This document shows positions 1 through 64,000 of a DNA stretch of 64,000 nucleotides, one piece after another. How positions within the stretch are numbered: the first letter of the stretch is position 1; every line of letters starts with the position of its first letter. The notes beneath the pieces were generated by a model. That model did not search any database, was not told the origin of the DNA, and worked only from the letters and a program-made list of their open reading frames with translations. Origin of the DNA: Vicinamibacterales bacterium (lineage in GTDB: Bacteria; Acidobacteriota; Vicinamibacteria; Vicinamibacterales; 2-12-FULL-66-21); assembly GCA_036401215.1 (NCBI GenBank), contig DASWVN010000164.1, positions 9,611 to 73,610 of the forward strand, read 5' to 3'. Position numbers and translations under genes: made by a program.

Positions 1-850
1 CGTCGAGGGGCGGCGAGACAACTCCCGTGCCCTTGCACGCCGCGCAGCTGATGTCGACCTCCGCGCTGGGTTCCGTGTAGGGAAAGAAGCTCGGACGGAA
101 GCGCACGCTGCGGTCCTGCCCGAACAGCTCCTTCACGAAGATGTCCAGCGTGCCTTTGAGGTCCGCCAGCGTGACGTTCTCGCCGACGACCAGTCCTTCG
201 ACCTGCGTGAACATCGGCGTGTGCGTGAGATCGAGGTTGTCGCGGCGATACACGCGTCCGGGTGCGATCAGGCGCACCGGCGGCTGATGCTGTTCCATGT
301 AGCGGATCTGCATGCCGGAGGTGTGCGTCCGCAGCAAGGTCGCCGGGTTGCCGGCCGAGGAGCGGACGGGGGAGGACAGGTACAGCGTGTCCTGCATGTC
401 CCGCGCGGGATGCTCGGGCGGCATGTTGAGCGCTTCGAAGTTGTGGTAGTCGTCCTCGAGCTCGGGGCCTTCGATGACGAGGAACCCCATGCGCGTGAAG
501 ATCTGCTCGATCCGTTCGCGCAGGATCGTCAGCGGATGGCGATGCCCCGCGAAGGGTCTGCGTCCGGGCAGCGTGACGTCGACGGCCCCCTTGGGCCGCT
601 TCGTCGCCGCGGCCGCCGCCAGGCGGGCGTCGAGGTCGGTCTCGATTTCCTGTTTGAGTGCGTTGGCGAGCTGCCCGAGGCGCGGGCGTTCTTCCGGCGG
701 AGCCGCGCCGAGGTTCTTGAGCAGCCCTGAGACGAGCCCGCCCTTGCGCGCGAGGTACCGGTGGCGCACGGCGCGCAACTCGGCCTCGCTCGCCGCGGAC
801 GCGAGATCGGCCTTGAACTGGGACCTGAGGGAGTCGATCGAATCAGACAT
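1..850 (-). CDS. pheS: Phenylalanine--tRNA ligase alpha subunit (N-terminal ~283 codons; the C-terminus runs off the window start)
   Basis: Absent from the ORF track because it is truncated. My reverse translation from the ATG at 850 gives MSDSIDSLRSQF...FEALNMPPEHPARDMQDT...LLRTHTS...GRVYRRD...RFRPSFFPYTEPSAEVD, which are PheS class II motifs. It lies downstream of rplT, as in the conserved cluster. Confidence 0.9.
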   Translation of the reverse strand, partial: MSDSIDSLRSQFKADLASAASEAELRAVRHRYLARKGGLVSGLLKNLGAAPPEERPRLGQLANALKQEIETDLDARLAAAAATKRPKGAVDVTLPGRRPFAGHRHPLTILRERIEQIFTRMGFLVIEGPELEDDYHNFEALNMPPEHPARDMQDTLYLSSPVRSSAGNPATLLRTHTSGMQIRYMEQHQPPVRLIAPGRVYRRDNLDLTHTPMFTQVEGLVVGENVTLADLKGTLDIFVKELFGQDRSVRFRPSFFPYTEPSAEVDISCAACKGTGVVSPPLD

Positions 851-893
851 GGAAGATGGCCAATTTACCATCTTCCATTTTCCATTTTCAGCT

Positions 894-1289
894 TCAGGCG
901 TGCGCTTCAGTGGAAGCCTTCGCGCGCGTTACGGGCGGCTTGGCCTCGGCGGCGACCTGCGCGAGCTTCGCGAATGCGGCGGGCGAGGTGACGGCGATAT
1001 CGGCGAGCTGCTTGCGGTCGAGCGTGTTGCCCGCGGCGCGGAGGCCGGCAATCAGCTGACCGTAGGTCAGGCCGTTTTCGCGGGCGGCCGCGTTGATGCG
1101 GACGACCCACAGCCGGCGGAAGTCCCGCTTCTTGCGGCGGCGGCCGACGTACGCGTACTTCAGCGCGGTATCGACCGACTCCTTCGCGGCGCGATAGAGC
1201 TTGCTCTTGGTCTGGTAAAAGCCTTTGGCGCGTGCAAGCAGCTTCTTGCGCTTCGCCCGGCGGACATTTCCTCTTTTTACTCGCGGCAT
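894..1289 (-). CDS. rplT: 50S ribosomal protein bL20
   Basis: ORF track: [25 protein letters not shown]..., a classic L20 N-terminus. An AAGGA Shine-Dalgarno lies about 7 nt upstream. Confidence 0.95.
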
Positions 1290-1305
1290 CTTCGTGTCCT
1301 TACGC

Positions 1306-1500
1306 GGGTAGGGAACAGGGATCAGGGGACAGGGATCAGGGAACAGGGGACAGGGATCAGGGAACAGGGAACAGGGATGGGCTCACGTGAGACGCCCCCG
1401 CCGCTGTTCGTGCCTGCTTTCTGATCCCTACTCCCCGATCCCTACTTCCCGATCCCTGATCCCTGATCCCTACTCCCTGATCCCTGATCCCTGTTCCCTA
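1306..1500. repeat. Inverted array of GGGAWCA-type heptamers (G-rich arm 1306-1381, spacer 1382-1421, C-rich arm 1422-1500)
   Basis: Read directly. About 10 heptamer units per arm. The outer 19 nt TAGGGAACAGGGATCAGGG (1309-1327) is the exact reverse complement of 1482-1500. The spacer begins with the self-complementary CTCACGTGAG. Confidence 0.9.
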
Positions 1501-1692
1501 GTTGGGCAGCATCGTCCGCAGCTTCGCCTCGTCGGCGGCTGCCACGAGCGTCGTCCCCTTCAGCCCGCGCTTGCGGCTGCGGGTCTTGCTCGTGAGGATG
1601 TGGCGCTTGAACGCGCTGCTCCGCTTGAACTTTCCGGTGCCCGTCTTCTTGAACCGCTTGGCGGCCCCTCTATGCGTCTTCAGTTTCGGCAT
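1498..1692 (-). CDS. rpmI: 50S ribosomal protein bL35
   Basis: ORF track: [24 protein letters not shown]. An AAGGA SD lies upstream. Position between infC and rplT. Confidence 0.95.
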
Positions 1693-1706
1693 GACTGTCC
1701 TTCGGT

Positions 1707-1850
1707 GGTCCGGCTTCCGGCTCTGGGCTCCAGGCTTCCGGCCAGAAACAACCCTCTATTATCGCCTGAGATAGGGGGTCTTTGGCAACTGCCCGTCACG
1801 AAAGCAGAAAACCTCGGCCAAAAGCCGGAAGCCCAAAGCCTGCAGCCGGA
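1707..1850. repeat. Inverted repeat of GCCGGAAGC-type units (arms 1707-1743 and 1815-1850) with an inner hairpin
   Basis: GGTCCGGCTTCCGGCTCTGGGCTCCAGGCTTCCGGCC pairs against GGCCAAAAGCCGGAAGCCCAAAGCCTGCAGCCGGA. Inner stem CCCTCTAT/ATAGGGGG. Confidence 0.8.
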
Positions 1851-1856
1851 TATGGG

Positions 1857-2441
1857 CTACTCCGCTCCCGCCGGCCGTTCCTCGCGGGGTTTGGGCGCCG
1901 ATTTGCGGCTGGCCCGCCCCGAGAGGATCGTGTGCATCTGGTTGCCTTCCTGGCGAGGCTGCGTTTCCGCGATCGCCACGTCGCTCAGTTCCTCGATCAG
2001 CCGCTCCAGGATCCGTCGGCCGATCTCGGGATGGGCCATCTCGCGGCCGCGGAAGAAGATGGTCGCCTTGACCTTGTCCCCTTCAGCCAGGAACCGCTCG
2101 ATGTGCTTTTTCTTGAACTGGTAGTCGTGCTCGTCGACCTTGGGCCGGAACTTGATTTCCTTGACCTCGATGACCTTCTGGTGCTTCTTGGCCGTCCGGG
2201 CGCGCTTCTGCTCCTGGTACTGATACCGGCCGTAGTCCATGATCCGGCACACGGGCGGATTCGCCGTGGCTGCGATCTCGACGAGGTCGAGCCCCTTGCT
2301 GCGCGCGATGGCGAGCGCCTGCTGGGGCGGCATGATCCCGAGCTGCTGGCCGGTGTCGTCGATGACGCGCACCTCCCGCACCCTGATCCGTTCGTTGACC
2401 CTGACGCGGTCGTCGCGCCTGGGGCTGCGGTCGTAAGCGAT
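1857..2441 (-). CDS. infC: Translation initiation factor IF-3, probable non-canonical ATC (AUC) start
   Basis: The ORF track gives 1857..2381 from an internal GTG ([16 protein letters not shown]...). The frame stays open upstream and encodes [26 protein letters not shown], the usual IF-3 N-terminal segment. GGAGG (complement of 2447-2451) is followed after 5 nt by ATC (complement of 2439-2441). Confidence 0.75.
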
Positions 2442-2518
2442 AACTACCTCCTGAAAAAAGTCCGAACTCTGGACGCCGGATTCAGAACGGACGAATGACG
2501 CTCCATGGTTGTTCCACG

Positions 2519-4486
2519 CTAGGCGAACTGAACGTCTTCCTTCTTGCCGTCCTTCGTCTCCGACGTTTTGGCGGCGATCTCGCGCTGTGCTCCCTCGATG
2601 AACTCCGCCAGGCCGCGCGAACCCAGGTCGCCGGCGACCCGGCTGCGCACGGCCACTTTACCTTCGGTGGCCTCGCGATCCCCGATCACCAGCATATAGG
2701 GGATCTTCTGGAGTTGGGCCTCCCGAATCTTGAAGCCGATCTTCTCCTGCCGGTCGTCGAGCTCGGCCCGCAACCCGGCGGCCTCGAGCTGCGCCAGCAC
2801 GGTGCGCCCGTATTCGATGTGACGGTCGGCGATCGGCAGCACCGTCACCTGGACGGGCGCGAGCCACAGCGGGAACGCTCCCGCGTAATGCTCGATCAGC
2901 AGCGCGATGAACCGCTCGAAGCTGCCGAAGATCGCCCGATGAATGACGACGGGCGTGTGCTCCGCGTTGTCGGCGCCGATGTACTTCAGGCCGAAACGCT
3001 GCGGCATCTGGTAATCGAGCTGGATCGTGGCGCACTGCCACTTGCGGCCGATCGCGTCGGTGATGTCGAAGTCGATCTTCGGCCCGTAGAACGCGCCATC
3101 CCCCTCGTTGACCGAGTAGACCTGTCCGGCAGCCTCGAGCGCCTGCTTCAACGCCGCCTCGGCGTGGTCCCACGTCGAGATCTCGCCGAGGAACTCCGCC
3201 GGCCGCGTGGACAGCTTGGCTTCGTACTGTAAACCGAAGTCGCGGTACACGCGCTGCACCAGACGCAGCAGCGCCTCGACCTCCTCCGCGATCTGGTCCT
3301 CGGTCACGAAGCAATGCGCATCGTCCTGCGAGAACTGGCGGACGCGGGTGAGCCCGGTCAGCACGCCGGAGGCTTCATTCCGATGCAGCGGCGTCTGCTC
3401 GTGGAAGCGCAGCGGCAGGTCCTTGTAGCTGCGGACCTCGCTTGCGAAGACGAGCATGTGGCCCGGGCAGTTCATCGCCTTGACGCCCATCTCCTCGCCG
3501 TCGCGCCCTTCCACGAGGAACATGTTCTCGCGGTAGTGCTGCCAGTGGCCGGACGTCTCCCACAACGCCTTGTTGTAGATGAGCGGCGTCTTCAGTTCCA
3601 CGTAGCCGGCGGGGAAGAGCACTTCCCGCATGTAGTCGGCGAGCGTGTTGTAGAGCGTCGCACCCTTGGCGAGCCAGAACGTCGCGCCCGGCGCCCACGG
3701 GTGGAACGTGAACAGGCCGATGTCCTTGCCGACGCGCCGGTGATCGCGCTTCTTCGCCTCCTCGAGGCGATGCAGGTGCGCCTGGAGGTCCTTGTCGCTG
3801 AAGAACGCCGTGCCGTAGATGCGCTGCATCGGCTGGTTCTTCGCGTCACCCTTCCAGTACGCGTTCGACGTGCTGAGCAGCTTGAACGCCTTCAGCCGTC
3901 CGCTCGACGGCACGTGCGGCCCCACGCAGAAGTCGACGAAGGTCTCGCGGTCCTTGATCGTGTAGCAGGACACCGCGCGCTGGCCTTCGGTCTTCTCCTC
4001 GATCAGCTGCACCTTCAGCGGCTCGCCCCGATCCCCGAAGAAGCGGATCGCCTCGCTCCGGTCCCACATCTGTCGTTCGTAGGGGAGGTCCTGCGACGCC
4101 AGCTCCTTCATCTTCTTCTCGATCGCGTCCAGATCTTCCGGAACGAATGGACGATCGACGACGAAGTCGTAGAAGAAGCCTTCATCGGTCGCGGGCCCGA
4201 TGCCGCACTGCGCACCGGGGAAGAGGTTCGTGACCGCTGCGGCGAGCAGATGCGCCGTGCTGTGACGATAGACGTGCAGTCCCTCGGGGCTGTCCGGCGT
4301 GATGATGCGCACGCGCGCGTCCTGCGCGAGTGGATAGGTGAGATCGACGAGACGGTCGTCGACCTCCGCGGCAAGCGCCGCCTTCGCCAGACGAGGCGAG
4401 ATGGATGCCGCCAGCGCTCCCGGGGTCGTCCCGGCGGGCACGCGACGGCTGGAGCCATCGGGCAACGTGACGGTGATCTCTTGCAT
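2519..4486 (-). CDS. thrS: Threonine--tRNA ligase
   Basis: The ORF track frame is 2519..4627. I place the start at Met48 ([16 protein letters not shown], the canonical TGS-domain start), because the longer ORF would overlap the tRNA gene. Class II motifs are present throughout. Confidence 0.93.
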
Positions 4487-4504
4487 GGGGAGGGCTGGCT
4501 CGCC

Positions 4505-4536
4505 TTGCGGATACGTTCCTATCGCGGATGCGTTCC
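4505..4536 (-). promoter_or_regulatory. Duplicated 15-mer in the thrS 5' leader (GGAACGCAUCCGCGA / GGAACGUAUCCGCAA on the transcript)
   Basis: Plus-strand 4522-4536 and 4505-4519, with a 17-nt period, 19 nt upstream of the thrS ATG. Confidence 0.35.
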
Positions 4537-4582
4537 TGTTAATGGAGTCCTTCAGATTGTCGACCGGCATCGCCGAGTCGAG

Positions 4583-4659
4583 TGGTAGGCACGGGCAGAC
4601 TCGAACTGCCGACCTCCTGCGTGTCAAGCAGGCGCTCTAACCAACTGAGCTACGCGCCT
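4583..4659 (-). tRNA. tRNA-Val (anticodon GAC), CCA encoded
   Basis: Reverse complement reads AGGCGCGTAGCTCAGTTGGTTAGAGCGCCTGCTTGACACGCAGGAGGTCGGCAGTTCGAGTCTGCCCGTGCCTACCA. It has a 7-bp acceptor stem (one G-U), a D-loop AGCTCAGTTGGTTAGAGC, an anticodon loop TTGACAC and a T-arm GGCAG-TTCGAGT-CTGCC. Confidence 0.93.
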
Positions 4660-4692
4660 ATGTTCTGAAAACACTGGCTTGCCGGAACGAAG

Positions 4693-4701
4693 ATTCTAAC
4701 A
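4693..4701 (-). promoter_or_regulatory. Possible extended -10 (TGtTAGAAT) for tRNA-Val/thrS transcription
   Basis: The reverse complement of 4693-4701 reads TGTTAGAAT, about 34 nt upstream of the tRNA 5' end. No clear -35. Confidence 0.3.
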
Positions 4702-4708
4702 CAGGCCC

Positions 4709-5926
4709 TTACTGGTGCTGCTGGACCAGGATGGTGCTCTTTGCGTGTTTGACGGCGGCATCGAGCATCGGGTCCGACTCGGGGAGCGCCGCGCCGAACT
4801 CGACGTCGGGCTCGGCGACCGGAACATCCGGTTCGAGACCCTTGCCGTGGATCAGCTCACCGCCCGGCGTGTAGTAGCGGAGGTGGGTCAGCCAGAGACC
4901 GCGGTTCTCAGGGAGCTTCACGAGCTTCTGCTCGGCGGCGCGGCCGATGGTGTGTTCACCAATGAGGTCGGCGCGCTTGTTGCCGTCGAGCGCCGCCGCG
5001 AAGACTTCGGCCGCACCGGACGATCCCGCGCTCACGAGCACCTGGGCCGGGAGCGTAATCACGCCGTCACCGGCCTTCGCCGGCATCGACTGCGGGATCG
5101 CTTCCTTCTGGCCTTCGGCCGGACGGCCGGCCGTCGCGGTCACGGTTCCGGTCTTGATGAAGAGGCGGGCCGTCTCGATCCCGTGCTCGATCGCCCCTTC
5201 GGCCGTGCGGCGCACGTCGATCAGCAGCGTCTTCGCCCCCTGCCGTTCGAGATCGGCGGCGTGCTTCTTCACATCGGCGGCCGTCGATGGAGAGAAGAGC
5301 GGGATCCTGATATACCCGACCTCCGGCTCGAGCATCTTTGCCGTGACTGGAGGAGTCGAGCGGGCCGCTCGGACCAGCGTCACTTCGTGGGGATCCGCCG
5401 CGTTGCCGCGGATGATCGTCAGCGCCACCTTCGAACCCGGCTCGCCGCGCAACAGGCGCGAGCCTTCGAACACCGACATGTCACGGGTCGAGCGGCCGTC
5501 GATCGCACGGACGTAATCGCCCGTCTGAAGCCCCGCTTCCGCCGCCGGAGATCCATCCCGCGTCGCGATGATCCGAAGGTAATACTGCCGTGTGAGCTGG
5601 ATGCCGAGATCTCCCGCGTCGGGCGCCTTGCCCGACTCGACCTCCTTGACCTGCTCGGGCGTGAGATAGGCGCTGTCCGGATCAAGCCCTTCGGCGAGCC
5701 CGCGCATCGCCCCTTCCATCACGCGGTCGACGTCGACTTCCTCGACGTAGTACGACATGACCAGGCCGATCACATCCTGGAAGACTCGCAGGTGGCGGAG
5801 CGATTCGTCGTCGGTGCCGGCTGACGCCTTGCCGAGCAGACCGCCGATCAGCACGAACGCGAGGACCGGCGTCGAGATCAACAGCACCGACAGGCGAGTC
5901 TTGAAAGTCATGATGGACGCAACCAT
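4709..5926 (-). CDS. S41 (C-terminal processing peptidase, CtpA/Prc-like) family protein with PDZ domain; the catalytic dyad appears substituted
   Basis: N-terminal membrane anchor, a PDZ-like GLQTGDYVRAIDG segment and an S41 core LVSAGSSGAAEVFAAALDGNKRADLIGEHTIGRAAEQ. An alternative start at 5911 makes an ATGA overlap with the upstream stop. Confidence 0.8.
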   Translation of the reverse strand: MVASIMTFKTRLSVLLISTPVLAFVLIGGLLGKASAGTDDESLRHLRVFQDVIGLVMSYYVEEVDVDRVMEGAMRGLAEGLDPDSAYLTPEQVKEVESGKAPDAGDLGIQLTRQYYLRIIATRDGSPAAEAGLQTGDYVRAIDGRSTRDMSVFEGSRLLRGEPGSKVALTIIRGNAADPHEVTLVRAARSTPPVTAKMLEPEVGYIRIPLFSPSTAADVKKHAADLERQGAKTLLIDVRRTAEGAIEHGIETARLFIKTGTVTATAGRPAEGQKEAIPQSMPAKAGDGVITLPAQVLVSAGSSGAAEVFAAALDGNKRADLIGEHTIGRAAEQKLVKLPENRGLWLTHLRYYTPGGELIHGKGLEPDVPVAEPDVEFGAALPESDPMLDAAVKHAKSTILVQQHQ

Positions 5927-7050
5927 TGTAAGGGATCGACCGGCTGCCCGTCGATCCGTAACTCGAAGTATACAGAGGGGTTGCCGGCTGTGTTCCGGCC
6001 CGACGTCCCGACGTTCGTCCCAGCCGCGACCCGGTCCCCTCTACTGACGCTGATGGTGGCGAGGTGGCCGTAAAGCGACACCGCGCCGCCGCCATGGTCC
6101 ACGATGACGAGCTGGCCGTAGGCGCTGAACGGACCGGCGTGGGTGACGACCCCCTCGTGAACAGCCGCGACCGGACGCCCTTCGGCGAGCGAAATTTCGA
6201 TCCCGTTGCGTGAAAAGTCGATGCCGGGCATCCGGCTCGACACTTCGCGTCCAAAGCGGCTGACGACGAACCCGTCGGCAGGCCAGGGAAGCGCCCCTTT
6301 GAACGGGCGCATCGGCAGGTAGACCGTCGACAGATCCTGGTTCTGCGCAATCGCGGACTGAAGCCGCAGATAGGCGGCGTCCAGCTCAGCCGCCAGCTCA
6401 GCAGCCAGATCGCGGCGGGTTTCGATCGACTTCACCAGTTCGGCGCGCGAGGCGACCGCGCGATCCAGCGCGCCGCGCGCCGCCGCCGCTTCCGTGCGAA
6501 GCGCGTCAGCCTGCCGCTTCCGGTCTTCGAGCGTGACCTTCTCCTGCTCGAGCGCCGCGATCGTGCGCGCATGGTTCTCGATGCGGGTCCGATCGAGGTG
6601 GTCGAGGACGGACGCGGTCCGGAGGGCGCGGCCGATCGATTGGAGGTCGTCGGCGTCGAGCAGGAGGCGCCAGTATCCCGCGCGCCCCATCTTGTACACG
6701 CGCACCAGGCGTTCGGCGACGTCGGGTTCCTGCTGGTCGGCGCGCGCGCGAAGTTCTTCCGCACGTGCCGTCGCGTCCGCGATCTGTTTCTGGATCTGCT
6801 CGAGTTCCGCGTCGATCCCGGCCAGTTCCTCGGTTTTGATCTGCCGCTCCAGTTCGAGCGTGCGCAGGTCGTTGAGGATCGACTTCTCCTGAGTCGAGAG
6901 CGAGGCCGCTTCCTTGCGCAACGCGGCCAGGCGATCGGCGATCCGGCGTGTGGCGTCGGCCGGACGTTCCTGGGCCGCAGGCGCGCCGCCCGTGGCGGCG
7001 GCGATCAGGGCAAGGACGATGAGCGTGGCGAGTCGGGGCGCAGGGCTCAC
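5908..7050 (-). CDS. EnvC-like murein hydrolase activator (coiled coil plus degenerate LytM/M23 domain)
   Basis: Signal peptide, a long coiled coil (LELERQIKTEELAGIDAELEQIQKQI...) and a C-terminal LytM domain IVDHGGGAVSLYGHL...PSVYFELRIDGQPVDP. The HxH motif is replaced by VYF, and the first His of HxxxD is replaced (RMPGID). Confidence 0.8.
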   Translation of the reverse strand: MSPAPRLATLIVLALIAAATGGAPAAQERPADATRRIADRLAALRKEAASLSTQEKSILNDLRTLELERQIKTEELAGIDAELEQIQKQIADATARAEELRARADQQEPDVAERLVRVYKMGRAGYWRLLLDADDLQSIGRALRTASVLDHLDRTRIENHARTIAALEQEKVTLEDRKRQADALRTEAAAARGALDRAVASRAELVKSIETRRDLAAELAAELDAAYLRLQSAIAQNQDLSTVYLPMRPFKGALPWPADGFVVSRFGREVSSRMPGIDFSRNGIEISLAEGRPVAAVHEGVVTHAGPFSAYGQLVIVDHGGGAVSLYGHLATISVSRGDRVAAGTNVGTSGRNTAGNPSVYFELRIDGQPVDPLQWLRPS

Positions 7051-7063
7051 GTTGATTGCGGCT

Positions 7064-9127
7064 TCACCAGAGCGGCTTCCCGTCGATGTACGACGGGACC
7101 TGCAGGTCGAAAAACTTCAGGACGGTCGGTGCGATGTCCATGATCGACGGCGTCGCGGTGAGGATCGGCGTGCTGGTGATCAACACGCCGGCCGTCGTGG
7201 CAAAGTCGTATCCGCCGTGATCGCCGCTCCACTTCTTCATGTTGTCGTAGACGATCCCCTGCGGCGAGCCTCCGAGCGTGGTCTGCCATGACACGCGGTA
7301 GCCGTCTTCCATGCCCACCTGGAGTTCCGCGGCGTTGCCGATGTACTCGCCGCTGTAGATGTCGTCGCGCTGGTAGACCGCGCGGATGATCGGGGATCCA
7401 TCCTCGGGATCCGTCATCGTGAGCAGCTTCGCGCTCAATTCGCCGGCGAGCGCCTTCGACTCCGCGCCCGGCGAGACGATCCCCTTCGACTCGCGTCCGC
7501 GAAGATTGAAGTAGATCTGCCCGAGCCCCATCGCGTAGGCGCGCGTCCGGCTCCAGTCGACGTTCTCCCAGAACTCCCCGCCGCCGAACAGGTCGTCGAG
7601 CTTCTTCTCGCCCGGCTGCTGCCCCTGCACGACCATGTAGCCCTGTTGCACGAGCCAGGTGTTCAGGTTCACCGCCTTGCGCCAGGAGTGAAATCCGTGG
7701 TCCGAGACGATCATCAGCTGCGTGCCGGGTTCGAGATGTTCGAGCACCTCCGCAATAAAGGTATCGGCACGACGGTAGATCTTCTCGATGGCGTCCCCGT
7801 GCCGCGCCACGAGTGCGGGATCGTGCATGGGGTGTTTCGGATCGCGCAGCCGCCACATCATGTGCTGGACCCGGTCGGTGGTCTCGATGACGCCGACGAG
7901 CACGTCCCACTGCCGCGAGTCGATGCGATCCAGGATCACCTGCGCGCGGTCGTCGAACGCCCGGTACGAGTCCTCCATGAACTGGTCTTCGTTCATGCGC
8001 CCTTCGTTGAGCGGCCACGTGGCTTCGGCCCAGCCGAGCGTCCGGTAGTATCCGAGCCGCTTGAACAGGTCGCCCGCGAATGATTCCGGATACGACATCG
8101 GCACCGGCGGATCATCGGGCTTCCAGTTGACGGGCGAGATGTACAACTGCAGCTCGTCGTCGGCGTTCATGAGCAGCATCTGCGCCATCCCGTGGATGCG
8201 GATCAGGAAGTTCACGCGGAACTCCAGGTCGATCCAGCGGCTGATCCGGCCCTGTTCGAGGTCGATCGTCTGGCCGCCGATCTCGACCGTAGCGCGTTTG
8301 CCGCTCCGGTTCCACCGGATCGTCAACGGCAGCTTGATGTCTTCCTTCGTCTCGAGTTCCGCGATCTCCTTGCGGTCCGCATCGCTGATCGCGGATCCCT
8401 TGGCCCTGAGCGCGAGAATCCGCTGACGGACGACCGGGTTCGGCGGACCGACCAGTTCCGTGCGCGCGACGTCGCCGTCCATGACGAGCCGCCGCAGGAT
8501 CCCGCCCATCTCCGTATTGCCTTCTTCGTAGCGGCTCAAGTCGGTCGCATAGAACGAAAACGTCCCCATCGTTCCGCGGATGTCGGGGAGCGGGAGCCCG
8601 GAGAGTAGCTCTCCGTTCAGCACTTCCTCGGGCGGGAAGGTGACCGGCACGGTGAGAATGCTGGACCTCACGCCCGCCTGTCCGGCGGTGACCCAGAACG
8701 ACGTGCCGCCGCGGGTGGAGATGATCTTCGGCCGCGAGGTCGGGATGTAGTTGAACAGGAACTTCGGCGCTTCGCGCGTGACCATCCCGAGATCCGGGAA
8801 GTAGGTGTTGGTGTCGCGCACCAGGAAGTCGTAGATGTTGTGCTTGCCCGCGTTCACGCCCGTCGCGAACGAGGCCCACGCGGTTGGCGATTCCGGTGAG
8901 TGGGTCGTCGACAGCGGATAGAGCCCGCCCTGATCCGAGAGCTTCCTGAACGTCGGCAGCCGGCCCTGGTCCATCCATTCGCGGACAAGGTCCGGATCCA
9001 TGCCGTCGAAGCCGATGATCACCAGCTTCTGCGAGTACTGGCTTGACGGTGGCGTCCGGCTGCACGCGACCAGCATCAGCGAGGCAGCTGCCGCCATCAC
9101 GGACGCAAACAGGAATCGCATGTTCAT
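7064..9127 (-). CDS. Alkaline-phosphatase-superfamily lipoprotein (type I phosphodiesterase / nucleotide pyrophosphatase-like)
   Basis: Lipobox LMLVAC, then GFDGMDP, THSPESPTAWASFATG and IVSDHGF metal/nucleophile motifs typical of the AP/NPP fold. Confidence 0.7.
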   Translation of the reverse strand: MNMRFLFASVMAAAASLMLVACSRTPPSSQYSQKLVIIGFDGMDPDLVREWMDQGRLPTFRKLSDQGGLYPLSTTHSPESPTAWASFATGVNAGKHNIYDFLVRDTNTYFPDLGMVTREAPKFLFNYIPTSRPKIISTRGGTSFWVTAGQAGVRSSILTVPVTFPPEEVLNGELLSGLPLPDIRGTMGTFSFYATDLSRYEEGNTEMGGILRRLVMDGDVARTELVGPPNPVVRQRILALRAKGSAISDADRKEIAELETKEDIKLPLTIRWNRSGKRATVEIGGQTIDLEQGRISRWIDLEFRVNFLIRIHGMAQMLLMNADDELQLYISPVNWKPDDPPVPMSYPESFAGDLFKRLGYYRTLGWAEATWPLNEGRMNEDQFMEDSYRAFDDRAQVILDRIDSRQWDVLVGVIETTDRVQHMMWRLRDPKHPMHDPALVARHGDAIEKIYRRADTFIAEVLEHLEPGTQLMIVSDHGFHSWRKAVNLNTWLVQQGYMVVQGQQPGEKKLDDLFGGGEFWENVDWSRTRAYAMGLGQIYFNLRGRESKGIVSPGAESKALAGELSAKLLTMTDPEDGSPIIRAVYQRDDIYSGEYIGNAAELQVGMEDGYRVSWQTTLGGSPQGIVYDNMKKWSGDHGGYDFATTAGVLITSTPILTATPSIMDIAPTVLKFFDLQVPSYIDGKPLW

Positions 9128-9155
9128 GGCGCGGCGCCCATTGTACCCTTCATAG

Positions 9156-9617
9156 ATGCGGGCGCTTGGCGTCGATTACGGCCGGCGGAGGATCGGTCTC
9201 GCGCTCTCGGATCCGAGCGGACTGCTGGCGCGGCCGTGGAAGACGATCGCCCGCGCCGGCAATCCTTCGCAGGTGGCGCACGCGATTGCGGCCGAAGTCC
9301 GGCAGCTCGAAGCAGAGGGTGAGCCGGTCGGCGTGATCGTCCTCGGCTATCCGCGGCGCTTGAGCGGCGCGCCGAACGAGCAGACCGGCAGCGTCGAGAC
9401 GCTTGCGGCGCAGCTGCGGACGGTCATCACGCTGCCGCTGGTCCTGCAGGACGAGCGTTTGAGCAGCCGCGAAGCCGAGTCCCTGCTGGCGCGGCGTGAG
9501 AAGGACTGGCGAAAACGCAAGGCGCAGCTGGATGCGATGGCTGCGGCAGTCATCCTGCAGGACTACCTTGACGAGACCGCCCGCCCGAACGCGGGCCCGG
9601 AGGGTATCGATACGTGA
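9156..9617 (+). CDS. ruvX: Holliday-junction resolvase-like pre-16S rRNA nuclease RuvX/YqgF
   Basis: MRALGVDYGRRRIGLALSD..., the YqgF signature. Followed by mltG as in many bacteria. Confidence 0.88.
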   Translation: MRALGVDYGRRRIGLALSDPSGLLARPWKTIARAGNPSQVAHAIAAEVRQLEAEGEPVGVIVLGYPRRLSGAPNEQTGSVETLAAQLRTVITLPLVLQDERLSSREAESLLARREKDWRKRKAQLDAMAAAVILQDYLDETARPNAGPEGIDT

Positions 9618-10636
9618 AGCGGATCATTCTGTGGGGCGTGCTCGCGCTCGTCGTAGCCGTCGCGGCGGGAGCGGCATGGTTCTATACGAGTCTCGAACGG
9701 CCGTACAAGGGCTACGCGGAGGCGGAGACGTTCGTCGAAATTCCGTCCGGAACGGGCACCGCGGCGATGGCCCGTCGTCTGGCCGAGGCCGGGGTCGTCC
9801 GTTCTCCTGAGATCTTCCGCGCCGCGGTCTGGGCGCGCGGGGATTCCCGCCGCCTGCAGGCAGGGGAGTATCGCTTCGACCGGCCGATGTCGCCGGCCGA
9901 AGTCGTCGACAAGATCGCGCGCGGTGACGTTTACGTGCGTTCGTTGACGTTTCGGGAAGGGCTGACGATTCGGGAGAAGGCGAAGATCTTCGAGGACGCG
10001 GGCTTCGGTTCAGCGGCCGACTTCATCGCCGCGGCGAACAACGCGGACCTCGTCAAGGGATTCGACCCGGCCGCGAAGGACCTCGAGGGCTATCTCTTCC
10101 CCGACACCTACACGCTGCCGCGGACAGTGACCGCGGCGCAACTGATCGAACGCATGGTGGCCCGCTTCGAGAAGGTGCTCACGCCGGAGTTGCGCGAGCA
10201 GGCGGCGGCGCGCGGCCTGAACGTGCGCGAACTGGTCACGCTGGCCTCGCTGGTCGAGAAAGAAACCGCCAAGCCCGAGGAGCGCCCGATCGTTGCGGGC
10301 GTCTACACGAACCGGCTCAGGATCGGGATGGGCCTGCAGTGCGATCCGACCGTCATCTACGCGCTCATGCTCGAGGGCCGCTACGACGGCAACATTCGCC
10401 GCGCCGATCTCCAGATCGACAATCCGTACAACACCTACCGCTACGCCGGTCTGCCGCCCGGTCCCATCGCTGCTCCCGGCGCCGCGTCCCTGCACGCCGC
10501 CGCGAACCCGGCCGACGTCCCCTATCTCTACTTCGTCAGCCGCAACGACGGCTCACACGTCTTCTCGAAGACCCTCGACGAGCACAATCGGAACGTCTAC
10601 GACTATCAGATTCGGCGGCGCCCCTCGCCGCAGTGA
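9614..10636 (+). CDS. mltG: Endolytic murein transglycosylase MltG (YceG-like)
   Basis: N-terminal TM helix. YceG motifs LASLVEKET, AGVYTNRLRIGMGLQCDPTVIY, YNTYRYAGLPPGPIAAPG. 4-nt overlap with ruvX. Confidence 0.9.
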   Translation: MKRIILWGVLALVVAVAAGAAWFYTSLERPYKGYAEAETFVEIPSGTGTAAMARRLAEAGVVRSPEIFRAAVWARGDSRRLQAGEYRFDRPMSPAEVVDKIARGDVYVRSLTFREGLTIREKAKIFEDAGFGSAADFIAAANNADLVKGFDPAAKDLEGYLFPDTYTLPRTVTAAQLIERMVARFEKVLTPELREQAAARGLNVRELVTLASLVEKETAKPEERPIVAGVYTNRLRIGMGLQCDPTVIYALMLEGRYDGNIRRADLQIDNPYNTYRYAGLPPGPIAAPGAASLHAAANPADVPYLYFVSRNDGSHVFSKTLDEHNRNVYDYQIRRRPSPQ

Positions 10637-10637
10637 C

Positions 10638-11028
10638 GTCCGGCTTCCGGTTTTCGGCCTGCTGGGGGTTCATTGACCGCTGTTGCCGCGGCACACCGGT
10701 GGGCAGCGGTCGGCGGCCGGGGCGGCTGTCACGGGCCGACGGCTGTCGGCACTAAGAACACGAAGAACACAAGGGCCACGAAGAAGAGCACGACGCTTTT
10801 GGGTTGCTTCCGGTCACGTCGGACACTGGCTTCGGTTGAAAAACCAGCCGTGGTCATTCACCAGACAAACCAAAAGCTTCGTGATCTTCCTTAGTGTTCG
10901 TTGTGTTCTTTGTGGCCATCGTGCCCAAAAGCGTCGGCCCGTGCAGGCCAATCGACTTTGAGCTTGCAGCCCGTGCTGGCCGAAAGCCGGAAGCCGAGAG
11001 CCGGAACCCGGAAGCCGAACTCCGAATC
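10638..11028. repeat. ~390-nt composite imperfect palindrome filling the mltG / TonB-receptor convergent spacer
   Basis: The outer arms CGGCTTCCGGTTTTCGGCC (10641-10659) and 10978-10996 match 18/19 as a reverse complement. Middle pairing runs GTCACGGGCCGAC / GTCGGCCCGTG. The GAACAC-unit arms lie at about 10750-10790 and 10889-10918. Inner pairing runs GCTTTTGGGTTG / CAAACCAAAAGC. Confidence 0.8.
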
Positions 11029-11034
11029 ACGCGA

Positions 11035-13248
11035 TCAGAACCGGAACCCCAAGGTGAGACTCCCGGACCTGCCAGGCGCATATACCCACCGGTTGTCCGG
11101 GCTCGCGTAGTAGTCGTCGTCGAGCAGATTGCGGACGATGCCGCGGAGTTCGAGGCTGCGGTTGAAGCGCCAGCCGGCGCTCAGGTCGATGACGGTGGAT
11201 CCCGGCGCTTCGATTTCACTCGGGCCCGGACGATCGTCGTCGGCCGTGAACGACGCGCGCGCTTGAGTCCAGAGACGCTCGGTGAAAGTCTTTCTTGCGA
11301 GGACGAACACCGTGTCGGCCGAGATGTCGTCGAGTGGCTGGTCGTCGTCGAGCGCCTTGCCCCGGCTGATGTTGAGCCCGGCCTCGACGGCAAGGCCGCG
11401 TCCCAGATCGCTGCGTGCCTCGAGTTCGAAGCCGCGGACCTGTGCACGGCCGCGGTTGCGGAAGAAGAAGAAGTCCTCCTCAGCCTGATAACGCTCGACC
11501 AGGTCGGTGATCCGGTAGTGATAGACGTAGGCGCCGAACTGCGTGCGGCCGAGCGTGTAGTGCGTGGCGAAATCGAACTGCAGGCTCGTCTCGGGATCGA
11601 GGTCCGGGTTGCCGGTGATGAAGCCGCGCCCCGACGGTCCGCGGAAGTAGCGGTCCGACAATGTGGGATCGCGGAACCCGCGTGAGACCTGGCCGGTGAA
11701 GCTGAGCCCGCTGAACGGGCCGACGGTTACCGCGCCGAAACCCGAAAACGCTCCGTTCGACGTGTCACGGTCCCCGAAGAATCCACCCACGTTCTTCGTC
11801 GTGACCCGATCGCCGCGGACGCCGGCAGAGAGGCGCAGGATCTCCGAGGCTGCGAGGTCTCCCTGGGCATAGACGCCCAGATCGACTTTCCGCGCCGAGT
11901 CGACCGACAGATTGTTCTCTTCCTCGATGAGTGAGCCGTCGGTCGCATACAGGATGTTCGTGTCGATGGCTTCGAGGCCGTAGCGGCCGTTCACGTCCAC
12001 ACCGAACTCGAGACGAGCGCGGGCGAGATTGCGCGTACCGCTCGCCTTGACGTGAAAGTCCTTCGCGCTGACGTCAGCGCGTTCGATGCTCCGCCCACTC
12101 GTCGCCGTCGCGAAGCGGTCCTGGTCGGTCCGTTGGTCGAAAGTCCCGACGAAGCCGGTGATCGTCAACTGCTGGAGACCCGCGACGCCCGCGACCTCAT
12201 ACGACGTGGTCATCCGGTGCGAATTTTCGTAGGGATAGTAGAAGCGAACGGTTCGCGAGTTGTTCCGCGGACGTTCGATGTCGCGGCCGAAATCGCTCTG
12301 CCACCCGGCCGAGAACAACCCTGGCCCGAGCTGATGGTCGAAGCGCGTCAGGAAGCCGCGATCTTCCCAGCCAGAATTGAAAACGCGCTCGTCGCTCACC
12401 GGGCTGGCCCAATCGTCGGCTTCGCGAGCGCGTCCCTGAAAGAGGATGCCGCCACGCTCGAAGCCCTGGGACACTTCGACTGTCCCACGGCGTTGAGGGA
12501 TGCCACCGCCCCAGGTGCCGCTGCCGCTGATGCGGAGGGGCGTTCCGGGCTGGGCGCGGCGCGTTCGCACAGACACGACGCCGCCGAGCGCGTCGGAGCC
12601 GTAGGCTACCGAACCTGGACCGCGCGCGACGTCGATTCGCTCGAACGACGCCGGGTCGGCGAACGTCGCGCTGGGTCCGACGCGGCGCTCCGACGTGACC
12701 CTGCCGCCATCGATCAGGACGAGCGTCCGTCCGCGCGCCAGACCACGGATCGCCGGCACGGTGGCGTGCCCCTCGGAAACGACGTTCACGCCCGGGACGG
12801 TTTCGAGCGCCTGCATGAGGTTCTCGGGCAGCCGGCTCGAAATCTGCGTGGTCGACATCATCGTCGCGGCAGAGGCCGCGGAGGATGTGATGCTCGGCGC
12901 CGAGCCAATGACCGTGATGGATTCTTCTTCGAACGGTGTGATGCGAATATCCGTGGGCTCGCCCGTCAACGTCGTCACGTCGACGGGCTGAGTCACGGCG
13001 CCGCCGGGGAGCACGACCACGATCTGGAAGGGCACGGCGGGTGGAGGGCCCCACGTGAACCTGCCGTCAGCATCGGTCCGCGCGGTCGCGGAGAAGCCTG
13101 GAATCGTGACCGTCGCCCCGGCGATCGGTTTGCCGGTCTCGGAGTCGATGACCCGACCGGCGAATGGTTGTTGAGCGTCGGTCAGGGTGGCGGCAGGTCC
13201 GAGGCAGGCCGCGACGACGATGACGAGCACCGAGGCAATCCGGAGCAT
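11035..13248 (-). CDS. TonB-dependent receptor with N-terminal carboxypeptidase-regulatory-like domain
   Basis: Signal peptide; GRVIDSETGKPIAGATVTIPG (CarbopepD_reg-like); plug motifs (IRGLARGRTLVLIDG); beta-barrel ending in LTLGFRF. Confidence 0.85.
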   Translation of the reverse strand: MLRIASVLVIVVAACLGPAATLTDAQQPFAGRVIDSETGKPIAGATVTIPGFSATARTDADGRFTWGPPPAVPFQIVVVLPGGAVTQPVDVTTLTGEPTDIRITPFEEESITVIGSAPSITSSAASAATMMSTTQISSRLPENLMQALETVPGVNVVSEGHATVPAIRGLARGRTLVLIDGGRVTSERRVGPSATFADPASFERIDVARGPGSVAYGSDALGGVVSVRTRRAQPGTPLRISGSGTWGGGIPQRRGTVEVSQGFERGGILFQGRAREADDWASPVSDERVFNSGWEDRGFLTRFDHQLGPGLFSAGWQSDFGRDIERPRNNSRTVRFYYPYENSHRMTTSYEVAGVAGLQQLTITGFVGTFDQRTDQDRFATATSGRSIERADVSAKDFHVKASGTRNLARARLEFGVDVNGRYGLEAIDTNILYATDGSLIEEENNLSVDSARKVDLGVYAQGDLAASEILRLSAGVRGDRVTTKNVGGFFGDRDTSNGAFSGFGAVTVGPFSGLSFTGQVSRGFRDPTLSDRYFRGPSGRGFITGNPDLDPETSLQFDFATHYTLGRTQFGAYVYHYRITDLVERYQAEEDFFFFRNRGRAQVRGFELEARSDLGRGLAVEAGLNISRGKALDDDQPLDDISADTVFVLARKTFTERLWTQARASFTADDDRPGPSEIEAPGSTVIDLSAGWRFNRSLELRGIVRNLLDDDYYASPDNRWVYAPGRSGSLTLGFRF

Positions 13249-13294
13249 CCAAAAAGCGTGTACGGATCAGGTTTCTACTACCAGCCTGCGTAGC

Positions 13295-14179
13295 TCAGCG
13301 CTCGCTCCACTTGAGCTTCTCGCGAAGCACGTCGAAGTAGGTGCGCGACGGCGCCCGGATCAGCCGGACAGGACGGAGGCCGCGCTGCACGAGCACGTAG
13401 TCATCGGGCAGCAGCGGATGGCCCGATTGGCCGTCAAGGGTGACGTATAGCTCGTCGTTCGACGAGTTCGCCGCCGGCTGCACCCGGATCTCCGAATCCG
13501 CCGGGACGACGATCGGCCGGTTCGTGAGCATGTGCGGCGCGATAGGTGTGAGGAGCAGCGCGTCGACCCCGGGATGGACGATGGGGCCTCCCGCCGCGAG
13601 GTTGTAGGCGGTCGATCCGGTCGGAGTCGCGATGATGAGCCCGTCGGCGCGGACCCGCATCACCGGTTGTGCGCCGATCGCGACCGACAGATCGATGATC
13701 CGCGACAACGCACCCCTGGTGATGACGACGTCATTGAGCGCGAGCCGATCGGAGAAGACCTCGCCGCCGCGCATCGTCTGCGCACGCAACATCAGCCGCG
13801 GTTCGATCGAAGCCGTGCCCTCCAGCACCGACCCGAGCGCCTCGAACATCTCCGGCAGCGTGATCTCGGTGAGAAATCCCAGGCTGCCGAAATTGACGCC
13901 GAGAATCGGGATATCGACCCCGGCATTCGCGATGCGATCGGCCATGCCGATCAGCGTGCCATCGCCGCCAAGCACGACGACGAGATCGCAGGCGTTTGGC
14001 AGGTCGTCGCGGCTGCAGGTCGGCCGGTCGGCCGGGAGGCCAACCATGAGAGCGGTCTCGCTGTCGAAGATCGGCCGCACGCCGCGCGCTTCGAGCCATC
14101 CCGCCAGCTCCGCGACGATCCCGGCCGCTTCGGCGAGCCGCGTCTTCGCGACGATCCCCACTCGCTGTACATTGGACAT
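13295..14179 (-). CDS. nadK: NAD kinase
   Basis: The VVVLGGDGTL motif and an overall PpnK-like sequence. Confidence 0.9.
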   Translation of the reverse strand: MSNVQRVGIVAKTRLAEAAGIVAELAGWLEARGVRPIFDSETALMVGLPADRPTCSRDDLPNACDLVVVLGGDGTLIGMADRIANAGVDIPILGVNFGSLGFLTEITLPEMFEALGSVLEGTASIEPRLMLRAQTMRGGEVFSDRLALNDVVITRGALSRIIDLSVAIGAQPVMRVRADGLIIATPTGSTAYNLAAGGPIVHPGVDALLLTPIAPHMLTNRPIVVPADSEIRVQPAANSSNDELYVTLDGQSGHPLLPDDYVLVQRGLRPVRLIRAPSRTYFDVLREKLKWSER

Positions 14180-14192
14180 CCGTGTTCGATCC

Positions 14193-14954
14193 TCAGGGCA
14201 TGTGATGACGGAGGTGGAGCAGGAATTCGCGGTTGCCCTCCATCCCGGTCACGGGCGAGTCCACGAGCCCGGCGCGCGACAATCCTAGCGCATCGGCCGC
14301 CGCGGTCACCTCGGTGACGACGCGTGCATGGACGGCGGGGTCGCGAATGATCCCGCCCTTGCCGACCTCCTCGCGCCGCGCTTCGAACTGCGGCTTGACC
14401 AGCGCGACGACGTCCCCTGTGCGTTCCAGGAGTGCAGGCACGACGGGCAGGATGTGGCGAAGGGAGATGAACGAGACGTCGATCGTCACGACCCCGAAGA
14501 TCCTCGCGGCAGGAGGCAGGTCGTCGGGCGTCAGCGTCCGTGCGTTGACCCGCTCCATCACGATCACCCGTGGATCGTTGCGGATCTTCCAATCGAGCTG
14601 GCCGTGGCCGACGTCGAGCGCGACGACTGTTGCGGCGCCGCGCTGAAGGACGACGTCGGTGAAGCCGCCGGTCGACGCCCCGATGTCGAGCGCCGTCCGT
14701 CCGGTCACGTCGATGCGAAAGGCGTCGAGCGCATGCGCGAGCTTGAGACCGCCGCGGCTGACATACGGATGATCCGGCGCGGCGAGTGCGATGTCGGCGT
14801 CGGTCGGGACGGATGCGCCGGCCTTCGACACGACCTGTCCGTCGACGCGGACGCCGCCGGCAAGGATCAACGCCTGCGCACGGTCCCGAGAGGCCGCGAG
14901 ACCACGCTCGACGAGCAGCACGTCGAGCCGTGTCTTCTCCTTCCGGCCGGCCAC
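14193..14954 (-). CDS. tlyA: TlyA-family rRNA 2'-O-methyltransferase (hemolysin A-like)
   Basis: The ORF track frame is 14193..15236. I trim it to the GTG at 14954 (VAGRKEKTRLDVLLVERGLAASRDRAQALILAGGVRVDG, an S4 domain), because the upstream part overlaps ispA. FtsJ-like LDIGASTGGFTD motif. Confidence 0.85.
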   Translation of the reverse strand: MAGRKEKTRLDVLLVERGLAASRDRAQALILAGGVRVDGQVVSKAGASVPTDADIALAAPDHPYVSRGGLKLAHALDAFRIDVTGRTALDIGASTGGFTDVVLQRGAATVVALDVGHGQLDWKIRNDPRVIVMERVNARTLTPDDLPPAARIFGVVTIDVSFISLRHILPVVPALLERTGDVVALVKPQFEARREEVGKGGIIRDPAVHARVVTEVTAAADALGLSRAGLVDSPVTGMEGNREFLLHLRHHMP

Positions 14955-14961
14955 CAGCGTG

Positions 14962-15906
14962 TCAACTCTGACGCCGTACGACCCAGTGCGCCAGGGCCGG
15001 CAGCTGTCCCGAGAGACCTTCGGCCCCGAGCGCCGCGATCGCGCGATCGACGCATTCCGCCGCGAGTCGTTTGGAGCCGTCGAGTCCGTACAGCGCGGGA
15101 TAGGTCGGTTTGCCCGCGGCGGCGTCTTTGCCGGCGGTCTTGCCCAGGTCCGCCGACGCCCCTTCCACGTCGAGGATGTCGTCGACGATCTGGAACGCGA
15201 GGCCGATCTGACCGCCGTATTCCGCGATTGCCGCACATTGCGCGACGGTGGCGCCGGCCATCGCGGCGCCGGCGAGCGCCGAGGCCCGGATCAACGCCCC
15301 CGTCTTGCGCGCGTGCATGTCGCGCAGAGCCGCCTCCTCGAGAGCCGTCCTGTCCTCCGCGGCCGCGAGGTCGATCGCCTGCCCTCCGACCATCCCCGAG
15401 GCGCCGGCCGCTTCCGCGACCAGGCCGATCGCCACGATCTTGCGCTGCGCCAGCTCCTCGGAAGAAATTGCGCCCGACGCCCGCGGCTCGCGCGCGAGCA
15501 GCGCGAACGCTTCGGTCAGCAGGGCATCGCCGGCGAGGATCGCCAGCCCTTCTCCAAAGACGACGTGCGCGGTCGGGCGTCCGCGCCGAAGAACGTCGTT
15601 GTCCATCGCCGGCAGGTCGTCGTGCACGAGCGAGTAGGTGTGGATCAACTCGAGGGCGCACGCACAGGGCAGGGTCAGCTTGCGAACCGCCCCGGGGTCG
15701 CCGGAACCGGCGACCGCTATGGCTTCGGCGGCGGCGAGGGCGAGCAGCGGACGCAGGCGCTTGCCCCCGGCGAGCAGGCTGTATCGCATCGCTTCCCAGA
15801 CGCGAGCCGGTTCGCGCTCCTTCGGCACGAAGCGCTCGAGCGCGGCGTCCACCTCTTGCCGGTTGGTTTCGATCCAGGCCTGGAGTTCGCTCGTCGTGCT
15901 GTTCAC
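14962..15906 (-). CDS. ispA: Polyprenyl (farnesyl/geranylgeranyl) diphosphate synthase
   Basis: The two aspartate-rich motifs LIHTYSLVHDDLPAMD and FQIVDDILD. Confidence 0.9.
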   Translation of the reverse strand: MNSTTSELQAWIETNRQEVDAALERFVPKEREPARVWEAMRYSLLAGGKRLRPLLALAAAEAIAVAGSGDPGAVRKLTLPCACALELIHTYSLVHDDLPAMDNDVLRRGRPTAHVVFGEGLAILAGDALLTEAFALLAREPRASGAISSEELAQRKIVAIGLVAEAAGASGMVGGQAIDLAAAEDRTALEEAALRDMHARKTGALIRASALAGAAMAGATVAQCAAIAEYGGQIGLAFQIVDDILDVEGASADLGKTAGKDAAAGKPTYPALYGLDGSKRLAAECVDRAIAALGAEGLSGQLPALAHWVVRRQS

Positions 15907-16202
15907 CGGCGCCGCTCGCTCTCCTCCGCCTCCGCCCCTGCGGGGCTGCGGCGCGACGAGTCGTCGGTCTGCCCGAGCAATGACGGCGCCGGACGAAGCT
16001 CGCCGCGCTCGTTCAGCAGCTCGATCCTCCGTTCGGCCGATTCGAGAGTCGAATGGCAGAAGCGGGAGAGCTGCAGTCCGCGCTCGTAGAGTTCCATCGA
16101 GGTCTCCAGCGAGAGGTCGCCTTCCTCCATCTTGCGCACGATGCCATCGAGTTCGGCGAGCGCCGATTCGAAGTCCTTGATCGTTGGGTCCATTGGGTCC
16201 AT
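15903..16202 (-). CDS. xseB: Exodeoxyribonuclease VII small subunit
   Basis: FESALAELDGIVRKMEEGDLSLETSMELYERG, typical XseB. 4-nt overlap with ispA. Confidence 0.88.
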   Translation of the reverse strand: MDPMDPTIKDFESALAELDGIVRKMEEGDLSLETSMELYERGLQLSRFCHSTLESAERRIELLNERGELRPAPSLLGQTDDSSRRSPAGAEAEESERRR

Positions 16203-16229
16203 CCTTACGTCCTTCCCACCCGGATATAC

Positions 16230-16291
16230 CAGCTACTGATCCTGCCCGTTACAGCTGTCCCAGCTACTGATCCTGCCCGTTACAGCTGTCC
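16230..16291. repeat. Perfect 31-bp tandem duplication
   Basis: CAGCTACTGATCCTGCCCGTTACAGCTGTCC occurs at 16230-16260 and again at 16261-16291. Confidence 0.95.
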
Positions 16292-16388
16292 CAACGCCTC
16301 ACCGCAGAGAACGCCGGGGACGCAGAGACGTGTCTGTTGGCAGGCCGGGATTGCCTGACGCCGGAGTCAGTTTCTGGAGAGACGCTGA

Positions 16389-17795
16389 TCACGATTCCTC
16401 AGGGGACAAGACTTCGCACTGCAACTCTCCGCGCTGGACCGTCACCCGGACGCGTTCACCGGGCGCGACCTCCTGCGCATCGCGGACGATCGCGCTCCGG
16501 TCCGCGGTCCAGCACACCGCGTAGCCGCGGGCGAGGACGGCGAGCGGGCTCAGGTTTTCGAGCCGGCCGGCGAGGACGCGGAAGCGTGCATCGGCGCGCT
16601 CGCGCGTGCGCACCATCGCGGCGCGAAGCCGTTCGTCCGCCGCGGTCAGCCGCCCGCGGCTCACCGCCAGCCGTCGTCTCAGATCGTTCGCCTCGAGCCG
16701 CTGCCGCAGCGCGCGGAACTCGCGTTCGCGGCGCGCAAGCTGCGCGAGCACGCTGCGTCGCAGCTGGTGAGTGAGGTCCGACGCGTGCCGTCCGTACATC
16801 GCGAGCTGTGCATGCCAGCCCGCGAAGGCGCGCCGGCCGGTGAGCGACTGGACCGCGGCTCGCCGCGTGTGCAGTCCGTGACGGATGGCCGCATCGAGCC
16901 GGTGTTGCAGCCGGTCGATCCGAGAGCAGAACTCTTCCTTCGCGGCGATCACCATCTCCGCGGCCGCCGAGGGCGTCGGCGCACGCAGATCGGCGACGAA
17001 GTCGGCGATCGTGACATCGGACTCGTGTCCGACCGCGGAGATCACGGGGACTGGAGACGCGGCGATCGCACGGGCGACCACCTCTTCGTTGAAGGCCCAG
17101 AGATCCTCGATCGAACCGCCGCCGCGTCCCGCGATGATGACGTCCACGCCCGGCACCCGCGCGATGGCGCGCAGGCCGCGCGCCACGTCGCTTCCGGCCC
17201 CGTTCCCCTGGACGCGCACCGCGCGAATCACGAGGTGGGCATTCGGATGACGCCGCCGCAGCACCTTGATGATGTCGCGGATCGCCGCGCCGTCGAGCGA
17301 GGTCACGATGCCGATCTTGCGGGGAAGCGCGGGCAGCGGACGCTTCCGTTCCGCATCGAACAGCCCTTCGGCCTGCAACCGGTGTTTCAGTTGATCGAAC
17401 GCGAGCTGCAGCGCGCCGAGCCCCTGCGGCTCCATGTGCTCGCAGACGAACTGGTATTCCCCCTTGGGCTCGTAGATGCTCACGCGTCCGCGGGCGACGA
17501 CGCGCAGGCCGTCTTCGGGCTTGAACCGCAGGTAGCGGAGGGAGAGCCGGAACATGACCCCGCGAATCTGGGAGCGGTTGTCCTTCAACGTGAAGTACAT
17601 GTGCCCCGTGTTCCAGACCTTGCAGTTCGAGATCTCTCCTTCGACCCAGATCTCGCCGAGCTGTCCTTCGAGCAGGTCCCGGATGGAGGCGTTCAGCTGC
17701 GAGACGGTCACCACGCGGCGCGCGGGCGGCCGCGGCGGCGGCGCCGGTTCGTCGAACGGCTCGTCTTCGAACGGCTCGGAGAACAGATCAGACAT
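16389..17795 (-). CDS. xseA: Exodeoxyribonuclease VII large subunit
   Basis: OB-fold N-terminus (VSQLNASIRDLLEGQLGEIWVEGEISNCK) and RGGGSIEDLWAFNEE motif. Confidence 0.9.
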   Translation of the reverse strand: MSDLFSEPFEDEPFDEPAPPPRPPARRVVTVSQLNASIRDLLEGQLGEIWVEGEISNCKVWNTGHMYFTLKDNRSQIRGVMFRLSLRYLRFKPEDGLRVVARGRVSIYEPKGEYQFVCEHMEPQGLGALQLAFDQLKHRLQAEGLFDAERKRPLPALPRKIGIVTSLDGAAIRDIIKVLRRRHPNAHLVIRAVRVQGNGAGSDVARGLRAIARVPGVDVIIAGRGGGSIEDLWAFNEEVVARAIAASPVPVISAVGHESDVTIADFVADLRAPTPSAAAEMVIAAKEEFCSRIDRLQHRLDAAIRHGLHTRRAAVQSLTGRRAFAGWHAQLAMYGRHASDLTHQLRRSVLAQLARREREFRALRQRLEANDLRRRLAVSRGRLTAADERLRAAMVRTRERADARFRVLAGRLENLSPLAVLARGYAVCWTADRSAIVRDAQEVAPGERVRVTVQRGELQCEVLSPEES

Positions 17796-18597
17796 GCTGA
17801 GCGAGCCCGGCGACCTCCTGGTGGGACATGTTGATCCGCTCGATGCCGAGCGCCTTGCCCGTCGCAGGATCGGCCGTGATGATGATGGCGTTCAGACGCG
17901 CGGCGCCGGTCGCCGCTTCGAACTTCGATGGCATCCCCGTGACGAACCGGCTCAGCGCGGCGTCGACCGTCACGCCGATGATGGAGTCGTGGGGGCCGGT
18001 CATACCCACGTCGGTCAGGTAGGCCGTCCCTTTCGGGAGCAATCGCTCGTCGGCCGTCTGCACGTGCGTATGCGTGCCGAAGATCGCGGTGACCCGGCCG
18101 TCGAGGTGCCAGCCCATCGCCATTTTCTCTGACGTCGCCTCGGCGTGAAAGTCGACGACGATTACCCGCGCGCGTCCGCGCACGCTCTCGATTTCCTGAA
18201 GCACCCTGGCGAACGGGTCGTCGAGCGGCTGCATGAACACGCGTCCCATGACGTTGATCACGGCGACCGGTTCACCCGTCCGCGTCTGGCCCACCCAGGT
18301 TCCACGTCCGGGCACGCCGGCGGGAAAGTTCGCGGGCCGCAGCAGCCGCGGCTGGCGCGGGATGTATTCCAGGATCTCCTTCTTGTCCCAGACGTGATTG
18401 CCCGACGTCATCACGTCCACGCCGTATCGCAGGATCGTTTCGGCGATGTCGCCGGTGACGCCAAAGCCTGCGGCGGAGTTCTCCACGTTGGCGATGACGA
18501 GATCGATGTCGTGCCTGGCGACGAGCGCCGGGATGGCCCGGTGCGCGATCTCGCGTCCGGGCTTCCCGAAGATGTCGCCGATGAACAGGATCTTCAC
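17788..18597 (-). CDS. YmdB-like metallophosphoesterase (TIGR00282-type 2',3'-cyclic-nucleotide phosphodiesterase)
   Basis: MKILFIGDIFGKPGR...VIANVENSAAGFG...TSGNHVWD motifs. Confidence 0.85.
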   Translation of the reverse strand: MKILFIGDIFGKPGREIAHRAIPALVARHDIDLVIANVENSAAGFGVTGDIAETILRYGVDVMTSGNHVWDKKEILEYIPRQPRLLRPANFPAGVPGRGTWVGQTRTGEPVAVINVMGRVFMQPLDDPFARVLQEIESVRGRARVIVVDFHAEATSEKMAMGWHLDGRVTAIFGTHTHVQTADERLLPKGTAYLTDVGMTGPHDSIIGVTVDAALSRFVTGMPSKFEAATGAARLNAIIITADPATGKALGIERINMSHQEVAGLAQHV

Positions 18598-19035
18598 TCA
18601 GACGGACTCGACGGGAATGCGAATCTCGCGCCCGCGGCGGTCGGCGATTCGTGGAACGACGACGCGGAGTTCCCCGGCAGAGAGCGTCGCGCGGGCGGCA
18701 CCCGCATCGACGGCCCCCGCGATCCGGAACGCCCGCGTGAACCGGCCGAACGCGCGTTCGACGAGATGAAAGGCGGCATCCGCATGCTGGCAGGCCCGGG
18801 GCTTCTTCACGCCGGACACCAGGAGCGTGCCTCGCGAGAACACGACCATCAGCTGATCGGCGGTGACGCCGGGCAGGTCCATGATGATCTCGACCGAGTT
18901 CTGGGATTCGACGATGTCTGCCGGCGGATTGCATTCGCCCGGGGGCGCCGTCGAGCGTGCCTCGTCATCGAGGAGGTCGAAGATTCGCCGGAGATCGTCG
19001 GGCATTTCGCGGCGTTCGAGGTAGATGCGGGGCAT
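18598..19035 (-). CDS. Hsp20/alpha-crystallin family small heat-shock protein
   Basis: ACD core PPADIVESQNSVEIIMDLPGV...FGRFTRAFRI...ATLSAGELRVVVP. Confidence 0.85.
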   Translation of the reverse strand: MPRIYLERREMPDDLRRIFDLLDDEARSTAPPGECNPPADIVESQNSVEIIMDLPGVTADQLMVVFSRGTLLVSGVKKPRACQHADAAFHLVERAFGRFTRAFRIAGAVDAGAARATLSAGELRVVVPRIADRRGREIRIPVESV

Positions 19036-19099
19036 TGTTGAAATTGTACTTCGATGTGGCGTGTGGGGGCCGCTGCGGGCGTTCCGCGGTCCGTGGTGC

Positions 19100-19131
19100 G
19101 GGGTCCGGGGTCCGGGGTCCGGGGTCCGGGG
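19100..19131. repeat. (GGGGTCC)4GGGG tandem heptamer run
   Basis: Five GGGG tracts separated by TCC, followed by further G5-G6 tracts up to about 19170. Confidence 0.95.
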
Positions 19132-19183
19132 TGCGTCGTCCGGGGGCGTGGTGCGCGGGGGCAGGGGGGCTGTGTTTCGAGTA

Positions 19184-19206
19184 ATATGAGCTATATAGGC
19201 TCATAT
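19184..19206. promoter_or_regulatory. Perfect palindrome ATATGAGC-TATATAG-GCTCATAT (HAIR-like operator candidate)
   Basis: 8-N7-8 inverted repeat read directly. A third CTCATAT copy (19224-19230) lies inside the -35/-10 spacer. Confidence 0.5.
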
Positions 19207-19213
19207 AACGTGC

Positions 19214-19242
19214 TTGACATCCACTCATATATGGGCTATTAT
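19214..19242 (+). promoter_or_regulatory. Near-consensus sigma-70-type promoter for the hsp20 gene at 19303
   Basis: TTGACA (19214-19219), a 17-nt spacer, then TATTAT (19237-19242), within an AT-rich island in otherwise GC-rich DNA. Confidence 0.6.
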
Positions 19243-19302
19243 CGTGGCGATGATCTTTCCGGGCGGCAGCCCGGCCATAACGCTGTAAAGGAGGTAGGAG
19301 TC

Positions 19303-19734
19303 ATGGCAATTGTTCGTTGGGAACCCGCACGGGACCTGGCCACGATGGAGATCGACCGGTTGAACCGGATGTTCTCGAACTTCTTCGATGATCAGTTCGG
19401 GCGCACCTGGACACCGGCGGTCGATATCTACGAGACCGACGACCACGAGGTCGTGCTGAAGGCAGAACTTCCCGAGATGAAGCGGGAGGACATCAGCATC
19501 ACGTTCGAGAACCAGGTCCTGACGATCCGCGGCGAGCGCAAGCACGACGAGAGCATTCGGCGTGACCGGTACCAGCGCTTCGAGCGGTCGTACGGCACGT
19601 TCAGCCGGTCCTTCACCATTCCGTCCACGATCGACGCGGATCGCATCTCGGCGTCGTACAAGGACGGCGTGTTGACGGTGCGTCTCCCGCAGCGCGAGGA
19701 GGCGAAGCCGAAGCAGATCGCGGTCGCTGAATAA
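19303..19734 (+). CDS. Hsp20/alpha-crystallin family small heat-shock protein
   Basis: MAIVRWEPARDL...PAVDIYETDDHEVVLKAELPEMKREDISI...ERSYGTFSRSFTIP...ASYKDGVLTVRLP. GGAGG SD upstream. The ORF track frame 19054.. is trimmed to this ATG. Confidence 0.92.
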   Translation: MAIVRWEPARDLATMEIDRLNRMFSNFFDDQFGRTWTPAVDIYETDDHEVVLKAELPEMKREDISITFENQVLTIRGERKHDESIRRDRYQRFERSYGTFSRSFTIPSTIDADRISASYKDGVLTVRLPQREEAKPKQIAVAE

Positions 19735-19790
19735 CGCGACCTGCGGTCAGCGGACCGCGGTGCGTGCGCACGTCCCGGCACGCACCGCGT

Positions 19791-19886
19791 CCTTCGACTC
19801 GCTGCGCTCGCTCAGGGCGAGCCCTTCGACTCGCTGCGCTCGCTCAGGGCGAGCCCTTCGACTCACTTCGTTCGCTCAGGGCAGGC
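19791..19886. repeat. Three tandem 32-nt units CCTTCGACTCGCTGCGCTCGCTCAGGGCGAGC
   Basis: Units at 19791-19822, 19823-19854 and 19855-19886 (the third diverged). Related 39-nt cores occur at 31057-31095 and 31131-31169, and a truncated copy near 27385-27405. Confidence 0.9.
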
Positions 19887-19921
19887 ACCCGCGGACCGCG
19901 GAAAGTGTTAGTCTGAAGCCT

Positions 19922-20197
19922 ATGACGCAGACAGAGGAATCGATTGTCGAAGGCGGTGAAGGCAGCCAGGAGCTGGCCCCGCCGATCACCAGCCGTTTTC
20001 TCTTCGTTGACGTCGCCGCGCAGCGCGCCAAACAGTTGCGCCGCGGCGCCCTGCCGCGCATCGACCTGGGCCCCGGCCCCCACAAGCTCGAACGGGTCGC
20101 CATGGAGGAGGTCCGCGCCGGCCTCATCGACTATTCGCTCCCGCCCGGCCTCGAATCCGCCGCGGTCAGAGCCGAATACCAGCAGTCTCAAGAGTAA
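19922..20197 (+). CDS. rpoZ: DNA-directed RNA polymerase subunit omega (RpoZ-like)
   Basis: SRFLFVDVAAQRAKQLRRGA...HKLERVAMEEVRAGLI resembles NRFxLVxxAAxRARQL...VALxEIxxG of omega. The ORF track frame 19760.. is trimmed to this ATG. Confidence 0.65.
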   Translation: MTQTEESIVEGGEGSQELAPPITSRFLFVDVAAQRAKQLRRGALPRIDLGPGPHKLERVAMEEVRAGLIDYSLPPGLESAAVRAEYQQSQE

Positions 20198-20204
20198 TTT
20201 CGAG

Positions 20205-20285
20205 GCACGTAGCACCAGCACCAGCACGTAGCACCAGCACGTCGCACGTAGCACCAGCACGTCGCACGTCGCACGTCGCACGTGG
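20205..20285. repeat. Tandem GCACGTM / GCACCA 6-7-mer array
   Basis: GCACGTAGCACCAGCACCAGCACGTAGCACCAGCACGTCGCACGTAGCACCAGCACGTCGCACGTCGCACGTCGCACGTGG read directly. Confidence 0.9.
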
Positions 20286-20350
20286 CGGAACCCATCCACC
20301 CCATCTGGCGTAAATCCTTTCAGATAGCCAATCCCGAAAGGAGGACCCGC

Positions 20351-20689
20351 TTGCTGGAGATCGCCGCGTTGACGATCCTCGTGTTCCTGATCTGGGGTGC
20401 GCTCACGCTGGGCGTCCTGGTCTTGAAGGCGCTCCTGTGGCTGGTGCTGCTGCCCGTGCGGCTGATCGCCTACGCGCTCATCCTGCCGCTGTTCTTTCTC
20501 CTGAAGTTCGTCATCGGCGGGGCGCTCCTGCTGGTCCTCGGGCCGATCGTGGCGCTCGCAGCCATCGCGACCTTCCTTGCGCTGGCGGCGGCGGTCGTCA
20601 TTCCGCTGCTGCCGCTGGCCGTCGTGGCCTTCCTCATCTGGTTCGTGGTTCGTCTGGGGCGGGCGGAACCATCCCCGACCAGGGCGTGA
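20351..20689 (+). CDS. Hypothetical small polytopic membrane protein
   Basis: Three to four hydrophobic helices. A strong AGGAGG lies 6 nt before the TTG at 20351, in frame inside ORF track 20282..20689. The 3' end overlaps convergent gatA. Confidence 0.5.
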
Positions 20690-22094
20690 GCCGCTCGTAG
20701 GCGGCCGCGGTTCGAAACAGCGTGCTTTCGCCCCAGGCGGGCGCGGTGAACTGAAGCCCGACCGGCAGCCCGTCGGCAAATCCGCAGGGGACGCTGATCG
20801 CCGGGATGCCGGCGAGATTCGCGCTGACCGTGAAGAAATCCGCCAGATACATCTGCACCGGGTCGGCCAGCTTTTCTCCCAGACGGAACGCGGTCGTCGG
20901 ACTCGTCGGGGTGGCGATGACGTCGACCGTTTCGAACGCGCGGTCGTAATCCTGCCGGATCGCGCCGCGGACCTTCTGGGCCTTCACGTAATAGGCGTCG
21001 TAGTATCCGGCGCTCAGCACGTAGGTGCCGAGCATGATCCGCCGCTCGACCTCGTCGCCGAACATGCCGCGCGTCCGCGCGTACATCTCCGTCAGCGTGT
21101 CCGCGCCGGCGGCGCGCGTCCCGTAGCGGACGCCGTCGTAGCGACTCAGGTTCGAACTCGCTTCGGCCGTGACGATGATCGCGTAGGTGGAGGTCGCGTG
21201 CCGGCTGTGGGGAAGGTCGATGTCGCTGATCGTCGCCCCCTCGCTCCGAAGGACCTCGAGCGCTTCGTCGAACGCGCGGCGCACACCGTCGTCGACGCCG
21301 TCTTCCATCAACGTTCGCGGCACACCCACGCGGAGCCCGTGGATCGGCTGCTCGGTTGCGGCGGCGTAATCGTCCACTGGGACGCTGGAGGAGGTTGCGT
21401 CGCGCGGATCGCGGCCGGCGACGATTGACAGGCACAGGGCCGCGTCACGGACGGTGGCGCCGAACGTGCCGACCTGATCGAGCGACGACGCGAAGGCGAT
21501 CAGGCCGTACCGCGACACCCGGCCGTAGGTGGGCTTCAGCCCGACAATGCCGCACAGGGAGGCCGGCTGACGCACGGAGCCGCCGGTTTCCGAGCCGAGC
21601 GCGATCGGGACGGCTCCGCCAGCAACCGCCACGGCCGAGCCGCCGCTGGACCCGCCGGGAATGCGTGAAGGATCCCACGGATTGCGCACCGGGCCGAACG
21701 CCGAGTGTTCCGACGAGGAGCCCATCGCGAACTCGTCGCAGTTGGTCTTGCCGACGATCACCGCGCCGGCCGCTTCGAGCCGCGCGACCACGGTGGCGTC
21801 GTACAGTGGAACGTGGTGCTCGAGCGTACGGGAAGCGGCCGTCGTCCGCAGGCCCTTCGTGCAGATGTTGTCCTTGACGGCGACCGGCACGCCCGCCAGC
21901 GGTCCCTGGCGTGAGGTCGGATCCGCATCGAGCACGGCCGCGCGCGATCGCGCGCGCTCGCCGTCCACGGTGATGAACGCGTTCAAGGGGGCGAGACGCT
22001 CGATCCGTTCGAGCGACGCCGTACACACCTGATGTGCGGAGATATCGCCGTCCGCGATCGCGCGGCGCAGCTCGGCAGCGGTCCGGGCCGTCAT
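20634..22094 (-). CDS. gatA: Glutamyl-tRNA(Gln) amidotransferase subunit A
   Basis: Amidase signature [12 protein letters not shown] and full-length GatA-like sequence. Confidence 0.93.
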
Positions 22095-22390
22095 CCGTTC
22101 AGCACCCGTGGTACTTTGAACAGACCGTCAACTGGATCGGCGTCCGGCGCGGCGCGAAGCGCCTCGTCGCGCGAGAGCGACGGCTGCACGGTGTCATCAC
22201 GCGTGCGGTCATCCGCATCGCCCACGAAATCGGCCGCGTCGATCGCGCTGGTATCCACGGCGTTCACCTGTCGGGCAAACTCGAGGATGTCGCCGAGTTG
22301 CCGCGTGAATCGCTGCACCTGGTCTTCGCTGAGTTCGAGCCGCGCCAGGTGAGCGAGCCGTTCGACCTCGCTGCGTGTGATAGAAGGCAC
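22091..22390 (-). CDS. gatC: Glutamyl-tRNA(Gln) amidotransferase subunit C
   Basis: [26 protein letters not shown]... from the GTG at 22390. The longer ORF track version reads into a 10-mer repeat array. 4-nt overlap with gatA. Confidence 0.85.
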
Positions 22391-22404
22391 TTCTGGATGG
22401 TAGC

Positions 22405-22504
22405 AGCACCCCGATGCACCTTGAAGCACCCCGACGCACCCCGAGGCACCCTGATGCACCTTGAAGCACCCCGACGCACCCCGACGCACCCTGACGCACC
22501 TTGA
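22405..22504. repeat. Ten tandem 10-mers GCACCYYGAN (with a 40-bp higher-order period)
   Basis: gcaccccgat gcaccttgaa gcaccccgac gcaccccgag gcaccctgat gcaccttgaa gcaccccgac gcaccccgac gcaccctgac gcaccttgac. Confidence 0.95.
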
Positions 22505-22506
22505 CT

Positions 22507-23352
22507 ATGCCTATTCGACAGCCAGCCGTTGCCGGCACCTGGTACCCGGGAAGCGGAGGCGCCCTCGCGCGCGAGGTTGACGCCTACGTCGACGCCGCAT
22601 CCCCGGACCTCCAGGGCACCGTGCAGGCCGTGCTCGCGCCGCATGCCGGGTTGATGTTCTCCGGACCGGTCGCGGCCTGGTCATACAAGGCTGCCGCGGC
22701 GAGCCCGTACGATGTCGCGGTGCTCGTGGGTCCCTCGCATTACGAGGGCTTCGACGGATTCTCCGTCTGGCCGAGCGGAGCGTTCGAGTCGCCGCTCGGC
22801 GCGGCGCCCATCGCCGAGGACGTCGCGGCCCGGGTGCTGCGCTCGCCGATGGCGACCGACCGGCCGTCGGCGCACGCGCGCGAACACTCTCTCGAGATGC
22901 AGCTCCCGTTCCTCCGGCGCCTGCTGCCCGACGTTCCCATCGTGCCGATCGTGATCGGCTACCAGGTGCGCGAGACCATCGAGGCGTTGGCCGACGCGCT
23001 GACGGAGGCGGCGCAGTCGCGCCGTGCGCTCCTGGTCGCGAGCAGCGACCTCTCGCACTACTTCGACGCGAAGACCGCCGCATCTCTCGATGGGCGCGTG
23101 CAGGAGCGGATCGATCGTTTCGATCCCGACGGCCTCCTCGCGCTCTTCGAGCAGTACCCCGAGCAGGAGCGCGGGCGCCACGTGGCATGCGGGGGAGGAG
23201 CGGCCATCGCGGTGATGCTCGCGGCGCGTCAGCTCGGCTCCCGTCACGGACGGGTCCTGAAGTACGCCAACTCCGGCGACATCTCTGGCGACTACGACGC
23301 CGTCGTCGGATATCTTGCGGCCGCATTCGGCTCGTTTGGCGATGCTCGCTGA
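22507..23352 (+). CDS. amrB: AmmeMemoRadiSam system protein B (Memo-like)
   Basis: PAVAGTWYPG...APHAGLMFSGPVAAWSY...GPSHY...SSDLSHY motifs. A TTG at 22501 is an alternative start. Confidence 0.85.
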   Translation: MPIRQPAVAGTWYPGSGGALAREVDAYVDAASPDLQGTVQAVLAPHAGLMFSGPVAAWSYKAAAASPYDVAVLVGPSHYEGFDGFSVWPSGAFESPLGAAPIAEDVAARVLRSPMATDRPSAHAREHSLEMQLPFLRRLLPDVPIVPIVIGYQVRETIEALADALTEAAQSRRALLVASSDLSHYFDAKTAASLDGRVQERIDRFDPDGLLALFEQYPEQERGRHVACGGGAAIAVMLAARQLGSRHGRVLKYANSGDISGDYDAVVGYLAAAFGSFGDAR

Positions 23353-23878
23353 GGCGCAGCGGCAGTGGCTGCTGCGCGTCGCGCGGGAAGCGATCGAACG
23401 GCACCTTCATGGTGAAGGGGATCCGGACCTGCCGGATTCGGGTCTCCCGGACGCATCGGGCGTGTTCGTGACGATCAAGATCCGCGGAGAGCTGCGCGGC
23501 TGTCTGGGAGTGCTGGAGATGCGCGCGCCGCTCGTCGACGAAGTGGTCCGATGCGCACGGGATTCCGCGACCCTCGATCCCCGGTTCCTGCCGTTGACCG
23601 CGGACGAACTCCCGTCGGCAACGATCGACATCTCCATCCTCGGACCGCTCGAGGAAATCGATCCCGCCGCGGCGGACGCCTTCACCATCGGCCGGCACGG
23701 TCTGGTCGTCGAGCAGGGGCACCGACGCGGACTTCTGCTGCCGCAGGTCGCCGTCGAGTGGGGCTGGACGTCCGAGGAGTTCCTCGCCCACACGTGCCGC
23801 AAGGCCGGGCTGCCGGCGGATGGCTGGCGAAAGGGCGCGAAGGTCTTCCGCTTCGACGCCGAAGTGTTTGGTGAATAG
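23342..23878 (+). CDS. amrA: AmmeMemoRadiSam system protein A (AMMECR1 domain)
   Basis: GVFVTIKIRGELRGCLG...DPRF...GLLLPQV are AMMECR1 motifs. Overlaps the amrB stop. Confidence 0.85.
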   Translation: MLAEAQRQWLLRVAREAIERHLHGEGDPDLPDSGLPDASGVFVTIKIRGELRGCLGVLEMRAPLVDEVVRCARDSATLDPRFLPLTADELPSATIDISILGPLEEIDPAAADAFTIGRHGLVVEQGHRRGLLLPQVAVEWGWTSEEFLAHTCRKAGLPADGWRKGAKVFRFDAEVFGE

Positions 23879-23880
23879 CC

Positions 23881-24786
23881 GTGCCCCGACTTGGAGCGCA
23901 CATGTCGATTGCCGGCGGCCTGCCACGGGCCGTCGATCGCGCGCATGCGTCAGGGTGCGAAGCGCTGCAGATCTTCACGAAGTCGGCGGGGCAGTGGCGC
24001 GCCCGTCCGTTGCCGCCCGAAGAGATCGCGCTCTTCCGCGAGCGCGTAGTCGAAACCGGCATTCGTCCCGTCGTCGCGCACAACAGCTACTTGATCAACG
24101 TCGCGACGGCGCAACCGGAACTGAGGGCGCAGTCGATCGCCGCGCTGCGAGAAGAACTGGACCGGGCCGAAGCGCTCGGGCTCGACGCGCTCATCATGCA
24201 TCCCGGCTCGTACACCAGCGGCACTGAAGCGGACGGCCTGCGCCTGATCGCCGAGGCGCTGACTCGCCTCCTCGACGAGCGGCCGGACATGAAGCTGAAG
24301 ATCCTGCTCGAGCACACCGCGGGCCAGGGTACGAACCTGGGCCACCGGTTCGAACATCTCGCCGAGATCCTTCATCGGCTGAGCGGCACGCCCCGCGTCG
24401 GCGTCTGCCTCGACACGTGCCATCTGCTCGCCGCCGGCTATGACATCTGCACGCACGAGGGCTACCACGACACGTTCGACGAGTTCGACCGCATCGTGGG
24501 GATCGACCGGATCCGCGCGTTTCACCTCAACGACTCGAAGAAGCCGTGCGGCAGCCGCGTCGACCGCCACGAGCACATCGGGAAGGGCTGCCTGGGTCTC
24601 GAACCGTTCCGGCTGCTCCTGAACGATCCACGATTCACGGACCATCCGATGCTGCTCGAAACCCCGAAGCTCGAGACCCCTGAGAGCCGCAGGCGCGGCG
24701 ATGTGGATCCGTACGACGCCCGCAACCTTCGGACGCTGCGCAAGCTCATGCCCGCATCGCCACGCCGAACTAGTCGCCGTCGTTAG
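23881..24786 (+). CDS. nfo: Deoxyribonuclease IV (endonuclease IV)
   Basis: LGAHMSIAGG...IFTKS...VAHNSYLINVA...MHPGS...LLEHTAGQG...CLDTCH...HLNDS are Nfo metal-site motifs. Confidence 0.9.
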   Translation: MPRLGAHMSIAGGLPRAVDRAHASGCEALQIFTKSAGQWRARPLPPEEIALFRERVVETGIRPVVAHNSYLINVATAQPELRAQSIAALREELDRAEALGLDALIMHPGSYTSGTEADGLRLIAEALTRLLDERPDMKLKILLEHTAGQGTNLGHRFEHLAEILHRLSGTPRVGVCLDTCHLLAAGYDICTHEGYHDTFDEFDRIVGIDRIRAFHLNDSKKPCGSRVDRHEHIGKGCLGLEPFRLLLNDPRFTDHPMLLETPKLETPESRRRGDVDPYDARNLRTLRKLMPASPRRTSRRR

Positions 24787-25234
24787 AATCCTCTCGCTCG
24801 CCGTACTTATTCTGCGGTGTGACCTTGTCGATCCAGCGTTCGACCGGATTCAGCAGGATGAGAACGACGAGGGTGACGCCGGTTGCGATCATCGCAAGGT
24901 GATACTCCCCGCCGCCGACTGCCACCCCGATGGCGGCATTGACCCAGATCATCGCGGCGGTCGTCAGGCCACGGATGCCGCTGCCTGTCCGCATGATCGC
25001 GCCGGCCCCCAGGAACCCGATGCCGGTCACGATCTGTGCCGCGACCCTCGTAGGGTCGCCGCCTGATGAGAGCGACAGGTCGATCGACATCATCGTGAAC
25101 AGCGCCGCACCGATGGCGATCAGAATGTTGGTTCGCAGTCCGGCATACTTCTGCCGCCACTCGCGCTCGAACCCAAGCACCGCTCCCAGCGCCGCCGCGA
25201 GACACAATCGTTCGACAAGTTCCAGGTCGCTCAT
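24770..25234 (-). CDS. MgtC/SapB family membrane protein
   Basis: LAAALGAVLGFEREWRQKYAGLRTNILIAIGAALF, typical MgtC N-domain. Confidence 0.85.
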   Translation of the reverse strand: MSDLELVERLCLAAALGAVLGFEREWRQKYAGLRTNILIAIGAALFTMMSIDLSLSSGGDPTRVAAQIVTGIGFLGAGAIMRTGSGIRGLTTAAMIWVNAAIGVAVGGGEYHLAMIATGVTLVVLILLNPVERWIDKVTPQNKYGEREDSNDGD

Positions 25235-25329
25235 GCGTGGCTGTCCCTATTCCGTGTTTCCCCTCTGGCCCGTGTCTCTTCTGTGGCCTGGCATATGGCT
25301 TGCTCGGCTGACCTCAGGAGGCGAACTGC

Positions 25330-25473
25330 ATGCTCTGGACCATCGTCGTCGTGCTGCTGCTACTGTGGCTGTTCGGGCTCGTTCTCGACATTGCCGGCGG
25401 GCTCATTCACCTGCTGCTCGTCATCGCCCTGGTCGTGATCGTGTATCAGCTTCTGACCGGGAGGCGGGTCTGA
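25330..25473 (+). CDS. Small membrane protein of the lmo0937-like family (47 aa)
   Basis: Below the ORF-track size cutoff. My translation is MLWTIVVVLLLLWLFGLVLDIAGGLIHLLLVIALVVIVYQLLTGRRV. GGAGG lies about 9 nt upstream. Confidence 0.65.
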   Translation: MLWTIVVVLLLLWLFGLVLDIAGGLIHLLLVIALVVIVYQLLTGRRV

Positions 25474-25533
25474 CGGCTTCACGCGCCGGATTCGAGCCAG
25501 ATCCAAACGCGACCTGCTATCGTAAATCACCGC

Positions 25534-26241
25534 ATGGATGTGTTCCTCGTCCCGGTCGGCGTCGAAGCCTACGAACTGTATTGCGAGCACGTCGACGATG
25601 AACCTGAGGCGCCGGTGGAGGTTCCGGCCGGGTTCTGGGCGCGGCTCGATCCACGGTACCTGTTCTCGCGCCTTCGGGCCCGTTTCCACAAGGTGCTCGT
25701 CGAGGCCGAACGGGAGCGCCGCCGCGACCACGCGGCGAAAGCGGGAGACGGGTGGTTCGCACGGGTGAAGCGCCGCGCTATGCGCTGGGTCGCCGACAGC
25801 ATCGCCGAGCAGCGCCTGCTGTGGAACCTTCGCCGGCACGACCAGGCCGACCTTCACCATCCGGACGACATGCCGGGGGAGGCGGCGCAGGCGATCTGCC
25901 GGAAACAGCTGACGCGCGACTTCGAGAAGCATCGCTTGTGGCTGGTCATCGATGGCGTGCTCATGCTGGTGACGGGGGCGCTGGCCCTCGTGCCCGGGCC
26001 TAACATCCTTGGCTACTTCTTCGCGTTTCGAGTGGTGGGGCACTTGTTCTCGATCCGCGGCGCCAGGAATGGTTTGAACCGTGTCGCGTGGACGAGCGTG
26101 CCGAACCCGCCCTTGACCGATCTTCGCCGGGCGCTGTTGCTCGAACCCACGGCACGGCTGCGCGAGGCTGAAGCGGTCGCCATCCGTCTTCGTCTCGACC
26201 ATCTCGCGACCTTCTTTCAGCGGATGGCGCTGACGCAGTAG
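25534..26241 (+). CDS. Hypothetical protein with one or two central TM helices
   Basis: ORF track 235 aa with good coding character. WLVIDGVLMLVTGALALVPGPNILGYFFAFRVVGH is a hydrophobic hairpin. No family recognised. Confidence 0.55.
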   Translation: MDVFLVPVGVEAYELYCEHVDDEPEAPVEVPAGFWARLDPRYLFSRLRARFHKVLVEAERERRRDHAAKAGDGWFARVKRRAMRWVADSIAEQRLLWNLRRHDQADLHHPDDMPGEAAQAICRKQLTRDFEKHRLWLVIDGVLMLVTGALALVPGPNILGYFFAFRVVGHLFSIRGARNGLNRVAWTSVPNPPLTDLRRALLLEPTARLREAEAVAIRLRLDHLATFFQRMALTQ

Positions 26242-26288
26242 ATCCATCCGCGGGCGGTCCGCCGCGAGGTTGCTATACTGCGGACGTC

Positions 26289-27329
26289 TTGAGACTCAGC
26301 GAACTTGCCGAACGCCTCGAGTGCCGGCTCGAAGGGGACGGCACCATCGAAGTGGGCCGGGTCACCACCCTCGAAGAGGCCGGACCCGGCGATCTCACCT
26401 TCTTCACCAATCCGAAATACGCGGCGGCGCTGCGGCGTACGCGGGCGTCGGCGGTCATCCTCGGCGATGAGGCCGAAGCGGCGCCCTGCGCGATGCTGCG
26501 GACGCCGAATCCGTACCTGGCGTTTGCGCGCGCGGTCGGGATTTTCGCCGGTGATGCCCGCCCCCCGGCCGGGGTTCACCCGAGTGCCGTCGTCGCCGAG
26601 GACGCGGCCGTTGCCGCCGATGCGTCCATCGGGCCGCTCGCGGTCGTCGGGAGCGGTGCGCGTATCGGCGCGCGGACGATCGTGCACGCGCATGTCACGG
26701 TGGGGCCGTACGCAACGATCGGCGACGACTGCGTCATCCACGCCCGTGTGTCGATCCGCGAGCGCGTGCAACTCGGTCACCGCGTCGTCATCCAGGACGG
26801 CGCCGTCATCGGCAGTGACGGCTTCGGCTTCGCGCGGCGCTCCGACGGCTCGCATATGAAGATCCCGCAGGTGGGGGGCGTCGTCATCGAAGACGACGTC
26901 GAGATCGGCGCCAACACGACCATCGACCGGCCCGCCGTCGGGGAGACCCGCATCAGGGCGGGCGCGAAGATCGACAACCTGGTGCAGATCGCGCACGGCG
27001 TGACCATCGGTCACAACGTGCTCCTGGCGGCTCAAGTCGGGATCGCCGGCAGTTCGAGGCTCGAAGACTCGGTCACGCTCGCCGGGCAGGTGGGGGTGGC
27101 GGGTCACCTGACCATCGGCAAAGGGACGATTGCGACGGCGCAGACCGGCATCCCGAACTCGGTGGATGCGGGATCCTTCATTTCCGGGTACCCGGCCATC
27201 CCAAATCGCGACTGGCTGAAGTCGTCCGCCGTGTTCCGGAAACTGCCCGAACTGCGAAAGGCGGTTGCCGACCTCTCGGAGCGACTGACGGCCCTGGAGC
27301 AGCAGCTCGAGAAGGCTCGCGATAACTAA
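26289..27329 (+). CDS. lpxD: UDP-3-O-acylglucosamine N-acyltransferase
   Basis: LpxD N-terminal domain (LAERLECRLEGDG...) followed by left-handed beta-helix hexapeptide repeats and a C-terminal coiled coil. Confidence 0.9.
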   Translation: MRLSELAERLECRLEGDGTIEVGRVTTLEEAGPGDLTFFTNPKYAAALRRTRASAVILGDEAEAAPCAMLRTPNPYLAFARAVGIFAGDARPPAGVHPSAVVAEDAAVAADASIGPLAVVGSGARIGARTIVHAHVTVGPYATIGDDCVIHARVSIRERVQLGHRVVIQDGAVIGSDGFGFARRSDGSHMKIPQVGGVVIEDDVEIGANTTIDRPAVGETRIRAGAKIDNLVQIAHGVTIGHNVLLAAQVGIAGSSRLEDSVTLAGQVGVAGHLTIGKGTIATAQTGIPNSVDAGSFISGYPAIPNRDWLKSSAVFRKLPELRKAVADLSERLTALEQQLEKARDN

Positions 27330-27443
27330 CCCGGCGAGCCTCTGGGAGTTCGTCACCGCAGCCGCCCCTCCAGCTTCGTAGTCGGACCCTTCGCTCAGGG
27401 CAGGCCGGCTCTGCCTCGAGGCCGACCTTATAATGGTGGCTAC

Positions 27444-28814
27444 ATGCGAACGATCAATATCCGCCGCAGTATCAGTCTTTTGGCGGCTCTGGCGGTGCTT
27501 CTCGGCGCCAGTCCTGGTGCGTCCACTCCCAATCGTCCGAACAAACTCGAATACACGATGACCACGCTTCCGAACGGGCTGAAGGTGGTCCTGCACGAGG
27601 ACCACTCGACCCCGATCGTGCACGCGGAGTTGTGGTACCACGTCGGCTCGAAGAACGAGAAACCCGGACGCACGGGCTTCGCGCACCTCTTCGAACACAT
27701 GATGTTCAAGGGGTCCAAGAACGTGGAACCGGAGGGACATCCGTCCTGGATCTCGAGCGTCGGCGGTCAGAGCAACGCGACCACCAATGAAGACGCCACG
27801 ATCTACTGGCAGACCTTCCCGGCCCAGTACCTGCCGCTCGTGTTGTGGCTCGAGGCGGACCGGATGGCGACGCTGCGTATCGATGAGGCCGTCTTCAAGA
27901 ACGAGCGCGAGGTCGTGAAAGAGGAACGGCGGATGCGGGTCGACAATCAGCCGTTCGGACGGCTGAACGAGATCGTCTACGACCAGGCGTTCACGGTCCA
28001 CCCCTACAAGCACCCGACGATCGGCAGCATGGAAGACCTCGAGGCGGCCTCGATCGAGGACGTGCGCGACTTCTTCGACACCTACTACGTTCCCGAGAAC
28101 GCGACCCTCGTGCTGGCGGGTGATTTCGATTCCAAGGAAGCGCTGCAGCTCGTCGAGCAGTATCTGGGACGCGTGCCGAAATCGGATCGTCCGGTGCCGC
28201 GCGACATCCCGAAGGAGCCGCCGCAAACCAAGGAACGGCGCGTCCGCCTGGAGGAAAACTGGCCGCTGCCGGCCGTCGTCGTCGCGCACCACATCACCTA
28301 CGACGGCCATCCGGATTCCTATCCGCTCCACGTCGCGTCCAAGGTGCTGTCCGACGGACAAAGCTCGCGCATCTACCGTCAGCTCGTCTACGAGAAGCAG
28401 CTCGCGCTCGCGGCATCGGGCGGCGGCAACATCATCGAGCACCCGAACCTGTTCTTCGCCGTCGCCATCGTGCAGCCCGGCCGCACGCCCGAGGAAGCGG
28501 CTGACGCGCTGATCGCGGAACTCGACAAGTTGAGAAAAGAGCCGATCAGCGAAGCGGAGCTGCAGCAGGCCAAGAACCAGTTCGCACGGGATTACATCTT
28601 CAGCCGTGAATCGGTTGCGGACAAGGCGAGGACCCTCGCGCATGCGGTGGTCATCCATGACGACATCAAAACCGCGGACGCAGAATTCGACATCTTCATG
28701 AACATCACACAGGCCGATGTGCAGCGTGTGGCGCAGAAGTACTTCACCCCGGAGAACCGTCTGGTGCTGACGATCATGCCCAGGGGGTCGGGCGCCGGGG
28801 GAGGCCAGCAGTGA
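27444..28814 (+). CDS. M16 family zinc peptidase (pitrilysin-like, active-site subunit)
   Basis: Signal peptide and the inverted zinc motif HLFEHMMFKGS (HxxEH). Confidence 0.88.
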   Translation: MRTINIRRSISLLAALAVLLGASPGASTPNRPNKLEYTMTTLPNGLKVVLHEDHSTPIVHAELWYHVGSKNEKPGRTGFAHLFEHMMFKGSKNVEPEGHPSWISSVGGQSNATTNEDATIYWQTFPAQYLPLVLWLEADRMATLRIDEAVFKNEREVVKEERRMRVDNQPFGRLNEIVYDQAFTVHPYKHPTIGSMEDLEAASIEDVRDFFDTYYVPENATLVLAGDFDSKEALQLVEQYLGRVPKSDRPVPRDIPKEPPQTKERRVRLEENWPLPAVVVAHHITYDGHPDSYPLHVASKVLSDGQSSRIYRQLVYEKQLALAASGGGNIIEHPNLFFAVAIVQPGRTPEEAADALIAELDKLRKEPISEAELQQAKNQFARDYIFSRESVADKARTLAHAVVIHDDIKTADAEFDIFMNITQADVQRVAQKYFTPENRLVLTIMPRGSGAGGGQQ

Positions 28815-31027
28815 GGGCCGCGCGCGCGCTGGTCACGGCGGCGGCCTGCCTCATCGTCGCGTCGGCTGCGACGGCACAGGTTCCCGACTGGCCGACCGAA
28901 CGTCCACCACGTCCGCTCCCGGCCAGGGACGTCACCTTTCCGCCCTACGAGATCCGGACGCTCCCGAACGGCCTGCAGGTCATCGCGGTTTCGCATCACG
29001 AGCAGCCGGCGGTCAGCCTGCGGCTGATCATTCGGGCCGGATCCGCGCAGGATCCCGACAAGAAGACCGGCCTGGCGAACCTCGCCGCTTCGCTTCTCGA
29101 TCAGGGCACGACGACGAAGAGCGCGGAGCAGGTGGCGCAGTCGATCGACTCGATCGGCGGGGCGCTCGGTGTCGGGGCAGGAACCGACCTCACGTCGATC
29201 TTCGCCGCCGTCATGCGGAACAGTCTCGACGTCGGGCTCGACATCATCGCCGACATCGCGCGAAACCCGTCATTCGATCCTCAGGAGATCGAGCGCCAGC
29301 GGCAGCAGATGATCTCGGCGATGAAGGTCAGCTACGAGGACCCGGATTATCTCGCGGCGAGCGTGTTCGAACGGCTCGTGTACGGCTTCCATCCGTACGG
29401 CAAGCCGGATGCGGGCACGCCCGCCTCGCTGGCGGCGATCACGCGTGAGGACCTCGTCGCCTTCCACAAGCGATACTTCGGTCCGAACAACGCGATCCTC
29501 GCGGTGGTCGGCGACGTCACGGCAGAACAGGCGTTTGCCGGCGCCGAACGCGCGTTCGGCAAGTGGGAGAAGATCGAGGTGCCGATCGCGCCGGCCGGGG
29601 ACGTTCCGCCACCGACCCGGCGCGTCGTCATTATCGACCGTCCGGGAGCGGTGCAGACCGAGATCCGCGTCGGCCACGTCGGGCTTCCACGCAAGCACAA
29701 GGACTATCTTGCGCTCGACCTGGCGCTGAAGATCCTCGGAGGCGAGGGCGGCAACCGCCTGCACCGCGTGCTGCGCAGCGAACGAGGATTGACCTACGGC
29801 GCCGAGGCCGACATCCACGCGCTGAAGGACGCCGGCCATATCGTAGCCAGCACCGACACGCGGTCCGACACGACGGCCGAAGCCTTGCGGCTGATCGTCG
29901 ACGAGTTCGCGCGGCTCCGCAGGGAGCGCGTGCACCCGCGCGAGCTGGGTGACGCCCAGGCCTATCTCACCGGGAGCTTCCCGCTGACGATCGAAACGCC
30001 CGGTGCCATCGCGCTGCAGGTGCTCAATGCCGTCGTATACGGGCTCGATCTCCAGGAGCTGCAGACCTACCGCGAGCGCGTCAACAGTATTACGCCGGAA
30101 GACATTCAGCGGGTGGCGCAACTCTATCTGCACCCGGACCGGCTCTCGATCGTACTGGTCGGCGACGCCAACGTGTTCGCGAAGCAGCTTCCGGCCGTCG
30201 GCTTCGATCAGGTTGAGCGGATTCCGCTCTCCCAACTCGATCTCACCGCCGTGGACTTGCGCGCCCCATCCCGCGCCACGCCCGCACGCCGGGAGCCGCT
30301 GCGATTCGGGCCGCAGCTGGTCCCGGCATCGTTCACGAGCACGGCGCCGGCCCCGCAACCCGACGACACCAGGCGGCTGATCGAGAAGGCCATCGATGCG
30401 AAGGGAGGGCTCGAACGCCTGCGTTCGATCAAGACCGTACGGTCCGACTCTGAACTGATTTTCGCCACGCCCTCCGGCAATGCGAAGGTCAAGACGAAAG
30501 CGTACGTGCGCTACCCGGGCCAGTTCCGCGTGGATGCGGAAGGCCCCGACGGTCTGCGGATCCAGACCTTCGACAACGGAAGCGCGTGGGTCGGCGACGG
30601 CACCGGCGTCGAGGACGCGCCGCCGATGATCGTACGGATCATGGAGGCGAGCATTCAGCGTGACACTGTCGGTCTGCTGCTCGCGCTGATCGACAAGCGG
30701 GTGGCCGGCCAGCGTCTGAGCGACGTGCAGTTCGACGGCAAGGCGTGCCCCGCGCTCGAAGTTCAACTGAATCCCGCCGGCCGCGTCGTCCTCATTTTCG
30801 ATCCGGCGACCGGCCTCCTGGTCCAGCAGCGCTATGGTGGAGACGCCACCGAGGCGGCGACCGAAGAGCGGTTCAGCGACTACCGTCAGGTGGAGGGCCT
30901 CCAGGTGGCCCACCGAGCCATCCTCAAGCGCGCAAACAATCCCCCAGTCGAACGCCTCGTCCGCACCTTCGAGATCAACGTCCCCATCGAAGCGTCGTTC
31001 TTCAAGAAACCCGCTGACCGTCACTGA
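28811..31027 (+). CDS. M16 family peptidase-like protein lacking HxxEH, with a ~250-aa C-terminal extension
   Basis: M16 fold (GLANLAASLLDQGT in place of HxxEH). After about residue 480 there is an extra beta-rich domain (KGGLERLRSIKTVRSDSELIF...YVRYPGQFRVDAEGPDG...) that resembles LolA/RseB-like modules. That resemblance is a guess. 4-nt overlap with the upstream M16 gene. Confidence 0.8.
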   Translation: MRAARALVTAAACLIVASAATAQVPDWPTERPPRPLPARDVTFPPYEIRTLPNGLQVIAVSHHEQPAVSLRLIIRAGSAQDPDKKTGLANLAASLLDQGTTTKSAEQVAQSIDSIGGALGVGAGTDLTSIFAAVMRNSLDVGLDIIADIARNPSFDPQEIERQRQQMISAMKVSYEDPDYLAASVFERLVYGFHPYGKPDAGTPASLAAITREDLVAFHKRYFGPNNAILAVVGDVTAEQAFAGAERAFGKWEKIEVPIAPAGDVPPPTRRVVIIDRPGAVQTEIRVGHVGLPRKHKDYLALDLALKILGGEGGNRLHRVLRSERGLTYGAEADIHALKDAGHIVASTDTRSDTTAEALRLIVDEFARLRRERVHPRELGDAQAYLTGSFPLTIETPGAIALQVLNAVVYGLDLQELQTYRERVNSITPEDIQRVAQLYLHPDRLSIVLVGDANVFAKQLPAVGFDQVERIPLSQLDLTAVDLRAPSRATPARREPLRFGPQLVPASFTSTAPAPQPDDTRRLIEKAIDAKGGLERLRSIKTVRSDSELIFATPSGNAKVKTKAYVRYPGQFRVDAEGPDGLRIQTFDNGSAWVGDGTGVEDAPPMIVRIMEASIQRDTVGLLLALIDKRVAGQRLSDVQFDGKACPALEVQLNPAGRVVLIFDPATGLLVQQRYGGDATEAATEERFSDYRQVEGLQVAHRAILKRANNPPVERLVRTFEINVPIEASFFKKPADRH

Positions 31028-31199
31028 TCCCGGACCCGGACCCCGGACTCTGGACCCCACCCTTCGACTCGCTCCGCTCGCTCAGGGCAGGCACCCCGGA
31101 CCCCGGACCGCGGACCGCGGACCGCGGACCCCACCCTTCGACTCGCTCCGCTCGCTCAGGGCAGGCACCCCGGACCGCGGACCGCGGACCGCGGACAGC
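31028..31199. repeat. 74-bp tandem duplication made of a 39-nt core plus CGGACCS heptamer runs
   Basis: The core CCACCCTTCGACTCGCTCCGCTCGCTCAGGGCAGGCACC occurs at 31057-31095 and 31131-31169. CCGGACC / CGGACCG heptamers lie before, between and after the cores. Confidence 0.9.
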
Positions 31200-31211
31200 G
31201 ATAATGTCTCC

Positions 31212-32351
31212 ATGCGCGTGATGATCTCCTGTGGCGAGCCGTCCGGCGATTTGTACGCCGGCGCGCTGGCGTCCGAGATCCTGCGTCTCGAACCTTCCGC
31301 AACGATCACCGGCTTTGGCGGGGATCGCCTCGCCGCCGCGGGGGCCGGGCTGGTCGGCAACTTCAGCGGGCTGTCGGTAACGGGTCTGCTCGAGGTCGTC
31401 CGGCTGCTGCCACGAACCTACGCCACCTACAAGCGGCTGCTTGCCGACGCCGACACGATCCGCCCCGACGTCTTCGTGGCGATCGATTTCCCCGACTTCA
31501 ACTTCACCGTGGCTCGCGCGATGAAGAAGCGCGGGATCCCCGTCGTCTACTACATCAGCCCGCAGCTCTGGGCCTGGCGGGCCGGACGCATGAAGACGAT
31601 GCAGCGCATCGTCGATCGGATGCTGGTGATCTTTCCGTTCGAGGAGCAGATCTACCGCGCCGCCGGCGTCCCCGTCGAGTGGGTGGGACACCCGCTCTTC
31701 GACGTGCAGCCGGCGCAACAGGAGCGCGAGCCCTTTCTGCGCTCGCAGGACCTGGATCCCTCGAGGCCGGTCCTGGCGTTGCTGCCCGGCAGCCGCACGA
31801 ACGAACTCCGCGCGATTCTGCCAACACTGGCGCAGGCCGTTCCGGCCATCCGGGCGCGCGTCCCGCAGGCGCAGTTCCTCGTGGCGCGTGCGCCGCATCT
31901 TCGCGACGACTTGTTCACGCCCTTTCGCGAGCTGCAATCGAACGGCACGACGCTCCTGATGGTGAATGGACATGCCGACGATGTGCTGGCATCTTCGGAC
32001 GCGGCCATCGTGGCGTCGGGAACCGTCACGGTGCAGGCGGCGCTGCACGAGTGTCCAATGGTGGTCGTGTACCGGTTGTCGCCGCTGACGTACCGCGTCG
32101 GCAAGCCGTTCGTTCGCGTCGACACCTACGCGATGGCAAATCTCGTGGCCGGCCGGCGGATCGTCCCTGAGCTGATCCAGGACGGATTCACGCCGGAGGC
32201 CGCGACGGCCGAAGCGGTCCGGCTGCTGAGCGACCGTGCGTACGCCGATCGCGTGCGCGCCGATCTGCGCGAGGTCCGGAGCAAGCTCGGCGGACCCGGC
32301 GCGAGCCGCCGCGCGGCGGAGGCGGTGCTGGAAGTTGCTCGCGGGAAGTAG
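31212..32351 (+). CDS. lpxB: Lipid-A-disaccharide synthase
   Basis: MRVMISCGEPSGDLYAG...DFPDFNF...YYISPQLWAWR...GHPL are LpxB motifs. The ORF track frame 30834.. is trimmed to this ATG. Confidence 0.92.
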   Translation: MRVMISCGEPSGDLYAGALASEILRLEPSATITGFGGDRLAAAGAGLVGNFSGLSVTGLLEVVRLLPRTYATYKRLLADADTIRPDVFVAIDFPDFNFTVARAMKKRGIPVVYYISPQLWAWRAGRMKTMQRIVDRMLVIFPFEEQIYRAAGVPVEWVGHPLFDVQPAQQEREPFLRSQDLDPSRPVLALLPGSRTNELRAILPTLAQAVPAIRARVPQAQFLVARAPHLRDDLFTPFRELQSNGTTLLMVNGHADDVLASSDAAIVASGTVTVQAALHECPMVVVYRLSPLTYRVGKPFVRVDTYAMANLVAGRRIVPELIQDGFTPEAATAEAVRLLSDRAYADRVRADLREVRSKLGGPGASRRAAEAVLEVARGK

Positions 32352-32588
32352 GGATCAGGGATCAGGGAACAGGGTGAAACTCCGAATTCTGAACTCCGAA
32401 CTCCGAACTGACTTCGAATTCATAGTTCGGAGTTCATAATTCGGAGTTCATAGTTCGGAGTTCATAGTTCGCAGTTTTACCCGGTTCCTCATCCCCGAGC
32501 CCCCCATTCCCCATTCCCGTCCCTGATCCCTGATCCCCGATCCCTGATCCCTGACCCCTGATCCCTGTTCCCCGTTCCCTGTTCCCTC
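32351..32588. repeat. Nested two-family palindrome: outer GGGAWCA arms (32351-32374 / 32521-32588), inner AACTCCGAA / TTCGGAGTTCATA arms (32375-32410 / 32425-32477)
   Basis: Read directly. The centre carries GAATTC twice (32384-32389, 32416-32421). Confidence 0.9.
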
Positions 32589-32597
32589 GTTCTACAC

Positions 32598-33155
32598 TTG
32601 GTCATGCGATTCGCCGCTGTTCTTGCTGCCCTGATCCTGTTCGCGTCTTCGCTTTCCGCGACCGTCCTGCTCCCGGCCGAATTCCGCGAGATCGTCAATG
32701 GCTCCCAGATCATCGTTTACGGCCGCATTACCGACGTCCGCGCGGAATGGACGGACGGCCGCCGCCGGATCGAGAGCGTCGTCACGCTGCAGGCCGCCGA
32801 TTTCTATCGGGGGACGCCCGCGGAGCGCGTGACGTTCCGCGTGCCCGGCGGTCAGATCGGACGATACAAGAGCGTCACCGTCGGCGCGCCGGAGTTTCGC
32901 GCGGGAGACGAAGTCGTCCTGTTCCTGAGAGCGCGAGGTCCGGCCGTCCCGCAGGTGTTTGGTTTGAACCAGGGGGTCTTTCGCGTTCGCGTGGATACGC
33001 GTACGGGCCGTCGCCTCGTCACGCAGCCCATCTTGACGGCCCGTGCGGAAGCGCCGGAGCCAGTCGTCCGCGGTGCCGCGAACCGGCAGCCATTACCGCT
33101 GGAGCAGTTCGCGACGCGAGTGCGCACGGCGTTGCGTCAGGGAGGCGTGCGATGA
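32598..33155 (+). CDS. Secreted hypothetical protein
   Basis: Signal peptide MRFAAVLAALILFASSLSA (the ATG at 32604 may be the true start). Its stop overlaps the start of the next gene (ATGA). Confidence 0.55.
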   Translation: MVMRFAAVLAALILFASSLSATVLLPAEFREIVNGSQIIVYGRITDVRAEWTDGRRRIESVVTLQAADFYRGTPAERVTFRVPGGQIGRYKSVTVGAPEFRAGDEVVLFLRARGPAVPQVFGLNQGVFRVRVDTRTGRRLVTQPILTARAEAPEPVVRGAANRQPLPLEQFATRVRTALRQGGVR

Positions 33156-34153
33156 CGCGCCGCACTGTGTGGCTTGCCATTGCCTTCGCACTGCTGGCGT
33201 CGAACGATCCGGCATCCGCATACTTGAAGCTCGGCACGACCCTCGACGACCGGACCGTGACCCTGCGCTGGGAGGAGTTTCCGATCCGCTACTTCGTCAC
33301 GGATGCCGCCGGGGGCGGCGTGAGCGCCACCCAGCTGCGCGATGCGGTCGCTGCGGCGTTCGACACGTGGCACGCGGTGGAGACCGCCGACACGTCGTCG
33401 GAGTTCGTCGGATTCACCAACGCGCGTCCGAATGAGGACGATGGACTGACCGTGATCGGGTTTCTGGACCGTCCCGACCAGGATCGAACGCTCGGCGCGA
33501 CCTCGTTCCTCATCGACACGCTCACCGGCGAGATCGTCGAGGCGGAGATCTTCCTCAACTCCTTTTTCGACTGGACGGTGACGCCGAGTCCGGGCGTCGA
33601 TCGCTTCGACGTCGAGTCGATCGCGCTGCACGAGATCGGACACCTGCTCGGCCTCGGTCATTCGGCGCTCGGCGAGACCGAACTGCGGAGCGGCGGACGA
33701 CGGGTGATCGCGGCCGAAGCGGTGATGTTTCCGGTGGCGTTCTCGCCGGGGAGCACGATCGGGCGAACGCTGCGCGCCGACGACATCGCCGGCATCTCCG
33801 ACATCTATCCCAACTCGGTATTCCGCCGGGAGCGGGGGAGCATCAGTGGCCGCGTGACCAAGTCGGGTCAGGGCGTGCTCGGCGTGCACGTGATCGCCTT
33901 CAACCCGAGCACCGGCCGGATGGTCGGAGGCTTTACGCTGAGCGATGACGGCCGCTTCGTCATAGGAGGACTGGAGCCGGGGCCACATGTGCTGCGTGTC
34001 GAACCGCTGGATGACGGAGACATCGAGAGCTTCTTCGATCTGACGCTGAACATCGATACCGACTTCCGGGCGAAGTTCCACGATCGCATCGTCGTCGTTC
34101 CGCGAGGCGGCGGCACGCGTGATGTGACCATCAGCGTGCAGCCGAAGAGTTGA
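33152..34153 (+). CDS. Matrixin (M10) family zinc metalloprotease with C-terminal carboxypeptidase-regulatory-like domain
   Basis: Signal peptide; HEIGHLLGLGH (HExxHxxGxxH); Met-turn region AVMFP; C-terminal GSISGRVT...GLEPGPHVLRVEP. Confidence 0.85.
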   Translation: MTRRTVWLAIAFALLASNDPASAYLKLGTTLDDRTVTLRWEEFPIRYFVTDAAGGGVSATQLRDAVAAAFDTWHAVETADTSSEFVGFTNARPNEDDGLTVIGFLDRPDQDRTLGATSFLIDTLTGEIVEAEIFLNSFFDWTVTPSPGVDRFDVESIALHEIGHLLGLGHSALGETELRSGGRRVIAAEAVMFPVAFSPGSTIGRTLRADDIAGISDIYPNSVFRRERGSISGRVTKSGQGVLGVHVIAFNPSTGRMVGGFTLSDDGRFVIGGLEPGPHVLRVEPLDDGDIESFFDLTLNIDTDFRAKFHDRIVVVPRGGGTRDVTISVQPKS

Positions 34154-34176
34154 TGGCCGTGGTGAAGGAAAAAACC

Positions 34177-34866
34177 ATGATCCGGCCCCGTCCCGTCGTC
34201 CTGGTCAGCGCGCTCGCAGTGGTGCTGACGTGTGTGCCGGGCCTCGCCGCTGCGCAGGTGATCCCCGGCGGTGCCAGGCCGGGCAAGGGCACCGTGGAGT
34301 TCACCGGCGGCGGATTGTGGACGGCGGGCAAGAGCCACCCGTCGGTCCCCGCATCGCTCACGCCCAACCCCACGGGAGGGCAGTCATCGTTCGAGTTGTT
34401 CACCGCCGAACCACGAATCGGCCAGGCGTTCGGCGGGCAGGCATTGCTTGCGGTCTATCTCACGCCCTCGCTGGCGATCGAAGGAGGCTTTCAGTATTCG
34501 CGGCCGACGCTGGAGGTGAAACTCGGCGACGATTTCGAGGAGGCCGCCGACGTCACCGCGCGCTCGACGCTCGACTCGTACTTGTTCACCGGCTCGCTCG
34601 TCTATCACTTCGCCACGCGCGGCAACACGGTGCCGTTCATCGCCGCGGGGGCCGGCCACATCCGCGATGCGGCCGAGGGGTACGAGGTCGTCGAAACCGG
34701 CATCGAGTATCACGGCAATGTCGGCGTCAAATCGTGGTTCGGCCGCGTGCGTAAATGGGGATGGCGCGCCGAAGCCGGGATCTCGGTGCGGGACGGCGGG
34801 TTCAACTTCGACGACGACGTGCGGATCGCACCCCGAGCGGCGTTCTCACTCCTGTATCTGTTTTAG
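34177..34866 (+). CDS. Outer-membrane beta-barrel protein (OmpW/OmpA-barrel-like)
   Basis: AAGGA SD then MIRPRPVVLVSALAVVLTCVPGLAAAQ signal peptide. Alternating beta-strand pattern with C-terminal ...FSLLYLF. Confidence 0.7.
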   Translation: MIRPRPVVLVSALAVVLTCVPGLAAAQVIPGGARPGKGTVEFTGGGLWTAGKSHPSVPASLTPNPTGGQSSFELFTAEPRIGQAFGGQALLAVYLTPSLAIEGGFQYSRPTLEVKLGDDFEEAADVTARSTLDSYLFTGSLVYHFATRGNTVPFIAAGAGHIRDAAEGYEVVETGIEYHGNVGVKSWFGRVRKWGWRAEAGISVRDGGFNFDDDVRIAPRAAFSLLYLF

Positions 34867-35709
34867 CGGTTCGTCGGAGAGGTCGTAGTAAGCGATCGTC
34901 CGTCCGGCCCAATCGGCACCCGATTGGCCGTTCAGTCCGACGGCGACGCCGTCCTTCCATTCCAGCCTCGTTCGGTGCACGTGGCCGCAGAGCACGAGCC
35001 GCGCCCCCGACGCCGAGACCGCGTCCCAGAACCGGCTGCGGTGCGGTTCGGGGATCTCCATCGGCACCCGCACTTCGTTGATGACGTGACGCAGCCAGCC
35101 GGACGGCTTCCATTGAAACTGCGGCGCCTCGAGCGGGAAGTGGTGGACGAGCAGAAGGAGCGGACCGTCGTCGGGCAGGCCGCGCAGCCAGGTCAGCTCC
35201 CGCCGGCGTACCCTGCCGATGGCGTGGTGCACCGTGGTCGAGCGGAGACCGATCTTCAAAGGCCGCCAGGGGACCGGCACCGTATCGACTCCCGCGATCC
35301 GCCAGCCACCCGGCAGTGTCTTGACGAAGGGCGGCATCGATGCGACGCCTGGCGCGCGGCGTTCGACGGCGTTGTAGAACAGACGCTTTCTCAGCCTCAC
35401 GAGCGGCGGCGGGTCCCAGAATCGCAGCACGAGCCGCCAGAGATCCGCGGTGCGCCGGGGGTGGCCGCCGCTCGACGCCAGATCGTGATTGCCGTGGATG
35501 ATGGTCAGCCGGTTCGCGTCGAGGAAGTCGTGCGCGGCGAGTGCATCGAGCGCGCGATCCAGAAGGACGGGATCCCATCGGTCGAGCAGGTCGCCGGTGA
35601 TCGCCAGATGGGTGGGATGGTGCGCGGCAATCCGATCGAGCTGGCGCTTCAGCGCGCTGACGTCGTCGCTGTCCCGAAGGTGGAGATCAGACAGGTGGGC
35701 GATCAGCAC
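34846..35709 (-). CDS. Calcineurin-like metallophosphoesterase
   Basis: HLSDLH, TGDL, GNHD and CGHVH motifs. Confidence 0.85.
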   Translation of the reverse strand: MLIAHLSDLHLRDSDDVSALKRQLDRIAAHHPTHLAITGDLLDRWDPVLLDRALDALAAHDFLDANRLTIIHGNHDLASSGGHPRRTADLWRLVLRFWDPPPLVRLRKRLFYNAVERRAPGVASMPPFVKTLPGGWRIAGVDTVPVPWRPLKIGLRSTTVHHAIGRVRRRELTWLRGLPDDGPLLLLVHHFPLEAPQFQWKPSGWLRHVINEVRVPMEIPEPHRSRFWDAVSASGARLVLCGHVHRTRLEWKDGVAVGLNGQSGADWAGRTIAYYDLSDEPLKQIQE

Positions 35710-35786
35710 GCGTCATGATTATGTCCGGGGACAGCCTCGTTTTCACAACGGGCTGATCCCGGACATGGATGAGCTGTTCTCGTCGT

Positions 35787-36071
35787 TTACCGCTCGTCTT
35801 CGATGTAGTCACCCTCGGGGCGTGTCGAATCCGGGTTGCGCGTGCGATCCCGGTTGGTGCCGCGTTCCGGCAGCGCTTCCTGGTTGCCGATCTCGTCGGA
35901 CAGCGGACGATTGGTGATCCCGCCGGCATCCTCGCCGCTGCCCTCCTCGTAAAGGCGCTCCGGATGTTCGTCGCGGTCTGCATTCCTGACCGTATCCGGA
36001 TCCGACTCCCAGCGTTCCCCTTCTGCCTTGCTTTTGTTCGCGGCCTGGTTGGGCCGGTCCTGATCTGCCAT
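35787..36071 (-). CDS. Small highly charged, probably disordered hypothetical protein
   Basis: GGAGG lies 6 nt upstream of the ATG at 36071. MADQDRPNQAANKSKAEGERWESDPD... has no hydrophobic core. Confidence 0.45.
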   Translation of the reverse strand: MADQDRPNQAANKSKAEGERWESDPDTVRNADRDEHPERLYEEGSGEDAGGITNRPLSDEIGNQEALPERGTNRDRTRNPDSTRPEGDYIEDER

Positions 36072-36170
36072 CCTCAACCTCCGCTGTCATCTGTGGCAAG
36101 CTGCGTACCGCGCTGCCTCGACCGCTCGGCCGAACTTGAATGGCAACGCCCGTTGGGAAATGATTAAAGG

Positions 36171-38921
36171 ATGGCCTCGCTCAATTCCTTCAATTCGCGT
36201 CACCGTTTCACCGCCGGTGGCAGCTCCTTCGAGTTCTATAGCCTTCCGGCGCTCGAGCGCTCCGGCTATCCCGAAATCGCCAGGCTGCCGTACTCGCTCA
36301 AGATCCTGCTGGAGAACCTGCTGAGGCGCGAGGACGGGCGCTTCGTCAAAGGCGACCAGGTCGAAGCGCTGGCGCGGCGCGACGTGACCGCCGGTACACA
36401 CAAGGAAATTGCGTTCACGCCTGCGCGCGTTCTGTTGCAGGACTTCACGGGCGTTCCGGCCGTGGTCGATCTCGCGGCGATGCGCGACGGGATCGTGCGC
36501 CTCGGTGGCGACCCGGCGAAAGTCAATCCGCTGCAACCGGTCGAACTGGTCATCGACCACTCGGTGCAGGTCGATCACTACGCCGAACGAAACGCGGCCG
36601 ACCTGAACGCGGCGCTGGAGTTCGCGCGAAACAAGGAGCGGTACACGTTCCTCCGCTGGGGACAGGAGGCCTTCCGGAACTTCCGCGTCGTTCCGCCCGA
36701 CACCGGCATCGTCCACCAGGTGAACCTCGAATACCTGGCGCGCGTCGTCTTCCGCGAGGACTCGAACGGCGTCACGATCGCCTACCCGGACACGCTGGTC
36801 GGCACCGACTCCCACACCACGATGGTCAACGGGCTCGGCGTCGTCGGCTGGGGTGTCGGCGGCATCGAGGCGGAGGCGGCAATGCTGGGGCAGCCGATCT
36901 CGATGCTCATTCCCGACGTGATCGGCTTCCATCTCGTGGGACGTCTTCCCGAAGGCGCAACCGCGACGGACCTCGTGCTCACGATCACGGAACGGCTCCG
37001 CAAGTTCGGCGTCGTCGGCAAGTTCGTCGAGTTCTTCGGACCCGGCCTCGAGTCGCTGACCATTGCCGACCGTGCCACGCTCGGCAACATGTCGCCCGAG
37101 TACGGCGCGACGATCGCCATCTGCCCGATCGACGACATGACGCTCGACTACCTGCGGCTCACCGGCCGTGACGAGGCGCACGTGCAGCTCGTCGAGGCGT
37201 ACGCGAAGGAGCAGGGGCTGTTCAGCGGCGCCGGCGCGCCGGAGCCGGTCTACACGGCGACGATCGAGCTGGATCTTTCGACCGTCGAACCCAGCCTCGC
37301 CGGACCGAAGCGTCCGCAGGACCGCGTGTCGCTCCGCCAGGCGAAGAGCAAATTCGAGCAGGCGCTCGCCTCGATGCTGACCGACGGCAAAGCGGCGGCG
37401 CCGGCGGCGGCCGCCAGGCCGGGCGACGCGGCACCGGCGGCGGCATCCGCCGCGAGCGCCGCGGCGACCGCCACGCTCGAGCTGACCCCCGAGATCGACG
37501 ATCTCGATCATGGATCGGTCGTCGTCGCGGCGATCACGAGCTGTACGAACACGTCCAATCCGAGCGTCATGATCGGCGCCGGCCTGCTGGCGCGCAACGC
37601 GGTCCAGCGCGGGTTGACGGTGAAGCCATGGGTGAAGACGAGTCTCGCGCCGGGCTCGCTCATCGTCACCGAGTACTACAAGGCCTCTGGGCTGCTCCAG
37701 TACCTCGAGAAGCTCGGGTTCCACGTCGTCGGGTATGGGTGCACGACCTGTATCGGCAACAGCGGCCCGCTGCCCGACGAGGTGTCGAAGGCGGTCAGGG
37801 ACAAGAACCTCGTCGTCGTGTCGGTGTTGAGCGGCAACCGGAACTTCGAAGGACGCATCCAGTCGCAGGTGCGCGCGAACTACCTGGCCTCTCCGCCGCT
37901 GGTCGTCGCGTATGCGATCGCCGGGAAGATGCAGATCGATCTCACCAGCGAGCCGCTGGGCATCGGATCCGACGGCAAGCCGGTGTATCTGAAGGACATC
38001 TGGCCGTCGGAGCGCGAAATCCAGGAAACGATGCTCAAGTCGGTGAAGACCGAGATGTTCCAATCGAAGTACTCGGAAGTCTTCGACGGCGACGAGCGGT
38101 GGCGCGAGCTGCCGGTGCCGACGGGCGAGCAGTTCGCGTGGGACGATGAGTCGACCTACATCCGCAATCCTCCGTTCTTCGAGGGGATCACGCCCGAGCC
38201 TGCGGCGCCGGCCGACATCACGGGAGCGCGCGTGCTCGCCCTGCTCGGCGACAGCGTCACGACCGACCACATTTCACCGGCGGGAGCGATCCCGGCCGAC
38301 AGCCCCGCAGGGCAGTACCTCATCTCGAAGGGCGTGAAGCCGCGCGACTTCAACTCCTACGGCGCACGCCGCGGGAACCACGAAGTGATGATGCGCGGCA
38401 CGTTCGCCAACATCCGCCTCCGGAACCAGCTCGCGCCCGGCACCGAGGGGGGCTGGACGTCGCTGTTGCCGGACGGCGAGGTGATGAGCATCTACGATGC
38501 GTCGGTGAAATACCGCGAGCGCAACGTGCCGCTGGTCGTGATCGCGGGCAAGGAGTACGGCTCGGGCTCCTCGCGCGACTGGGCGGCGAAGGGCACGCTG
38601 CTGTTGGGGGTCAAGGCGGTCATTGCCGAGAGCTTCGAGCGCATTCACCGCAGCAATCTCGTCAACATGGGGATCCTCCCGCTGCGCTTCAAGGACGGCG
38701 AGACTGCTGCATCCCTGAAGTTGACGGGACGCGAGACGATCGAGATCCTGGGGCTGACCGATTCGCTGAAGGCTGGAGCGGAACTGACGGTGCGCGCCAC
38801 GGGTGAGGACGGCGCCGTTCGGGAGTTCACGGCGATTGCGCGGATCGATACGCCCGAGGAACTGGTCGCGTTCCGGCACGGAGGGATCCTGCCGTACGTG
38901 CTGCGGCAGCTGACGAAGTAG
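36171..38921 (+). CDS. acnA: Aconitate hydratase A
   Basis: 916 aa with full AcnA/IRP-type architecture: [45 protein letters not shown]. Confidence 0.95.
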
Positions 38922-39021
38922 GGAACAGGGAATAGGGACCAGGGATCAGGGAATAGGGATGGGGGGGGAATGGGGGATGAGGGTTACCCATCCCTCATGC
39001 CCCGTCCCCCATTCCTACTCC
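38921..39021. repeat. GGGAWYA heptamer array (38921-38982) with a short complementary C-rich arm (38990-39021)
   Basis: GGGAACAGGGAATAGGGACCAGGGATCAGGGAATAGGGATGGGGGGGGAATGGGGGATGAGGG ... ATCCCTCATGCCCCGTCCCCCATTCCTACTCC. Confidence 0.9.
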
Positions 39022-39028
39022 AGCCACC

Positions 39029-40060
39029 ATGCAAGCCGATCGGGTCAAAGCGCACGCGGCCGCGGCCGGATTCGATATCTGCGGTATCGCCCCACCTGCT
39101 GTCTTCCCCGAACTGTCGTTTCTGAAGGAGTGGATCGCGCTCGGCTACCACGGCGAGATGCACTACATGGCTCGCACGGCGGAGCGCCGGGCCGACGTGC
39201 GCGAGATCATGCCCACCGCGAAGGCCGTGATCATGCTCGGCACGGTCTACAACGCGCCGCGACCGTACTCCACCGCCAGCACTGATCCAGGCGACGCCGC
39301 CATCGCGCGATACGCGTGGGGAGACGATTACCACGTCGTGATCGAGGAGCGGATGCGGCGCCTCATCGAGGCGCTGGGCGAAGAGGCCGGCGCGTTCGAG
39401 TCGCGAGCCTACGTCGACACCGGTCCCGTGCAGGAGCGCGTCTATGCGAAATACGCCGGCCTGGGCTGGATCGGTAAGAACACGTGTCTGATCAATCGCG
39501 ACCTCGGGTCGTGGCTCTTCCTTTCGGCGATCATCTGCGACCTTCCGCTCGAGCCTGATACGCCGGCGCTGGACCATTGCGGCCGGTGCACGTTGTGCAT
39601 CGACGCGTGTCCGACCGGGGCGATCACGGCGCCGTATCGGCTGGACGCCAGGCGCTGCCTGTCGTATCTCACCATCGAGAACAAGGTGTCCATCCCGCTC
39701 GAATACCGGGACGCGGTCGGGGCTTATGCCTACGGCTGCGACATCTGCCAGGACGTCTGCCCGTGGAACCGAAAGGCAGCCGTGAGCCACGACGCTCCCT
39801 GGCAGCCCCGGGCCGGGCTCGACAGCCCCCGCCTGCTGGACCTCTGGACTCGGACGGATGACGGATTGCGCGCGCTGCTGAAGGGCAGTTCAATGAAGCG
39901 GGCGGGCGTCCGCCGGTTCCGGCGGAACCTGGCGACGTCGATCGGCAATTCCGGCGATCCGGCGGCCGCGGGGGAACTGACCCGCATGGACGAGGAGACG
40001 TGCAGGGATCCGCTCGTGGCCGAGCACGTCGCGTGGGCGGCGGAGAAGCTCGGTGGCTAA
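39029..40060 (+). CDS. queG: tRNA epoxyqueuosine(34) reductase
   Basis: CGRCTLCIDACPTGAI and CDICQDVCPWN ferredoxin motifs, plus a QueG N-domain. Confidence 0.9.
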   Translation: MQADRVKAHAAAAGFDICGIAPPAVFPELSFLKEWIALGYHGEMHYMARTAERRADVREIMPTAKAVIMLGTVYNAPRPYSTASTDPGDAAIARYAWGDDYHVVIEERMRRLIEALGEEAGAFESRAYVDTGPVQERVYAKYAGLGWIGKNTCLINRDLGSWLFLSAIICDLPLEPDTPALDHCGRCTLCIDACPTGAITAPYRLDARRCLSYLTIENKVSIPLEYRDAVGAYAYGCDICQDVCPWNRKAAVSHDAPWQPRAGLDSPRLLDLWTRTDDGLRALLKGSSMKRAGVRRFRRNLATSIGNSGDPAAAGELTRMDEETCRDPLVAEHVAWAAEKLGG

Positions 40061-40730
40061 GCGCAGCCGAGCTGGGCCTTCCCACGACCCGCGACCGGGC
40101 GAGCCGGTTTCGGAGTTGTTGCCCGATCGGCCGACGCTGGCGTCGGTCCGGGAAACCTCGAAGGGGTGCAAGGCCTGCGATCTTTACAAGCGTGGCACAC
40201 AGACCGTGTTCGGCGAGGGGCCCTCACGCGCGGAGATCATGATGGTCGGTGAGCAGCCAGGGGACGCCGAAGATGTGGCGGGCCAGCCGTTTGTCGGTCC
40301 GGCCGGGCGCCTGCTCGATCGCGCCCTCGAAGAAGCGGGGATCGACCGCTCGACCGTCTACGTCACGAATGTCGTCAAACACTTCAAATGGGAGCCGAGA
40401 GGCAAGCGCCGCATCCATGCCAAACCGAACGCCGCCGAAATCGGCGCGTGCCGTCCCTGGCTCGAGACCGAGATCGCGCTCGTGAAGCCGCGAGTGCTCG
40501 TCTGCCTCGGCGCCACTGCGGCCCAGGCGCTGCTGGGCCGCGGCTTCAAGGTCACGCAGCAGCGGGGCGAGTTCGTGGCTTCCGACCTGGCCCCGCTGGT
40601 GACCGCAACTGTCCATCCATCTTCCATCCTGCGCGCGTCCGACGACGAGTCGAGGCGCCGCGAGATGCAGGAGTTCGTCGCGGACCTCGCGAAGGTCGCG
40701 AAGACGCTCGCCCCACGGAGTAGCCCATGA
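40053..40730 (+). CDS. udgX: Family-4-type uracil-DNA glycosylase, UdgX-like (GEQPG motif plus KRRIH loop)
   Basis: CKACDLY...VFGEGP...MMVGEQPGDAEDVAGQPFVGPAG...VKHFKWEPRGKRRIHAKP...ACRPW...TVHPSSILR. Confidence 0.75.
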   Translation: MAKRSRAGPSHDPRPGEPVSELLPDRPTLASVRETSKGCKACDLYKRGTQTVFGEGPSRAEIMMVGEQPGDAEDVAGQPFVGPAGRLLDRALEEAGIDRSTVYVTNVVKHFKWEPRGKRRIHAKPNAAEIGACRPWLETEIALVKPRVLVCLGATAAQALLGRGFKVTQQRGEFVASDLAPLVTATVHPSSILRASDDESRRREMQEFVADLAKVAKTLAPRSSP

Positions 40731-41275
40731 CTGACGGATTCCGCCCGACCCTTCTTCTCTCCATGCCACAGATGCAGGACCCGAATTTCGCGAGGACCGT
40801 CGTGCTGCTCTGCGACTACGTGCCGGACGGCGCGTTCGGTCTGGTCCTGAACCGGCCGACCGACCTGCCGGCGAGCGAAATGGTGCGCCTCGATCCGCCG
40901 GTGTTGGCCGGTAACGCCTTGCCGTTGTTCATCGGCGGTCCGGTCCAGCCCGAGCGCGGGTGGATCCTCGTCGGAGAGCCGCCGGACGAAGCGGAGTTCC
41001 GGACGGTCATCGACGGTCTGTATCTCTCCACGTCACCGCAGTTGCTCCGGCGCGTGTTGCAGGCGAGGCCTGAACCGCGCGCACGCGTCGTGGCTGGTTA
41101 CGCGGGTTGGGGTCCGGGCCAGCTCGACGAAGAGCTGGCGCAGTCCTCGTGGTTGATGGCCGACGTACAACTCGACCTCGTATTCGACGTCGACGTGAAC
41201 GCGATGTGGGAGACCGCAATCCGGCGGCTGGGGGCCGATCCGCTGTTGCTGCAATCGAGTCCGGGCGTGCACTGA
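40727..41275 (+). CDS. YqgE/AlgH family protein (UPF0301)
   Basis: LLLSMPQMQDPNFARTVVLLCDY...GAFGLVLNRP; ATGA overlap with the upstream gene. Confidence 0.85.
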   Translation: MTDGFRPTLLLSMPQMQDPNFARTVVLLCDYVPDGAFGLVLNRPTDLPASEMVRLDPPVLAGNALPLFIGGPVQPERGWILVGEPPDEAEFRTVIDGLYLSTSPQLLRRVLQARPEPRARVVAGYAGWGPGQLDEELAQSSWLMADVQLDLVFDVDVNAMWETAIRRLGADPLLLQSSPGVH

Positions 41276-41357
41276 GGCGCGACGCGGCAGCGCTCCACGC
41301 GCGAACGGGTGGCACTTCGCTTGCAGTTCGCCTCCGCATTGTCTGAGGAGGCACTGA

Positions 41358-41858
41358 ATGGCGGAAGAAATGAATCCCCTCGAAGAATTGCTCGAAGATG
41401 AATTGAAGGATCTGTACAGCGCGGAAAATCAGATCATCAAGGCGCTGCCCAAGATGGCCAAGGCCGCGGCGGCGCCGGAACTGCGACGGGCGTTCGAGCG
41501 GCACCTCGAGGAAACCCGGCGGCAGGTCGAGCGGCTCGAACAGATCGGCCAGGAACTCGAGATCAAACTCACAGGCAAGAAGTGCAAGGGCATGGAAGGC
41601 CTCATCGCCGAAGGCCGCGAGATCATGGAGGAGGATCTCGAGGAGTCAGCGCTCGATGCCGGCCTGATCGGCGCCGCGCAGAAGGTGGAGCACTACGAGA
41701 TCGCCGCATACGGCACGGCGCGCACCCACGCCGAGATGCTCGGCTACAAGCGCGTCGCGAAGCTGTTGCAGCAGACGCTCAACGAAGAAGGCGCGACGGA
41801 CAAGAAGCTCACGCAGCTAGCCGAGAACGTCGTCAATTACGAGGCGGCGCACGCGTAG
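41358..41858 (+). CDS. Ferritin-like DUF892 (YciE/YciF) family protein
   Basis: LEDELKDLYSAENQIIKALPKM...FERHLEETRRQVERLE...VEHYEIAAYG; GAGGAGG SD. Confidence 0.85.
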   Translation: MAEEMNPLEELLEDELKDLYSAENQIIKALPKMAKAAAAPELRRAFERHLEETRRQVERLEQIGQELEIKLTGKKCKGMEGLIAEGREIMEEDLEESALDAGLIGAAQKVEHYEIAAYGTARTHAEMLGYKRVAKLLQQTLNEEGATDKKLTQLAENVVNYEAAHA

Positions 41859-41876
41859 TACTCTCGCTCGCCGTCA

Positions 41877-42118
41877 GGTGCTGCGTGCTGGGGTGCTGGG
41901 TGCTACGTGCCCGTCGGTGCTGAGTGCTCGGTGCGGTGCTGGGTGCAAGGTGCCGGGGTGCTTCGTGCAAGTGCCGGGTGCTACGTGCTGGTGCGGTGCT
42001 GGGTGCTGGTGTGGTGCTACGTGCACCCAGCACCGGGCACAGCACCCAGCACCGGGCACCGCACCAGCACCGGGCACCGCCCGGCACCCAGCACCCAGCA
42101 CCCAGCACCCAGCACCCG
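41877..42118. repeat. ~240-nt palindrome of GGTGCTG-type heptamers (left arm 41877-42024, right arm CAGCACC 42028-42118)
   Basis: Read directly. The apex lies at GTGCAC near 42022-42027. The right arm ends in five perfect CAGCACC units. Confidence 0.9.
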
Positions 42119-42123
42119 GCGAT

Positions 42124-43443
42124 TTACTTGTTGATGATTTCGAGAAGGTAGTCGGTCGCCACCTTTGATTTGGGCAGGTGCGTGAGGCGGGCGACGATTT
42201 CGCGTTTGAGGGCCGGGTCGTTTTCCTTGCGCGCGATGGCGACGAGGGCCGCGGCGTCGCCCTGCATGCCCAGCGCGGAGATCACGGCGCGCTTGATCGT
42301 CGGATCCTTCTCCGCCGCGTAAAGTTCCACCAGCGTGCTTGAAGAGGCACTGCCGTGCATCCCCAGGCTGCGGATGGCGGCGCGACGCAGTTCGGGATCC
42401 GGTTCCGATTTGGCGATCCCGGTCAGCCGGGCCGTGTTGCCTCCCATGGCCATGGCCGCAATGATCTGCCGCTTGATCTGCGGATCGGATTCCTTCGCGT
42501 AGAGCTGCGCCAGTTCCTCGTGGCCACCGTGCATCCCGAGCTGGCGCACGGCTTCGGCGCGGAGTTCGGGATTCTGCTCGGAGCGCGCGGCTTCGAGCAC
42601 TCGCGTCCGCTCACCCCCCATGCCGAGCGCCCGGATGATCTGCTTCTTCGCATCCACGTCGGTGGTCGATCCGTAGACCTCGACGAGGGTATTGCGGGCC
42701 TGCTGACCGCCGTGCATCCCGAGATACATGATCGCGCGGCTCTGAAGTTCGGGAGTCGCGTTGCCGCGAGCAATGCCCACGAGAACGTTCCGGGCCTGCG
42801 GTGAGTTGCTCTGCGCGAGCACGAAGAGCGCCCGCTCCTTGAGCTTCGGAGTGGCATTGCCGGTCAGGAGCTTCTCGAGCATGGGCACGGCCTGGTCCGG
42901 GGCGGAGTGCTGCAGCGCGGCGATTGCCATCAGCTTCAGGTCCTCGTCGGCCTGATCCTGCGGCCGCACCGGTTGTCCCGCATTGCGACGCACCTCCGCT
43001 TCGAGGGCTTGCGCCTGTTTGATGTAGCGGCTGTTCGGATGGTCGCGCGTCAGCGTCCCGATCGTCGTCAGGGCATCGGCGCGAAGCCCCTGCCGGTCCT
43101 GGGCGTAGGCTTTCCAGTACAGGGCCGCATCGGTGCGCGATCCCTTCTGCGCGAGGACCTCGTTGAACCGCTCGATCGCGCGCTCCCACTCGCTGTCGTA
43201 GATGTGCCGCATGGCGGCGTCGTAGACGCGATCCTCGCGGGCGCGCTGCCGGGCCTTCGCCGCTTCTGCGCGTTCAGCTTCGGCGAGCTTCCGGTCCTGG
43301 TCAGCAAAACCGGCGGCGAACCGCATCGAATGCGTCTTCGCCTCGAGCTGAAACCGCGTGCTCTCCGGCGGCTGGGCGAACGCCGGAGCGGCGGTGAGAA
43401 CGGTCCCAAAAACCAACGTGAACATCAGTGTGTGTGTCTGCAT
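42124..43443 (-). CDS. Secreted HEAT-repeat protein
   Basis: Signal peptide, a TPR-like N-part, then about 8 PBS-lyase/HEAT-like repeats (D/NPELRxxAxxxLGMHGG). Confidence 0.75.
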   Translation of the reverse strand: MQTHTLMFTLVFGTVLTAAPAFAQPPESTRFQLEAKTHSMRFAAGFADQDRKLAEAERAEAAKARQRAREDRVYDAAMRHIYDSEWERAIERFNEVLAQKGSRTDAALYWKAYAQDRQGLRADALTTIGTLTRDHPNSRYIKQAQALEAEVRRNAGQPVRPQDQADEDLKLMAIAALQHSAPDQAVPMLEKLLTGNATPKLKERALFVLAQSNSPQARNVLVGIARGNATPELQSRAIMYLGMHGGQQARNTLVEVYGSTTDVDAKKQIIRALGMGGERTRVLEAARSEQNPELRAEAVRQLGMHGGHEELAQLYAKESDPQIKRQIIAAMAMGGNTARLTGIAKSEPDPELRRAAIRSLGMHGSASSSTLVELYAAEKDPTIKRAVISALGMQGDAAALVAIARKENDPALKREIVARLTHLPKSKVATDYLLEIINK

Positions 43444-43480
43444 CGTGTCTATCCGTGTGCCGTGCCGTCGAAGGCAGCGC

Positions 43481-44236
43481 TCACGCTCCGGTCATGGCTG
43501 GTATCTGTTGCTTCTGCCGTTCCTTGATCGCCGAGGACACCACTCGCACCTTGAACAGCAGGTCCCTGGCGGCGATTCGCTGCTGCACCTGCGCCAGGTC
43601 CTCGCTCGAGAGCTGATCGGGGCTGGCCGCGACCTCGACGAGCAGCCGTTCGAGGTCGTCGAGGAGGTCCGTGATCGCGGCGTCACCGTGTTCGCTGGCG
43701 GTCTGACGATAGAGACGGTTGGCCGCCACGAGATCGAGCGCGCGCTCACGCTCCGTCGTGAGGTCGATCCCAGCGTCCTGCGGCTCCGTGCTGACGAGTT
43801 CGACCAGCATCGTCTGCGAACGCTCGAGGTGTTCTTCGAGATCGGCGAGCAGGATGGTTTCGCCGATGTCGGCGGCAGCCGTCTGCGATGGCGCGGGCTG
43901 CGAAAGGCGTCCCGCAACGAACGCCCCGGCGACCAGGACGATGACCGCCCCGAGCCACGCGAGATTGGCGGGGGAGAAGATGAACGCCGACAACCAGTTC
44001 CGGCGCTCCGGCAGCGCCGATTCCAACCGCGCCCACACCGTGCGTTCGAACCCCTCGGCCACGGCCGGCGCCGGCAACGTGTCGACCGCGGCCATTACCC
44101 GCTGCAGCCGGACATAGCTCCGATGGCAGTCGGTGCAGCCGGACAGGTGGGTGGTCACGCGGCTCTCGCCGGCCGCATCGAGTTCGCCGTAGTAGTGCAG
44201 AACGAGATCGTCCTCGGTCAGATGTGGCATGGTCAT
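43481..44236 (-). CDS. Anti-sigma factor (zf-HC2 type, single-pass membrane)
   Basis: HLSGCTDCHRSY zinc-finger motif and a central TM helix (WLGAVIVLVAGAFVA). Directly downstream of the ECF sigma gene. Confidence 0.75.
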   Translation of the reverse strand: MTMPHLTEDDLVLHYYGELDAAGESRVTTHLSGCTDCHRSYVRLQRVMAAVDTLPAPAVAEGFERTVWARLESALPERRNWLSAFIFSPANLAWLGAVIVLVAGAFVAGRLSQPAPSQTAAADIGETILLADLEEHLERSQTMLVELVSTEPQDAGIDLTTERERALDLVAANRLYRQTASEHGDAAITDLLDDLERLLVEVAASPDQLSSEDLAQVQQRIAARDLLFKVRVVSSAIKERQKQQIPAMTGA

Positions 44237-44239
44237 CTC

Positions 44240-44812
44240 TTACACGTCGGCCACGAACGGCTCCAGCGCGATCCGCATCTTGCGAACCGCCCGGAAGATA
44301 CTGTGCTTGGTCGCGTTGATCTTCAGACCCAGCGACTGGCTGATCTCCTCGATGGAGTGCCCCTCGAAATGCCGCAGGATGAAGGCGGCGCGCTCCATCT
44401 GGCTCAGGCTCGACATCGCCTGTGTGATCCGTGCCTGGACCTCGGTGCTCAACATCAGCCTCTCGGGAGACGCGCCCGTCGCATCCGTGCTCTCGATCCG
44501 CTCGCCGAAGCGGCTTTCACCCTCGGCTGGCGCGGTCTCGCGATGCGGACGCGCCCGGATCAGGTCGATCGAGCAGTTCACCGCGATCCGGTGCAGCCAG
44601 GTGCTGAAGTTGGCCCGCGACTCGAATCGCGACAACTGCCTGTATGCCTTCAGGAAGGTTTCCTGGACGACATCTTCAGCGTCCTGTGCGCTGCCGGTCA
44701 TCCGGTACGCCACCCGGTAGACAGCACGGCCATGGCGCTCCACGAGCGCACGGAAGGCTTCGCTATCACCGTCGCGCGCCAGCGCGACGGCGGCGGCGTC
44801 CGTTTGCGGCAT
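44240..44812 (-). CDS. ECF-type RNA polymerase sigma-70 family factor
   Basis: Region 2 (VYRVAYRMTGSAQDAEDVVQETFLKAY...FSTWLHRIAVNCSID) and region 4 (ILRHFEGHSIEEISQSLGLKINATKHSIFRAVRKM). Confidence 0.9.
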   Translation of the reverse strand: MPQTDAAAVALARDGDSEAFRALVERHGRAVYRVAYRMTGSAQDAEDVVQETFLKAYRQLSRFESRANFSTWLHRIAVNCSIDLIRARPHRETAPAEGESRFGERIESTDATGASPERLMLSTEVQARITQAMSSLSQMERAAFILRHFEGHSIEEISQSLGLKINATKHSIFRAVRKMRIALEPFVADV

Positions 44813-44820
44813 CCGGTCAG

Positions 44821-44847
44821 TTAGACGGGAATCAGGGGGGATGGTTA
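44821..44847 (-). promoter_or_regulatory. Possible ECF-type autoregulated promoter (TAACC-N15-CGTCTAA)
   Basis: The reverse complement reads GGCTAACCATCCCCCCTGATTCCCGTCTAA and ends 8 nt before the sigma-factor ATG. The AAC...CGT spacing is about 15 nt, slightly short of the usual 16-17. Confidence 0.3.
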
Positions 44848-44893
44848 GCCGATTTTACCGGGTCGGCCGGCCGGTTGTATCCGCTGACGACAC

Positions 44894-45073
44894 TCAAGTC
44901 AGCTGCGAATCCTTCTCGGCTCCGATCGCCGCAGGAGGGAGTGGTTCCGTCACGTTCTGAAGAACCTTTTTCGTTCGAGCGATTTCCGAGTGCAATGCTT
45001 CGATGCACGCTTGCTGAGTCTCATGGGGAGCGTCGCTGACGACTCCGCAGAACGGGCAGACGACTGCCTTCAT
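44894..45073 (-). CDS. Possible 59-aa CxxC small protein
   Basis: Below the ORF-track cutoff. My translation is MKAVVCPFCGVVSDAPHETQQACIEALHSEIARTKKVLQNVTEPLPPAAIGAEKDSQLT. GAGG lies about 8 nt upstream. Same strand as the flanking genes. Confidence 0.3.
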   Translation of the reverse strand: MKAVVCPFCGVVSDAPHETQQACIEALHSEIARTKKVLQNVTEPLPPAAIGAEKDSQLT

Positions 45074-45099
45074 CCAGGTACCTCGTGTTTCCTCGCAGA

Positions 45100-46056
45100 T
45101 CAGTCCCGTATCAGTGCAAGATCGAGTCCCATCGAGCGGTACACGAGCGGCAGGCCCTCTTCGAGGGGCGTGACGGCATAGCTCAGTTCCTGGATGCTAC
45201 GGGCGCTGTTCAATGTCCAATCGTGCCGAAAAATCTTCACGGTCCCGCGGGTGAGAAGAGGGGGCCGGCCGAACCAGCGTGCTCGGCGTTCCTCGAACGA
45301 ACCGATCGCTTCGGCGACGCGGAACGGAATGCGCCGGGGCAGCCGCCGCCCGGACAGATCGCGCACGATCTCGAACACCCGCATCTGGGATGCGTTCTCG
45401 CCTCCGGCCACGTACTCCCCTCGAACACCCGGCCGCGTTGCCGCTTCGACATGGGCCGCGGCGACGTCGTCCACGAATGCGTAGGACCATCGCCGGTCCG
45501 CGCCGATCACGCCGGGAAGCGTGCCGCGCAGGTGATCGCGGATCATGCGACCGATCAGGTTCCCCTCCGTATCGACACCGGGGCCGTAGACCACGCCGGG
45601 GAACAGGATGACGATCGGGTCGCCCGCGGCCGCGGCGCGTCGCGCCACGTCGAGCGCGGCCACCTTGGTGCGCTGGTAGTCGTTGCCCTCGAGTGGATCG
45701 CGGTGTCCGGCCGGTGGCAGCGCGAGAAACGATGACGTGTAGACGATCCGCTCCACGCCCGCGGTCCGCGCCGCGTCGAGTACGTTGACGAGGCCGTCGA
45801 CGTTCACCGCATCGAACTCGCGGGGATCAGGACGCCACAGGCTCACGAGCGCGGCGGCGTGGATCAGGGCGTCGACACGCTCGAGCGCGCGGCGCAGCGA
45901 AAGGGGATCGCGGACGTCGCCGTCGTACGGCGTGCCAGGCAATTGCGCGCGGCGCGCGCGGCGCGCGAAGACGATCGGCTGATGCCCTCGCGCGTGCAGC
46001 ATCCGCACGATCGCCGCGCCGAGATAACCCGTTCCACCGGTGACGAGGACCCGCAT
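45100..46056 (-). CDS. NAD-dependent epimerase/dehydratase (extended SDR)
   Basis: MRVLVTGGTGYLGAAIV Rossmann start (ORF track frame trimmed to Met33). YQRTK catalytic motif. Confidence 0.85.
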   Translation of the reverse strand: MRVLVTGGTGYLGAAIVRMLHARGHQPIVFARRARRAQLPGTPYDGDVRDPLSLRRALERVDALIHAAALVSLWRPDPREFDAVNVDGLVNVLDAARTAGVERIVYTSSFLALPPAGHRDPLEGNDYQRTKVAALDVARRAAAAGDPIVILFPGVVYGPGVDTEGNLIGRMIRDHLRGTLPGVIGADRRWSYAFVDDVAAAHVEAATRPGVRGEYVAGGENASQMRVFEIVRDLSGRRLPRRIPFRVAEAIGSFEERRARWFGRPPLLTRGTVKIFRHDWTLNSARSIQELSYAVTPLEEGLPLVYRSMGLDLALIRD

Positions 46057-46087
46057 GCCCGGAGAGATCGTTATATGCTTTTCATGA

Positions 46088-46951
46088 ATGTTCAAGCGGC
46101 AGCGGACCGGATCCGTCGTCTGCGCCTCGTGCGGTTCGCTCGTAGGCGTCAACGACGAGCAGTGTTATTCGTGTGGGCGCCGGAATCCCGGCCTGTGGGG
46201 CTACGCGCCGCTTCTGCGGCGGCTCGGGAACGATCTGGGCTTCGTGCCGATGATCGTGTACGGCTCGACCGGTTTGTACATCATCGCCCTTCTGCTCAGC
46301 CTGCTGTTCGGGCGGAACATCATGGGCGGCGGCAGCCCACTGGGCATTCTCGCGCCGGATCTCTACGTGCAGATCGGCCTGGGGGCAAGCGGGGCGCTGC
46401 CGGTCTTCCAGTTCGGACTGTGGTGGAGCATCCTGAGCGCGGGCTGGCTGCACGCGAGCATCCTGCACATCTTCATGAACATGATGTGGGTGCGGAGCCT
46501 CGGTCCCGTAACGGCGGACCTGTATGGCGGTCCGCGCATGGTCATCATCTACACGGCGGGCTCGGCCTGCGGCTTTCTTCTCAGCTCGATCCTCGGCCTG
46601 TTCCCGATCCCGAAGTTCGGGGCGCCGTTCACGGTCGGCGCATCGGCTCCCATCTTCGGTCTGCTGGGGGCGCTGATGTATTACGGCCGCCGCAGCGGGA
46701 GCAGCATGGTGCACTCCGAGGCGAAAGGGTACGCCGTCGCGTTGTTCGTGTTCGGGTTGATCTTTCCCGGCGTCGACAACGCCGCGCACGCCGGCGGCTT
46801 CATCGGCGGTTACGTCGCGGGGATGCTGATGGACCCGCTGAAGCCCGAGCGCATCAACCACATGGTCATTGCGCTCGCCTGCCTGATCGCGACGGTGCTC
46901 GCGATTCTGGCGTCGATCGTGACCGTGCTCCTGCCCGCCTTGCTGGCGTGA
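46088..46951 (+). CDS. Rhomboid family intramembrane serine protease with N-terminal zinc ribbon
   Basis: CASCG...CYSCG; WWSILSAGWLHASILHIFMNM; GASAPIFGLLGA (GxSxxxF); HAGGFIGGY. Confidence 0.85.
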   Translation: MFKRQRTGSVVCASCGSLVGVNDEQCYSCGRRNPGLWGYAPLLRRLGNDLGFVPMIVYGSTGLYIIALLLSLLFGRNIMGGGSPLGILAPDLYVQIGLGASGALPVFQFGLWWSILSAGWLHASILHIFMNMMWVRSLGPVTADLYGGPRMVIIYTAGSACGFLLSSILGLFPIPKFGAPFTVGASAPIFGLLGALMYYGRRSGSSMVHSEAKGYAVALFVFGLIFPGVDNAAHAGGFIGGYVAGMLMDPLKPERINHMVIALACLIATVLAILASIVTVLLPALLA

Positions 46952-47026
46952 GCGCTGGCGCGAATACAAGTCCGTGAGCGCCTGGCGCGAATACAAGTCC
47001 GTGAGCGCTAGCGCGAATACAAATCG
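46948..47026. repeat. Three tandem 26-27-bp units GTGAGCGC(C)TGGCGCGAATACAAGTCC spanning both convergent stop codons
   Basis: Units at 46948-46973, 46974-47000 and 47001-47026. Unit 1 contains the rhomboid TGA. Unit 3 contains the M64 gene TAG and its last 5 sense codons. Confidence 0.9.
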
Positions 47027-48423
47027 ATGATGCGCGAGATGGCGCGGCGGCACACGGCGCAGAACCCGACCGGGTTGCGCGTGAACATGATGCAGTCGGC
47101 CTGAGGGCGGTAGAGCCCCTTCGCTTCGTACGAGGCGCCTTCGAACGCACCGACCGCCTGGCCGTACTTCATCGCGGCCAGGAACTTCTCCTCGAAATCC
47201 TGCTGTTCGCGGAAGAGCGCATCCATCTCCTCCTCGGGCGCGTTGCGCGCGCGGATCTCGCGGCGCCGTTCCTGGAACTCGCGGCTGTGCTGTTCGAACT
47301 CGGCCTTGCTCCACGGCGTCGGCAGCGGCGTGCCAGGCGTGACCAGGTCCAGCCACTTGAGCCTCTTCGGATCCTTCAGAGCGGTGATGTTCGGTTCCCA
47401 CGGCTCCGGCCGATCGGTCGCACCCGTTTCGTAAGCGACGTCCGAGGTGTAGTACTCGTCGGCGAGCGCCGCGAAGTGATGCGCGAACTCGTGGACGAAG
47501 ACGTACTCCGAAAAGGCGCTGTCGACCGAGGTCGTCGCCTGATCGTTGAAAATACCCCCGCCGCCGTAGGTCCGTTCGTTGGCCAGGATCTCGATGAACT
47601 CGTACGGCGCGGCTGATGCGGCGTCGCGGAGCGCCCGGTTGTCGAGCGTCAGCATGTAGCGCTCGGAGTCGAAGATGTTGTACTGCGTGCCGAGCGGCGT
47701 CCGCTTGAAGACCCCGGCATTCGGCCGGTGCACGCCCGATACGGGGGAGGGAAGTTCCAGGCCGCGGACGTTGAAGTCGTTGCGCCGGCTTTTGAATGGC
47801 TCCTCGGCGAAGAGCGCGTCGAGCAGCCGCTTCGCGTCGGCCCGGAATTTCGGCATCTCATCGGCCGTGTAGCCGTCGCTGACGATCAGCAGGTCGACTT
47901 TCTGAGCCGGACTGCCGCTGTCGATGAGCGGCAGCACGCGTCCGGCATGCCGCTCGATGGCCGCGCGATTCACGAACCGGGACTCCGGATCGATGTCCGT
48001 GGTCCAGGCGGGTGCGAACTCGTCGTTCGCTCCACGCGTGTAGACGGTCACCTTCACCGCCATCCGCGGCCATGGGAACCGCAGCGACTCGTGGAAGGTG
48101 CGGTGAACGCTCTTCGCTTCGGCGGTGGTCTCCCATTCGCCGTAGATCGACGCGAACCCGCGCGAATAGAGCACGCGTCCGCTGGCGTCGCGTACGTCGA
48201 ACTTGTAGGGGCCGAGATTCGTCTCGTCGACGAGCTGCGTGTGGCTGCCGGCCCAGGGGCCGTCGTTCACCACGCCATCGAGCGCGAAGGTCTCGCCGGA
48301 ACGTGGCCCGCCCGTATGGAAGTAGTCCACACGCATCGTGTCGCTGGTGAAGTCGCGATCGTAGGACGCCGGCTGGCCCGAGGGCGCGAGGAGGAGCAGC
48401 ACCAGCAGCAGGAAGGGGCGCAT
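47008..48423 (-). CDS. M64 (IgA-peptidase-like) family metallopeptidase
   Basis: Signal peptide, M64 N-domain (MRVDYFHTGG) and VFVHEFAHHFAALADEY (HExxH). Confidence 0.8.
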   Translation of the reverse strand: MRPFLLLVLLLLAPSGQPASYDRDFTSDTMRVDYFHTGGPRSGETFALDGVVNDGPWAGSHTQLVDETNLGPYKFDVRDASGRVLYSRGFASIYGEWETTAEAKSVHRTFHESLRFPWPRMAVKVTVYTRGANDEFAPAWTTDIDPESRFVNRAAIERHAGRVLPLIDSGSPAQKVDLLIVSDGYTADEMPKFRADAKRLLDALFAEEPFKSRRNDFNVRGLELPSPVSGVHRPNAGVFKRTPLGTQYNIFDSERYMLTLDNRALRDAASAAPYEFIEILANERTYGGGGIFNDQATTSVDSAFSEYVFVHEFAHHFAALADEYYTSDVAYETGATDRPEPWEPNITALKDPKRLKWLDLVTPGTPLPTPWSKAEFEQHSREFQERRREIRARNAPEEEMDALFREQQDFEEKFLAAMKYGQAVGAFEGASYEAKGLYRPQADCIMFTRNPVGFCAVCRRAISRIIDLYSR

Positions 48424-48443
48424 GCGAAAAGTATAATCACCGC

Positions 48444-49472
48444 GTGCGTAAACCTGTCGTTCTCATCACGGGCGCCGGCGGCGAGATCGGTCACGGCCTG
48501 ATCGACCGCCTGTCGGGCCAGCAGCAGCACGCGACCGTCACGCTCGACGTGAGCCCGCTCGACGCACCTATCGCGTCGAAGGTCGATCGCGAGATCACCG
48601 GCTCTATCCTCGATCGGGCCGTCCTCGAGCGGATCCTCGCCGAATATCAGGTGGAGCTGGTGATCCACCTCGCTGCGCTACTCTCGACCCGCTCCGAGTT
48701 CACGCCCGTGACGGCGCACCAGGTCAACGTCGAAGGCACGCTGAACCTGCTCGAGTTCGCGCAGCACGAGGCAGAATTGCACGGCAAGCCGGTCGTCTTC
48801 ATCTATCCCTCTTCGATCGCCGCATACGGGCTGCCGGACCTCGAAACGAAACGCCGCGCGGGACGGGTCAAGGAAGACGAGTGGACGCACCCGACGACCA
48901 TGTATGGGTGCAACAAGCTGTATTGCGAGCAGCTCGGAACGTACTACGCGCGGCACTACAAGCAACTGGCTGCCGAGACGGCGTCGGGCCGGGTCGACTT
49001 CCGCTCCGTGCGGTTCCCGGGGCTCATCTCGGCGCTGACGGTCCCGTCCGGGGGGACGTCGGATTACGCCCCCGAGATGATCCACGCAGCCGCGCAGGGG
49101 GAGCCATATGCCTGCTTCGTGCGTCCCGACACCCGGATCCCGTTCTTGGCGTTGCCCGACGCCGTCGAGGCCCTTCTCGCGCTGGCAGCCGCGCCGCGCC
49201 AGGCGCTGACGCGGACCGCCTACAACGTCGCCGCCTTCAACCCGTCGGCCGAGGAGATCCGCGACGTAGTCGTCAACGCGTTCCCGGGAGCGCAGATCAC
49301 CTGGGAAACCGACCCGAAGCGGCAGGGGATCGTCGACTCCTGGCCCGAGGACGTCGACGACTCCGCCGCACGCGCCGACTGGGGATTCAAGCCCCGCTAC
49401 GACTTCGAACGTGCGTTCAGCGAGTACCTGATCCCGACGATCAAGCGGCGATACGAGGGTGCCCGTTTGTAG
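48444..49472 (+). CDS. NAD-dependent epimerase/dehydratase family protein (L-threonine 3-dehydrogenase-like extended SDR)
   Basis: VLITGAGGEIGHGL Rossmann motif; YGCNKLY (YxxxK). Confidence 0.8.
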   Translation: MRKPVVLITGAGGEIGHGLIDRLSGQQQHATVTLDVSPLDAPIASKVDREITGSILDRAVLERILAEYQVELVIHLAALLSTRSEFTPVTAHQVNVEGTLNLLEFAQHEAELHGKPVVFIYPSSIAAYGLPDLETKRRAGRVKEDEWTHPTTMYGCNKLYCEQLGTYYARHYKQLAAETASGRVDFRSVRFPGLISALTVPSGGTSDYAPEMIHAAAQGEPYACFVRPDTRIPFLALPDAVEALLALAAAPRQALTRTAYNVAAFNPSAEEIRDVVVNAFPGAQITWETDPKRQGIVDSWPEDVDDSAARADWGFKPRYDFERAFSEYLIPTIKRRYEGARL

Positions 49473-49743
49473 CCGCTCCTACGAGGTGCGGCGGCAGCCA
49501 CGGCACTGAACTTGTGGCTGCTGGGTGATTCGCGGAACCTGTCTCAATACCTCACCGGAGAGGACGCCGGGGGCGCAGAGGGCTTGTTGTTGGAACGGGG
49601 TGTGAAGCGCGCCGGGGTCGATCCCGATGGCGTTCACACCAGCGGGACCAACCCAAAGGTCTCTGCGTTCCTCCGCGTCCCCTGCGGTGTACGTGGTGAT
49701 GAGCAGCCGCAACCAGCAGGTTGTTACGAATTCAGGGGAGTGG

Positions 49744-50118
49744 CTATCCCCGCGAAGGAGCCGGTAACGGGATCCACTCGGGCGGAGGGGTGATCTCGGT
49801 GGCGGGCGTGTTGCCCGGATCCGGGCGTCCGCTGCCGGTGAGGCGGCTGATCGCGCGGACGGTCATGTCGTGATCGCAGGGGATCTGGCAGGAGAGGCGC
49901 ACGCCCGTGACGCCCTTCGTGGCCAGCACCTGCTGTTCCGCGACCGTCATCCGGTCGGGCTCGCCTTCGATGAACTCGACCCGGCATGTCGTGCAGCGTG
50001 CGTTCCCTCCGCACGCATGAAGAATGTCAACCTTCGCGTCCTGCTCGATGGCGAGGACCAGGCGTTTTCCATGTTCGATGTCGAACGTTCCGAACCCTTC
50101 AACGGTCAGTTTTGGCAT
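49744..50118 (-). CDS. 2Fe-2S ferredoxin
   Basis: HACGGNARCTTCRV...LSCQ cysteine pattern (C-x4-C-x2-C...C). Confidence 0.85.
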   Translation of the reverse strand: MPKLTVEGFGTFDIEHGKRLVLAIEQDAKVDILHACGGNARCTTCRVEFIEGEPDRMTVAEQQVLATKGVTGVRLSCQIPCDHDMTVRAISRLTGSGRPDPGNTPATEITPPPEWIPLPAPSRG

Positions 50119-50145
50119 AGAGAAGCATCATAACGTTCGCACGCT

Positions 50146-50333
50146 GAAACTCCGAACTATGAACTCCGAACGATGAACTGCGGAAACTCCGAACTATGAA
50201 CGCCGAACTATGAACTACAGAAACTCCGAACTGTGAACGCCGAACTATGAACTACGGAAACTCCGAACTATGAACGCCGAACTATGAACTGACGGCGCCA
50301 GTTCTGAGTTCGGCGTTCTGAGTTCGGAGTTTT
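50146..50333. repeat. Four tandem ~37-nt units built from AACTCCGAACTATG / AACGCCGAACTATG sub-repeats (50146-50294), plus one inverted arm (50301-50333)
   Basis: Read directly. The reverse complement of the right arm matches each unit at about 28 of 32 positions. Confidence 0.9.
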
Positions 50334-51996
50334 ACGCGGCCTGGGCTTTGTGCAGTTCCGCGGCTCGCTCGAGCGCCACGAGGATGTTCACGCAGATGTT
50401 GCCCTCGCCGACATGGCGATGGAACTCCGCCTGGCGCATGACTGCGGCCGGCTGCTCGCGGGCGCCGCAGAAGAGGATCGTCCGGCCGGAAGCCTGGACG
50501 CGGTCCGCGACTTCCTCGAGGGCCTTGAGTCCGGTGGCATCCAGCGCGGTCATGTTGCGGAGCCGGACGATGACGATCGGCGGCAGCCGGTCGACGCTGT
50601 CGGCGATCACCGCCACCTTGTCGGTCACGCCGAACAGCAGCGGCCCGTGGACCCTGAAGATCGCCACGTAGGACGGAATGTTCTTGTCCTGCAGGCTGTG
50701 CGCGCGGCTCGACTCGATGTAGTCCGACGTCACCATCGACACCGTCGTCGTGGCCGACACGCGGCGGATGTAGAGGAACGCGGCGAGGATCATCCCGACT
50801 TCGACCGCCACGGTGAGATCGGCGGAGACGGTCAGCGCGAAGGTGACGAGCCAGACGCTGATGTCGGTCTTGGTCATCTTCAGCAGCTGCGGGATCTCGT
50901 GCCACTCGCCCATGTTGTAGGCGACCACGAAGAGGATCGCCGCGAGCACGGCCATCGGGATGTAGCTGGCGAGCGGCGCGGCGGCCAGCAGGACCACCAG
51001 CAGCGTGACCGCGTGGATCATGCCCGCTATCGGAGTGCGGGCGCCCGCGCGGATGTTGGTCGCCGTCCGCGCGATCGCCCCCGTCGCCGGAAGGCCGCCG
51101 AAAATCGGGGACGCAATGTTCGCCACACCCTGGCCGATCAGTTCGACGTTCGGATTGTGCCGGTCGTTGCCCATCCGGTCGGAGACGACCGCTGACATCA
51201 GCGACTCGATCGCGCCGAGCGCCGCGACGGTGAGGGCCGGCCTGAGCAGCGACGGGATCAGGCCCGCCTCGAACTTCGGGAAGGTCGGATCCGGCAGGCC
51301 TCCAGGGATGCCGCCGAATCGGGATCCGATGGTGTCGATATCGAGCCCGAACGCCACCGCCGCAACGGTGCCGCCCAGCAGGGCGATGATGGTTCCCGGC
51401 ACCCGCGGCGCCACCTTGCGCAGCACGATGATGGTCGCGAGGGAGACGATCGCCAGGACCGTCGCCGCGGGAGAAATCGTGCCCGCATGCTGCACGAGGG
51501 CCGCCATGCGCTGCGCGAACTCCGAGGGGACCTCCGCCATGGAGATCCCGAAGAAATCGCGAATCTGAGTGCTCGCGATCAGCACGGCGATGCCGTTGGT
51601 AAAGCCAATGACGACCGGCCGCGGCAGGTATTTGACCGCCGCCCCCATGCCGGTGGCGCCGAGGATCAGGAGGATGACGCCGGCCATCATCGTGACCATG
51701 TAGAGGCCGGCCACGCCGAACTCCGCCACGATCCCCGCGACGACGACCACGAACGCACCCGTGGGGCCGCCAATCTGATAGCGGGATCCGCCGAGCGCGG
51801 AAATCAGGAATCCGGTGACGATGGCGCAGTAGATGCCGGCCTGCGGGGTGAGACCCGAGGCGATGGCGAACGCCATGGCGAGCGGCAGCGCGACCAGGCC
51901 GACGGTGACGCCAGCACTCAGGTCGTGCGCAAACGTCGATAACGAATAGTTTTTCAGCGCCAGCACCGAGGCCGGCGCCCAACGCGAAAACTTCAT
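50332..51996 (-). CDS. SulP family anion (sulfate/bicarbonate) transporter with STAS domain
   Basis: 554 aa; about 11 TM helices; SulP motifs (GLVALPLAMAFAIASG, GGPTGAF); C-terminal STAS (VIVRLRNMTALDATGLKALEEV). Confidence 0.9.
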   Translation of the reverse strand: MKFSRWAPASVLALKNYSLSTFAHDLSAGVTVGLVALPLAMAFAIASGLTPQAGIYCAIVTGFLISALGGSRYQIGGPTGAFVVVVAGIVAEFGVAGLYMVTMMAGVILLILGATGMGAAVKYLPRPVVIGFTNGIAVLIASTQIRDFFGISMAEVPSEFAQRMAALVQHAGTISPAATVLAIVSLATIIVLRKVAPRVPGTIIALLGGTVAAVAFGLDIDTIGSRFGGIPGGLPDPTFPKFEAGLIPSLLRPALTVAALGAIESLMSAVVSDRMGNDRHNPNVELIGQGVANIASPIFGGLPATGAIARTATNIRAGARTPIAGMIHAVTLLVVLLAAAPLASYIPMAVLAAILFVVAYNMGEWHEIPQLLKMTKTDISVWLVTFALTVSADLTVAVEVGMILAAFLYIRRVSATTTVSMVTSDYIESSRAHSLQDKNIPSYVAIFRVHGPLLFGVTDKVAVIADSVDRLPPIVIVRLRNMTALDATGLKALEEVADRVQASGRTILFCGAREQPAAVMRQAEFHRHVGEGNICVNILVALERAAELHKAQAA

Positions 51997-52081
51997 ATAC
52001 CTTCTTTGAATATTATCGGCGGGACAGAAGGACTATTTTAGCACAAATCTTGCAAGACCGCCAGTCCGGTAAGGGAAAACG

Positions 52082-52522
52082 ATGGCGGAAACCCTCATGC
52101 GAGAGATTTTGCTGCACGGCAGTCCGACGGAGGCGTTCGACCGCTCCGTCGTCTTTGCGCGAAAGATGGCCGAATCCTTCGGTGCGCGGCTCCACGTGCT
52201 CTACACGATCGAGGATCCCCTGTCGGCCGGCTGGACGGCCGAAGTCAGCGCCGAACGGCTCCCCGAAGTGCACGAGGCGATGGAGGCGGAAGCCCGCGAG
52301 CGGCTGGCGCGCTTCATTCCGCCCGGGGATCAGGAGCGTCTGGGCGTGCGGGTGGCGCTCACGCATGGTCCCGCCGGCGACGAGCTGGTTCGCTACACGG
52401 CCGAGAACGATATCGATCTGGCGATCGTCCAGGCGCGTGTCGGCGACAGGAAGGATCCCGATATCGACTACGCGCATGCGCTGCTGGAACGCGGTCGCTG
52501 CGCGGTCTTGATGCTCCGATAG
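52082..52522 (+). CDS. Universal stress protein (UspA family)
   Basis: Usp fold motifs ...LHVLYTIEDP...ENDIDLAIV... Confidence 0.75.
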   Translation: MAETLMREILLHGSPTEAFDRSVVFARKMAESFGARLHVLYTIEDPLSAGWTAEVSAERLPEVHEAMEAEARERLARFIPPGDQERLGVRVALTHGPAGDELVRYTAENDIDLAIVQARVGDRKDPDIDYAHALLERGRCAVLMLR

Positions 52523-52627
52523 GGATCAGGGATCAGGGATCAGGGAACAGGGAACAGGGAGTAGGGATCAGGGATCAGGGATCAGGGATCAGGGATCAGG
52601 ATCAGGGATCAGGGATCAGGGTAAGGG
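52522..52627. repeat. Single-orientation array of ~15 GGGATCA/GGGAACA heptamers filling the usp / aat convergent spacer
   Basis: Read directly. One unit is shortened to 6 nt (GGATCA). No complementary arm is present. Confidence 0.95.
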
Positions 52628-53215
52628 TTACGTAAAGGTCCGGTCCAATCTCAGGGCTTGCGCCAGCAGGCGCAGGTATCGCGGTCGCGGGATCTCGAGG
52701 GCGCCGAATTGTTCCAGGTGTTCCGTGGTCCACTGGGTGTCGAGCAGCATGAAGCCGCGGTCGCGCAGGCGCTCGACGAGCGCGACCAGCGCCACCTTCG
52801 ATGCGTCGGTGACGTGATGGAACATCGACTCACCGAAAAAGGCGCCGCCCAGCGCCACGCCGTATAAACCGCCCGCCAGACGTCCGTCCTGCCACGCTTC
52901 CACCGAATGGGCGAAACCGGCCTCGTGCAGAGCGCAGTAGCTTTCGAAGATTTCGGCGTCGATCCACGTTCCCGCGTCCAGGGGGTCTCGATCGGCTTCG
53001 GCGCACGCGCGGATCACCGCCTCGAAGTCGCGATTGATGACGATCTCGAAGGTTCCCCGCCGGACGACGCGGGCGAGCCGGCGGGGGACGTGGAAGGTGT
53101 CGAGAGGAATGATCCCGCGCGGATCAGGGGAGAACCATCGGATCTCGCCGTTGCCGACTGCCATCGGAAACCACCCGCTCGCGTACGCGGATACGAGCAG
53201 GTCAACCGGCAACAT
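52628..53215 (-). CDS. aat: Leucyl/phenylalanyl-tRNA--protein transferase
   Basis: YASGWFPM...WFSPDPRGIIPL...HVPRRL...GESMFH...LLDTQ motifs. The ORF track frame is trimmed to Met122. Confidence 0.88.
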   Translation of the reverse strand: MLPVDLLVSAYASGWFPMAVGNGEIRWFSPDPRGIIPLDTFHVPRRLARVVRRGTFEIVINRDFEAVIRACAEADRDPLDAGTWIDAEIFESYCALHEAGFAHSVEAWQDGRLAGGLYGVALGGAFFGESMFHHVTDASKVALVALVERLRDRGFMLLDTQWTTEHLEQFGALEIPRPRYLRLLAQALRLDRTFT

Positions 53216-53277
53216 CGAATCGGGCGTCCACTGCGCCGCTGGCTCCGTCCGGAGGCACGCCTCGTTCCCTGATCCCG

Positions 53278-53667
53278 TCAGTGCACCGTGTAGGGTTCGC
53301 TGAGCGTGAACGGCGCGATCTTCGCATCGAACCGCTCGCCGGTCTCCGCCACCATCTGGTAGGTCCCTTCCATCACCCCGAACGCCGTCGTCAGCGGACA
53401 CCCGGACGTATACACGAAAGACTCGCCCGGTTTCAGAATCGGTTGCTTCCCGACGACACCGGGGCCACGCACCTCCTCGACCTTGCCGTCGCCGTCGGTG
53501 ATGATCCAGTGACGGGTGAGCAGCTGGACCGTCTCGGACCCCTCGTTCGAGATCCGGATGGTGTAGAGAAAGAACCACTGGCTGCGGCCTGGCTCCGAGC
53601 GGTCTGGATCGAACTGCGACTCGACGTGCACCCTGACGCCGCGGGTGACCGCTTCCGAGGTAAACAT
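53278..53667 (-). CDS. apaG: ApaG (DUF525) protein
   Basis: VRVHVESQFDPDRSEPGRSQWFFLYTIRISNEG...LLTRHWIITDGDG...VRGPGVVGKQP...F.YTSG. The ORF track frame is trimmed to MFTSEAV. Confidence 0.88.
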   Translation of the reverse strand: MFTSEAVTRGVRVHVESQFDPDRSEPGRSQWFFLYTIRISNEGSETVQLLTRHWIITDGDGKVEEVRGPGVVGKQPILKPGESFVYTSGCPLTTAFGVMEGTYQMVAETGERFDAKIAPFTLSEPYTVH

Positions 53668-53673
53668 ACGTCC

Positions 53674-53889
53674 ATGATGAACGATTCCCGCGGACACGGG
53701 CAACCTGCGCCGCGCGAAGGGCTCTGTCCGGGCTGTGCGCACGTGCAGGTGATCACGAACGACCGCGGCTCGACCTTCTATCGCTGCCGCCTCTCCGCGA
53801 CCGACCCGCGCTTCCCGAAGTATCCGCGACAACCCGTCCTCGCATGCGGTGGTTACCGTCCACGGCAGCCGCCCGGGACGCCTGACTGA
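53674..53889 (+). CDS. Small Cys-rich conserved-looking hypothetical protein (71 aa)
   Basis: MMNDSRGHGQPAPREGLCPGCAHVQVITNDRGSTFYRCRLSATDPRFPKYPRQPVLACGGY. The CxxC...C...C pattern suggests a zinc-ribbon-like protein. It is the tail of ORF track 53281..53889. Confidence 0.45.
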   Translation: MMNDSRGHGQPAPREGLCPGCAHVQVITNDRGSTFYRCRLSATDPRFPKYPRQPVLACGGYRPRQPPGTPD

Positions 53890-53947
53890 CGTCAGCGACG
53901 GTCTCGCCGTCCTTCCTCCAGGAACCCGACGAGCTAGAATTGTCTTG

Positions 53948-55999
53948 ATGCACACTATCGAACCTGCCCGGATGAAGCCGGGGGTCGCGGCGGAGTCGCT
54001 GAAGGATTCGACCGCCCACGCTTCGCAGTCGCGCGGTCTGATTCGCGGGAAAGCGCTCATTTTCTGGGACCCCAAGAGCCTTCCCGGCACGAAGTTCGCG
54101 CGCAAGCTCGACGCGATCGATACGGACCAGATCACGCCGGCGGCCGACTGTGTGTCCGAGAGCCTCGAGACGCTCGACGAAAAGTGGAAGGCGGGTTCCT
54201 TCCGGTACCTGATGCCGGACTTCCGCGCGAGAGTTCACCGCGGCGAGAACTTCATCATCGCCGGTGACCGGTTCGCGATCGGGTCCTCGCGCGAGATGAG
54301 CCCGGCGGGGCTCAAGGGCGTGGCCGAAGAAGCCGGACTCGAGATGGTCGTCGTGGCCGGCAACAACATGGGGGACATCTTCCGGCGCAACGCCTTCAAT
54401 CTCGGCCTCCACGTCGTGCAGAGTCCTGAGGCGGTTGCCGACGCGCAGGACGGCGACGAGTTCTCCTTCGATCCCGTGACGCGTCACCTGCGCAATGAAA
54501 CGCAAGGCAAGGGCTACGATCCCGTTCCGCTCTCACCGAAGGAAGAAGAGATCCGTCGCAGCGGCGGCATCTTTGCGGTGGGCAGAAGCGAGTTCAAGAA
54601 GTCGGTCCTGACGCGGCCGTCGATCGACTGGCTCGATCCCGCGGATGCGCGGAAGATGACGTCGACCGAACAGATCATCTGGGCGCACCGGGTCGACAAA
54701 GACCTCCAGCCGTCCGATCTGAAGCCCGGCACGACGCTGCGCGTGTATGCGGACCTGCTTCCGGCCTCCGACGGCACGGCACCGTTCTCGATCCACACCT
54801 TCAACCAGATCACCGGCGGCAACACGATCTTTCCGCGCCAGGCGGCGATTGCGAACGATCACTTCGTGTTCACAGGCGTCGAGGCCGACGAGAAGCAGAC
54901 GAGCATCGGCCGCGAGTTCGCCAGGCTGCACGGCATCGAGAAGCCGTACTACGCCACGCCGGGCGACGGCATCTTCCATTTCTACTTCCCCGAACAGGGG
55001 CTGGTGATGCCCGGCCAGTTCATCCCCGGTGCGGATTCACACAGCCGCGCCTACGGCGCGTATGGGGCGGTGGGGATCGGCGTGGGTTCGACGACGCTCG
55101 GCTTCGGGTGGGCGACTGGTTACATCTACTTCACGCTCGCCAGGCAGCGCCGCGTCGTGTTTCGGGGAACCCTCCAGCCCTGGGTCGGCGGCAAGGACAT
55201 CGTGCTCGAACTGCTGCGGCGGTGGGGAGCGAAGCAGTCGCAGGGGATGTCGGTGGAGCTGGTCGACGCCGACAAACAGCTGCCGATTGCCTACCGCAAT
55301 ACGATCGCGAACATGATGGCGGAGGCGGAGGCGCTCAACGGGATCTTCGCGCCCGATGAGATCACCTACGCGTGGTATCAGCGCAAGGGGGTGACGGAGC
55401 TGCCGTATCCACCGTTTGCGCCAGGCGCGGACGTGGCGTGGGAGATCGACGAATCGTTCGCGCTCGACGACGTCCGTCCGATGATCGCGAAGCCGTTCAG
55501 TCCGGGCAACGCGTTCCCGGCCGAGGAGGTCGCACGCGAGCGGATCACCTTCGACAAGGCGATGATCGGCTCCTGCACGAACGGTTCGTACGACGACCTG
55601 CTGCAGGCGGCGTTCGTGCTGCGCGCGGCTCGGGACGCCGGCATGAAGAAGGTCGAACGTGAGTTCGCGATCTTCCCGGGATCCGGCGGCGTCGGCCGGC
55701 AGATCGAAGCGGGTGATCCGCGGCTTGGCGGCGAGTCGATCGCGGAGGTCTTCCGCTCCGTCGGCGGCAAGATCCGGCAGTCCTGGTGCGGCCCCTGCTT
55801 CGGGCAGGGCCCCGACGCGTTGACGAAGGGCCAGCGCGCCATTACGTCGTTCAATCGCAACTGGCAGAACCGGATGGGGCTCGGCGGCGAAGGCTACCTG
55901 GCGAGCCCCGCGGTCGTCGCAGCATCCGCTCTGGCCGGCTACATGGCCCCGCCCTCTGAACTCGGGCTGCGCTGGGATGCGGAGACGTTTGGAGTCTGA
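53948..55999 (+). CDS. Aconitase-family [4Fe-4S] hydro-lyase with permuted domain order (LeuD-like swivel domain N-terminal to the LeuC-like catalytic domains)
   Basis: N-terminus: DTDQITPA...IIAGDRFAIGSSREMSPAGL...GDIFRRNAFNLGL (small-subunit motifs). C-terminus: GADSHS, IGSCTNGS, CGPCFGQG (cluster ligands). Confidence 0.8.
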   Translation: MHTIEPARMKPGVAAESLKDSTAHASQSRGLIRGKALIFWDPKSLPGTKFARKLDAIDTDQITPAADCVSESLETLDEKWKAGSFRYLMPDFRARVHRGENFIIAGDRFAIGSSREMSPAGLKGVAEEAGLEMVVVAGNNMGDIFRRNAFNLGLHVVQSPEAVADAQDGDEFSFDPVTRHLRNETQGKGYDPVPLSPKEEEIRRSGGIFAVGRSEFKKSVLTRPSIDWLDPADARKMTSTEQIIWAHRVDKDLQPSDLKPGTTLRVYADLLPASDGTAPFSIHTFNQITGGNTIFPRQAAIANDHFVFTGVEADEKQTSIGREFARLHGIEKPYYATPGDGIFHFYFPEQGLVMPGQFIPGADSHSRAYGAYGAVGIGVGSTTLGFGWATGYIYFTLARQRRVVFRGTLQPWVGGKDIVLELLRRWGAKQSQGMSVELVDADKQLPIAYRNTIANMMAEAEALNGIFAPDEITYAWYQRKGVTELPYPPFAPGADVAWEIDESFALDDVRPMIAKPFSPGNAFPAEEVARERITFDKAMIGSCTNGSYDDLLQAAFVLRAARDAGMKKVEREFAIFPGSGGVGRQIEAGDPRLGGESIAEVFRSVGGKIRQSWCGPCFGQGPDALTKGQRAITSFNRNWQNRMGLGGEGYLASPAVVAASALAGYMAPPSELGLRWDAETFGV

Positions 56000-56005
56000 T
56001 CGCGC

Positions 56006-58024
56006 GTGAAACGGGCGCCGAAGGGCTCCGTCGCTCGGCACCCGTCACCGCCCCCGCGTCACGGCGCGCTTGCCATCCTGCTGGTCTGCGCCGGCCTGAT
56101 TGCCGCCAATTTCTTCATCTACCTGCAGACCCGTACTCACCCGTTCATCAACTTCGATGACGTCCAGTACGTTGTCGAAAACCGGAACGTCCTGGCGGGC
56201 GTCACTCCAAGCAGCCTGACCTGGGCGTTCACCTCGCCGCATGCCGGCAACTGGCATCCACTCACCTGGATCAGCCACATGCTGGACGTCGAGCTGTTCG
56301 GCCTCGACGCGGGCAAGCATCACCTCGTCAACCTCGGTTTTCACGCCATCAACTCGCTGCTGCTGTTCGCCGCGCTGCACCTCATGACGGGTGCACTGTG
56401 GCGCAGCGCGTTCGTTGCGGCGCTGTTCGCCGTCCATCCGACGCACGTCGAGTCGGTGGCCTGGATCGCGGAACGGAAGGACGTGTTGAGCACGTGCTTC
56501 TGGCTGCTCGCGATGATCGTGTACTGGAGATACACCCGGACCCGATCGAGCATCACCTACGCCGTCCTGTTGCTCGTCTTCGCCGGAGGACTGATGGCGA
56601 AGCCGATGGTGGTCACGCTTCCGCTCACGCTGCTGCTGCTGGACGTCTGGCCGTTGCGGCGCTTCGATGGAGAATCGGGGCGCCGGTTGCTGATCGAGAA
56701 GGTTCCGCTGTTTGCCATGGCGATCGCGTCTGGCGTGGTGACCTTCGCCGTTCAGCAGGCAGCCGGTGCGGTAAAGGCTCTCGAGGTGCTTCCGCCCTCA
56801 CGCCGGTTCGCCTCAGCCGTCCTCGGTTACGTCGAATACGTCGGTAAGACGATCTGGCCCGCAGACCTCGCCTTGCTGTATCCGCATCCGGCCGCGATCT
56901 CCTGGATGGCTGTCGCGATCGCCTTTGCGGCGCTCGTCGCGATCACTGTGGGCGTGCTTCGATGGAGTTCGGGAGACCGCGGCTATCTGCTGACCGGCTG
57001 GTTCTGGTTTCTCATTACGCTCGTGCCCGTCATCGGCCTGGTGCAGGTCGGCAGCCAGCGAATTGCCGACCGCTACACCTACGTCCCCACGATCGGCCTG
57101 TTCATCGTCGCGGCGTGGGGAGGCGTCGAACTGGTCCGCCGGTGGCGGATCCCGTCGGCGGCGGTCGCGATGACCGCTGTCCTGGTGCTTGGCGCGAATA
57201 CGGTGCTCGCACGGCAGCAGGCATCCCGCTGGGAGAGCAGCATCTCGATCTGGCGCCACACGGTTGCCGTGACTGCCGACAACGCCCGCGCACACAATCA
57301 TCTCGGGCACGCCCTCGCGGCTGCGGGACACGAGGATGAGGCGGCTCTGCACTACGAAACCGCGCTCGAGCTCAATCCCGACAGCCCCGACACGTTGAAC
57401 AATTACGGGGCGCTGCTTGCACGGCGCGGACAGCCGGCCGCTGCCGCGGACGCGTTCGCCCGCGCCGTCGAACTGGCCCCGCGTTTGCCTCACGCGCGCG
57501 AGAACCTGGCGCTGGCGCTGACGCAGACGGGACGTCCGCAGGAGGCGATCGGCTATTTCGCCGAGATCGCGCGTGAGGATCCGTCGAATGCGACGGCGCA
57601 CCGGCAGCTTGGCGTGGCGCTCGCGATGGCGGGGCAGTACGGCGAGGCCATCCTCGCGCTGCAGCGGGCGGTCGATCTGACGCCGGAGGATGCGGTCGCG
57701 CGCAATGCGCTTGGCGCGGCGCTGGGAGCCGCCGGACGCGACGCGGAGGCGCTGACGCAATACGAGCGCGCCGTGCGGCTCGATCCACAGTTGTTCGAGG
57801 CTCGCAGCAATTTCGGGCGGACGCTGCTCCGGACGGGACGAGCCGAGGAGGGAAACCGGGTGCTCTATGACCTCTCCGTCGAGCTTCTCGCAGCAGGGCA
57901 GCTGGAACCGGCGCTCCGGGAAATCGAAGTGATCCTGCAAAACGACCCGAACCATCCGGCCCGGGAGTTGCTCACCAGCCTCGCGGCGCGCCAGCGGGCC
58001 GCAGGGGCCCGGCGCGATAGGTGA
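56006..58024 (+). CDS. Membrane glycosyltransferase-like protein (PMT/TMTC-like, DUF1736-type N-domain) fused to C-terminal TPR repeats
   Basis: About 10 TM helices with FINFDDVQYVVEN and NWHPLTWISHMLD motifs, then at least 6 TPR units (NNYGALLARRGQPAAAADAFARAVELAP...). Confidence 0.7.
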   Translation: MKRAPKGSVARHPSPPPRHGALAILLVCAGLIAANFFIYLQTRTHPFINFDDVQYVVENRNVLAGVTPSSLTWAFTSPHAGNWHPLTWISHMLDVELFGLDAGKHHLVNLGFHAINSLLLFAALHLMTGALWRSAFVAALFAVHPTHVESVAWIAERKDVLSTCFWLLAMIVYWRYTRTRSSITYAVLLLVFAGGLMAKPMVVTLPLTLLLLDVWPLRRFDGESGRRLLIEKVPLFAMAIASGVVTFAVQQAAGAVKALEVLPPSRRFASAVLGYVEYVGKTIWPADLALLYPHPAAISWMAVAIAFAALVAITVGVLRWSSGDRGYLLTGWFWFLITLVPVIGLVQVGSQRIADRYTYVPTIGLFIVAAWGGVELVRRWRIPSAAVAMTAVLVLGANTVLARQQASRWESSISIWRHTVAVTADNARAHNHLGHALAAAGHEDEAALHYETALELNPDSPDTLNNYGALLARRGQPAAAADAFARAVELAPRLPHARENLALALTQTGRPQEAIGYFAEIAREDPSNATAHRQLGVALAMAGQYGEAILALQRAVDLTPEDAVARNALGAALGAAGRDAEALTQYERAVRLDPQLFEARSNFGRTLLRTGRAEEGNRVLYDLSVELLAAGQLEPALREIEVILQNDPNHPARELLTSLAARQRAAGARRDR

Positions 58025-60261
58025 ACACCATGAGCGCTCGTGTGTTCGTGCTGGTGTCGGCGGTCGCCGGAGTGCTCTCGCAGACTCAGGGCGGTCCTGC
58101 CGCCCGGCAGACGGTCCAGTTGACGGCGGGGATGGTGATCGAACGGTCGATCACGGTCCGGCCGGGGACGTACCGCATCCCCGCATCCGCGGACCTGAAG
58201 ATCCCCGCGCTCACCGTGCGTGGCGACAACATCGTCATTGACTTCAACGGCGCAACGCTCGCCGGTTCCGCCGAGGACGCGGATCCGGACCAGTTCGCCG
58301 GCATCGGCATCCTGGTCGAAGGGGGCAGCAGGGTGACGATCCGCGGGGCCACGATCCGCGGCTACAAGGTCGGGATCCTTGCCCGCAATTCACCCGACCT
58401 GCACATCACGCGGAACGATCTGTCCCATAACTGGAAGCAGCGCCTATACAGCGGGATCGAAAAGGAGAGCCTCGTCGACTGGATGTCGTACCACGACAAC
58501 GAGAAGGACGAGTGGCTCCGCTTCGGCGCGGCGATCTACCTGTCGAACTGCGATCGTGCCGAGATCGATCACAACACCATCGTCCAGGGACAGAACGGAC
58601 TGATGGCAACACGGTCGAGCGAACTGAAGATCTGGAACAACACGATCCAGTTCATGTCGTCGATCGGCGTCGGTCTCTACCGCGTGACCGGCAGCACGAT
58701 CATGCACAACCGAATCGACTGGTGCGTGCGTGGATACAGCCACGGCTTCTACAACCGGGGACAGGATTCCGCGGGGCTGCTGATGTACGAGCAGTCCAGC
58801 AACAACACCGTGGCCTACAACTCGATCACGCACGGTGGTGACGGACTGTTCCTCTGGGCGGGGCAGGCCACGATGGACACGGGCAAGGGCGGCGCGAACG
58901 ACAATGTCTTCGCCGAGAACGATTTCAGCCATGCGCCCACCAACGGCATCGAGGCGACCTTCAGCCGCAATCGCTTCATCCGCAATCGCGTCGAGGACAA
59001 CTGGCACGGGGTGTGGGGCGGTTACAGCTACGAATCACACTGGATCGACAACCGGTTCGCCCGGAACGCGGAAGGGATGGCGATCGAGCACGGCCAGAAG
59101 AACGTGATCGTGAGCAATGTGTTCGAGGAGGACGACACCGCCATTCGTCTGTGGCAGAACGCGACGCAGGATCCGAACTGGGGTTATCCGAAGAATCGCG
59201 ACACGCGCAGCCAGGGCTACACGATCGAAGACAACGTGTTCCGAGGAAACGCCACTGCCCTGGACATCCGTGACACCACCGGCGTCCGGTTGTGGCGCAA
59301 CAAGTTCGTGGAGACAGATGAACGGCTGAAGGTGGCCGGGAACACATCCGGTCTGCAGGACAGGCCGATCGACGATCCTGGTCGGGACTTCATCGTCCTC
59401 GACCACGAGGAGGCTCCCGCGAAGCTCCCCGACGGCATGGACCCGATGATCAAGGACGGCGAGCGGCGCGGCCGCCACACCATCATCGTGGACGAGTGGG
59501 GCCCGTACGACTGGAAGTCGCCGAAGCTGTGGCCCGTGCTCGAATCAGACGGCAAGCTGCCGTTCCAGCGGCGAGCGAAGGCGACGGGCCAGTTCGATGG
59601 ACCGGTGAAGCTGAACGTACTCGGGCCGCCGGGGACGTGGAAGCTGGCGTCCACCCGCGGCGCGGTGGTGACGCCCACGGAAGGCCGGGTCGGCGACGTC
59701 ATCGCCGTGATGCCAAACGAGGGCAGTGTGACCGACTACGAGATCGTGCTCTCGTATGTCGGCAGCGAGGTGACATCGCCGCGGGGCCGTGTCACGCCGG
59801 CCGGCGAGCCGCACACGTTCAGCTACTCGCACTTCTTCGCCCCGGCCGACTGGACGATCGACTTCTTCGAATACCCCGAGGCGGCGGACCCGGTGAAAGC
59901 TCCCGCTGCCTTCGAGAAGGTCCTGGCCGGGCGGCCGATCAAGACCATCAAGTCGGATCGGATCGACTTCCTGTCGGGCAGGGTATTGGAAGAAGGCGTG
60001 CCCAGCGACCGCTTCGCCTTCGTGGCGCGTGGCACGGTGGACCTGCCTCCCGGCGACTACACGATGGAGGTGATTTCCGACGATGGCGTGCGGGTGTGGG
60101 TGGATGGCAAGCTCGTCCTGGACGGCTGGGAGCCGCACGAGTCGCGCGTGGACCGCGTCGACATCACCGGCGGACGACGCTCGCTGAAGGTCGAATACTA
60201 TGAATCGGCCGGCTGGGCCGAGATCCGCGTCGATATCCAGCCACGGAGGATCCGCAAGTGA
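58021..60261 (+). CDS. Secreted right-handed parallel beta-helix repeat protein with C-terminal PA14 domain
   Basis: Signal peptide; repeated ...I.GN.I... beta-helix rungs (ITRNDLSHN, IDHNTIVQG, IWNNTIQF, IMHNRIDW, VAYNSITHG...). The C-terminal DGVRVWVDGKLVLDGW...LKVEYYESAGWAEIRV is typical of PA14. Confidence 0.75.
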   Translation: MNTMSARVFVLVSAVAGVLSQTQGGPAARQTVQLTAGMVIERSITVRPGTYRIPASADLKIPALTVRGDNIVIDFNGATLAGSAEDADPDQFAGIGILVEGGSRVTIRGATIRGYKVGILARNSPDLHITRNDLSHNWKQRLYSGIEKESLVDWMSYHDNEKDEWLRFGAAIYLSNCDRAEIDHNTIVQGQNGLMATRSSELKIWNNTIQFMSSIGVGLYRVTGSTIMHNRIDWCVRGYSHGFYNRGQDSAGLLMYEQSSNNTVAYNSITHGGDGLFLWAGQATMDTGKGGANDNVFAENDFSHAPTNGIEATFSRNRFIRNRVEDNWHGVWGGYSYESHWIDNRFARNAEGMAIEHGQKNVIVSNVFEEDDTAIRLWQNATQDPNWGYPKNRDTRSQGYTIEDNVFRGNATALDIRDTTGVRLWRNKFVETDERLKVAGNTSGLQDRPIDDPGRDFIVLDHEEAPAKLPDGMDPMIKDGERRGRHTIIVDEWGPYDWKSPKLWPVLESDGKLPFQRRAKATGQFDGPVKLNVLGPPGTWKLASTRGAVVTPTEGRVGDVIAVMPNEGSVTDYEIVLSYVGSEVTSPRGRVTPAGEPHTFSYSHFFAPADWTIDFFEYPEAADPVKAPAAFEKVLAGRPIKTIKSDRIDFLSGRVLEEGVPSDRFAFVARGTVDLPPGDYTMEVISDDGVRVWVDGKLVLDGWEPHESRVDRVDITGGRRSLKVEYYESAGWAEIRVDIQPRRIRK

Positions 60262-61019
60262 TCGAATCACTGAGCAATCCGCAGGTCTGGATCGGCCTCG
60301 GCACGCTGACGTTTCTCGAGATCGTGCTCGGCGTCGACAACGTCATCTTCATCTCGATCCTCTCCGGCAAGCTGCGGGAGCACGAGCAGGCGCGGGCCCG
60401 CCGGCTCGGCCTGCTCGGCGCGATGTTCACGCGCATCCTCCTGCTGTTCTCGCTCGCCTGGATCATCAGGTTGACCGCGCCCCTGTTCTCCATCCTCGAG
60501 CAGGAGATCTCCGGGCGCGACTTGATCCTCATCCTCGGCGGCCTGTTCCTGATCGGCAAGAGCACCTACGAGATCCACGACAAGCTCGAAGGGGAGGAAG
60601 GACACGCGTCGGCGAAGGTCGCATCGTCGTTCGCGAGTGTGATCGTTCAGATCATGCTCCTCGACATCGTGTTCTCGCTCGATTCGGTGATCACCGCCGT
60701 CGGGATGGTGGACGAACTCTGGGTCATGATCGCCGCGGTGATCATCGCGGTGGCGATCATGATGCTATCGGCGGAGCCGATCAGCGCGTTCGTCAACAAG
60801 CATCCAACCGTCAAGATCCTGGCGCTCAGCTTCCTGCTGCTGATCGGGCTCTCGCTCCTGATCGAAGGCTTCGACTACCACATTCCGAAGGGCTACATCT
60901 ACTTCGCCATGGGCTTCTCGGTGTTCGTGGAGATGATCAATCTGCGAATGAAGCGGGCGCGACAGCCGGTCGCCCTGCACAGCCGATACTCCGGCGATGC
61001 GATTGGGCCGGAAGCCTGA
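60258..61019 (+). CDS. TerC family integral membrane protein
   Basis: LEIVLGVDNVIFISIL and LLDIVFSLDSVITAVG paired TerC motifs. 4-nt overlap with the upstream gene. Confidence 0.88.
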   Translation: MIESLSNPQVWIGLGTLTFLEIVLGVDNVIFISILSGKLREHEQARARRLGLLGAMFTRILLLFSLAWIIRLTAPLFSILEQEISGRDLILILGGLFLIGKSTYEIHDKLEGEEGHASAKVASSFASVIVQIMLLDIVFSLDSVITAVGMVDELWVMIAAVIIAVAIMMLSAEPISAFVNKHPTVKILALSFLLLIGLSLLIEGFDYHIPKGYIYFAMGFSVFVEMINLRMKRARQPVALHSRYSGDAIGPEA

Positions 61020-61082
61020 AACAGTTTCGCCCGGCCCGGCGTCTTACCGTCGGTCACTACGATTTCTGGAGGTTTTCACTCG

Positions 61083-61778
61083 ATGAAGCGTCACGCACTC
61101 GTCCCCGCCGCACTGCTGGTGGTCATTACTGCAGGCATCCAGGCCCAGCCGTTACAGACAAGCTCAGGGCAGGTTCCGGCGGCGCCGGTACCGGCACAAC
61201 AGCAACAGCGGCCGGCCCCGCCTCCGCTCGGCCCCAATGAATGGCGCATCGATCGCAGCCACTCGCAGGCGAACTTCAGCGTCCGGCACAACGTCGTGTC
61301 GACCGTGCGCGGGCAGCTTGGGCCGATCAGCGGCAGGATCGACTATGACGGCAAGGACGTCCGGTCGATCGCTGTGGACGTGACGATCGACGTGACCGCC
61401 ATCAACACCGGCAACTCCGGGCGTGACAAGGACCTGCGGAGCGAGAACTTCTTCGACGTCACGAAGTTCCCCAACATGACGTTCAAGTCGAAGCGCGTCG
61501 AACCGGGTGCCAACGGCAAGTTCAAGCTGGTGGGAGACCTGACGATCCGCGACCAGACGAAAGAGGTCGTACTCGACGTCGAGGGTCCCTCGAACGTCAT
61601 GAAGACGCAGCGCGGCGTGCTGATCGGCGCCACCGCGACGACCACGATCACCCGGCAGGATTTCGGCATCCTCTACAACCGCATGATCGAAGCGCTTCCG
61701 GTCGTCAGCGATGAAGTGCAGGTGACCATCGACCTCGAACTCAATCGTCCGGCGCTGCCGGGCACGACACAGCAGTAG
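61083..61778 (+). CDS. YceI family periplasmic protein
   Basis: W.IDRSHSQANFSVRH...V.G.....G.I.YD......I.V.I....I.TGN..RD..L.S..FFDV..FP...F.S. Confidence 0.88.
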   Translation: MKRHALVPAALLVVITAGIQAQPLQTSSGQVPAAPVPAQQQQRPAPPPLGPNEWRIDRSHSQANFSVRHNVVSTVRGQLGPISGRIDYDGKDVRSIAVDVTIDVTAINTGNSGRDKDLRSENFFDVTKFPNMTFKSKRVEPGANGKFKLVGDLTIRDQTKEVVLDVEGPSNVMKTQRGVLIGATATTTITRQDFGILYNRMIEALPVVSDEVQVTIDLELNRPALPGTTQQ

Positions 61779-61780
61779 AC

Positions 61781-62668
61781 GTGCCCTTTCTTTCGGCCCT
61801 CGCCTCCGTTGTACTCGTGGTCGTTGCCGCGCAGGCGGTCCCCATGAGCGGGTACGTGCCCGAACGCGTCTACGACACGACACGGAACGCGTTCTCGGAT
61901 TTCGAAGTCATGCTCGCCGACCTTGCGACCGCCGACGTCGTGTTCGTCGGCGAGCAGCACGACGATCCGAACACGCACCGGTTGGAGGTGGCGATCCTCG
62001 AAGGGCTGAAGCAGAGAAAAGTCCCGCCGGTCGTCTCGCTGGAAATGTTCGAGCGGGACGTGCAGAGCGTGCTGGACGCCTATCTCTCGGGCTCCGCGTC
62101 CGAGGAAGAGTTGCTGAAGACCGCGCGTCCGTGGCCGCGGTACAAGACGGACTATCGCGGATTGGTCGAACTCGCGAAGGCCAATGGCTGGCCCGTGATT
62201 GCGGCGAACGTTCCGCGGCGGATTGCCGCCGCCGTCGCGAAAGCAGGCAGCGATGCGGTGGCGCAGCTGCCCGCGGACGACCGCGCGCTGGTGGCGAAAG
62301 AGCGGCAGTGCCCTGAGGACGCGTACTTCGAGCGGTTTGCAAAGACGATGGCGGGGCATCCCGCGCCGAACCAGACGCCGGACGAGCAACGCGCCATGAT
62401 TCTGCGCTACTACTGGTCCCAGTGCGTGAAGGACGAGACCATGGCCGAATCGATCGCCAGCGCCGTCGAGCGTGGAATTCCCGTCGTGCACTACAACGGC
62501 GCGTTCCACAGCGACTTCGGTCTCGGCACCGCCGAACGCGTCCGCCGGCGTCTTCCCGGCAAACGCATCGTCGTCATCTCGATGCTGCCGGTCGAGAACC
62601 TCGATCGGCTCGAGCCCGCCGGCGAGGACCTCCTGCGCGCCGACTATCTCGTCTACACGACAAAGTAA
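61781..62668 (+). CDS. ChaN-like (haem-binding uptake, Tiki-superfamily) protein
   Basis: VFVGEQHDDPNTHRLE...SLEMFERD...WP.Y..DYR.L.E.A......V.AAN.PR. Confidence 0.7.
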   Translation: MPFLSALASVVLVVVAAQAVPMSGYVPERVYDTTRNAFSDFEVMLADLATADVVFVGEQHDDPNTHRLEVAILEGLKQRKVPPVVSLEMFERDVQSVLDAYLSGSASEEELLKTARPWPRYKTDYRGLVELAKANGWPVIAANVPRRIAAAVAKAGSDAVAQLPADDRALVAKERQCPEDAYFERFAKTMAGHPAPNQTPDEQRAMILRYYWSQCVKDETMAESIASAVERGIPVVHYNGAFHSDFGLGTAERVRRRLPGKRIVVISMLPVENLDRLEPAGEDLLRADYLVYTTK

Positions 62669-62721
62669 ACTCCAAACTCCAGACCTTAAGACTTGGGCGT
62701 TGGGAATTGGGAGTTGGGAGC
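62667..62721. terminator. Short imperfect hairpin of AAACTCC / TTGGGAG heptamers between convergent stop codons (candidate bidirectional terminator)
   Basis: AAACTCCAAACTCCAGACC-TTAAG-ACTTGGGCGTTGGGAATTGGGAGTTGGGAG. It fills the spacer exactly between TAA (62666-62668) and TAA (complement of 62722-62724). There is no T-tract. Confidence 0.4.
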
Positions 62722-64000
62722 TTATTTGAGGCGATCCGGCATCTCAGCGATCACGTAGGCCATCACCCCGATCGCGCCGGACGCGCGCGCCATATCCATC
62801 GGGTCGATCTTGTCCACCGTGTCGGCGGGCGTGTGATGCAGGAGGAAGTAGTTCCCATCCACTTCCAGCGACATCGCCGGGATGTTGCCGGCTTCGACGC
62901 TCGGACCAATATCGGCGCCTCCACCTGACGGCCCGATCTGGTCCGCCTGGATCCCGCGTAGAAGCGTGGCGATATCGCGCACGCGGGCGCGGGCGCTCTC
63001 GCTGCCGCTGAAGCCAAACCCTGTCGGCCGGAACACGCCGGAATCGGATTCCAGCATCAGCACGTGATCCTCGAGTTGATCGCGGTAGCGGTCGCGGTAG
63101 GCCGTGCCGCCACGCAGGCCGTTCTCTTCGTTCGTCCAGAGCACGACGCGGACGGTGCGGCGCGGCCGCAGGTTCAACTTCTTCATGAGACGGAGCGCCT
63201 CCCACGTCACCACGCACCCGCCGCCGTCGTCGGTGGACCCCGTACCCACGTCCCACGAATCGATGTGCCCGCCGACGACGATCACTTCGTCGGGACGTTC
63301 ACGGCCGCGGATCTCACCGACGACGTTGAAGGAGTCGGCGTCGGGGAGCATGCGCGCGTCCATCTTGAGGCGGAGCCGGATCGTCGTGCCGCGATCCACC
63401 ATGCGCTGGAGACGATCGGCGTCCTCGGTAGTGATCGCGGCTCCGGGGATCTTCGGCAGGGCAGGATCGTAGTTCAGGCCGCCGGTGTGCGGCGTGCGCA
63501 GCCCTGGCGGGCCAACCGAGCGGACGAGCGCCGCCACGGCGCCGAGCGCCGCGGCGCGCGACGGTCCGGCGGACCGGTGACGGACCGTCTCGCCGTAGGT
63601 CGTAAACGGCACGTTGTAGAGGACGATCTTGCCCTTCACGCGGTCGCCCGCGGCATCCAGTTCCTGGAAGTTGCGGACGATCAGCAGTTCGCCTTCGACC
63701 CCCTCCGGTGGTGTTCCGACGCTGTTGCCGAGGCCGAGCATGACCAGCGAACTCTGGCGTGGCGAGACGATCTCGAGGCTCTCCTGTCCGCGTACCCAGT
63801 GCGGCACCTTCACCGGCTCCTTGCGAACGTTCTCCAAACCGTCCTTCTTCATCTGCTCGACGGCCCAGTCGATCGCGTCCTCCAGCGCCTGCGATCCACT
63901 CAGGCGATGGCCGAACGTGTCGCCGAGTTCGGCCAGCCGTTCCCAGGCGAAATTCGAGGACAGCGCTTCCCCGAGCAGTCGCGCTGCGGGTTCACGATAC
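62722..64000 (-). CDS. M28 family aminopeptidase (N-terminus runs off the window end)
   Basis: The ORF track starts at an internal Met. The frame stays open to 64000 (…RLLGEALSSNFAWERLAELGDTFGHRLSGSQALEDAIDWAVEQMKKDG…). Metal-site motifs GGHIDSWDVGTGSTDDGGG and WTNEENGLRG. Confidence 0.85.
   Translation of the reverse strand, partial: YREPAARLLGEALSSNFAWERLAELGDTFGHRLSGSQALEDAIDWAVEQMKKDGLENVRKEPVKVPHWVRGQESLEIVSPRQSSLVMLGLGNSVGTPPEGVEGELLIVRNFQELDAAGDRVKGKIVLYNVPFTTYGETVRHRSAGPSRAAALGAVAALVRSVGPPGLRTPHTGGLNYDPALPKIPGAAITTEDADRLQRMVDRGTTIRLRLKMDARMLPDADSFNVVGEIRGRERPDEVIVVGGHIDSWDVGTGSTDDGGGCVVTWEALRLMKKLNLRPRRTVRVVLWTNEENGLRGGTAYRDRYRDQLEDHVLMLESDSGVFRPTGFGFSGSESARARVRDIATLLRGIQADQIGPSGGGADIGPSVEAGNIPAMSLEVDGNYFLLHHTPADTVDKIDPMDMARASGAIGVMAYVIAEMPDRLK

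Follow-up and report, generated by a model that had tools for sequence, protein, structure and literature searches.

Intergenic heptamer arrays and associated hairpins in a Vicinamibacterales (Acidobacteriota) genome segment

According to the summaries of Mrazek et al. 2007 in PMC4679880 and PMC4692102, heptanucleotides outnumber all other classes of long SSRs in large genomes. The GGGAATC heptamer repeats of Xanthomonas (Rehm et al. 2015; PMC4692102) occur at 186 loci, 89-93% of them intergenic, at a mean distance of 28 nt from the upstream ORF. Seventy inverted pairs were noted there as potential stem-loops or cruciforms, G-quadruplex (G4) formation by units similar to those described below was observed by CD spectroscopy, and no regulatory role was found (PMC4692102). 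In Geobacter metallireducens, GGACCGG x4 is found at 49 loci, alongside MTYCTGA x5 elements that occur in pairs (PMC2700814), and TAACTGA repeats are known from Beggiatoaceae, cyanobacteria and Bacteroidetes (PMC4679880). A protein-binding role has been suggested for both the Geobacter elements (PMC2700814) and the TAACTGA repeats (PMC4679880).

Here we describe tandem arrays in a 64-kb stretch of DNA (64,000 nt, hereafter the window) from a soil acidobacterium of the Vicinamibacterales (Acidobacteriota). We consider it reasonably probable that they are intergenic heptameric SSRs of a known kind, which originated by slippage and inverted duplication and whose effect is to form hairpins at gene 3' ends. 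They are assigned to a known kind because heptamer repeats that follow the same rules of location and also form inverted pairs have already been published. The first-pass annotation knew of no described equivalent, but several exist; the cyanobacterial STRR elements it named as a precedent are indeed relevant.

Extent, period and placement of the arrays

Both TRF and a lag-identity scan of the 64-kb window revealed arrays far more abundant than expected from shuffled sequence. Of the 35 spacers with a length of 40 nt or more, 14 contained arrays, as did 12 of the 23 with 100 nt or more, i.e., about half of the longer spacers. The arrays took up 2.2 kb (~31%) of the non-coding DNA. Every locus listed in the first-pass annotation was recovered as a tandem array by TRF and sequence inspection, in place or a few bases off (Table 1). 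Its arrays, coordinates and long hairpins were thus borne out, but not their extent or single architecture: the arrays had been said to occupy the majority of intergenic spacers, in 16 or more regions, whereas that list itself comprises 13 spacers and 14 occupied spacers were counted here. Two features had been overlooked, namely the mini hairpin A0 and a 32-37-nt REP-like unit inside the ACCSCGG arrays (19791-19882; twice within 31029-31200). A pattern search of the window detected five copies of this unit versus zero expected, with matches including 31063 and 31137.

The probability that collapsed or chimeric low-complexity reads built the arrays at assembly is close to nil. The interiors of arrays do form contig ends in short-read contigs of the same species, indicating that arrays disturb assembly. 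However, Logan contigs of SRR11285378 reproduce A1, A4, A10, A11 and A13 base for base at 100% identity over 935-3545 nt, the same arrays are present in MAG GCA_964618375.1, ENA assemblies and further runs, close variants occur in no fewer than 10 additional runs or assemblies (NCBI MAG, ENA and JGI included), and many independent MAGs carry related arrays at syntenic positions. As independent short-read assemblies reproduce the arrays, an assembly artefact is refuted.

The repeat unit is specifically 7 nt. The lag-identity scan of the window returned seven segments at lag 7, seven at lag 14 and one at lag 10 (A7), and none at lags 4-6, 8, 9, 11-13 or 15; the same scan of shuffled sequence returned none. 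Two loci depart from a 7-nt unit: the unit is 10 nt long at 22405-22504, and units of 6 and 7 nt are mixed at 20205-20285. TRF also reported higher-order periods of 14, 20, 21, 37, 40 and 74 nt, which are typical of unequal exchange; those of 14, 21, 37 and 74 nt are multiples of the base unit. The units of 6-14 nt reported earlier therefore reduce to a base unit of 7 nt, with 10 nt and the 6/7 mix confined to one locus each, and the family given as the 9-nt GCCGGAAGC really has period 7 (GCCGGAA).

At least seven unit families are present in the window, with conserved cores (GGGA, CTCC, CCGG) within units. GGGAWCA occupies 4-5 spacers, AACTCCG/AACTCCC 3-4, ACCSCGG 3 and AAGCCGG 2. A2 and A3 have in common a 13-mer, GTCCGGCTTCCGG (at 1708 and 10638), and an 18-mer, GGCCRAAAGCCGGAAGCC (at 1816 and 10978); both sequences exist as proposed, but the 18-mer is internal rather than a shared end.

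Arrays start 0-17 nt past the stop codon of 15 of the 55 genes in the window and run on until a ribosome-binding site or another stop codon follows. They fill 87-100% of co-directional or convergent spacers versus ~24% of divergent promoter spacers. Stop-like triplets mark both outer ends, also where no gene ends. The flanking genes share no functional theme; Pfam scans of ~50 window proteins detected only housekeeping families and no transposase, as had been stated, and no Rfam family was associated with the arrays. Their distinction from CRISPR was likewise upheld.

Table 1. Array loci in the window, with positions in nt and z scores of predicted folds
Locus	Position	Strand	Units and parts	Context	TRF	Fold
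A0	849..889		mini heptamer hairpin, AAAATGG-type units + complement	rplT/pheS spacer	period 7 x3.9 at 863-889	849-878, 11-bp stem; z -3.6; second run -6.7 / -5.1
A1	1309..1500		GGGAWCA palindrome: G-rich arm 1309-1381, loop 1382-1420, C-rich arm 1421-1500	fills rpmI-rplT spacer; outer end CTA 1498-1500 = rpmI stop codon (minus strand)	yes	1296-1502; RNA z -7.2 / -12.4; DNA parameters z -7.6
A2	1707..1852		degenerate CCGGCTT / AAGCCGG arms, ~1708-1745 and 1813-1852	infC-rpmI spacer; between arms, promoter-like TTGCCA-N19-GATAAT, minus strand, 1788-1758	AAGCCGG x5 (low threshold)	1697-1856; RNA z -3.5 / -4.6
A3	10638..11034		nested palindrome, 398 nt: outer CCGGCTT / GCCGGAA arms 10638-10660, 10978-11026; inner imperfect palindrome with GAACACR units ~10750-10925	between convergent yceG (mltG) and TonB-receptor genes	10979-11017	10637-11034; RNA z -10.7
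A4	19083..19145	+	one-armed GGGGTCC x9	divergent hsp20/hsp20 promoter region, upstream of promoter-like TTGACA-17-TATTAT, 19214-19242	yes	19083-19145; z -1.1 / -0.1; no hairpin
A5	19791..19900	+	REP-like 32-nt unit CCTTCGACTCGCTGCGCTCGCTCAGGGCGAGC, 3 tandem copies, then GGACCGCGG	upstream of rpoZ	period 32 x2.9	
A6	20205..20285	+	one-armed GCACGTA / GCACCA, 6/7-nt units, 20-nt higher order	starts 7 nt past rpoZ stop codon	yes	20205-20285; z -1.0 / +0.7
A7	22405..22504	+	one-armed 10-nt unit GCACCCCGAC / GCACCTTGAA, 20/40-nt higher order	divergent spacer, directly upstream of Memo-family gene	period 10 x9.5	22405-22504; z +2.2 / -1.6
A8	31028..31200	+	one-armed CCGGACC / CGCGGAC heptamers, broken twice by 37-nt REP-like unit, giving 74-nt higher-order repeat	M16-peptidase/lpxB spacer, filled from base after TGA stop	yes	31028-31200; z -0.9 / -1.1
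A9	32349..32588		nested palindrome: outer GGGAWCA arms 32349-32374, 32493-32588; inner AACTCCG arms 32375-32409, 32419-32479	after lpxB stop (TAG 32349-32351)	yes	32352-32600; RNA z -9.9 / -6.6
A10	38919..39021		GGGAWYA G-arm, then short C-rich arm	acnA-queG spacer, TAG stop to just short of queG start	yes	z -2.2 / -1.9; second run -5.5 / -5.1
A11	41877..42118		GGTGCTG arm 41877-42018, GCACCCA arm 42023-42117	265-nt hairpin between convergent DUF892 and HEAT-repeat genes	yes	41859-42123; RNA z -10.3 / -10.6; DNA parameters z -8.6
A12	50145..50334		AACTCCG / GAACTAT, 37-nt higher order: 150-nt arm 50146-50295, short complementary arm 50300-50331	fills sulP-fer2 spacer; outer end TTA 50332-50334 = sulP stop codon	yes	50119-50331; RNA z -6.2 / -8.0
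A13	52520..52627	+	one-armed GGGATCA x14.6; G4 motif	entire spacer between convergent stops: usp TAG 52520-52522, aat TTA 52628-52630	92% matches	
A14	62666..62724		mini AACTCCA / TTGGGAG hairpin	stop to stop, convergent ChaN-like and M28 peptidase genes	yes	z -1.1 / -2.6

Hairpins and variation among relatives

Inverted pairs were found at ~9 of the 14 heptamer-type loci, where they give predicted hairpins of 50-400 nt with z down to -12. The hairpins fold equally well on both strands, also with DNA parameters (A1, A11). The proposed hairpin or cruciform potential exists, with real long hairpins at A1, A2, A3, A9, A11 and A12, whereas the five single-orientation loci (19083-19145, 20205-20285, 22405-22504, 31028-31200 and 52520-52627) folded no better than shuffles. 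A single architecture of inverted runs consequently describes the ~9 loci with real long hairpins but not the five one-armed ones. Nesting, previously reported for two loci, is exact at A9, with AACTCCG arms inside GGGAWCA arms; at A3 the heptamers make up the outer ~22 and ~48 nt only, and the interior is a palindrome that is mostly free of repeats apart from a few GAACACR units. In GGGAWCA hairpins the G-arm came first in 3/3 cases in the window and by 13 to 1 in metagenome loci.

Over 16 hairpins, G-U pairs numbered 64 versus 54 in the sense/antisense comparison, and together with the equal folding of both strands this gives no sign of RNA-specific selection. Canonical terminators showed no excess in positions 1-60000 (12, 9 and 11 sites versus 11.2, 8.8 and 11.0 expected), and none lay at the arrays in this range. 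The suggested terminator role lacks the T-run of canonical intrinsic terminators; no terminator-like T-run was associated with the arrays.

Between strains with 98-99% identity in their genes, arrays differ by the gain or loss of entire units or of several units at once. A1 lacks 21 nt (three units) in one strain variant, and A11 has one additional 8-nt unit in others. In A4, 14 nt were gained in two different ways, while the other ~250 nt of the ~300-nt aligned upstream region show no difference. Between strains 98.4% identical, A10 varies in its loop and right arm, A12 is rearranged in a strain variant, and A13 shows a unit substitution. Heptamer hairpins occupy the rpmI-rplT spacer not only in the window but also in L009, L014, L016, L022, L025, L030, L222 and L223, and their units differ. 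In the close relative L223, a 130-nt CGGCTTT/GCCGAGA hairpin replaces the 208-nt GGGAWCA spacer of the window although the flanking genes are 96-97% identical. The A2 arrangement is conserved in L222, the array orthologous to A3 in L008 belongs to the same family, and L007 has a long hairpin of the A14 unit family following yceG. Other Vicinamibacterales MAGs carry the same families at non-orthologous spacers too. Hairpin position is conserved while sequence varies, and no empty site was found.

Period-7 arrays were present at many Vicinamibacterales and Pyrinomonadaceae loci, plus one Oscillochloris and one Tolypothrix locus; only two of the remaining outgroup loci (L064, L068) had a single period-7 array. 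GGGAWCA arrays of at least four units are widespread in metagenomes, on contigs with GC of 0.34 to 0.72 from many unrelated taxa.

Probable origin and possible effect

Under slippage and inverted duplication, arrays of 7-nt units would grow through replication slippage or unequal exchange, and loops of this size would probably evade mismatch repair. A 7-nt unit would not be tolerable in frame inside genes, and expansion would halt at selected sequence, i.e., a stop codon, ribosome-binding site or promoter. The opposite arm could be made and refreshed at the DNA level via inverted duplication or template switching, and families would probably spread among spacers by recombination or gene conversion between arrays. 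At two-armed loci, the transcript or DNA would then bear a very stable predicted hairpin right after the stop codon, which most plausibly acts on transcript 3' ends as a barrier that needs no T-run (through termination and/or 3'-exonuclease protection). One-armed arrays are probably near-neutral filler, as are arms in promoter regions, and G3-containing units can have additional G-quadruplex capacity. Several observations count against parts of this account. The recurrence of a few families at several spacers and at non-orthologous spacers of relatives, as well as the wholesale unit replacement in L223, are not explained by slippage alone, and the account gives no reason for 7 nt over 5 or 8. 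The equal predicted folding of both strands shows no sign of RNA-specific selection. The hairpin effect is further at odds with the five loci that lack any hairpin and with A2, whose arms flank a promoter-like site that would transcribe one arm only.

It is unlikely, though not negligibly so, that the arrays are non-autonomous mobile hairpins (MITE/REPIN-like) copied between spacers, with unit slippage secondary. They would be copied by gene conversion or by a hairpin-recognising enzyme whose gene lies elsewhere in the genome (e.g., a Y1 transposase of RAYT/IS200 type), and the targets would be stop codons or TA sites and the loops of other cassettes. The sharing of families among window spacers and with non-orthologous spacers of other MAGs, the family swap in L223, the nesting at A9, the fixed arm order per family and the stop-like triplets at both outer ends all point in this direction. 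However, copies have only the repeat unit in common: neither their loops nor their interiors are related, a conserved core outside the repeats is absent, and the 13-mer and 18-mer of A2 and A3 are merely two consecutive family units. No target duplication is separable from the palindrome, since the terminal TA(G) lies inside it and is unreadable as one. Strain differences are whole-unit indels rather than presence or absence of an element, no empty site was found, and the ~50 window proteins include no transposase. The wide GC range of GGGAWCA contigs suggests a convergent preference for the unit rather than one mobile family. The earlier proposal of mobile elements retains only indirect backing, from recurrence, replacement and one nested locus.

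A role as G-quadruplex/i-motif elements regulating transcription or translation, as proposed for Xanthomonas GGGAATC, is very unlikely. All 11 segments with a G3N1-7 x4 motif lie inside arrays and none elsewhere in the window, where composition predicts ~16, and both the metagenomic spread of GGGAWCA arrays and the CD spectroscopy of similar units (PMC4692102) fit such a role. Yet this potential is limited to families with G-runs of at least three (GGGAWCA, GGGGTCC, GGGTGCT-type and the short TTGGGAG run of A14); most families (AACTCCG, GCCGGAA, C-rich-strand CCGGACC/CGCGGAC, GCACGTA, GCACC 10-mers, AAAATGG) are unfit for G3 quadruplexes. Duplex or hairpin would compete in two-armed loci, the 9-15 units per array far exceed the four tracts needed, and even in Xanthomonas no regulatory role was found (PMC4692102). 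Recurring units with conserved cores, the adjacency of arrays to start and stop codons and the published suggestions (PMC2700814, PMC4679880) would also fit multi-site platforms for a sequence-specific protein, be it a global regulator, a nucleoid-associated protein or an RNA binder of the CsrA, S1 or Csp type. Such a role is highly improbable: at least seven unrelated families in one genome would demand equally many binders, close relatives differ in family at a given spacer, copy number varies freely among strains, and the neighbouring genes have no functional theme.

Comparison with known heptamer repeats

Taken as a whole, the first interpretation is partly supported: it stood as regards CRISPR, transposases, STRR elements and structural potential, but not as regards novelty, mobility or terminators. 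Like the Xanthomonas GGGAATC repeats, the window arrays are intergenic heptamers near the upstream ORF with inverted pairs. Elements of the same kind are the heptanucleotide elements of Geobacter metallireducens, the Nostoc/Calothrix heptamer repeats (STRR) and the Beggiatoaceae TAACTGA repeats. The window arrays differ from these by their many families, by nesting and by hairpins that keep their position while their sequence varies. Intergenic heptamer repeats have already been described; what is new is a very dense example from the Acidobacteriota (Vicinamibacterales).

Census and placement of the arrays

The window, with a G+C content of 64-70%, carries conserved housekeeping genes, among them pheS, rplT, rpmI, infC, thrS, ruvX and yceG, two hsp20 genes, rpoZ, lpxD, lpxB, acnA and queG (Pfam scans; ribosomal proteins L35 and L20 from protein look-up). 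The nearest relatives of its L20 protein were found in Vicinamibacterales MAGs (Acidobacteriota), at identities of up to 89%. TRF detected 18 arrays with a period of 7 nt; periods of 14, 20, 21, 37, 40, and 74 nt represented higher-order blocks of the basic units. A lag-identity scan likewise returned seven segments at lag 7, seven at lag 14 and one at lag 10, and none at lags 4-6, 8, 9, 11-13, or 15 or in shuffled sequence. Head-to-tail iteration of 7-nt units is beyond chance, and the arrays are real and statistically overwhelming. They total 2.2 kb, corresponding to 3.5% of the window and 31% of its non-coding DNA, and 2180 of 2249 array bases are intergenic. On our own gene map, arrays were present in 14 of the 35 spacers that measure 40 nt or more and in 12 of the 23 that measure 100 nt or more; the earlier statement that they occupy most spacers was thus right about their presence but overstated their coverage. 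Open reading frame (ORF) calls ran through arrays at 19054, 19760, 22034, and 30834, and such repeats mislead ORF callers.

An array began 0-17 nt past the stop codon in 15 of the 55 genes. In co-directional or convergent spacers, arrays took up 87-100% of the length and extended to the ribosome-binding site that follows or to the converging stop; in the two divergent promoter spacers they took up only 24%. The arrays are biased toward non-coding DNA, lie near the upstream stop codon and are scarce in divergent promoter spacers. At gene ends, all four GGGAWCA arrays were fused to a TAG stop (TAG-GGAWCAGGG), and AACTCCG-type arrays were fused to TAA or TGA. Stop triplets stood at both ends of the palindromes, also where no gene ends (1309-1311, 32375-32377, 32477-32479, and 50145-50147). 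In metagenome loci with GGGAWCA arrays, TAG directly abutted only 9 of 85, and TAA or TGA a few bases upstream seemed common when judged by eye. TAG abutment therefore fails as a general rule for these arrays, and the exact fusion is lineage specific. Directly past the TGA stop of an ApaG-domain gene (53255-53277, minus strand), two units, GGGATCA GGGAACG, were found that may be the seed or remnant of a GGGAWCA array.

A canonical intrinsic terminator consists of a short GC-rich hairpin with a T-run directly after it. Scans of positions 1-60000 yielded 12, 9, and 11 such sites against expected numbers of 11.2, 8.8, and 11.0, with none at any array or gene end. On these scans of 1-60000, the arrays were rejected as canonical intrinsic (Rho-independent) terminators, and the organism seems not to use terminators of this type within 1-60000.

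Two promoter-like sites lay close to arrays. Inside the palindrome of locus A2, upstream of rpmI, the minus strand carries TTGCCA-N19-GATAAT (1758-1788). The site is kept in L222, a contig of a close relative (L numbers denote contigs or loci fetched for comparison), at about 70-100, where it also lies between CGGCTTY and AAGCCGN heptamer arms. A near-consensus sigma-70-type promoter (TTGACA-17-TATTAT, plus strand, 11 of 12 matches) was located at 19214-19242, between A4 and the second of the two hsp20 genes, which actually begins at about 19301.

Some repeats were not heptameric. A REP-like unit of 32-37 nt, CCCTTCGACTCGCTSCGCTCGCTCAGGGCRRGC, occurs within ACCSCGG heptamer arrays, three times at 19791-19882 and again at 31060-31096 and 31134-31170, and contains the small palindrome GCTCGC-TCAGG-GCGAGC. 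Read in frame, it lengthens the apparent rpoZ ORF back to 19760. A pattern search found five copies in the window (none expected) and no copy in the other fetched loci. The spacer downstream of xseA holds a perfect 31-nt tandem duplication (16229-16293; 2.1 copies, 100% identity). A 27-nt tandem repeat (46947-47022; 2.9 copies) spans the converging stops of the rhomboid (46949-46951) and M64 peptidase (47008-47010) genes.

Hairpin and quadruplex potential

Nine loci consist of a run of units followed by complementary units, and the larger of these form much more stable folds than their dinucleotide shuffles do (see table), in line with the long hairpins predicted by the first-pass annotation. 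Its single inverted architecture was overstated in uniformity, as five further loci run in one orientation only; by RNA folding, these showed no more structure than shuffles. Nesting, claimed for two loci, is clean at A9, where AACTCCG arms lie within GGGAWCA arms. At A3, heptamers are confined to the outer ends and enclose a 320-nt palindrome that is largely non-repetitive.

Repeat loci of the window, with fold stability (z against dinucleotide shuffles) and differences observed in same-species contigs
Locus	Coordinates	Form	Fold stability (z)	Strain difference
A0	849-889	two-armed
A1	1309-1500	two-armed	RNA -7/-12; DNA parameters -7.6	-21 nt (3 units)
A2	1707-1852	two-armed
A3	10638-11034	two-armed	RNA -10.7
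A4	19083-19145	one-armed		+14 nt, two different ways; remainder of ~300-nt aligned region identical
A5	19791-19900	tandem 32-nt REP-like units upstream of rpoZ
A6	20205-20285	one-armed
A7	22405-22504	one-armed
A8	31028-31200	one-armed
A9	32349-32588	two-armed	RNA -9.9
A10	38919-39021	two-armed		loop and right arm different
A11	41877-42118	two-armed	RNA -10; DNA parameters -8.6	+1 unit of 8 nt
A12	50145-50334	two-armed	RNA -6/-8	rearranged
A13	52520-52627	one-armed		single unit substituted
A14	62666-62724	two-armed

Array-free spacers had z values of about 0, with two exceptions, both of them non-repetitive hairpins: one at 49473-49743, where the epimerase and fer2 genes converge (z -4.6), and one at 35720-35767 (z -4.8). 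As both are long but lack heptamers, long spacer hairpins are not limited to repeat arrays. For 16 hairpins with a known direction of transcription, G-U pairs numbered 64 on the sense and 54 on the antisense strand, and the sense strand was the stabler in about 11 of 16, often by a small margin. These values give no usable asymmetry, and RNA-specific selection was therefore dropped as evidence for an RNA role.

All 11 segments of the window matching the quadruplex motif (four G3 tracts with 1-7-nt loops; G3N1-7 x4) lay inside arrays. Block-wise shuffles predict about 16 such motifs, yet none was found anywhere in the window beyond the heptamer arrays, suggesting that coding DNA avoids the motif. 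The 11 segments comprised GGGAWCA, GGGGTCC, and part of the GGGTGCT units, which are predicted to form quadruplexes. Within the same in silico analysis, G3 tracts were absent from the AACTCCG, GCCGGAA, GCACGTA, GCACC 10-mer, and AAAATGG families. Quadruplex formation, among the roles suggested earlier, is predicted for the G3-containing families only.

Variation among strains and relatives

Same-species short-read and MAG contigs were obtained by exact-protein look-ups, for which five window proteins gave matches; aconitase, Fer2, LpxB from 31212, and RpoZ from 19922 and from 19760 returned none. The resulting comparison covers A1, A4, and A10 to A13. Contigs from run SRR11285378 were 100% identical to the window across A1, A4, A10, A11, and A13, and by this independent agreement the arrays are not an assembly artefact, which the first-pass annotation had named as a possible refutation. 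In contigs of other runs, genes were 98.4-99.7% identical and the arrays differed (see table). Copy number at the same locus therefore varies between related genomes, and the arrays are hypervariable. The same-species short-read contigs (L001-L006, L087-L098, and L219-L231) were nearly all shorter than 4 kb, apart from one JGI contig of 6.5 kb, and many ended in arrays. This suggests that arrays occur every few kilobases genome-wide, fragmenting short-read assemblies of an abundant soil lineage into few-kilobase pieces, and heptamer arrays are likely a main cause of the poor short-read assembly of this Vicinamibacterales lineage.

The gene order from yceG to pheS is conserved, so that spacers can be compared across relatives. 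Between rpmI and rplT, the hairpin is built from GGGAWCA in the window and from ATCGCTG (L009), CCAGCNN (L014), AAAGTTC (L016), GGGCTAC (L022), AGGGATG (L025), or GATTCCC (L030) elsewhere; in further lineages this spacer is short or holds a non-repetitive GC hairpin. Replacement was also seen between very close relatives. L222 and L223 both encode an L35 protein identical to that of the window, yet in this spacer L223 (flanking DNA 96-97% identical) carries a 130-nt CGGCTTT/GCCGAGA hairpin and L222 (L35 gene 94% identical) an 81-nt GATCNCT/AGGGATT hairpin. L223 has about 1.9x coverage, diverges from the window past codon ~30 of rplT and is possibly chimeric downstream; its use was restricted to the spacer, which has orthologous sequence on both flanks. 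Past yceG, L008 has the AAGCCGG family, as does the window; L007 has a TCCCAAC hairpin, and several others have no array. The alignment of orthologous spacers proposed earlier to separate mobility from conservation thus revealed whole-unit indels and family replacement but no empty site.

Window families also occurred at non-orthologous spacers of relatives (AGGGATC in L022, ACCCAGC in L014, and AACTCCC in L007). Period-7 arrays were frequent in many Vicinamibacterales loci, reached 10 in 20 kb of a Pyrinomonadaceae locus, and were present in one Oscillochloris and one Tolypothrix locus; the remaining outgroup loci had none except L064 and L068, with one each. Among the loci compared, lineages with a G+C content of at least 0.71 (L013, L018, and L021, and L041 in syntenic spacers) had few or no arrays. 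The contigs that hold L016, L019, and L022 measure 127-600 kb. GGGAWCA arrays of at least 4.4 units were found in at least 120 metagenome contigs, whose G+C contents of 0.34 to 0.72 show that these arrays are spread over many taxa.

Structured leaders were conserved before rpmI or rplT in L222 (150-255), in L008 (about 9870-9995), and upstream of rplT in L036, L037, and L047. L222 and L008 have the sequence GCGAGGCGCC...GTCCGCCGnAGGCGGAC...GGGGTGGGGCCCCGCGAGC in common, and Holophagae loci share GGTTCAACCCGGTGGCTGAGGCCACCCCCGATG; these may be ribosomal-protein autoregulatory leaders. In L008 only the first 9 rpmI codons were detected between infC and rplT (about 9722-10000), and rpmI may have been lost, displaced, or misassembled there beside an AAGCCGC array.

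Origin, likely effect, and comparison with known repeats

The unit-multiple polymorphisms and higher-order periods suggest that arrays change by whole-unit slippage or unequal exchange. The opposite arm would arise at the DNA level, by inverted duplication or template switching, as indicated by the strand-symmetric folding and by A10, whose right arm is palindromic in the window while unrelated loop sequence takes its place in one strain. A third indication is the promoter-like site between the arms of A2, which speaks against a rationale confined to RNA and for such a DNA-level origin. Consistent with the way spacers are filled, expansion would stop where sequence is under selection. Slippage leaves unexplained why families recur within and between genomes, why a family can give way to another in very close relatives, and why arm order is fixed per family. 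These observations lend some weight to a reading in which arrays move as cassettes or spread by gene conversion, which we nevertheless consider unlikely. It is also improbable that Vicinamibacterales maintain a pool of palindromic heptamer cassettes actively written or copied into the gap that separates a stop codon from the ribosome-binding site or stop that follows, as could be read from the arrays' own stop triplets (TAG-GGAWCA... and TRA-AACTCCG...), fixed arm order, same-slot replacement within a few percent divergence, and loop nesting. Such a pool would need period-7, sequence-independent machinery or an undescribed hairpin-specific recombination system, and would mean that hairpins past stop codons are under selection as part of gene ends in Vicinamibacterales.

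The arrays do not fit the definition of MITEs, which have terminal inverted repeats, target-site duplications, a conserved internal sequence, and both filled and empty sites. The arrays lack a conserved core, their terminal TA(G) belongs to the palindrome, and strains and relatives provided no empty site. The 13-mer and 18-mer shared by A2 and A3 were rejected as element termini, being two consecutive family units and, for the 18-mer, internal. REP/BIME/REPIN elements are conserved imperfect palindromes of 20-40 nt, mobilized by RAYTs and copied as units. Like them, the window arrays are extragenic hairpins past stops, within operons and between convergent genes, with several families per genome. 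Unlike them, the arrays consist of 7-nt units that are all their copies share, with unrelated loops and interiors; only the 32-37-nt unit (five copies; 19791-19882 and within 31029-31200) is REP-like, and Pfam scans of about 50 window proteins found no RAYT (Y1 transposase) gene. By the structure of their units, the arrays were rejected as REPs or REPINs.

Two-armed arrays would place very stable hairpins directly past stop codons, in a window where canonical terminators do not exceed expectation. REP-type hairpins are known mRNA 3' stabilizers and partial terminators. By analogy, the most likely effect of two-armed arrays would be REP-like: they would form a barrier at the 3' ends of transcripts or stabilize the mRNA. 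One-armed arrays are probably near-neutral, and the G3-containing families are predicted to add quadruplex potential.

CRISPRs have direct repeats of 23-50 nt and unique spacers of similar length; the units here are 7-10 nt and contiguous, without spacers, and the earlier dismissal of CRISPR stands. Rfam searches returned only a tRNA (4586-4659) at the gathering score and, at E<0.1, only sub-threshold miRNA-precursor matches on A1 and A11, i.e., generic long hairpins. The STRR consensus units CCCCAGT, TTGGTCA, and CAACAGT differ from the window units, and the host belongs to Vicinamibacterales; the arrays were therefore not assigned to the cyanobacterial STRRs.

The first-pass annotation knew of no described equivalent, but precedents exist (PMC4692102, PMC2700814, PMC4679880); our literature search found no report of such repeats in Acidobacteria. 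Heptanucleotides have been noted since 2007 as the commonest long simple-sequence repeats (SSRs) of large bacterial genomes (Mrazek et al. 2007, as summarized in PMC4679880 and PMC4692102), their length perhaps matching the DNA stretch touching the polymerase (as summarized in PMC4679880). As far as these summaries describe them, Calothrix/Anabaena STRRs and long SSRs of 5-11 nt resemble the window arrays in being intergenic, with several heptamer families per genome, and occur in free-living bacteria with large genomes; heptamers dominate among them, and slippage or a polymerase footprint has been proposed (PMC4679880, PMC4692102). Inverted paired arrays, few of which are reported in Nostoc, are the majority in the window.

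In Geobacter metallireducens, four GGACCGG units occur at 49 loci, along with paired "global regulator sites" of five MTYCTGA units (Aklujkar et al. 2009; PMC2700814). These are likewise tandem heptamers at dozens of loci, with some strand-switching pairs, and GGACCGG resembles the CCGGACC/CGCGGAC family of the window. Unlike the window arrays, they have a fixed small copy number (4-5), also occur within genes, are read as regulator-binding or RNA elements, and have no reported strain-level length variation. TAACTGA repeats of marine Beggiatoaceae, cyanobacteria, and Bacteroidetes (MacGregor 2015; PMC4679880) share intergenic location at many loci (including ribosomal-protein operons), stop triplets in the unit, and a patchy phylogeny, but they are almost all direct (one indirect), lie just upstream of start codons, and form a single family.

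GGGAATC repeats of Xanthomonas campestris/axonopodis occupy 186 and 183 loci, 89-93% of them intergenic, lying on average 28 nt past the preceding ORF and rarely between divergent genes; 70-75 inverted pairs have stem-loop or cruciform potential, length varies between species, quadruplexes form in vitro, and no function is known (Rehm et al. 2015; PMC4692102). GGGGA(C/T)T repeats are described from Nostoc PCC 7120 (PMC4692102). The window arrays share with both the tandem iteration of 7-nt units (in some families with a G3 tract), a location almost always between genes and near the upstream stop, the rarity between divergent genes, the frequent inverted pairs with stem-loop or cruciform potential, and length variation at the same spacer between related genomes, without a transposase or known function. 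GGGAWCA is nearly the same unit. In Xanthomonas, however, the repeats belong essentially to one family, most often with 4 units, compared with at least seven unrelated families and arms of up to 10-20 units in the window, where arrays also nest, take up about a third of the non-coding DNA, and include several families without quadruplex potential; Acidobacteriota is a new host phylum for such repeats.

Close strains, and relatives at graded distances, are available in public metagenomes and show whole-unit change and replacement of arrays. Together with the many families, these should allow the mutation process to be separated from selection, by population long reads and 3'-end RNA mapping. 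Given their unit length, intergenic bias, stop proximity, inverted pairs, and length polymorphism, the arrays are filed as intergenic heptameric SSRs. As this kind has already been described in other phyla, the finding is not categorically new; the window genome offers an uncommonly rich and tractable case of a still unexplained class of repeats, combining many coexisting families with very long arms and nested arrays.

Follow-up and report, generated by a model that had tools for sequence, protein, structure and literature searches.

The window, a stretch of 64,000 nt from the MAG of a soil Vicinamibacterales (Acidobacteriota; 5.76 Mb, 66% GC, 344 contigs), begins inside an operon that runs on the minus strand in the order thrS-infC-rpmI-spacer-rplT-pheS. 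The spacer between rpmI and rplT (1290–1497, 208 nt) is filled almost entirely by two inverted heptamer arrays. A heptamer hairpin of ~195 nt had been described here by the original prediction and was confirmed using TRF and an inverted-repeat search. The features of the locus are listed below.

894–1289, minus strand: rplT (L20, 131 aa), from the ORF list, with matches in 39/41 related genomes
1290–1308, minus strand: ribosome-binding block of rplT, CCCGCGTAAGGACACGAAG, outside the stem
1309–1378, minus strand: 3′ arm in the mRNA, C-rich on the transcribed strand (TRF)
1309–1327, no strand assigned: left perfect 19-nt terminus, TAGGGAACAGGGATCAGGG on the plus strand, pairing with 1482–1500
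1379–1420, minus strand: central non-repeat core or loop, read from the sequence and single-copy in the genome (blastn-short)
1421–1500, minus strand: 5′ arm in the mRNA, G-rich on the transcribed strand (TRF)
1482–1500, no strand assigned: right perfect 19-nt terminus, the reverse complement of 1309–1327, ending in the complement of the rpmI TAG
1498–1692, minus strand: rpmI (L35, 64 aa), from the ORF list

Arms, termini and predicted fold of the hairpin

The hairpin begins exactly on the stop codon of rpmI, whose TAG (1498–1500) supplies the first three paired bases, and halts 7 nt short of the Shine-Dalgarno (SD) sequence of rplT. In the mRNA the G arm comes first, opening UAG GGA ACA GGG with rpmI's own stop, and the C arm ends ...CCCUA at 19 nt before the rplT ATG, followed by CCCGCGUAAGGACACGAAG AUG. 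The AAGGA SD (plus-strand TCCTT) lies at 1297–1301, 7 nt before the ATG; it had been noted that rplT keeps an SD of its own, and this sequence was indeed found outside the stem and unpaired in the MFE fold.

The 5′ arm consists of about 11 units of GGGAWCA or GGGAGTA with a higher-order period of 14 nt. TRF described 1421–1499/1500 as period 7 (11.3 copies) and, better, as period 14 (5.7 copies, 81% match). The 3′ arm has about 10 units, which recur at a higher order every 21 nt as GGGATCA GGGAACA GGGGACA (plus strand); here 1310–1377/8 was reported as period 7 (9.7 copies) and, again the better description, as period 21 (3.3 copies, 93% match). These different higher-order periods (21 and 14) argue that the arms have grown independently and are not two copies of one terminal repeat.

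The best inverted repeat joined 1309–1377 to 1432–1500 (69 nt, 81% complementarity). Exact 19-nt termini, as claimed earlier, were recovered at 1309–1327 and 1482–1500, with a start slightly off the 1306 given before; identical terminal units are only moderately unlikely by chance (P about 0.024, 100,000 unit shuffles of both arrays). The self-complementary sequence reported from the loop is the palindrome CTCACGTGAG at 1382–1391, and decayed units are present on the mRNA 5′-arm side of the loop. An assembly artefact was ruled out, as independent assemblies give the same arms and loop (L111 over the entire spacer; L113, L120 and L123 over portions).

To the question of fold stability, which had been proposed as a check, the minus-strand RNA of 1285–1505 gave an MFE of −131.2 kcal/mol, compared with −88.0 ± 5.1 kcal/mol for 200 dinucleotide shuffles, of which 0/200 were as good (z −8.49). 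The spacer RNA is predicted to be very stable by this measure (z −8.5), and folding as single-stranded DNA gave −61.6 kcal/mol (z −7.8). The predicted structure is one long imperfect hairpin of about 60 pairs with an uninterrupted outer helix of 19 bp. The G arm contains 11 GGG tracts with 4-nt loops, corresponding to the quadruplex motif G3N4G3N4G3N4G3, and this 75-nt G-tract arm could form G-quadruplexes in place of the duplex.

Variation of the junction among strains and relatives

Strain alleles were taken from contigs of other samples whose L35 or L20 is identical to the one encoded here; their flanks were 98.4–100% identical to the window. In another MAG (L111), the 5′ arm and the loop are the same and the 3′ arm is shorter by exactly 21 nt, which is one higher-order unit; this allele folds at −104 kcal/mol and retains the 19-bp closing stem. 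One contig (L123) carries one additional 7-nt unit beside the loop. Contigs from a single study (L112, L117–L122) show unit substitutions near the termini, and their closing stem would hold a mismatch. The arms change independently by whole 7-nt units or by 14- or 21-nt blocks, which is slippage and not cut-and-paste. Since any shift of 7 nt restores pairing, the two arms behave as a re-registering zipper, and unit indels in one arm should spare the stem.

Other arrays of the window vary similarly among strains, and short-read contigs regularly break inside them. Exact-protein look-ups beside these other arrays returned no presence/absence alleles with clean boundaries, contigs breaking inside the arrays, and one protein beside another array had no exact match on record. 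An exact scan of metagenome contigs with the 3′ end of rpmI gave a single match, an unrelated gene.

Among Vicinamibacterales-type relatives, 45 distinct rpmI–rplT spacers were collected, ranging in length from 10 to 356 nt. Arrays of period 7 (or 8, 14 or 21) were present in 26/45 and spacers of at most 20 nt in 9/45; the majority of the array-bearing spacers form hairpins. About 20 words were found at the junction, including CGCTGAT, CCAGCYG, AAAGTTC, GGGCTAC, GGATGAC, TCATCAG and GGGCYAA. Three genomes of the same genus have 'empty' junctions of 10–19 nt (e.g. TAA GAAGGAACGACG ATG), and other genomes of the genus carry quite different repeats there. The comparison of spacer lengths bears out the view that the spacer is abnormally long through a lineage-specific addition. 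Even an identical L35 can be accompanied by other words, as in two contigs with a GATCNCT hairpin (L114, 81 nt) and a GGCTTTC hairpin (L115).

On both sides of the repeats the sequence is kept. The C-terminus of L35 (...MLPN*) has the same end codon in relatives regardless of the spacer (tblastn), and an SD block, GCGTAAGGA / TAAAGAAGGA, stands right before the rplT ATG whatever the spacer contains. Conservation of the same array in distant relatives had been named beforehand as a point against insertion, and the array was found not to be conserved in relatives. The array, which differs or is absent in relatives, is therefore not a conserved regulatory element. Judging from these spacers, it is a recent lineage-specific addition between the stop codon and the ribosome-binding block.

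A genome-wide class of heptamer arrays

TRF on the whole assembly returned 1064 rows of period 7, 532 of period 14 and 287 of period 21, and only 39 and 34 rows of the neighbouring periods 6 and 8. After merging, there were 991 period-7 arrays in 758 clusters, and 908/991 arrays were mostly intergenic. Gene calls for the array statistics were made with our own rough codon-score ORF caller (4753 genes, 86.5% coding). Arrays were present in 27% of the spacers between convergent genes, in 12% of tandem ones and in 6% of divergent ones. They begin at most about 10 nt from stop codons, and arrays lying less than 10 nt from start codons are rare. For 70 hairpins in tandem spacers, the median distance was 4 nt between stop codon and stem base and about 32 nt between stem end and the following start. 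The position of the rpmI–rplT hairpin is typical of this class. Its word family, GGGAWCA, also forms arrays on about 36 other contigs, and the G arm always comes first in this species. The AGGGATC family was oriented 20:4 after stops and 8:5 in reverse before starts.

The hairpin is large for its class, with about 61 paired positions compared with a median of 39. An outer helix of at least 19 bp occurred in only 6/129 hairpins, so that the perfect 19-bp closing stem is unusual; selection on the stem and recent copying are two possible reasons. A perfect closing stem as a rule of the class was considered and rejected, with outer helices of median 3 bp and inner helices of median 4 bp.

In a separate, weaker observation, arrays abutting stop codons were commoner behind genes of strong native codon usage, with 5.9% for the bottom quintile and 15.1% for the top one. 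This trend could equally reflect residence time or expression.

We consider it fairly probable (roughly 0.65) that the hairpin is a local member of the genome-wide heptanucleotide SSR arrays that fill dispensable intergenic sequence in Vicinamibacterales. An excess of heptamers in bacteria has been noted for decades, and this lineage offers an unusually clear view of it, with many co-occurring word families, species-specific words, coupled arms and an arm order that flips between congeners. The main value of the locus is a strain-level slippage series at an essential operon junction together with this flip in polarity between congeners.

The specificity of the words, the coupling of the arms and the uniform arm order are beyond plain local slippage. 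The sequence (GGGAWCA)3GGG had 127 matches in this genome and 0–4 in each of 40 relatives, 12 congeners included. Among 219 clusters with at least two arrays, 141 were same-word inverted pairs (7% expected), and there were 6 direct pairs. Arm order was uniform within each word family: the G arm was first in AGGGATC (7/7), AACAGGG (3/3) and AAATGGT (10/10), and the C arm was first in AAACTCC (33/33) and AACTCCC (10/10). Single arrays obey the same positional rule (e.g. AACTCCG, 23:2). Stop-codon content, SD mimicry and C-richness (rut-like) were inspected word by word as causes of arm order, and no rule fitted all families.

In one congener (G002), the near-identical word GGGATYA gives about 200 matches, and among its paired loci listed, 10/10 have the C arm first, opposite to the genome studied here. 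Its own rpmI–rplT hairpin (L089), as read from the spacer sequence, also has the C arm first. Near-identical words with opposite arm order in two congeners mean that the word itself cannot determine the order. A hairpin that is inverted keeps its arm order, so the junction hairpins of the two species cannot be the same by descent and arose independently. Taken together, species-specific words, coupled arms and the flip between congeners argue against pure slippage and against a property of the word alike, and suggest some copying or founder process.

One form of such a process is that the whole hairpin was installed by active copying, as a founder-derived, non-autonomous cassette spreading through a genome and landing beside stops, with slippage remodelling the arms later. 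The abundance of the GGGAWCA word in this one genome, the coupled arms, the uniform arm order that extends to single arrays, and the opposite order at the paired loci of the congener all favour this explanation, and the perfect 19-bp termini could be the remnant of an original palindrome. However, each copy examined had a loop of its own, the copies showed neither common ends nor a target duplication, and the differences between strains seen so far were all changes in unit number and never presence or absence. The genome has three PF01797 (Y1_Tnp) homologues, none of them with a heptamer array within 3 kb; a search for copying or founder machinery found none, and no candidate enzyme was identified. 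We therefore regard installation of the whole hairpin in this way as rather unlikely. The broader proposition, that heptamer hairpins are not passive microsatellites but copies from a genome-specific process that sets polar same-word inverted pairs beside stops, is a tentative possibility. If copying were the true origin, the rpmI–rplT junction would have been hit independently in sister species, by a G-arm-first GGGAWCA hairpin here and a C-arm-first GGGATYA hairpin in G002, each with the arm order of every other copy in its own genome, and the perfect 19-bp termini would be what survives unaltered of the palindrome first installed. The question of how heptamer hairpins originate is now testable with long-read population data.

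Likely consequences for L20 synthesis and relation to known elements

A consensus scan of 800–2700 found no sigma-70 promoter and no U-tailed terminator in the spacer; at the hairpin itself there was no terminator-like site, and the stem is followed by CCCGCGUAAGGACACGAAGAUG with no U-tract, unlike an intrinsic terminator. Because the spacer contains neither promoter-like nor terminator-like sites and no Rfam match, the local SSR array is expected to be co-transcribed within the infC-rpmI-rplT-pheS message. In the RNA, the arms would zip into an imperfect stem of roughly 60 pairs that loops out about 190 nt, and the rpmI UAG and the free rplT AAGGA/AUG would be brought to about the distance seen in the 'empty' relatives. 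An insert that loops itself out in this manner would be tolerated, with little or only a quantitative effect on L20 synthesis. Translational coupling in E. coli makes the synthesis of L20 follow that of L35 (PMC1888825). On the basis of the modelled fold, the effect on L20 is likely to be small, a self-excluding stem being tolerable at a coupled junction. The L35 to L20 junction, a textbook case of coupling in E. coli, tolerates about 200 nt of hypervariable folding repeat across a bacterial order. This tolerance probably comes from the insert zipping out of the way, which offers a test bed for a stop and a start that are apart in sequence and close in space.

The long duplex could also serve as an RNase III site or as a REP-like stem protecting 3′ ends. 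A stronger version is that the hairpin is a functional RNA element that sets the L35:L20 ratio, as an RNase III site, a 3′-end stabiliser or a Rho switch in which a G-quadruplex or hairpin makes the C-rich arm accessible or inaccessible to Rho. In favour of this, the highly stable duplex directly follows the stop codon, the class prefers gene 3′ ends and is scarce in divergent spacers, as REPs are, and the perfect helix, at 19 bp, has a length that suffices for RNase III. The G arm also fits the G3N4 motif, and GGGAATC repeats form G4 in vitro (PMC4692102). Against this, L35 and L20 are needed equally and E. coli couples their translation (PMC1888825), and Rehm et al. report no regulatory role for the Xanthomonas repeats (PMC4692102). 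Strains or species with an identical L35 carry different words, different lengths or nothing, and any function would thus be generic and dispensable. An element tuned to the L35:L20 ratio is quite unlikely. The free variation among strains argues against a locus-specific regulatory role, and nothing here requires one. A generic effect at the RNA level, as a target for RNase III, through 3′-end protection or through competition between G-quadruplex and duplex, is possible given the predicted structures.

The original prediction had further likened the hairpin to a terminal-inverted-repeat element with a TA target, that is, a MITE with 19-bp terminal inverted repeats and a TA target-site duplication. 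The perfect 19-nt inverted termini, each ending in TA, and the spacers that are empty in some congeners agree with such an element, but the likeness failed on closer inspection. When the 19-mer was searched against the 5.76-Mb genome, as had been proposed, it was found only at the two ends of this hairpin and nowhere else, and the 52-nt core had no second copy in the genome (blastn-short). Six other full-length GGGAWCA hairpins have unrelated loops, with TA at both ends in 0/6. The right-hand TA (1499–1500) is part of the rpmI TAG stop; excision between the two TAs would therefore delete that stop, which argues against a TA target. The arm periods differ (21 and 14), and the strains differ by 7 and 21 nt. 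TA precedes GGGAWCA array heads in 23/104 cases, which is above chance, and appears there as GTAGGG. The trinucleotide GTA precedes 18/104 of these heads, and the resulting GTAGGG is also an internal variant (GGGAGTA-GGGATCA); this variant and TAG stops explain the excess of TA. Multicopy shared termini, a conserved core and a TA duplication were looked for and none was found, and a MITE is very improbable.

Two groups of dispersed intergenic hairpins provide a comparison. The Correia/NEMIS elements of Neisseria are MITEs with TIRs and a TA duplication, and their transcribed hairpin is processed by RNase III. The hairpin studied here resembles them as an intergenic inverted-repeat hairpin of 100–200 nt, TA-ended and inside an operon transcript, but it has no conserved multicopy sequence, target duplication or shared termini, and its arms are slipping microsatellites. 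REP elements are co-transcribed, are able to stabilise the mRNA upstream of them, and their internal polarity is fixed. REP, BIME and REPIN sequences share with the arrays a dispersed intergenic hairpin form and an enrichment after gene 3′ ends and between convergent genes, and the GTAGGG array heads recall the GTAG head of REPs. REPs, however, are a conserved sequence of 20–40 nt, whereas the arrays are tandem 7-mers and the ends of this hairpin occur at no other locus. A RAYT/REPIN reading was rejected, as the Y1 transposase homologues are not near arrays.

An L20-binding autoregulatory operator or attenuator for rplT is barely conceivable: the hairpin does lie inside the L20 operon and L20 operators are RNA structures (PMC1888825, PMC1865079), but no Rfam family rose above noise, the sequence is not conserved even in near-identical strains, and similar hairpins follow hundreds of unrelated genes. 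An Rfam scan of 1–6000 at E<=1 gave only the tRNA upstream of thrS and microRNA-hairpin matches far below gathering scores, and L20_leader was absent. L20 autoregulation is known from the rpmI leader pseudoknot of E. coli (PMC1888825) and the L20 leader of B. subtilis (PMC1865079). These leaders belong to the same operon, and an RNA structure near rpmI or rplT could in principle affect L20 output; they lie upstream of rpmI or infC and mimic 23S rRNA, whereas the hairpin lies between rpmI and rplT and is not conserved. No evidence for L20-specific control was found in the sequence. The hairpin is an ordinary member of an unusual repeat class, and is neither a transposon nor a dedicated L20 control element.

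The closest known sequences are the GGGNATC heptamer repeats of Xanthomonas and Nostoc. Rehm et al. (2015) described GGGNATC-type repeats, GGGAATC in Xanthomonas and GGGGA(C/T)T in Nostoc PCC 7120, as hundreds of dispersed intergenic arrays that are depleted between divergent genes (PMC4692102). Their G-rich strand is sense at 0–50 nt from the stop or overlapping it, and their C-rich strand is sense ahead of starts. Close relatives differ widely in array length and sequence at one and the same intergenic site, and inverted pairs able to form stem-loops are mentioned (PMC4692102). The arrays described here likewise consist of tandem 7-nt units with a GGG tract (GGGAACA, GGGATCA, GGGGACA, GGGAGTA), are dispersed between genes and depleted between divergent ones, and vary in unit number and sequence between near-identical strains; at the junction, the G arm sits on the rpmI stop and the C arm before the rplT start. 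As every feature of these repeats that could be tested was found here, the hairpin is assigned to the class of Rehm et al., in a new lineage and at a notable locus. There are also differences: the lineage is Acidobacteriota, and GGGAWCA belongs to a set of more than 20 word families that occur side by side, many of which are not rich in G; the arms have 10–12 units, compared with a preferred four; most paired arrays form hairpins of 40–110 pairs; and arm order is uniform per genome and reversed in a congener.

STRR repeats are likewise tandem heptamers with several word families per genome, dispersed and intergenic, and have been described mainly as direct arrays, not as long stop-anchored inverted pairs. 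They share the tandem heptamer with the hairpin and differ from it in words and phylum. These STRR heptanucleotides belong to heterocystous cyanobacteria (Calothrix PCC 7601, cited in PMC4692102). Further heptamer repeats have been reported from Beggiatoaceae (TAACTGA; PMC4679880) and from Geobacter metallireducens (GGGACCG and MTYCTGA; PMC2700814).

Arrays at stop codons and their arm order

The hairpin that fills the rpmI-rplT spacer starts within the rpmI stop codon, and the same placement was seen in four further GGGAWCA arrays on the contig (window positions 32350, 38920 and 52521, and contig coordinate 71657), each beginning 1-2 nt within the upstream stop codon according to our own gene calls. 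Across the whole genome under study (G000), the proportion of genes with a heptamer array abutting the stop codon increased with codon score, being 5.9% for the bottom quintile and 15.1% for the top one.

Arm order of the heptamer hairpins was uniform within each word family throughout G000, where the C-rich arm comes first in the AAACTCC and AACTCCC families and the G-rich arm in the GGGAWCA and AAATGGT families. For a nearly identical word in the congeneric genome G002, the order was reversed relative to G000.

Repeats at the other operon junctions

The two neighbouring spacers of the operon (minus strand) contain the following:
1693-1856, infC-rpmI spacer: repeat-built hairpin with words of the GCCGGAAGC type, arms at about 1707-1742 and 1817-1850
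851-893, rplT-pheS spacer (43 nt): three to four GAAAATG units

As the infC-rpmI, rpmI-rplT and rplT-pheS spacers each hold some, short-period repeats are present at all three operon junctions. RNA folding of the infC-rpmI hairpin gave an MFE of -80 kcal/mol (z -4.2); the equivalent of this spacer is the expected position of the E. coli L20 operator. Immediately 5' of the likely pheS ATG (850) lies a 9-11 bp hairpin, GGAAGATGG/CCATCTTCC.

The rpmI-rplT junction in relatives

In four of the spacers from relatives (L084, L087, L098 and L100), the junction is occupied by a REP-like element of another kind, with the terminal sequence ...GAGCGAGTGGGGGTGGGGCCCCACGAGC, which is present in three tandem copies in the 356-nt spacer of L098. 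The 10-nt spacer estimate for L096 (related genome G008) is unreliable, because the L35 frame appears shifted close to the 3' end of rpmI in the assembly; misassembly and a genuine frameshift are both possible explanations.

A further repeat in the window

A 31-32-nt repeat, CCTTCGACTCGCTGCGCTCGCTCAGGGCGAGC, with a short hairpin inside, occurs in tandem at two loci:
19791-19882: tandem copies
31029-31200: tandem copies interspersed with ACCSCGG heptamers

Follow-up and report, generated by a model that had tools for sequence, protein, structure and literature searches.

Two gene-less hairpin repeat elements, one within the loop of the other, in the spacer between convergent mltG and TonB-dependent receptor genes of a Vicinamibacterales bacterium

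In some bacteria, a short hairpin-forming repeat is kept in partnership with a small nuclease. NTS/SRM repeats occur in hundreds of copies and are partnered by Ssn, a GIY-YIG single-strand nuclease (Chenal et al. 2025, PMC11893778); copies of the repeat lie on either side of the Ssn gene, repeat-rich genomes tend to carry the gene, and the system is tied to natural transformation. REP/BIME/REPIN elements, partnered by RAYT (PMC3733652), are high-copy extragenic palindromes of 20–40 bp with a GTAG or CGTC tag, located at gene 3' ends as single copies, inverted pairs and arrays; a domesticated enzyme with a single-copy gene is believed to mobilise them in trans. Intervening sequences (IVS) of rRNA occupy a helix of the 23S rRNA gene and are removed by RNase III; in those of Coxiella (PMC4990558), a small PF05635 gene, the S23p ORF, is situated in the loop of a long inverted-repeat stem. 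In Xanthomonas and Nostoc, dispersed heptamer repeats (Rehm et al. 2015, PMC4692102), like the cyanobacterial STRRs, consist of 7-nt tandem intergenic units in variable number. They are under-represented where ORFs diverge, occur near stop codons, are G-rich and form quadruplexes, and have been described mainly as arrays. MITEs, such as the Neisseria Correia and the enterobacterial ERIC elements, are gene-less sequences of 100–300 bp with long inverted arms, which occur in many intergenic copies and are occasionally nested.

The spacer analysed here lies in a stretch of 64,000 nt (hereafter, the window) from a soil MAG of the Vicinamibacterales (Acidobacteriota; 5.76 Mb, 344 contigs, 66% G+C). 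It consists of two different gene-less hairpin repeat elements, an inner hairpin with arms of CAC nonamers situated within the loop of an outer hairpin with arms of CGGCTYY heptamers. The element belongs to none of the REP/RAYT, Ssn/NTS, rRNA IVS and Xanthomonas/Nostoc heptamer systems; the closest designs are the repeat-plus-nuclease partnerships (Ssn/NTS and REP/RAYT), with the rRNA intervening sequences also close.

The CAC-nonamer family resembles Ssn/NTS in that a predicted small-nuclease gene has its repeat on either side, in 18 orthologous loci, and in that repeat-rich genomes tend to carry the gene (four of five); the counterpart of the tie to natural transformation is solely adjacency to comEC. 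These shared features amount to a likeness of design, not to membership. The putative partner is a TIGR04256/PF13366 protein of the predicted PD-(D/E)XK type and not a GIY-YIG protein, and the repeat is a 130–260-nt hairpin of 8–9-nt tandem units, whereas NTS is a short hairpin. The likeness to REP lies in copy number, in the position at gene 3' ends and in the forms of occurrence, and mobilisation in trans by one enzyme is likewise proposed below; however, the present elements are 5–10 times longer and have tandem-repeat arms. The CGTC motif is present inside the CAC box, within an architecture that differs from that of REP. The genome encodes three PF01797 (Y1_Tnp) proteins as candidate RAYT partners, and within 1.5 kb of their genes boxes, tags and nonamers are all absent; RAYT/IS200-type genes occur in nearly all genomes and do not adjoin the repeats. 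The comparison with the IVS rests on the PF05635 genes that lie between heptamer arrays, described below; the window element differs in that it lies between protein-coding genes instead of in rRNA, has tandem heptamers as arms and contains no ORF. Compared with the Xanthomonas/Nostoc repeats, the arms are paired as hairpins and have conserved non-repeat termini, and the gene-bearing copies hold a small gene in the loop. Compared with MITEs, the inverted arms are present but internally periodic, and neither target-site duplications nor a transposase-bearing parent were found; the only gene-bearing relatives carry a predicted nuclease-fold gene and not a known transposase.

A stable fold built from two hairpin elements

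The preliminary description of the window had named mltG and a TonB receptor as convergent neighbours of the spacer, and both are confirmed by Pfam (Table 1). It had also read the whole 398-nt spacer as one giant palindrome, which holds for positions 10637–11034. On the plus strand, the spacer folds with a minimum free energy (MFE) of −216.2 kcal/mol, against −158.7 ± 6.2 kcal/mol for 100 dinucleotide shuffles (z = −9.35), none of which folds as stably; the spacer is far beyond chance. The fold of the minus strand is similarly strong (−197.7 kcal/mol, z = −7.6). Both layers contribute separately: the outer arms alone, joined via a GAAA loop, reach −49.8 (z = −5.6), and the inner part alone (10673–10978) reaches −156.5 (z = −8.1). 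All of the arm pairs described previously are present. The outer GCCGGAAGC-type arms had been credited with 18 of 19 matching positions, a figure close to the complementarity measured over 21 nt (86%) and 32 nt (81%). The GTCACGGGCCGAC / GTCGGCCCGTG pair with its runs of GAACAC units forms the middle arms, and the GCTTTTGGGTTG / CAAACCAAAAGC pair lies inside the innermost arms, on the two sides of the apex loop (10807–10865).

Table 1. Features of the mltG–receptor spacer and its flanks (positions in the window)
Feature	Positions	Strand	Remarks
mltG / YceG-like gene	9614–10636	+	stop codon 10634–10636; Pfam PF02618, E = 5e-93
TonB-dependent receptor gene	11035–13248	−	stop codon 11035–11037; Pfam CarboxypepD_reg + Plug + TonB_dep_Rec_b-barrel
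Outer arm pair	10638–10658 / 11000–11020		21 nt, 86% complementary
Outer arm pair	10641–10672 / 10965–10996		32 nt, 81% complementary
Middle arm pair (GTCACGGGCCGAC / GTCGGCCCGTG and GAACAC-unit runs)	10730–10783 / 10890–10943		54 nt, 76% complementary
Inner arm pair (holds GCTTTTGGGTTG / CAAACCAAAAGC)	10783–10806 / 10866–10889		24 nt, 88% complementary
Outer heptamer hairpin, left arm	10638–10672		GTCCGGCTTCCGG TTTTCGG CCTGCTGGGGG (CGGCTYY family); pairs with 10965–10996 and 11000–11020
Inner element, left end module	10673–10729		small local hairpin 10675–10711, then ...GGGCGGCTGT; boundary approximate
Left box	10730–10743	+	CACGGGCCGACGGC; most conserved columns of the family profile, 83–100%
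Left nonamer arm	10750–10793	+	CAC-NAN-GRM units CACTAAGAA CACGAAGAA CACAAGGGC CACGAAGAAGAG CACGA; direct repeats, period 9
Inner stem	10794–10877		GCTTTTGGGTTG / CAAACCAAAAGC; 59-nt loop 10807–10865
Right nonamer arm	10878–10923	−	KYC-NTN-GTG units (plus-strand reading); inverted repeats; nhmmer arm match
Right box	10931–10943	−	GCGTCGGCCCGTG, the family GCCGTCGGC-N-CGTG minus one base
Inner element, right end module	10944–10964		CAGGCCAATCGACTTTGAGCT; between box and outer arm; unique in genome; boundary approximate
Outer heptamer hairpin, right arm	10965–11028		(RRAGCCG)n: GCCGAAA GCCGGAA GCCGAGA GCCGGAA CCCGGAA GCCGAAC

The 398-nt gap folds as one giant hairpin because one repeated hairpin element sits in the loop of another kind. 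Repeated insertion of palindromic elements, each into the loop of an earlier one, had been suggested as the origin of the layers. A palindromic element is indeed nested in the loop of another, but only two elements are present and there is no series of insertions. Layers two to four, previously regarded as separate insertions, form one unit: some 60 further loci contain both the GTCACGGGCCGAC box and the GAACAC runs, and among the loop variants several (e.g., C19, C336 and C268) again have the GCTTTTGGGTTG inner stem. From the single architecture of the aligned copies, the three layers therefore travel together as one element. In a search of the genome, repetition is limited to the middle part (about 10721–10947), which has no fewer than 173 matches; few relatives of the outer arms exist in the own genome, and the apex and two further pieces in the middle are unique. 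The arms at 10721–10806 (plus strand) and 10866–10943 (minus strand) match the profile of the CAC-nonamer family, and the window copy possesses the box, at least three nonamers and the two inverted arms by which the family is defined. Likewise, the outer arms (10638–10672 / 10965–11028) contain at least three tandem CGGCTYY units starting from gtcCGGCTTCCGG and an inverted RRAGCCG array. Within the left end module, the local fold at 10675–10711 is no better than that of shuffles.

Nesting is rare for the CAC-nonamer family and not habitual; of 40 testable clusters, only two (the window spacer and C34:3223–3300) are enclosed by an outer inverted repeat, and the corresponding figure for control gaps is 4%. 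The last codons of the receptor gene (GFRF) had been noted as resembling the repeat unit, and this looks coincidental, as repeat-free orthologues also end in aromatic-x-F (...NF, ...HF, ...QF). The window feature itself is ordinary for the lineage; the interest lies in the family behind it.

Repeat families and their distribution

A profile search of the own genome recovers 199 CAC-nonamer arms in 63 clusters; 33 of the arms are solo and the others form 83 inverted pairs. With 27 of the 63 clusters reaching contig ends, in a fragmented assembly with 7.7% contamination, such copy counts are rough. Each arm has, in order, an end module that is semi-conserved and about 20 nt long (..CAC-N8-GCTGN), a CACG-N-GCCGACGGC box, a spacer of 3–7 nt and four or five nonamers. 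In the nonamer CAC-NAN-GRM, the C, A, C, A and G columns are 91–100% conserved and the other four are free. The second arm is the mirror image of the first across a variable loop, which is either short (total length 130–200 nt), about 60–70 nt long (the window copy, C19 and C336), or occupied by a conserved insert of about 100 nt (total about 260 nt). The elements are about 130–265 nt in length, and the inner element of the window is about 290 nt. Its own loop (10807–10865) has no second copy in the genome.

Within one element, a G-arm (CACGGGCC.., often GCCAAACGGC) is combined with a C-arm (CACGCGCC.., CACGCGCCGACGGC), and these two types differ in many columns. Because the arm types differ and the difference is inherited, the aligned copies show the element to be copied as a whole asymmetric unit and not by fresh local inverted duplication. 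The palindromy arises from two inverted copies of a conserved motif array, and not from selection for base pairing. Many copies are arranged in tandem arrays with conserved linkers.

The copies sit almost only at the 3' ends of genes. Where both neighbouring genes are visible, 18 contexts are convergent, 17 tandem and one divergent, as counted with a crude GC3-based gene caller that reproduces the window genes. The C-arm is proximal to the neighbouring gene in nine of 13 clusters, which is not significant. The flanks of 60 copies show no target-site duplication, and no GxxExxY gene remnant was detected in the loops of the family (tblastn, E > 0.3). The solo arms of the own genome include no gene-bearing copies and represent truncated hairpins. 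Rfam contains no matching family; the sole match, MIR831, scores 27 bits against a threshold of 100 and is a chance hit to a plant miRNA.

Across 151 genomes sampled, the pattern CAC.A.G..CAC.A.G..CAC.A.G..CAC is found 119 times in the own genome, 207 times in G043 (from another family of the order), 29 times in G109 and 12–14 times in two others. Most genomes, including one of the same genus, contain 0–3 matches. A reversed control pattern is absent from nearly all genomes, with scattered matches and a maximum of 13 in one. The copies in G109 are clearly homologous, with ACGCGCCGACGGC or ACGCTCCGG boxes and CACRAAGRYC units. G043 also contains plain tandem CACGAAGGT arrays, one of which is in frame within the era gene.

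The outer CGGCTYY family has 18 arrays genome-wide and occupies no fewer than 15 loci. Arrays at C220, C77, C176, C21 and window position 1707 share non-repeat termini, starting with gtcCGGCTTCCGG and ending with GGCCTGCTGGGGG. A stand-alone CGGCTYY hairpin is located at 1707–1850 of the window. The right outer arm of the spacer combines direct and inverted repeats, with related arrays at C147, C21, C64 and C77. The outer hairpin forms an independent family, able to occur without the inner element. Furthermore, the genome contains 13 PF05635 (23S_rRNA_IVP, four-helix-bundle) genes, nearly all of which lie between inverted heptamer arrays, with a different heptamer at each locus. One of them, C248:7943–8359, lies between CGGCTYY arrays of the same flavour as the outer arms of the spacer; no orthologue of this gene closer than 55% identity was found elsewhere. 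The outer hairpin probably relates to the 23S_rRNA_IVP genes as the inner one would to a GxxExxY cassette, a tie suggested by this one locus (C248) in one genome.

The nearest available genomes have only about 79% MltG identity. In congeners, the convergent order of mltG and the receptor gene is kept, with a spacer of 20–210 nt whose content differs nearly everywhere. The spacers of G152 and G062 are empty (20–25 nt, no hairpin), and that of G161 holds a plain hairpin. In G160, the spacer holds a (GGCTTCC)n/(GGAAGCC)n hairpin and the inner element is absent, so the comparison with relatives proposed in the preliminary description does recover the outer layer without the inner one. The remaining spacers hold a hairpin of CACAGAAGAA units (G157), CTCCTGA heptamers (G153), GTGCGAC heptamers (G154) and a CAC-nonamer arm (G155). 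Because the contents differ between congeners, the site is a dumping ground of rapid turnover. The hairpin, as judged from these orthologous spacers, is not needed by the mltG/receptor pair. A metagenome scan for a near strain with an empty site returned zero matches.

GxxExxY genes beside comEC

Four PF13366 (GxxExxY) genes are present in the own genome. The gene at C286:16946–17338 (TIGR04256, E = 3.5e-33) overlaps the end of a ComEC/Rec2 gene (TIGR00361, E = 3e-35, C-terminal third), and 62 nt past the GxxExxY gene begins an array of at least four CAC-nonamer elements that runs to the contig end. The C67 gene is situated between AACACGGAAGA arrays. A CGACAGCCAC tag flanks the C152 gene on both sides and the C158 gene on the downstream side; the same tag also caps many CAC elements. 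At least five inverted 9-mers are common to both flanks in nine of the 13 IVP genes and two of the four GxxExxY genes, compared with 3.3% of 1,180 other small genes.

The C286 protein has a reciprocal best match in G109 (56% identity), which is also encoded after comEC. The G109 orthologue is bracketed by arms with the exact termini of the gene-less hairpins of that genome, GACGCTCCGGCAC...GTGCCGGAGCGT. A comEC-linked orthologue occurs in 18 of the 121 genomes of the order searched, and the gene follows comEC in all 18 loci examined (15 fetched loci together with those of the own genome, G109 and G043, from at least seven families). Over these 18 genomes, the CACRAVG motif occurs 70 times in forward and ten times in reverse orientation within 300 nt upstream of the orthologue, and three times forward and 72 times reverse within 300 nt downstream, on a background of 0.2 per 300 nt. 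Unit length has drifted, with values of 8 and 9 nt (CACGAAGA, CACGACGA, CACGAAGGN), and the core and the polarity are kept. Across Vicinamibacterales, sequence comparison shows arms with a CACGAAG core and the same polarity bracketing one orthologous GxxExxY gene, a predicted PD-(D/E)XK gene. The window element has the same polarity as the bracketing arms (CACGAAG arm, loop, CTTCGTG arm), and its loop corresponds to the position of the GxxExxY gene in the gene-bearing relatives.

The D...ExK nuclease motif is kept in all orthologues. In the comEC-linked gene of the own genome alone, His replaces the Glu of the GxxExxY motif, which is Glu in all 17 other orthologues. This gene has also lost its upstream arm. 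Among the five genomes with at least ten matches to the pattern, four carry the orthologue (the fifth, G145, is not scorable), compared with 18 of 121 (15%) overall. GxxExxY genes are present in 12 of 12 genomes checked, whatever the repeat load, and gene-less copies are nearly absent from many genomes that carry the comEC-linked gene. Presence of the gene, which also occurs widely in genomes lacking repeat bursts, thus does not suffice for the repeat to spread.

A sequence search of the PDB with the GxxExxY protein gave no match. An AlphaFold model from the four paralogues reached a pLDDT of 58, and Foldseek returned no match with E below 0.5; since this model is too poor, the assignment to the PD-(D/E)XK fold rests only on Pfam and NCBIfam. 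A literature search on the CAC repeat sequence and on the function of GxxExxY/PF13366 yielded one relevant item, an entry in a catalogue of 2012 that says 'Unknown', and no paper describing a partnership between the CACGAAG repeat and GxxExxY was found.

Readings of the nested spacer

The most probable reading is that the spacer holds a nested pair whose inner copy is a gene-less satellite of the GxxExxY cassette, tolerated at gene 3' ends. The window copy would be a MITE-like or REP-like satellite of the comEC-linked nuclease cassette, multiplied or maintained in trans by a CACGAAG-recognising protein, most likely the GxxExxY protein itself. It would have landed by chance inside another hairpin, and between the convergent genes it may act at most as an incidental barrier or RNA-end hairpin. 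A more specific proposal, to which we give only a small chance, is that the CACGAAG hairpins are the cognate DNA targets of the comEC-linked GxxExxY protein, the two together making up a system like Ssn/NTS but with another nuclease fold. The hairpins would be cut or recognised as single-stranded or hairpin/cruciform DNA, for example, DNA incoming during natural transformation, and the approximately 100–200 gene-less hairpins would be genome-wide sites, spread by the action of the protein. If true, this would provide the first function for PF13366, a very large family.

Both layers might instead have grown in place, via replication slippage and local inverted duplication, as part of a lineage-wide filling of gaps by 7–9-nt arrays with no transfer between loci. 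The spacer array does differ in almost every congener (GGCTTCC, CTCCTGA, GTGCGAC and CACAGAAGAA), unit numbers vary, pure tandem CACGAAGGT arrays exist (including the one in frame in era of G043), and nesting is no commoner than chance. However, non-repetitive boxes (CACG-N-GCCGACGGC) and end modules are common to about 60 loci and to another genus, subfamilies have conserved loops and linkers across contigs, and the arms are of systematically different types, the opposite of what fresh local inverted duplication predicts; growth in place is accordingly judged unlikely. A selected functional hairpin, acting as a bidirectional terminator, an insulator, a stabiliser of mRNA 3' ends (perhaps as an RNase III site) for mltG and the receptor gene, or a structured small RNA, would suit the very stable fold on both strands and the preference of the family for gene 3' ends with avoidance of divergent (promoter) gaps, and such roles are played elsewhere by REP/BIME elements and rRNA intervening-sequence stems (PMC3733652, PMC4990558). 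Against it, compensatory change and strand asymmetry are both absent: complementarity at variable columns within elements is no higher than between elements, and lower at several; with RNAalifold, the covariation term over 18 copies is +0.48, and only three of 29 pairs contain a double change; and G-U-type mismatches are equal on both strands (329 versus 321). A search for a Rho-independent terminator (GC-rich stem with a U tract) gave one weak match inside a nonamer arm, within the shuffle expectation, and no promoter or Rfam family was found. Furthermore, solo arms and same-direction arm arrays exist, and orthologous gene pairs cope with hairpin-free spacers of 20–25 nt. A selected hairpin is, in our judgement, quite improbable. 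The idea that the arms are tiny membrane-peptide genes, their GTG-TTC-TTC units encoding hydrophobic peptides of V-F-F type, takes up the observation that the reverse units (KYC-NTN-GTG) have only hydrophobic codons in an open frame. The last unit is, however, 12, 13 or 14 nt long and the spacer between box and arm varies by 1–4 nt, so no reading frame is kept; loops of 10–20 nt are too small for a start codon, a ribosome-binding site and a promoter; and candidate ORFs of the spacer have no Pfam match, which leaves this idea with hardly any probability. The inner element is free of RNA-structure or coding constraint.

Taken alone, the giant palindrome is just a curiosity, a spacer occupied by two junk-like hairpins. 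Behind it stands a class of hairpins with tandem-repeat arms in soil Acidobacteria, apparently tied to small genes in the hairpin loop. The CACGAAG-core flavour has stayed with one GxxExxY orthologue next to comEC order-wide and has burst to hundreds of gene-less copies in a few genomes. The poor assembly of these genomes is partly explained by the repeats, because many contigs end in arrays. A partnership of a repeat and a small nuclease, as suggested here, would resemble REP/RAYT and NTS/Ssn in design, with a different protein fold. It offers a concrete candidate substrate for a large family of proteins with no known function.

Hairpin and single-arm arrays of the CAC-nonamer family

In the source genome, the CAC-nonamer hairpin, the inner element of the mltG/TonB-receptor spacer with arms built of a box and CAC-NAN-GRM nonamers, recurs outside the window as an array of at least four hairpins, which lies 3' of a gene of the GxxExxY family (PF13366) that itself overlaps the end of comEC, and extends to the contig end. 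Polarised CACGAAG arms at the comEC-GxxExxY pair are found again in 18 genomes of the order. The encoded protein retains a complete D...ExK motif and carries His at residue 34, where the family-naming Glu is present in all 17 of the 17 orthologues.

Single CAC-nonamer arms also stand in same-direction tandem on two contigs, C193 and C321, with a period of approximately 137-150 nt and a separate linker for each arm; multiplication of an arm thus does not require a partner. Such arrays are located at the ends of many contigs of this genome, and probably explain part of the fragmentation of its assembly.

Heptamer hairpins and related repeats

The CGGCTYY-heptamer hairpin that forms the outer layer of the spacer also stands alone in the window, sharing with that layer the start GTCCGGCTTCCGG and enclosing a unique loop of about 70 nt (fold, -75 kcal/mol). 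A truncated CAC-nonamer arm within a CGAACTC/GAGTTCG heptamer hairpin is the sole nested case besides the spacer. Furthermore, the genome contains thirteen four-helix-bundle genes of the 23S_rRNA_IVP family (PF05635), nearly all of which are flanked by inverted tandem arrays, with a heptamer that differs from gene to gene.

In a congener, the orthologous mltG/TonB spacer is occupied by a CACAGAAGAA-decamer hairpin, a flavour similar to the arrays around another GxxExxY gene of the source genome. In a genome from another family of the order, approximately nine CACGAAGAA-type nonamers lie in frame within an Era-like GTPase gene, inserting an (E-H-E/K)n stretch immediately ahead of the VVFVDTPG motif.

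Locations of the repeat elements and associated genes (G000, source genome; G157, congener; G043, genome of another family; C, contig)
Feature	Genome	Location	Repeat
ComEC/Rec2 gene, overlapping 130-aa GxxExxY gene, hairpin array	G000	C286:14427-18429	CAC nonamer
GxxExxY gene of this locus	G000	C286:16946-17338	
Same-direction single arms	G000	C193:1-1250; C321:1-900	CAC nonamer
Hairpin standing alone	G000	window 1707-1850	CGGCTYY
Nested arm	G000	C34:3223-3300	CAC nonamer in CGAACTC/GAGTTCG
IVP genes	G000	C301, C284, C248, C182, C17, C245, C116, C12, C89, C305, C300, C94, C252	examples: AGGAGAC, GGGGATG, CGGCTYY, GCGGTGC, GGTGCTG, GAATGCT, GTGCGAC, CGAACTC
Arrays around GxxExxY gene	G000	C67:531-854	similar to CACAGAAGAA
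Orthologous spacer (L137)	G157	C32	CACAGAAGAA
Era-like GTPase gene (L117)	G043	C2:103100-103600	CACGAAGAA type
10-mer, example loci	G000	C6:15419-15500; C58:6924-6990; C66:6700-6760; C152; C158	CGACAGCCAC

A 10-mer at the element edges

The 10-mer CGACAGCCAC is repeated in the source genome, where a C precedes 129 of the 161 GACAGCCAC sites. Two or three direct copies of it, about 25 nt apart, often border intergenic repeat elements, cap many CAC-nonamer elements and flank two GxxExxY genes. CGACAGCCAC may be an end tag common to these elements.
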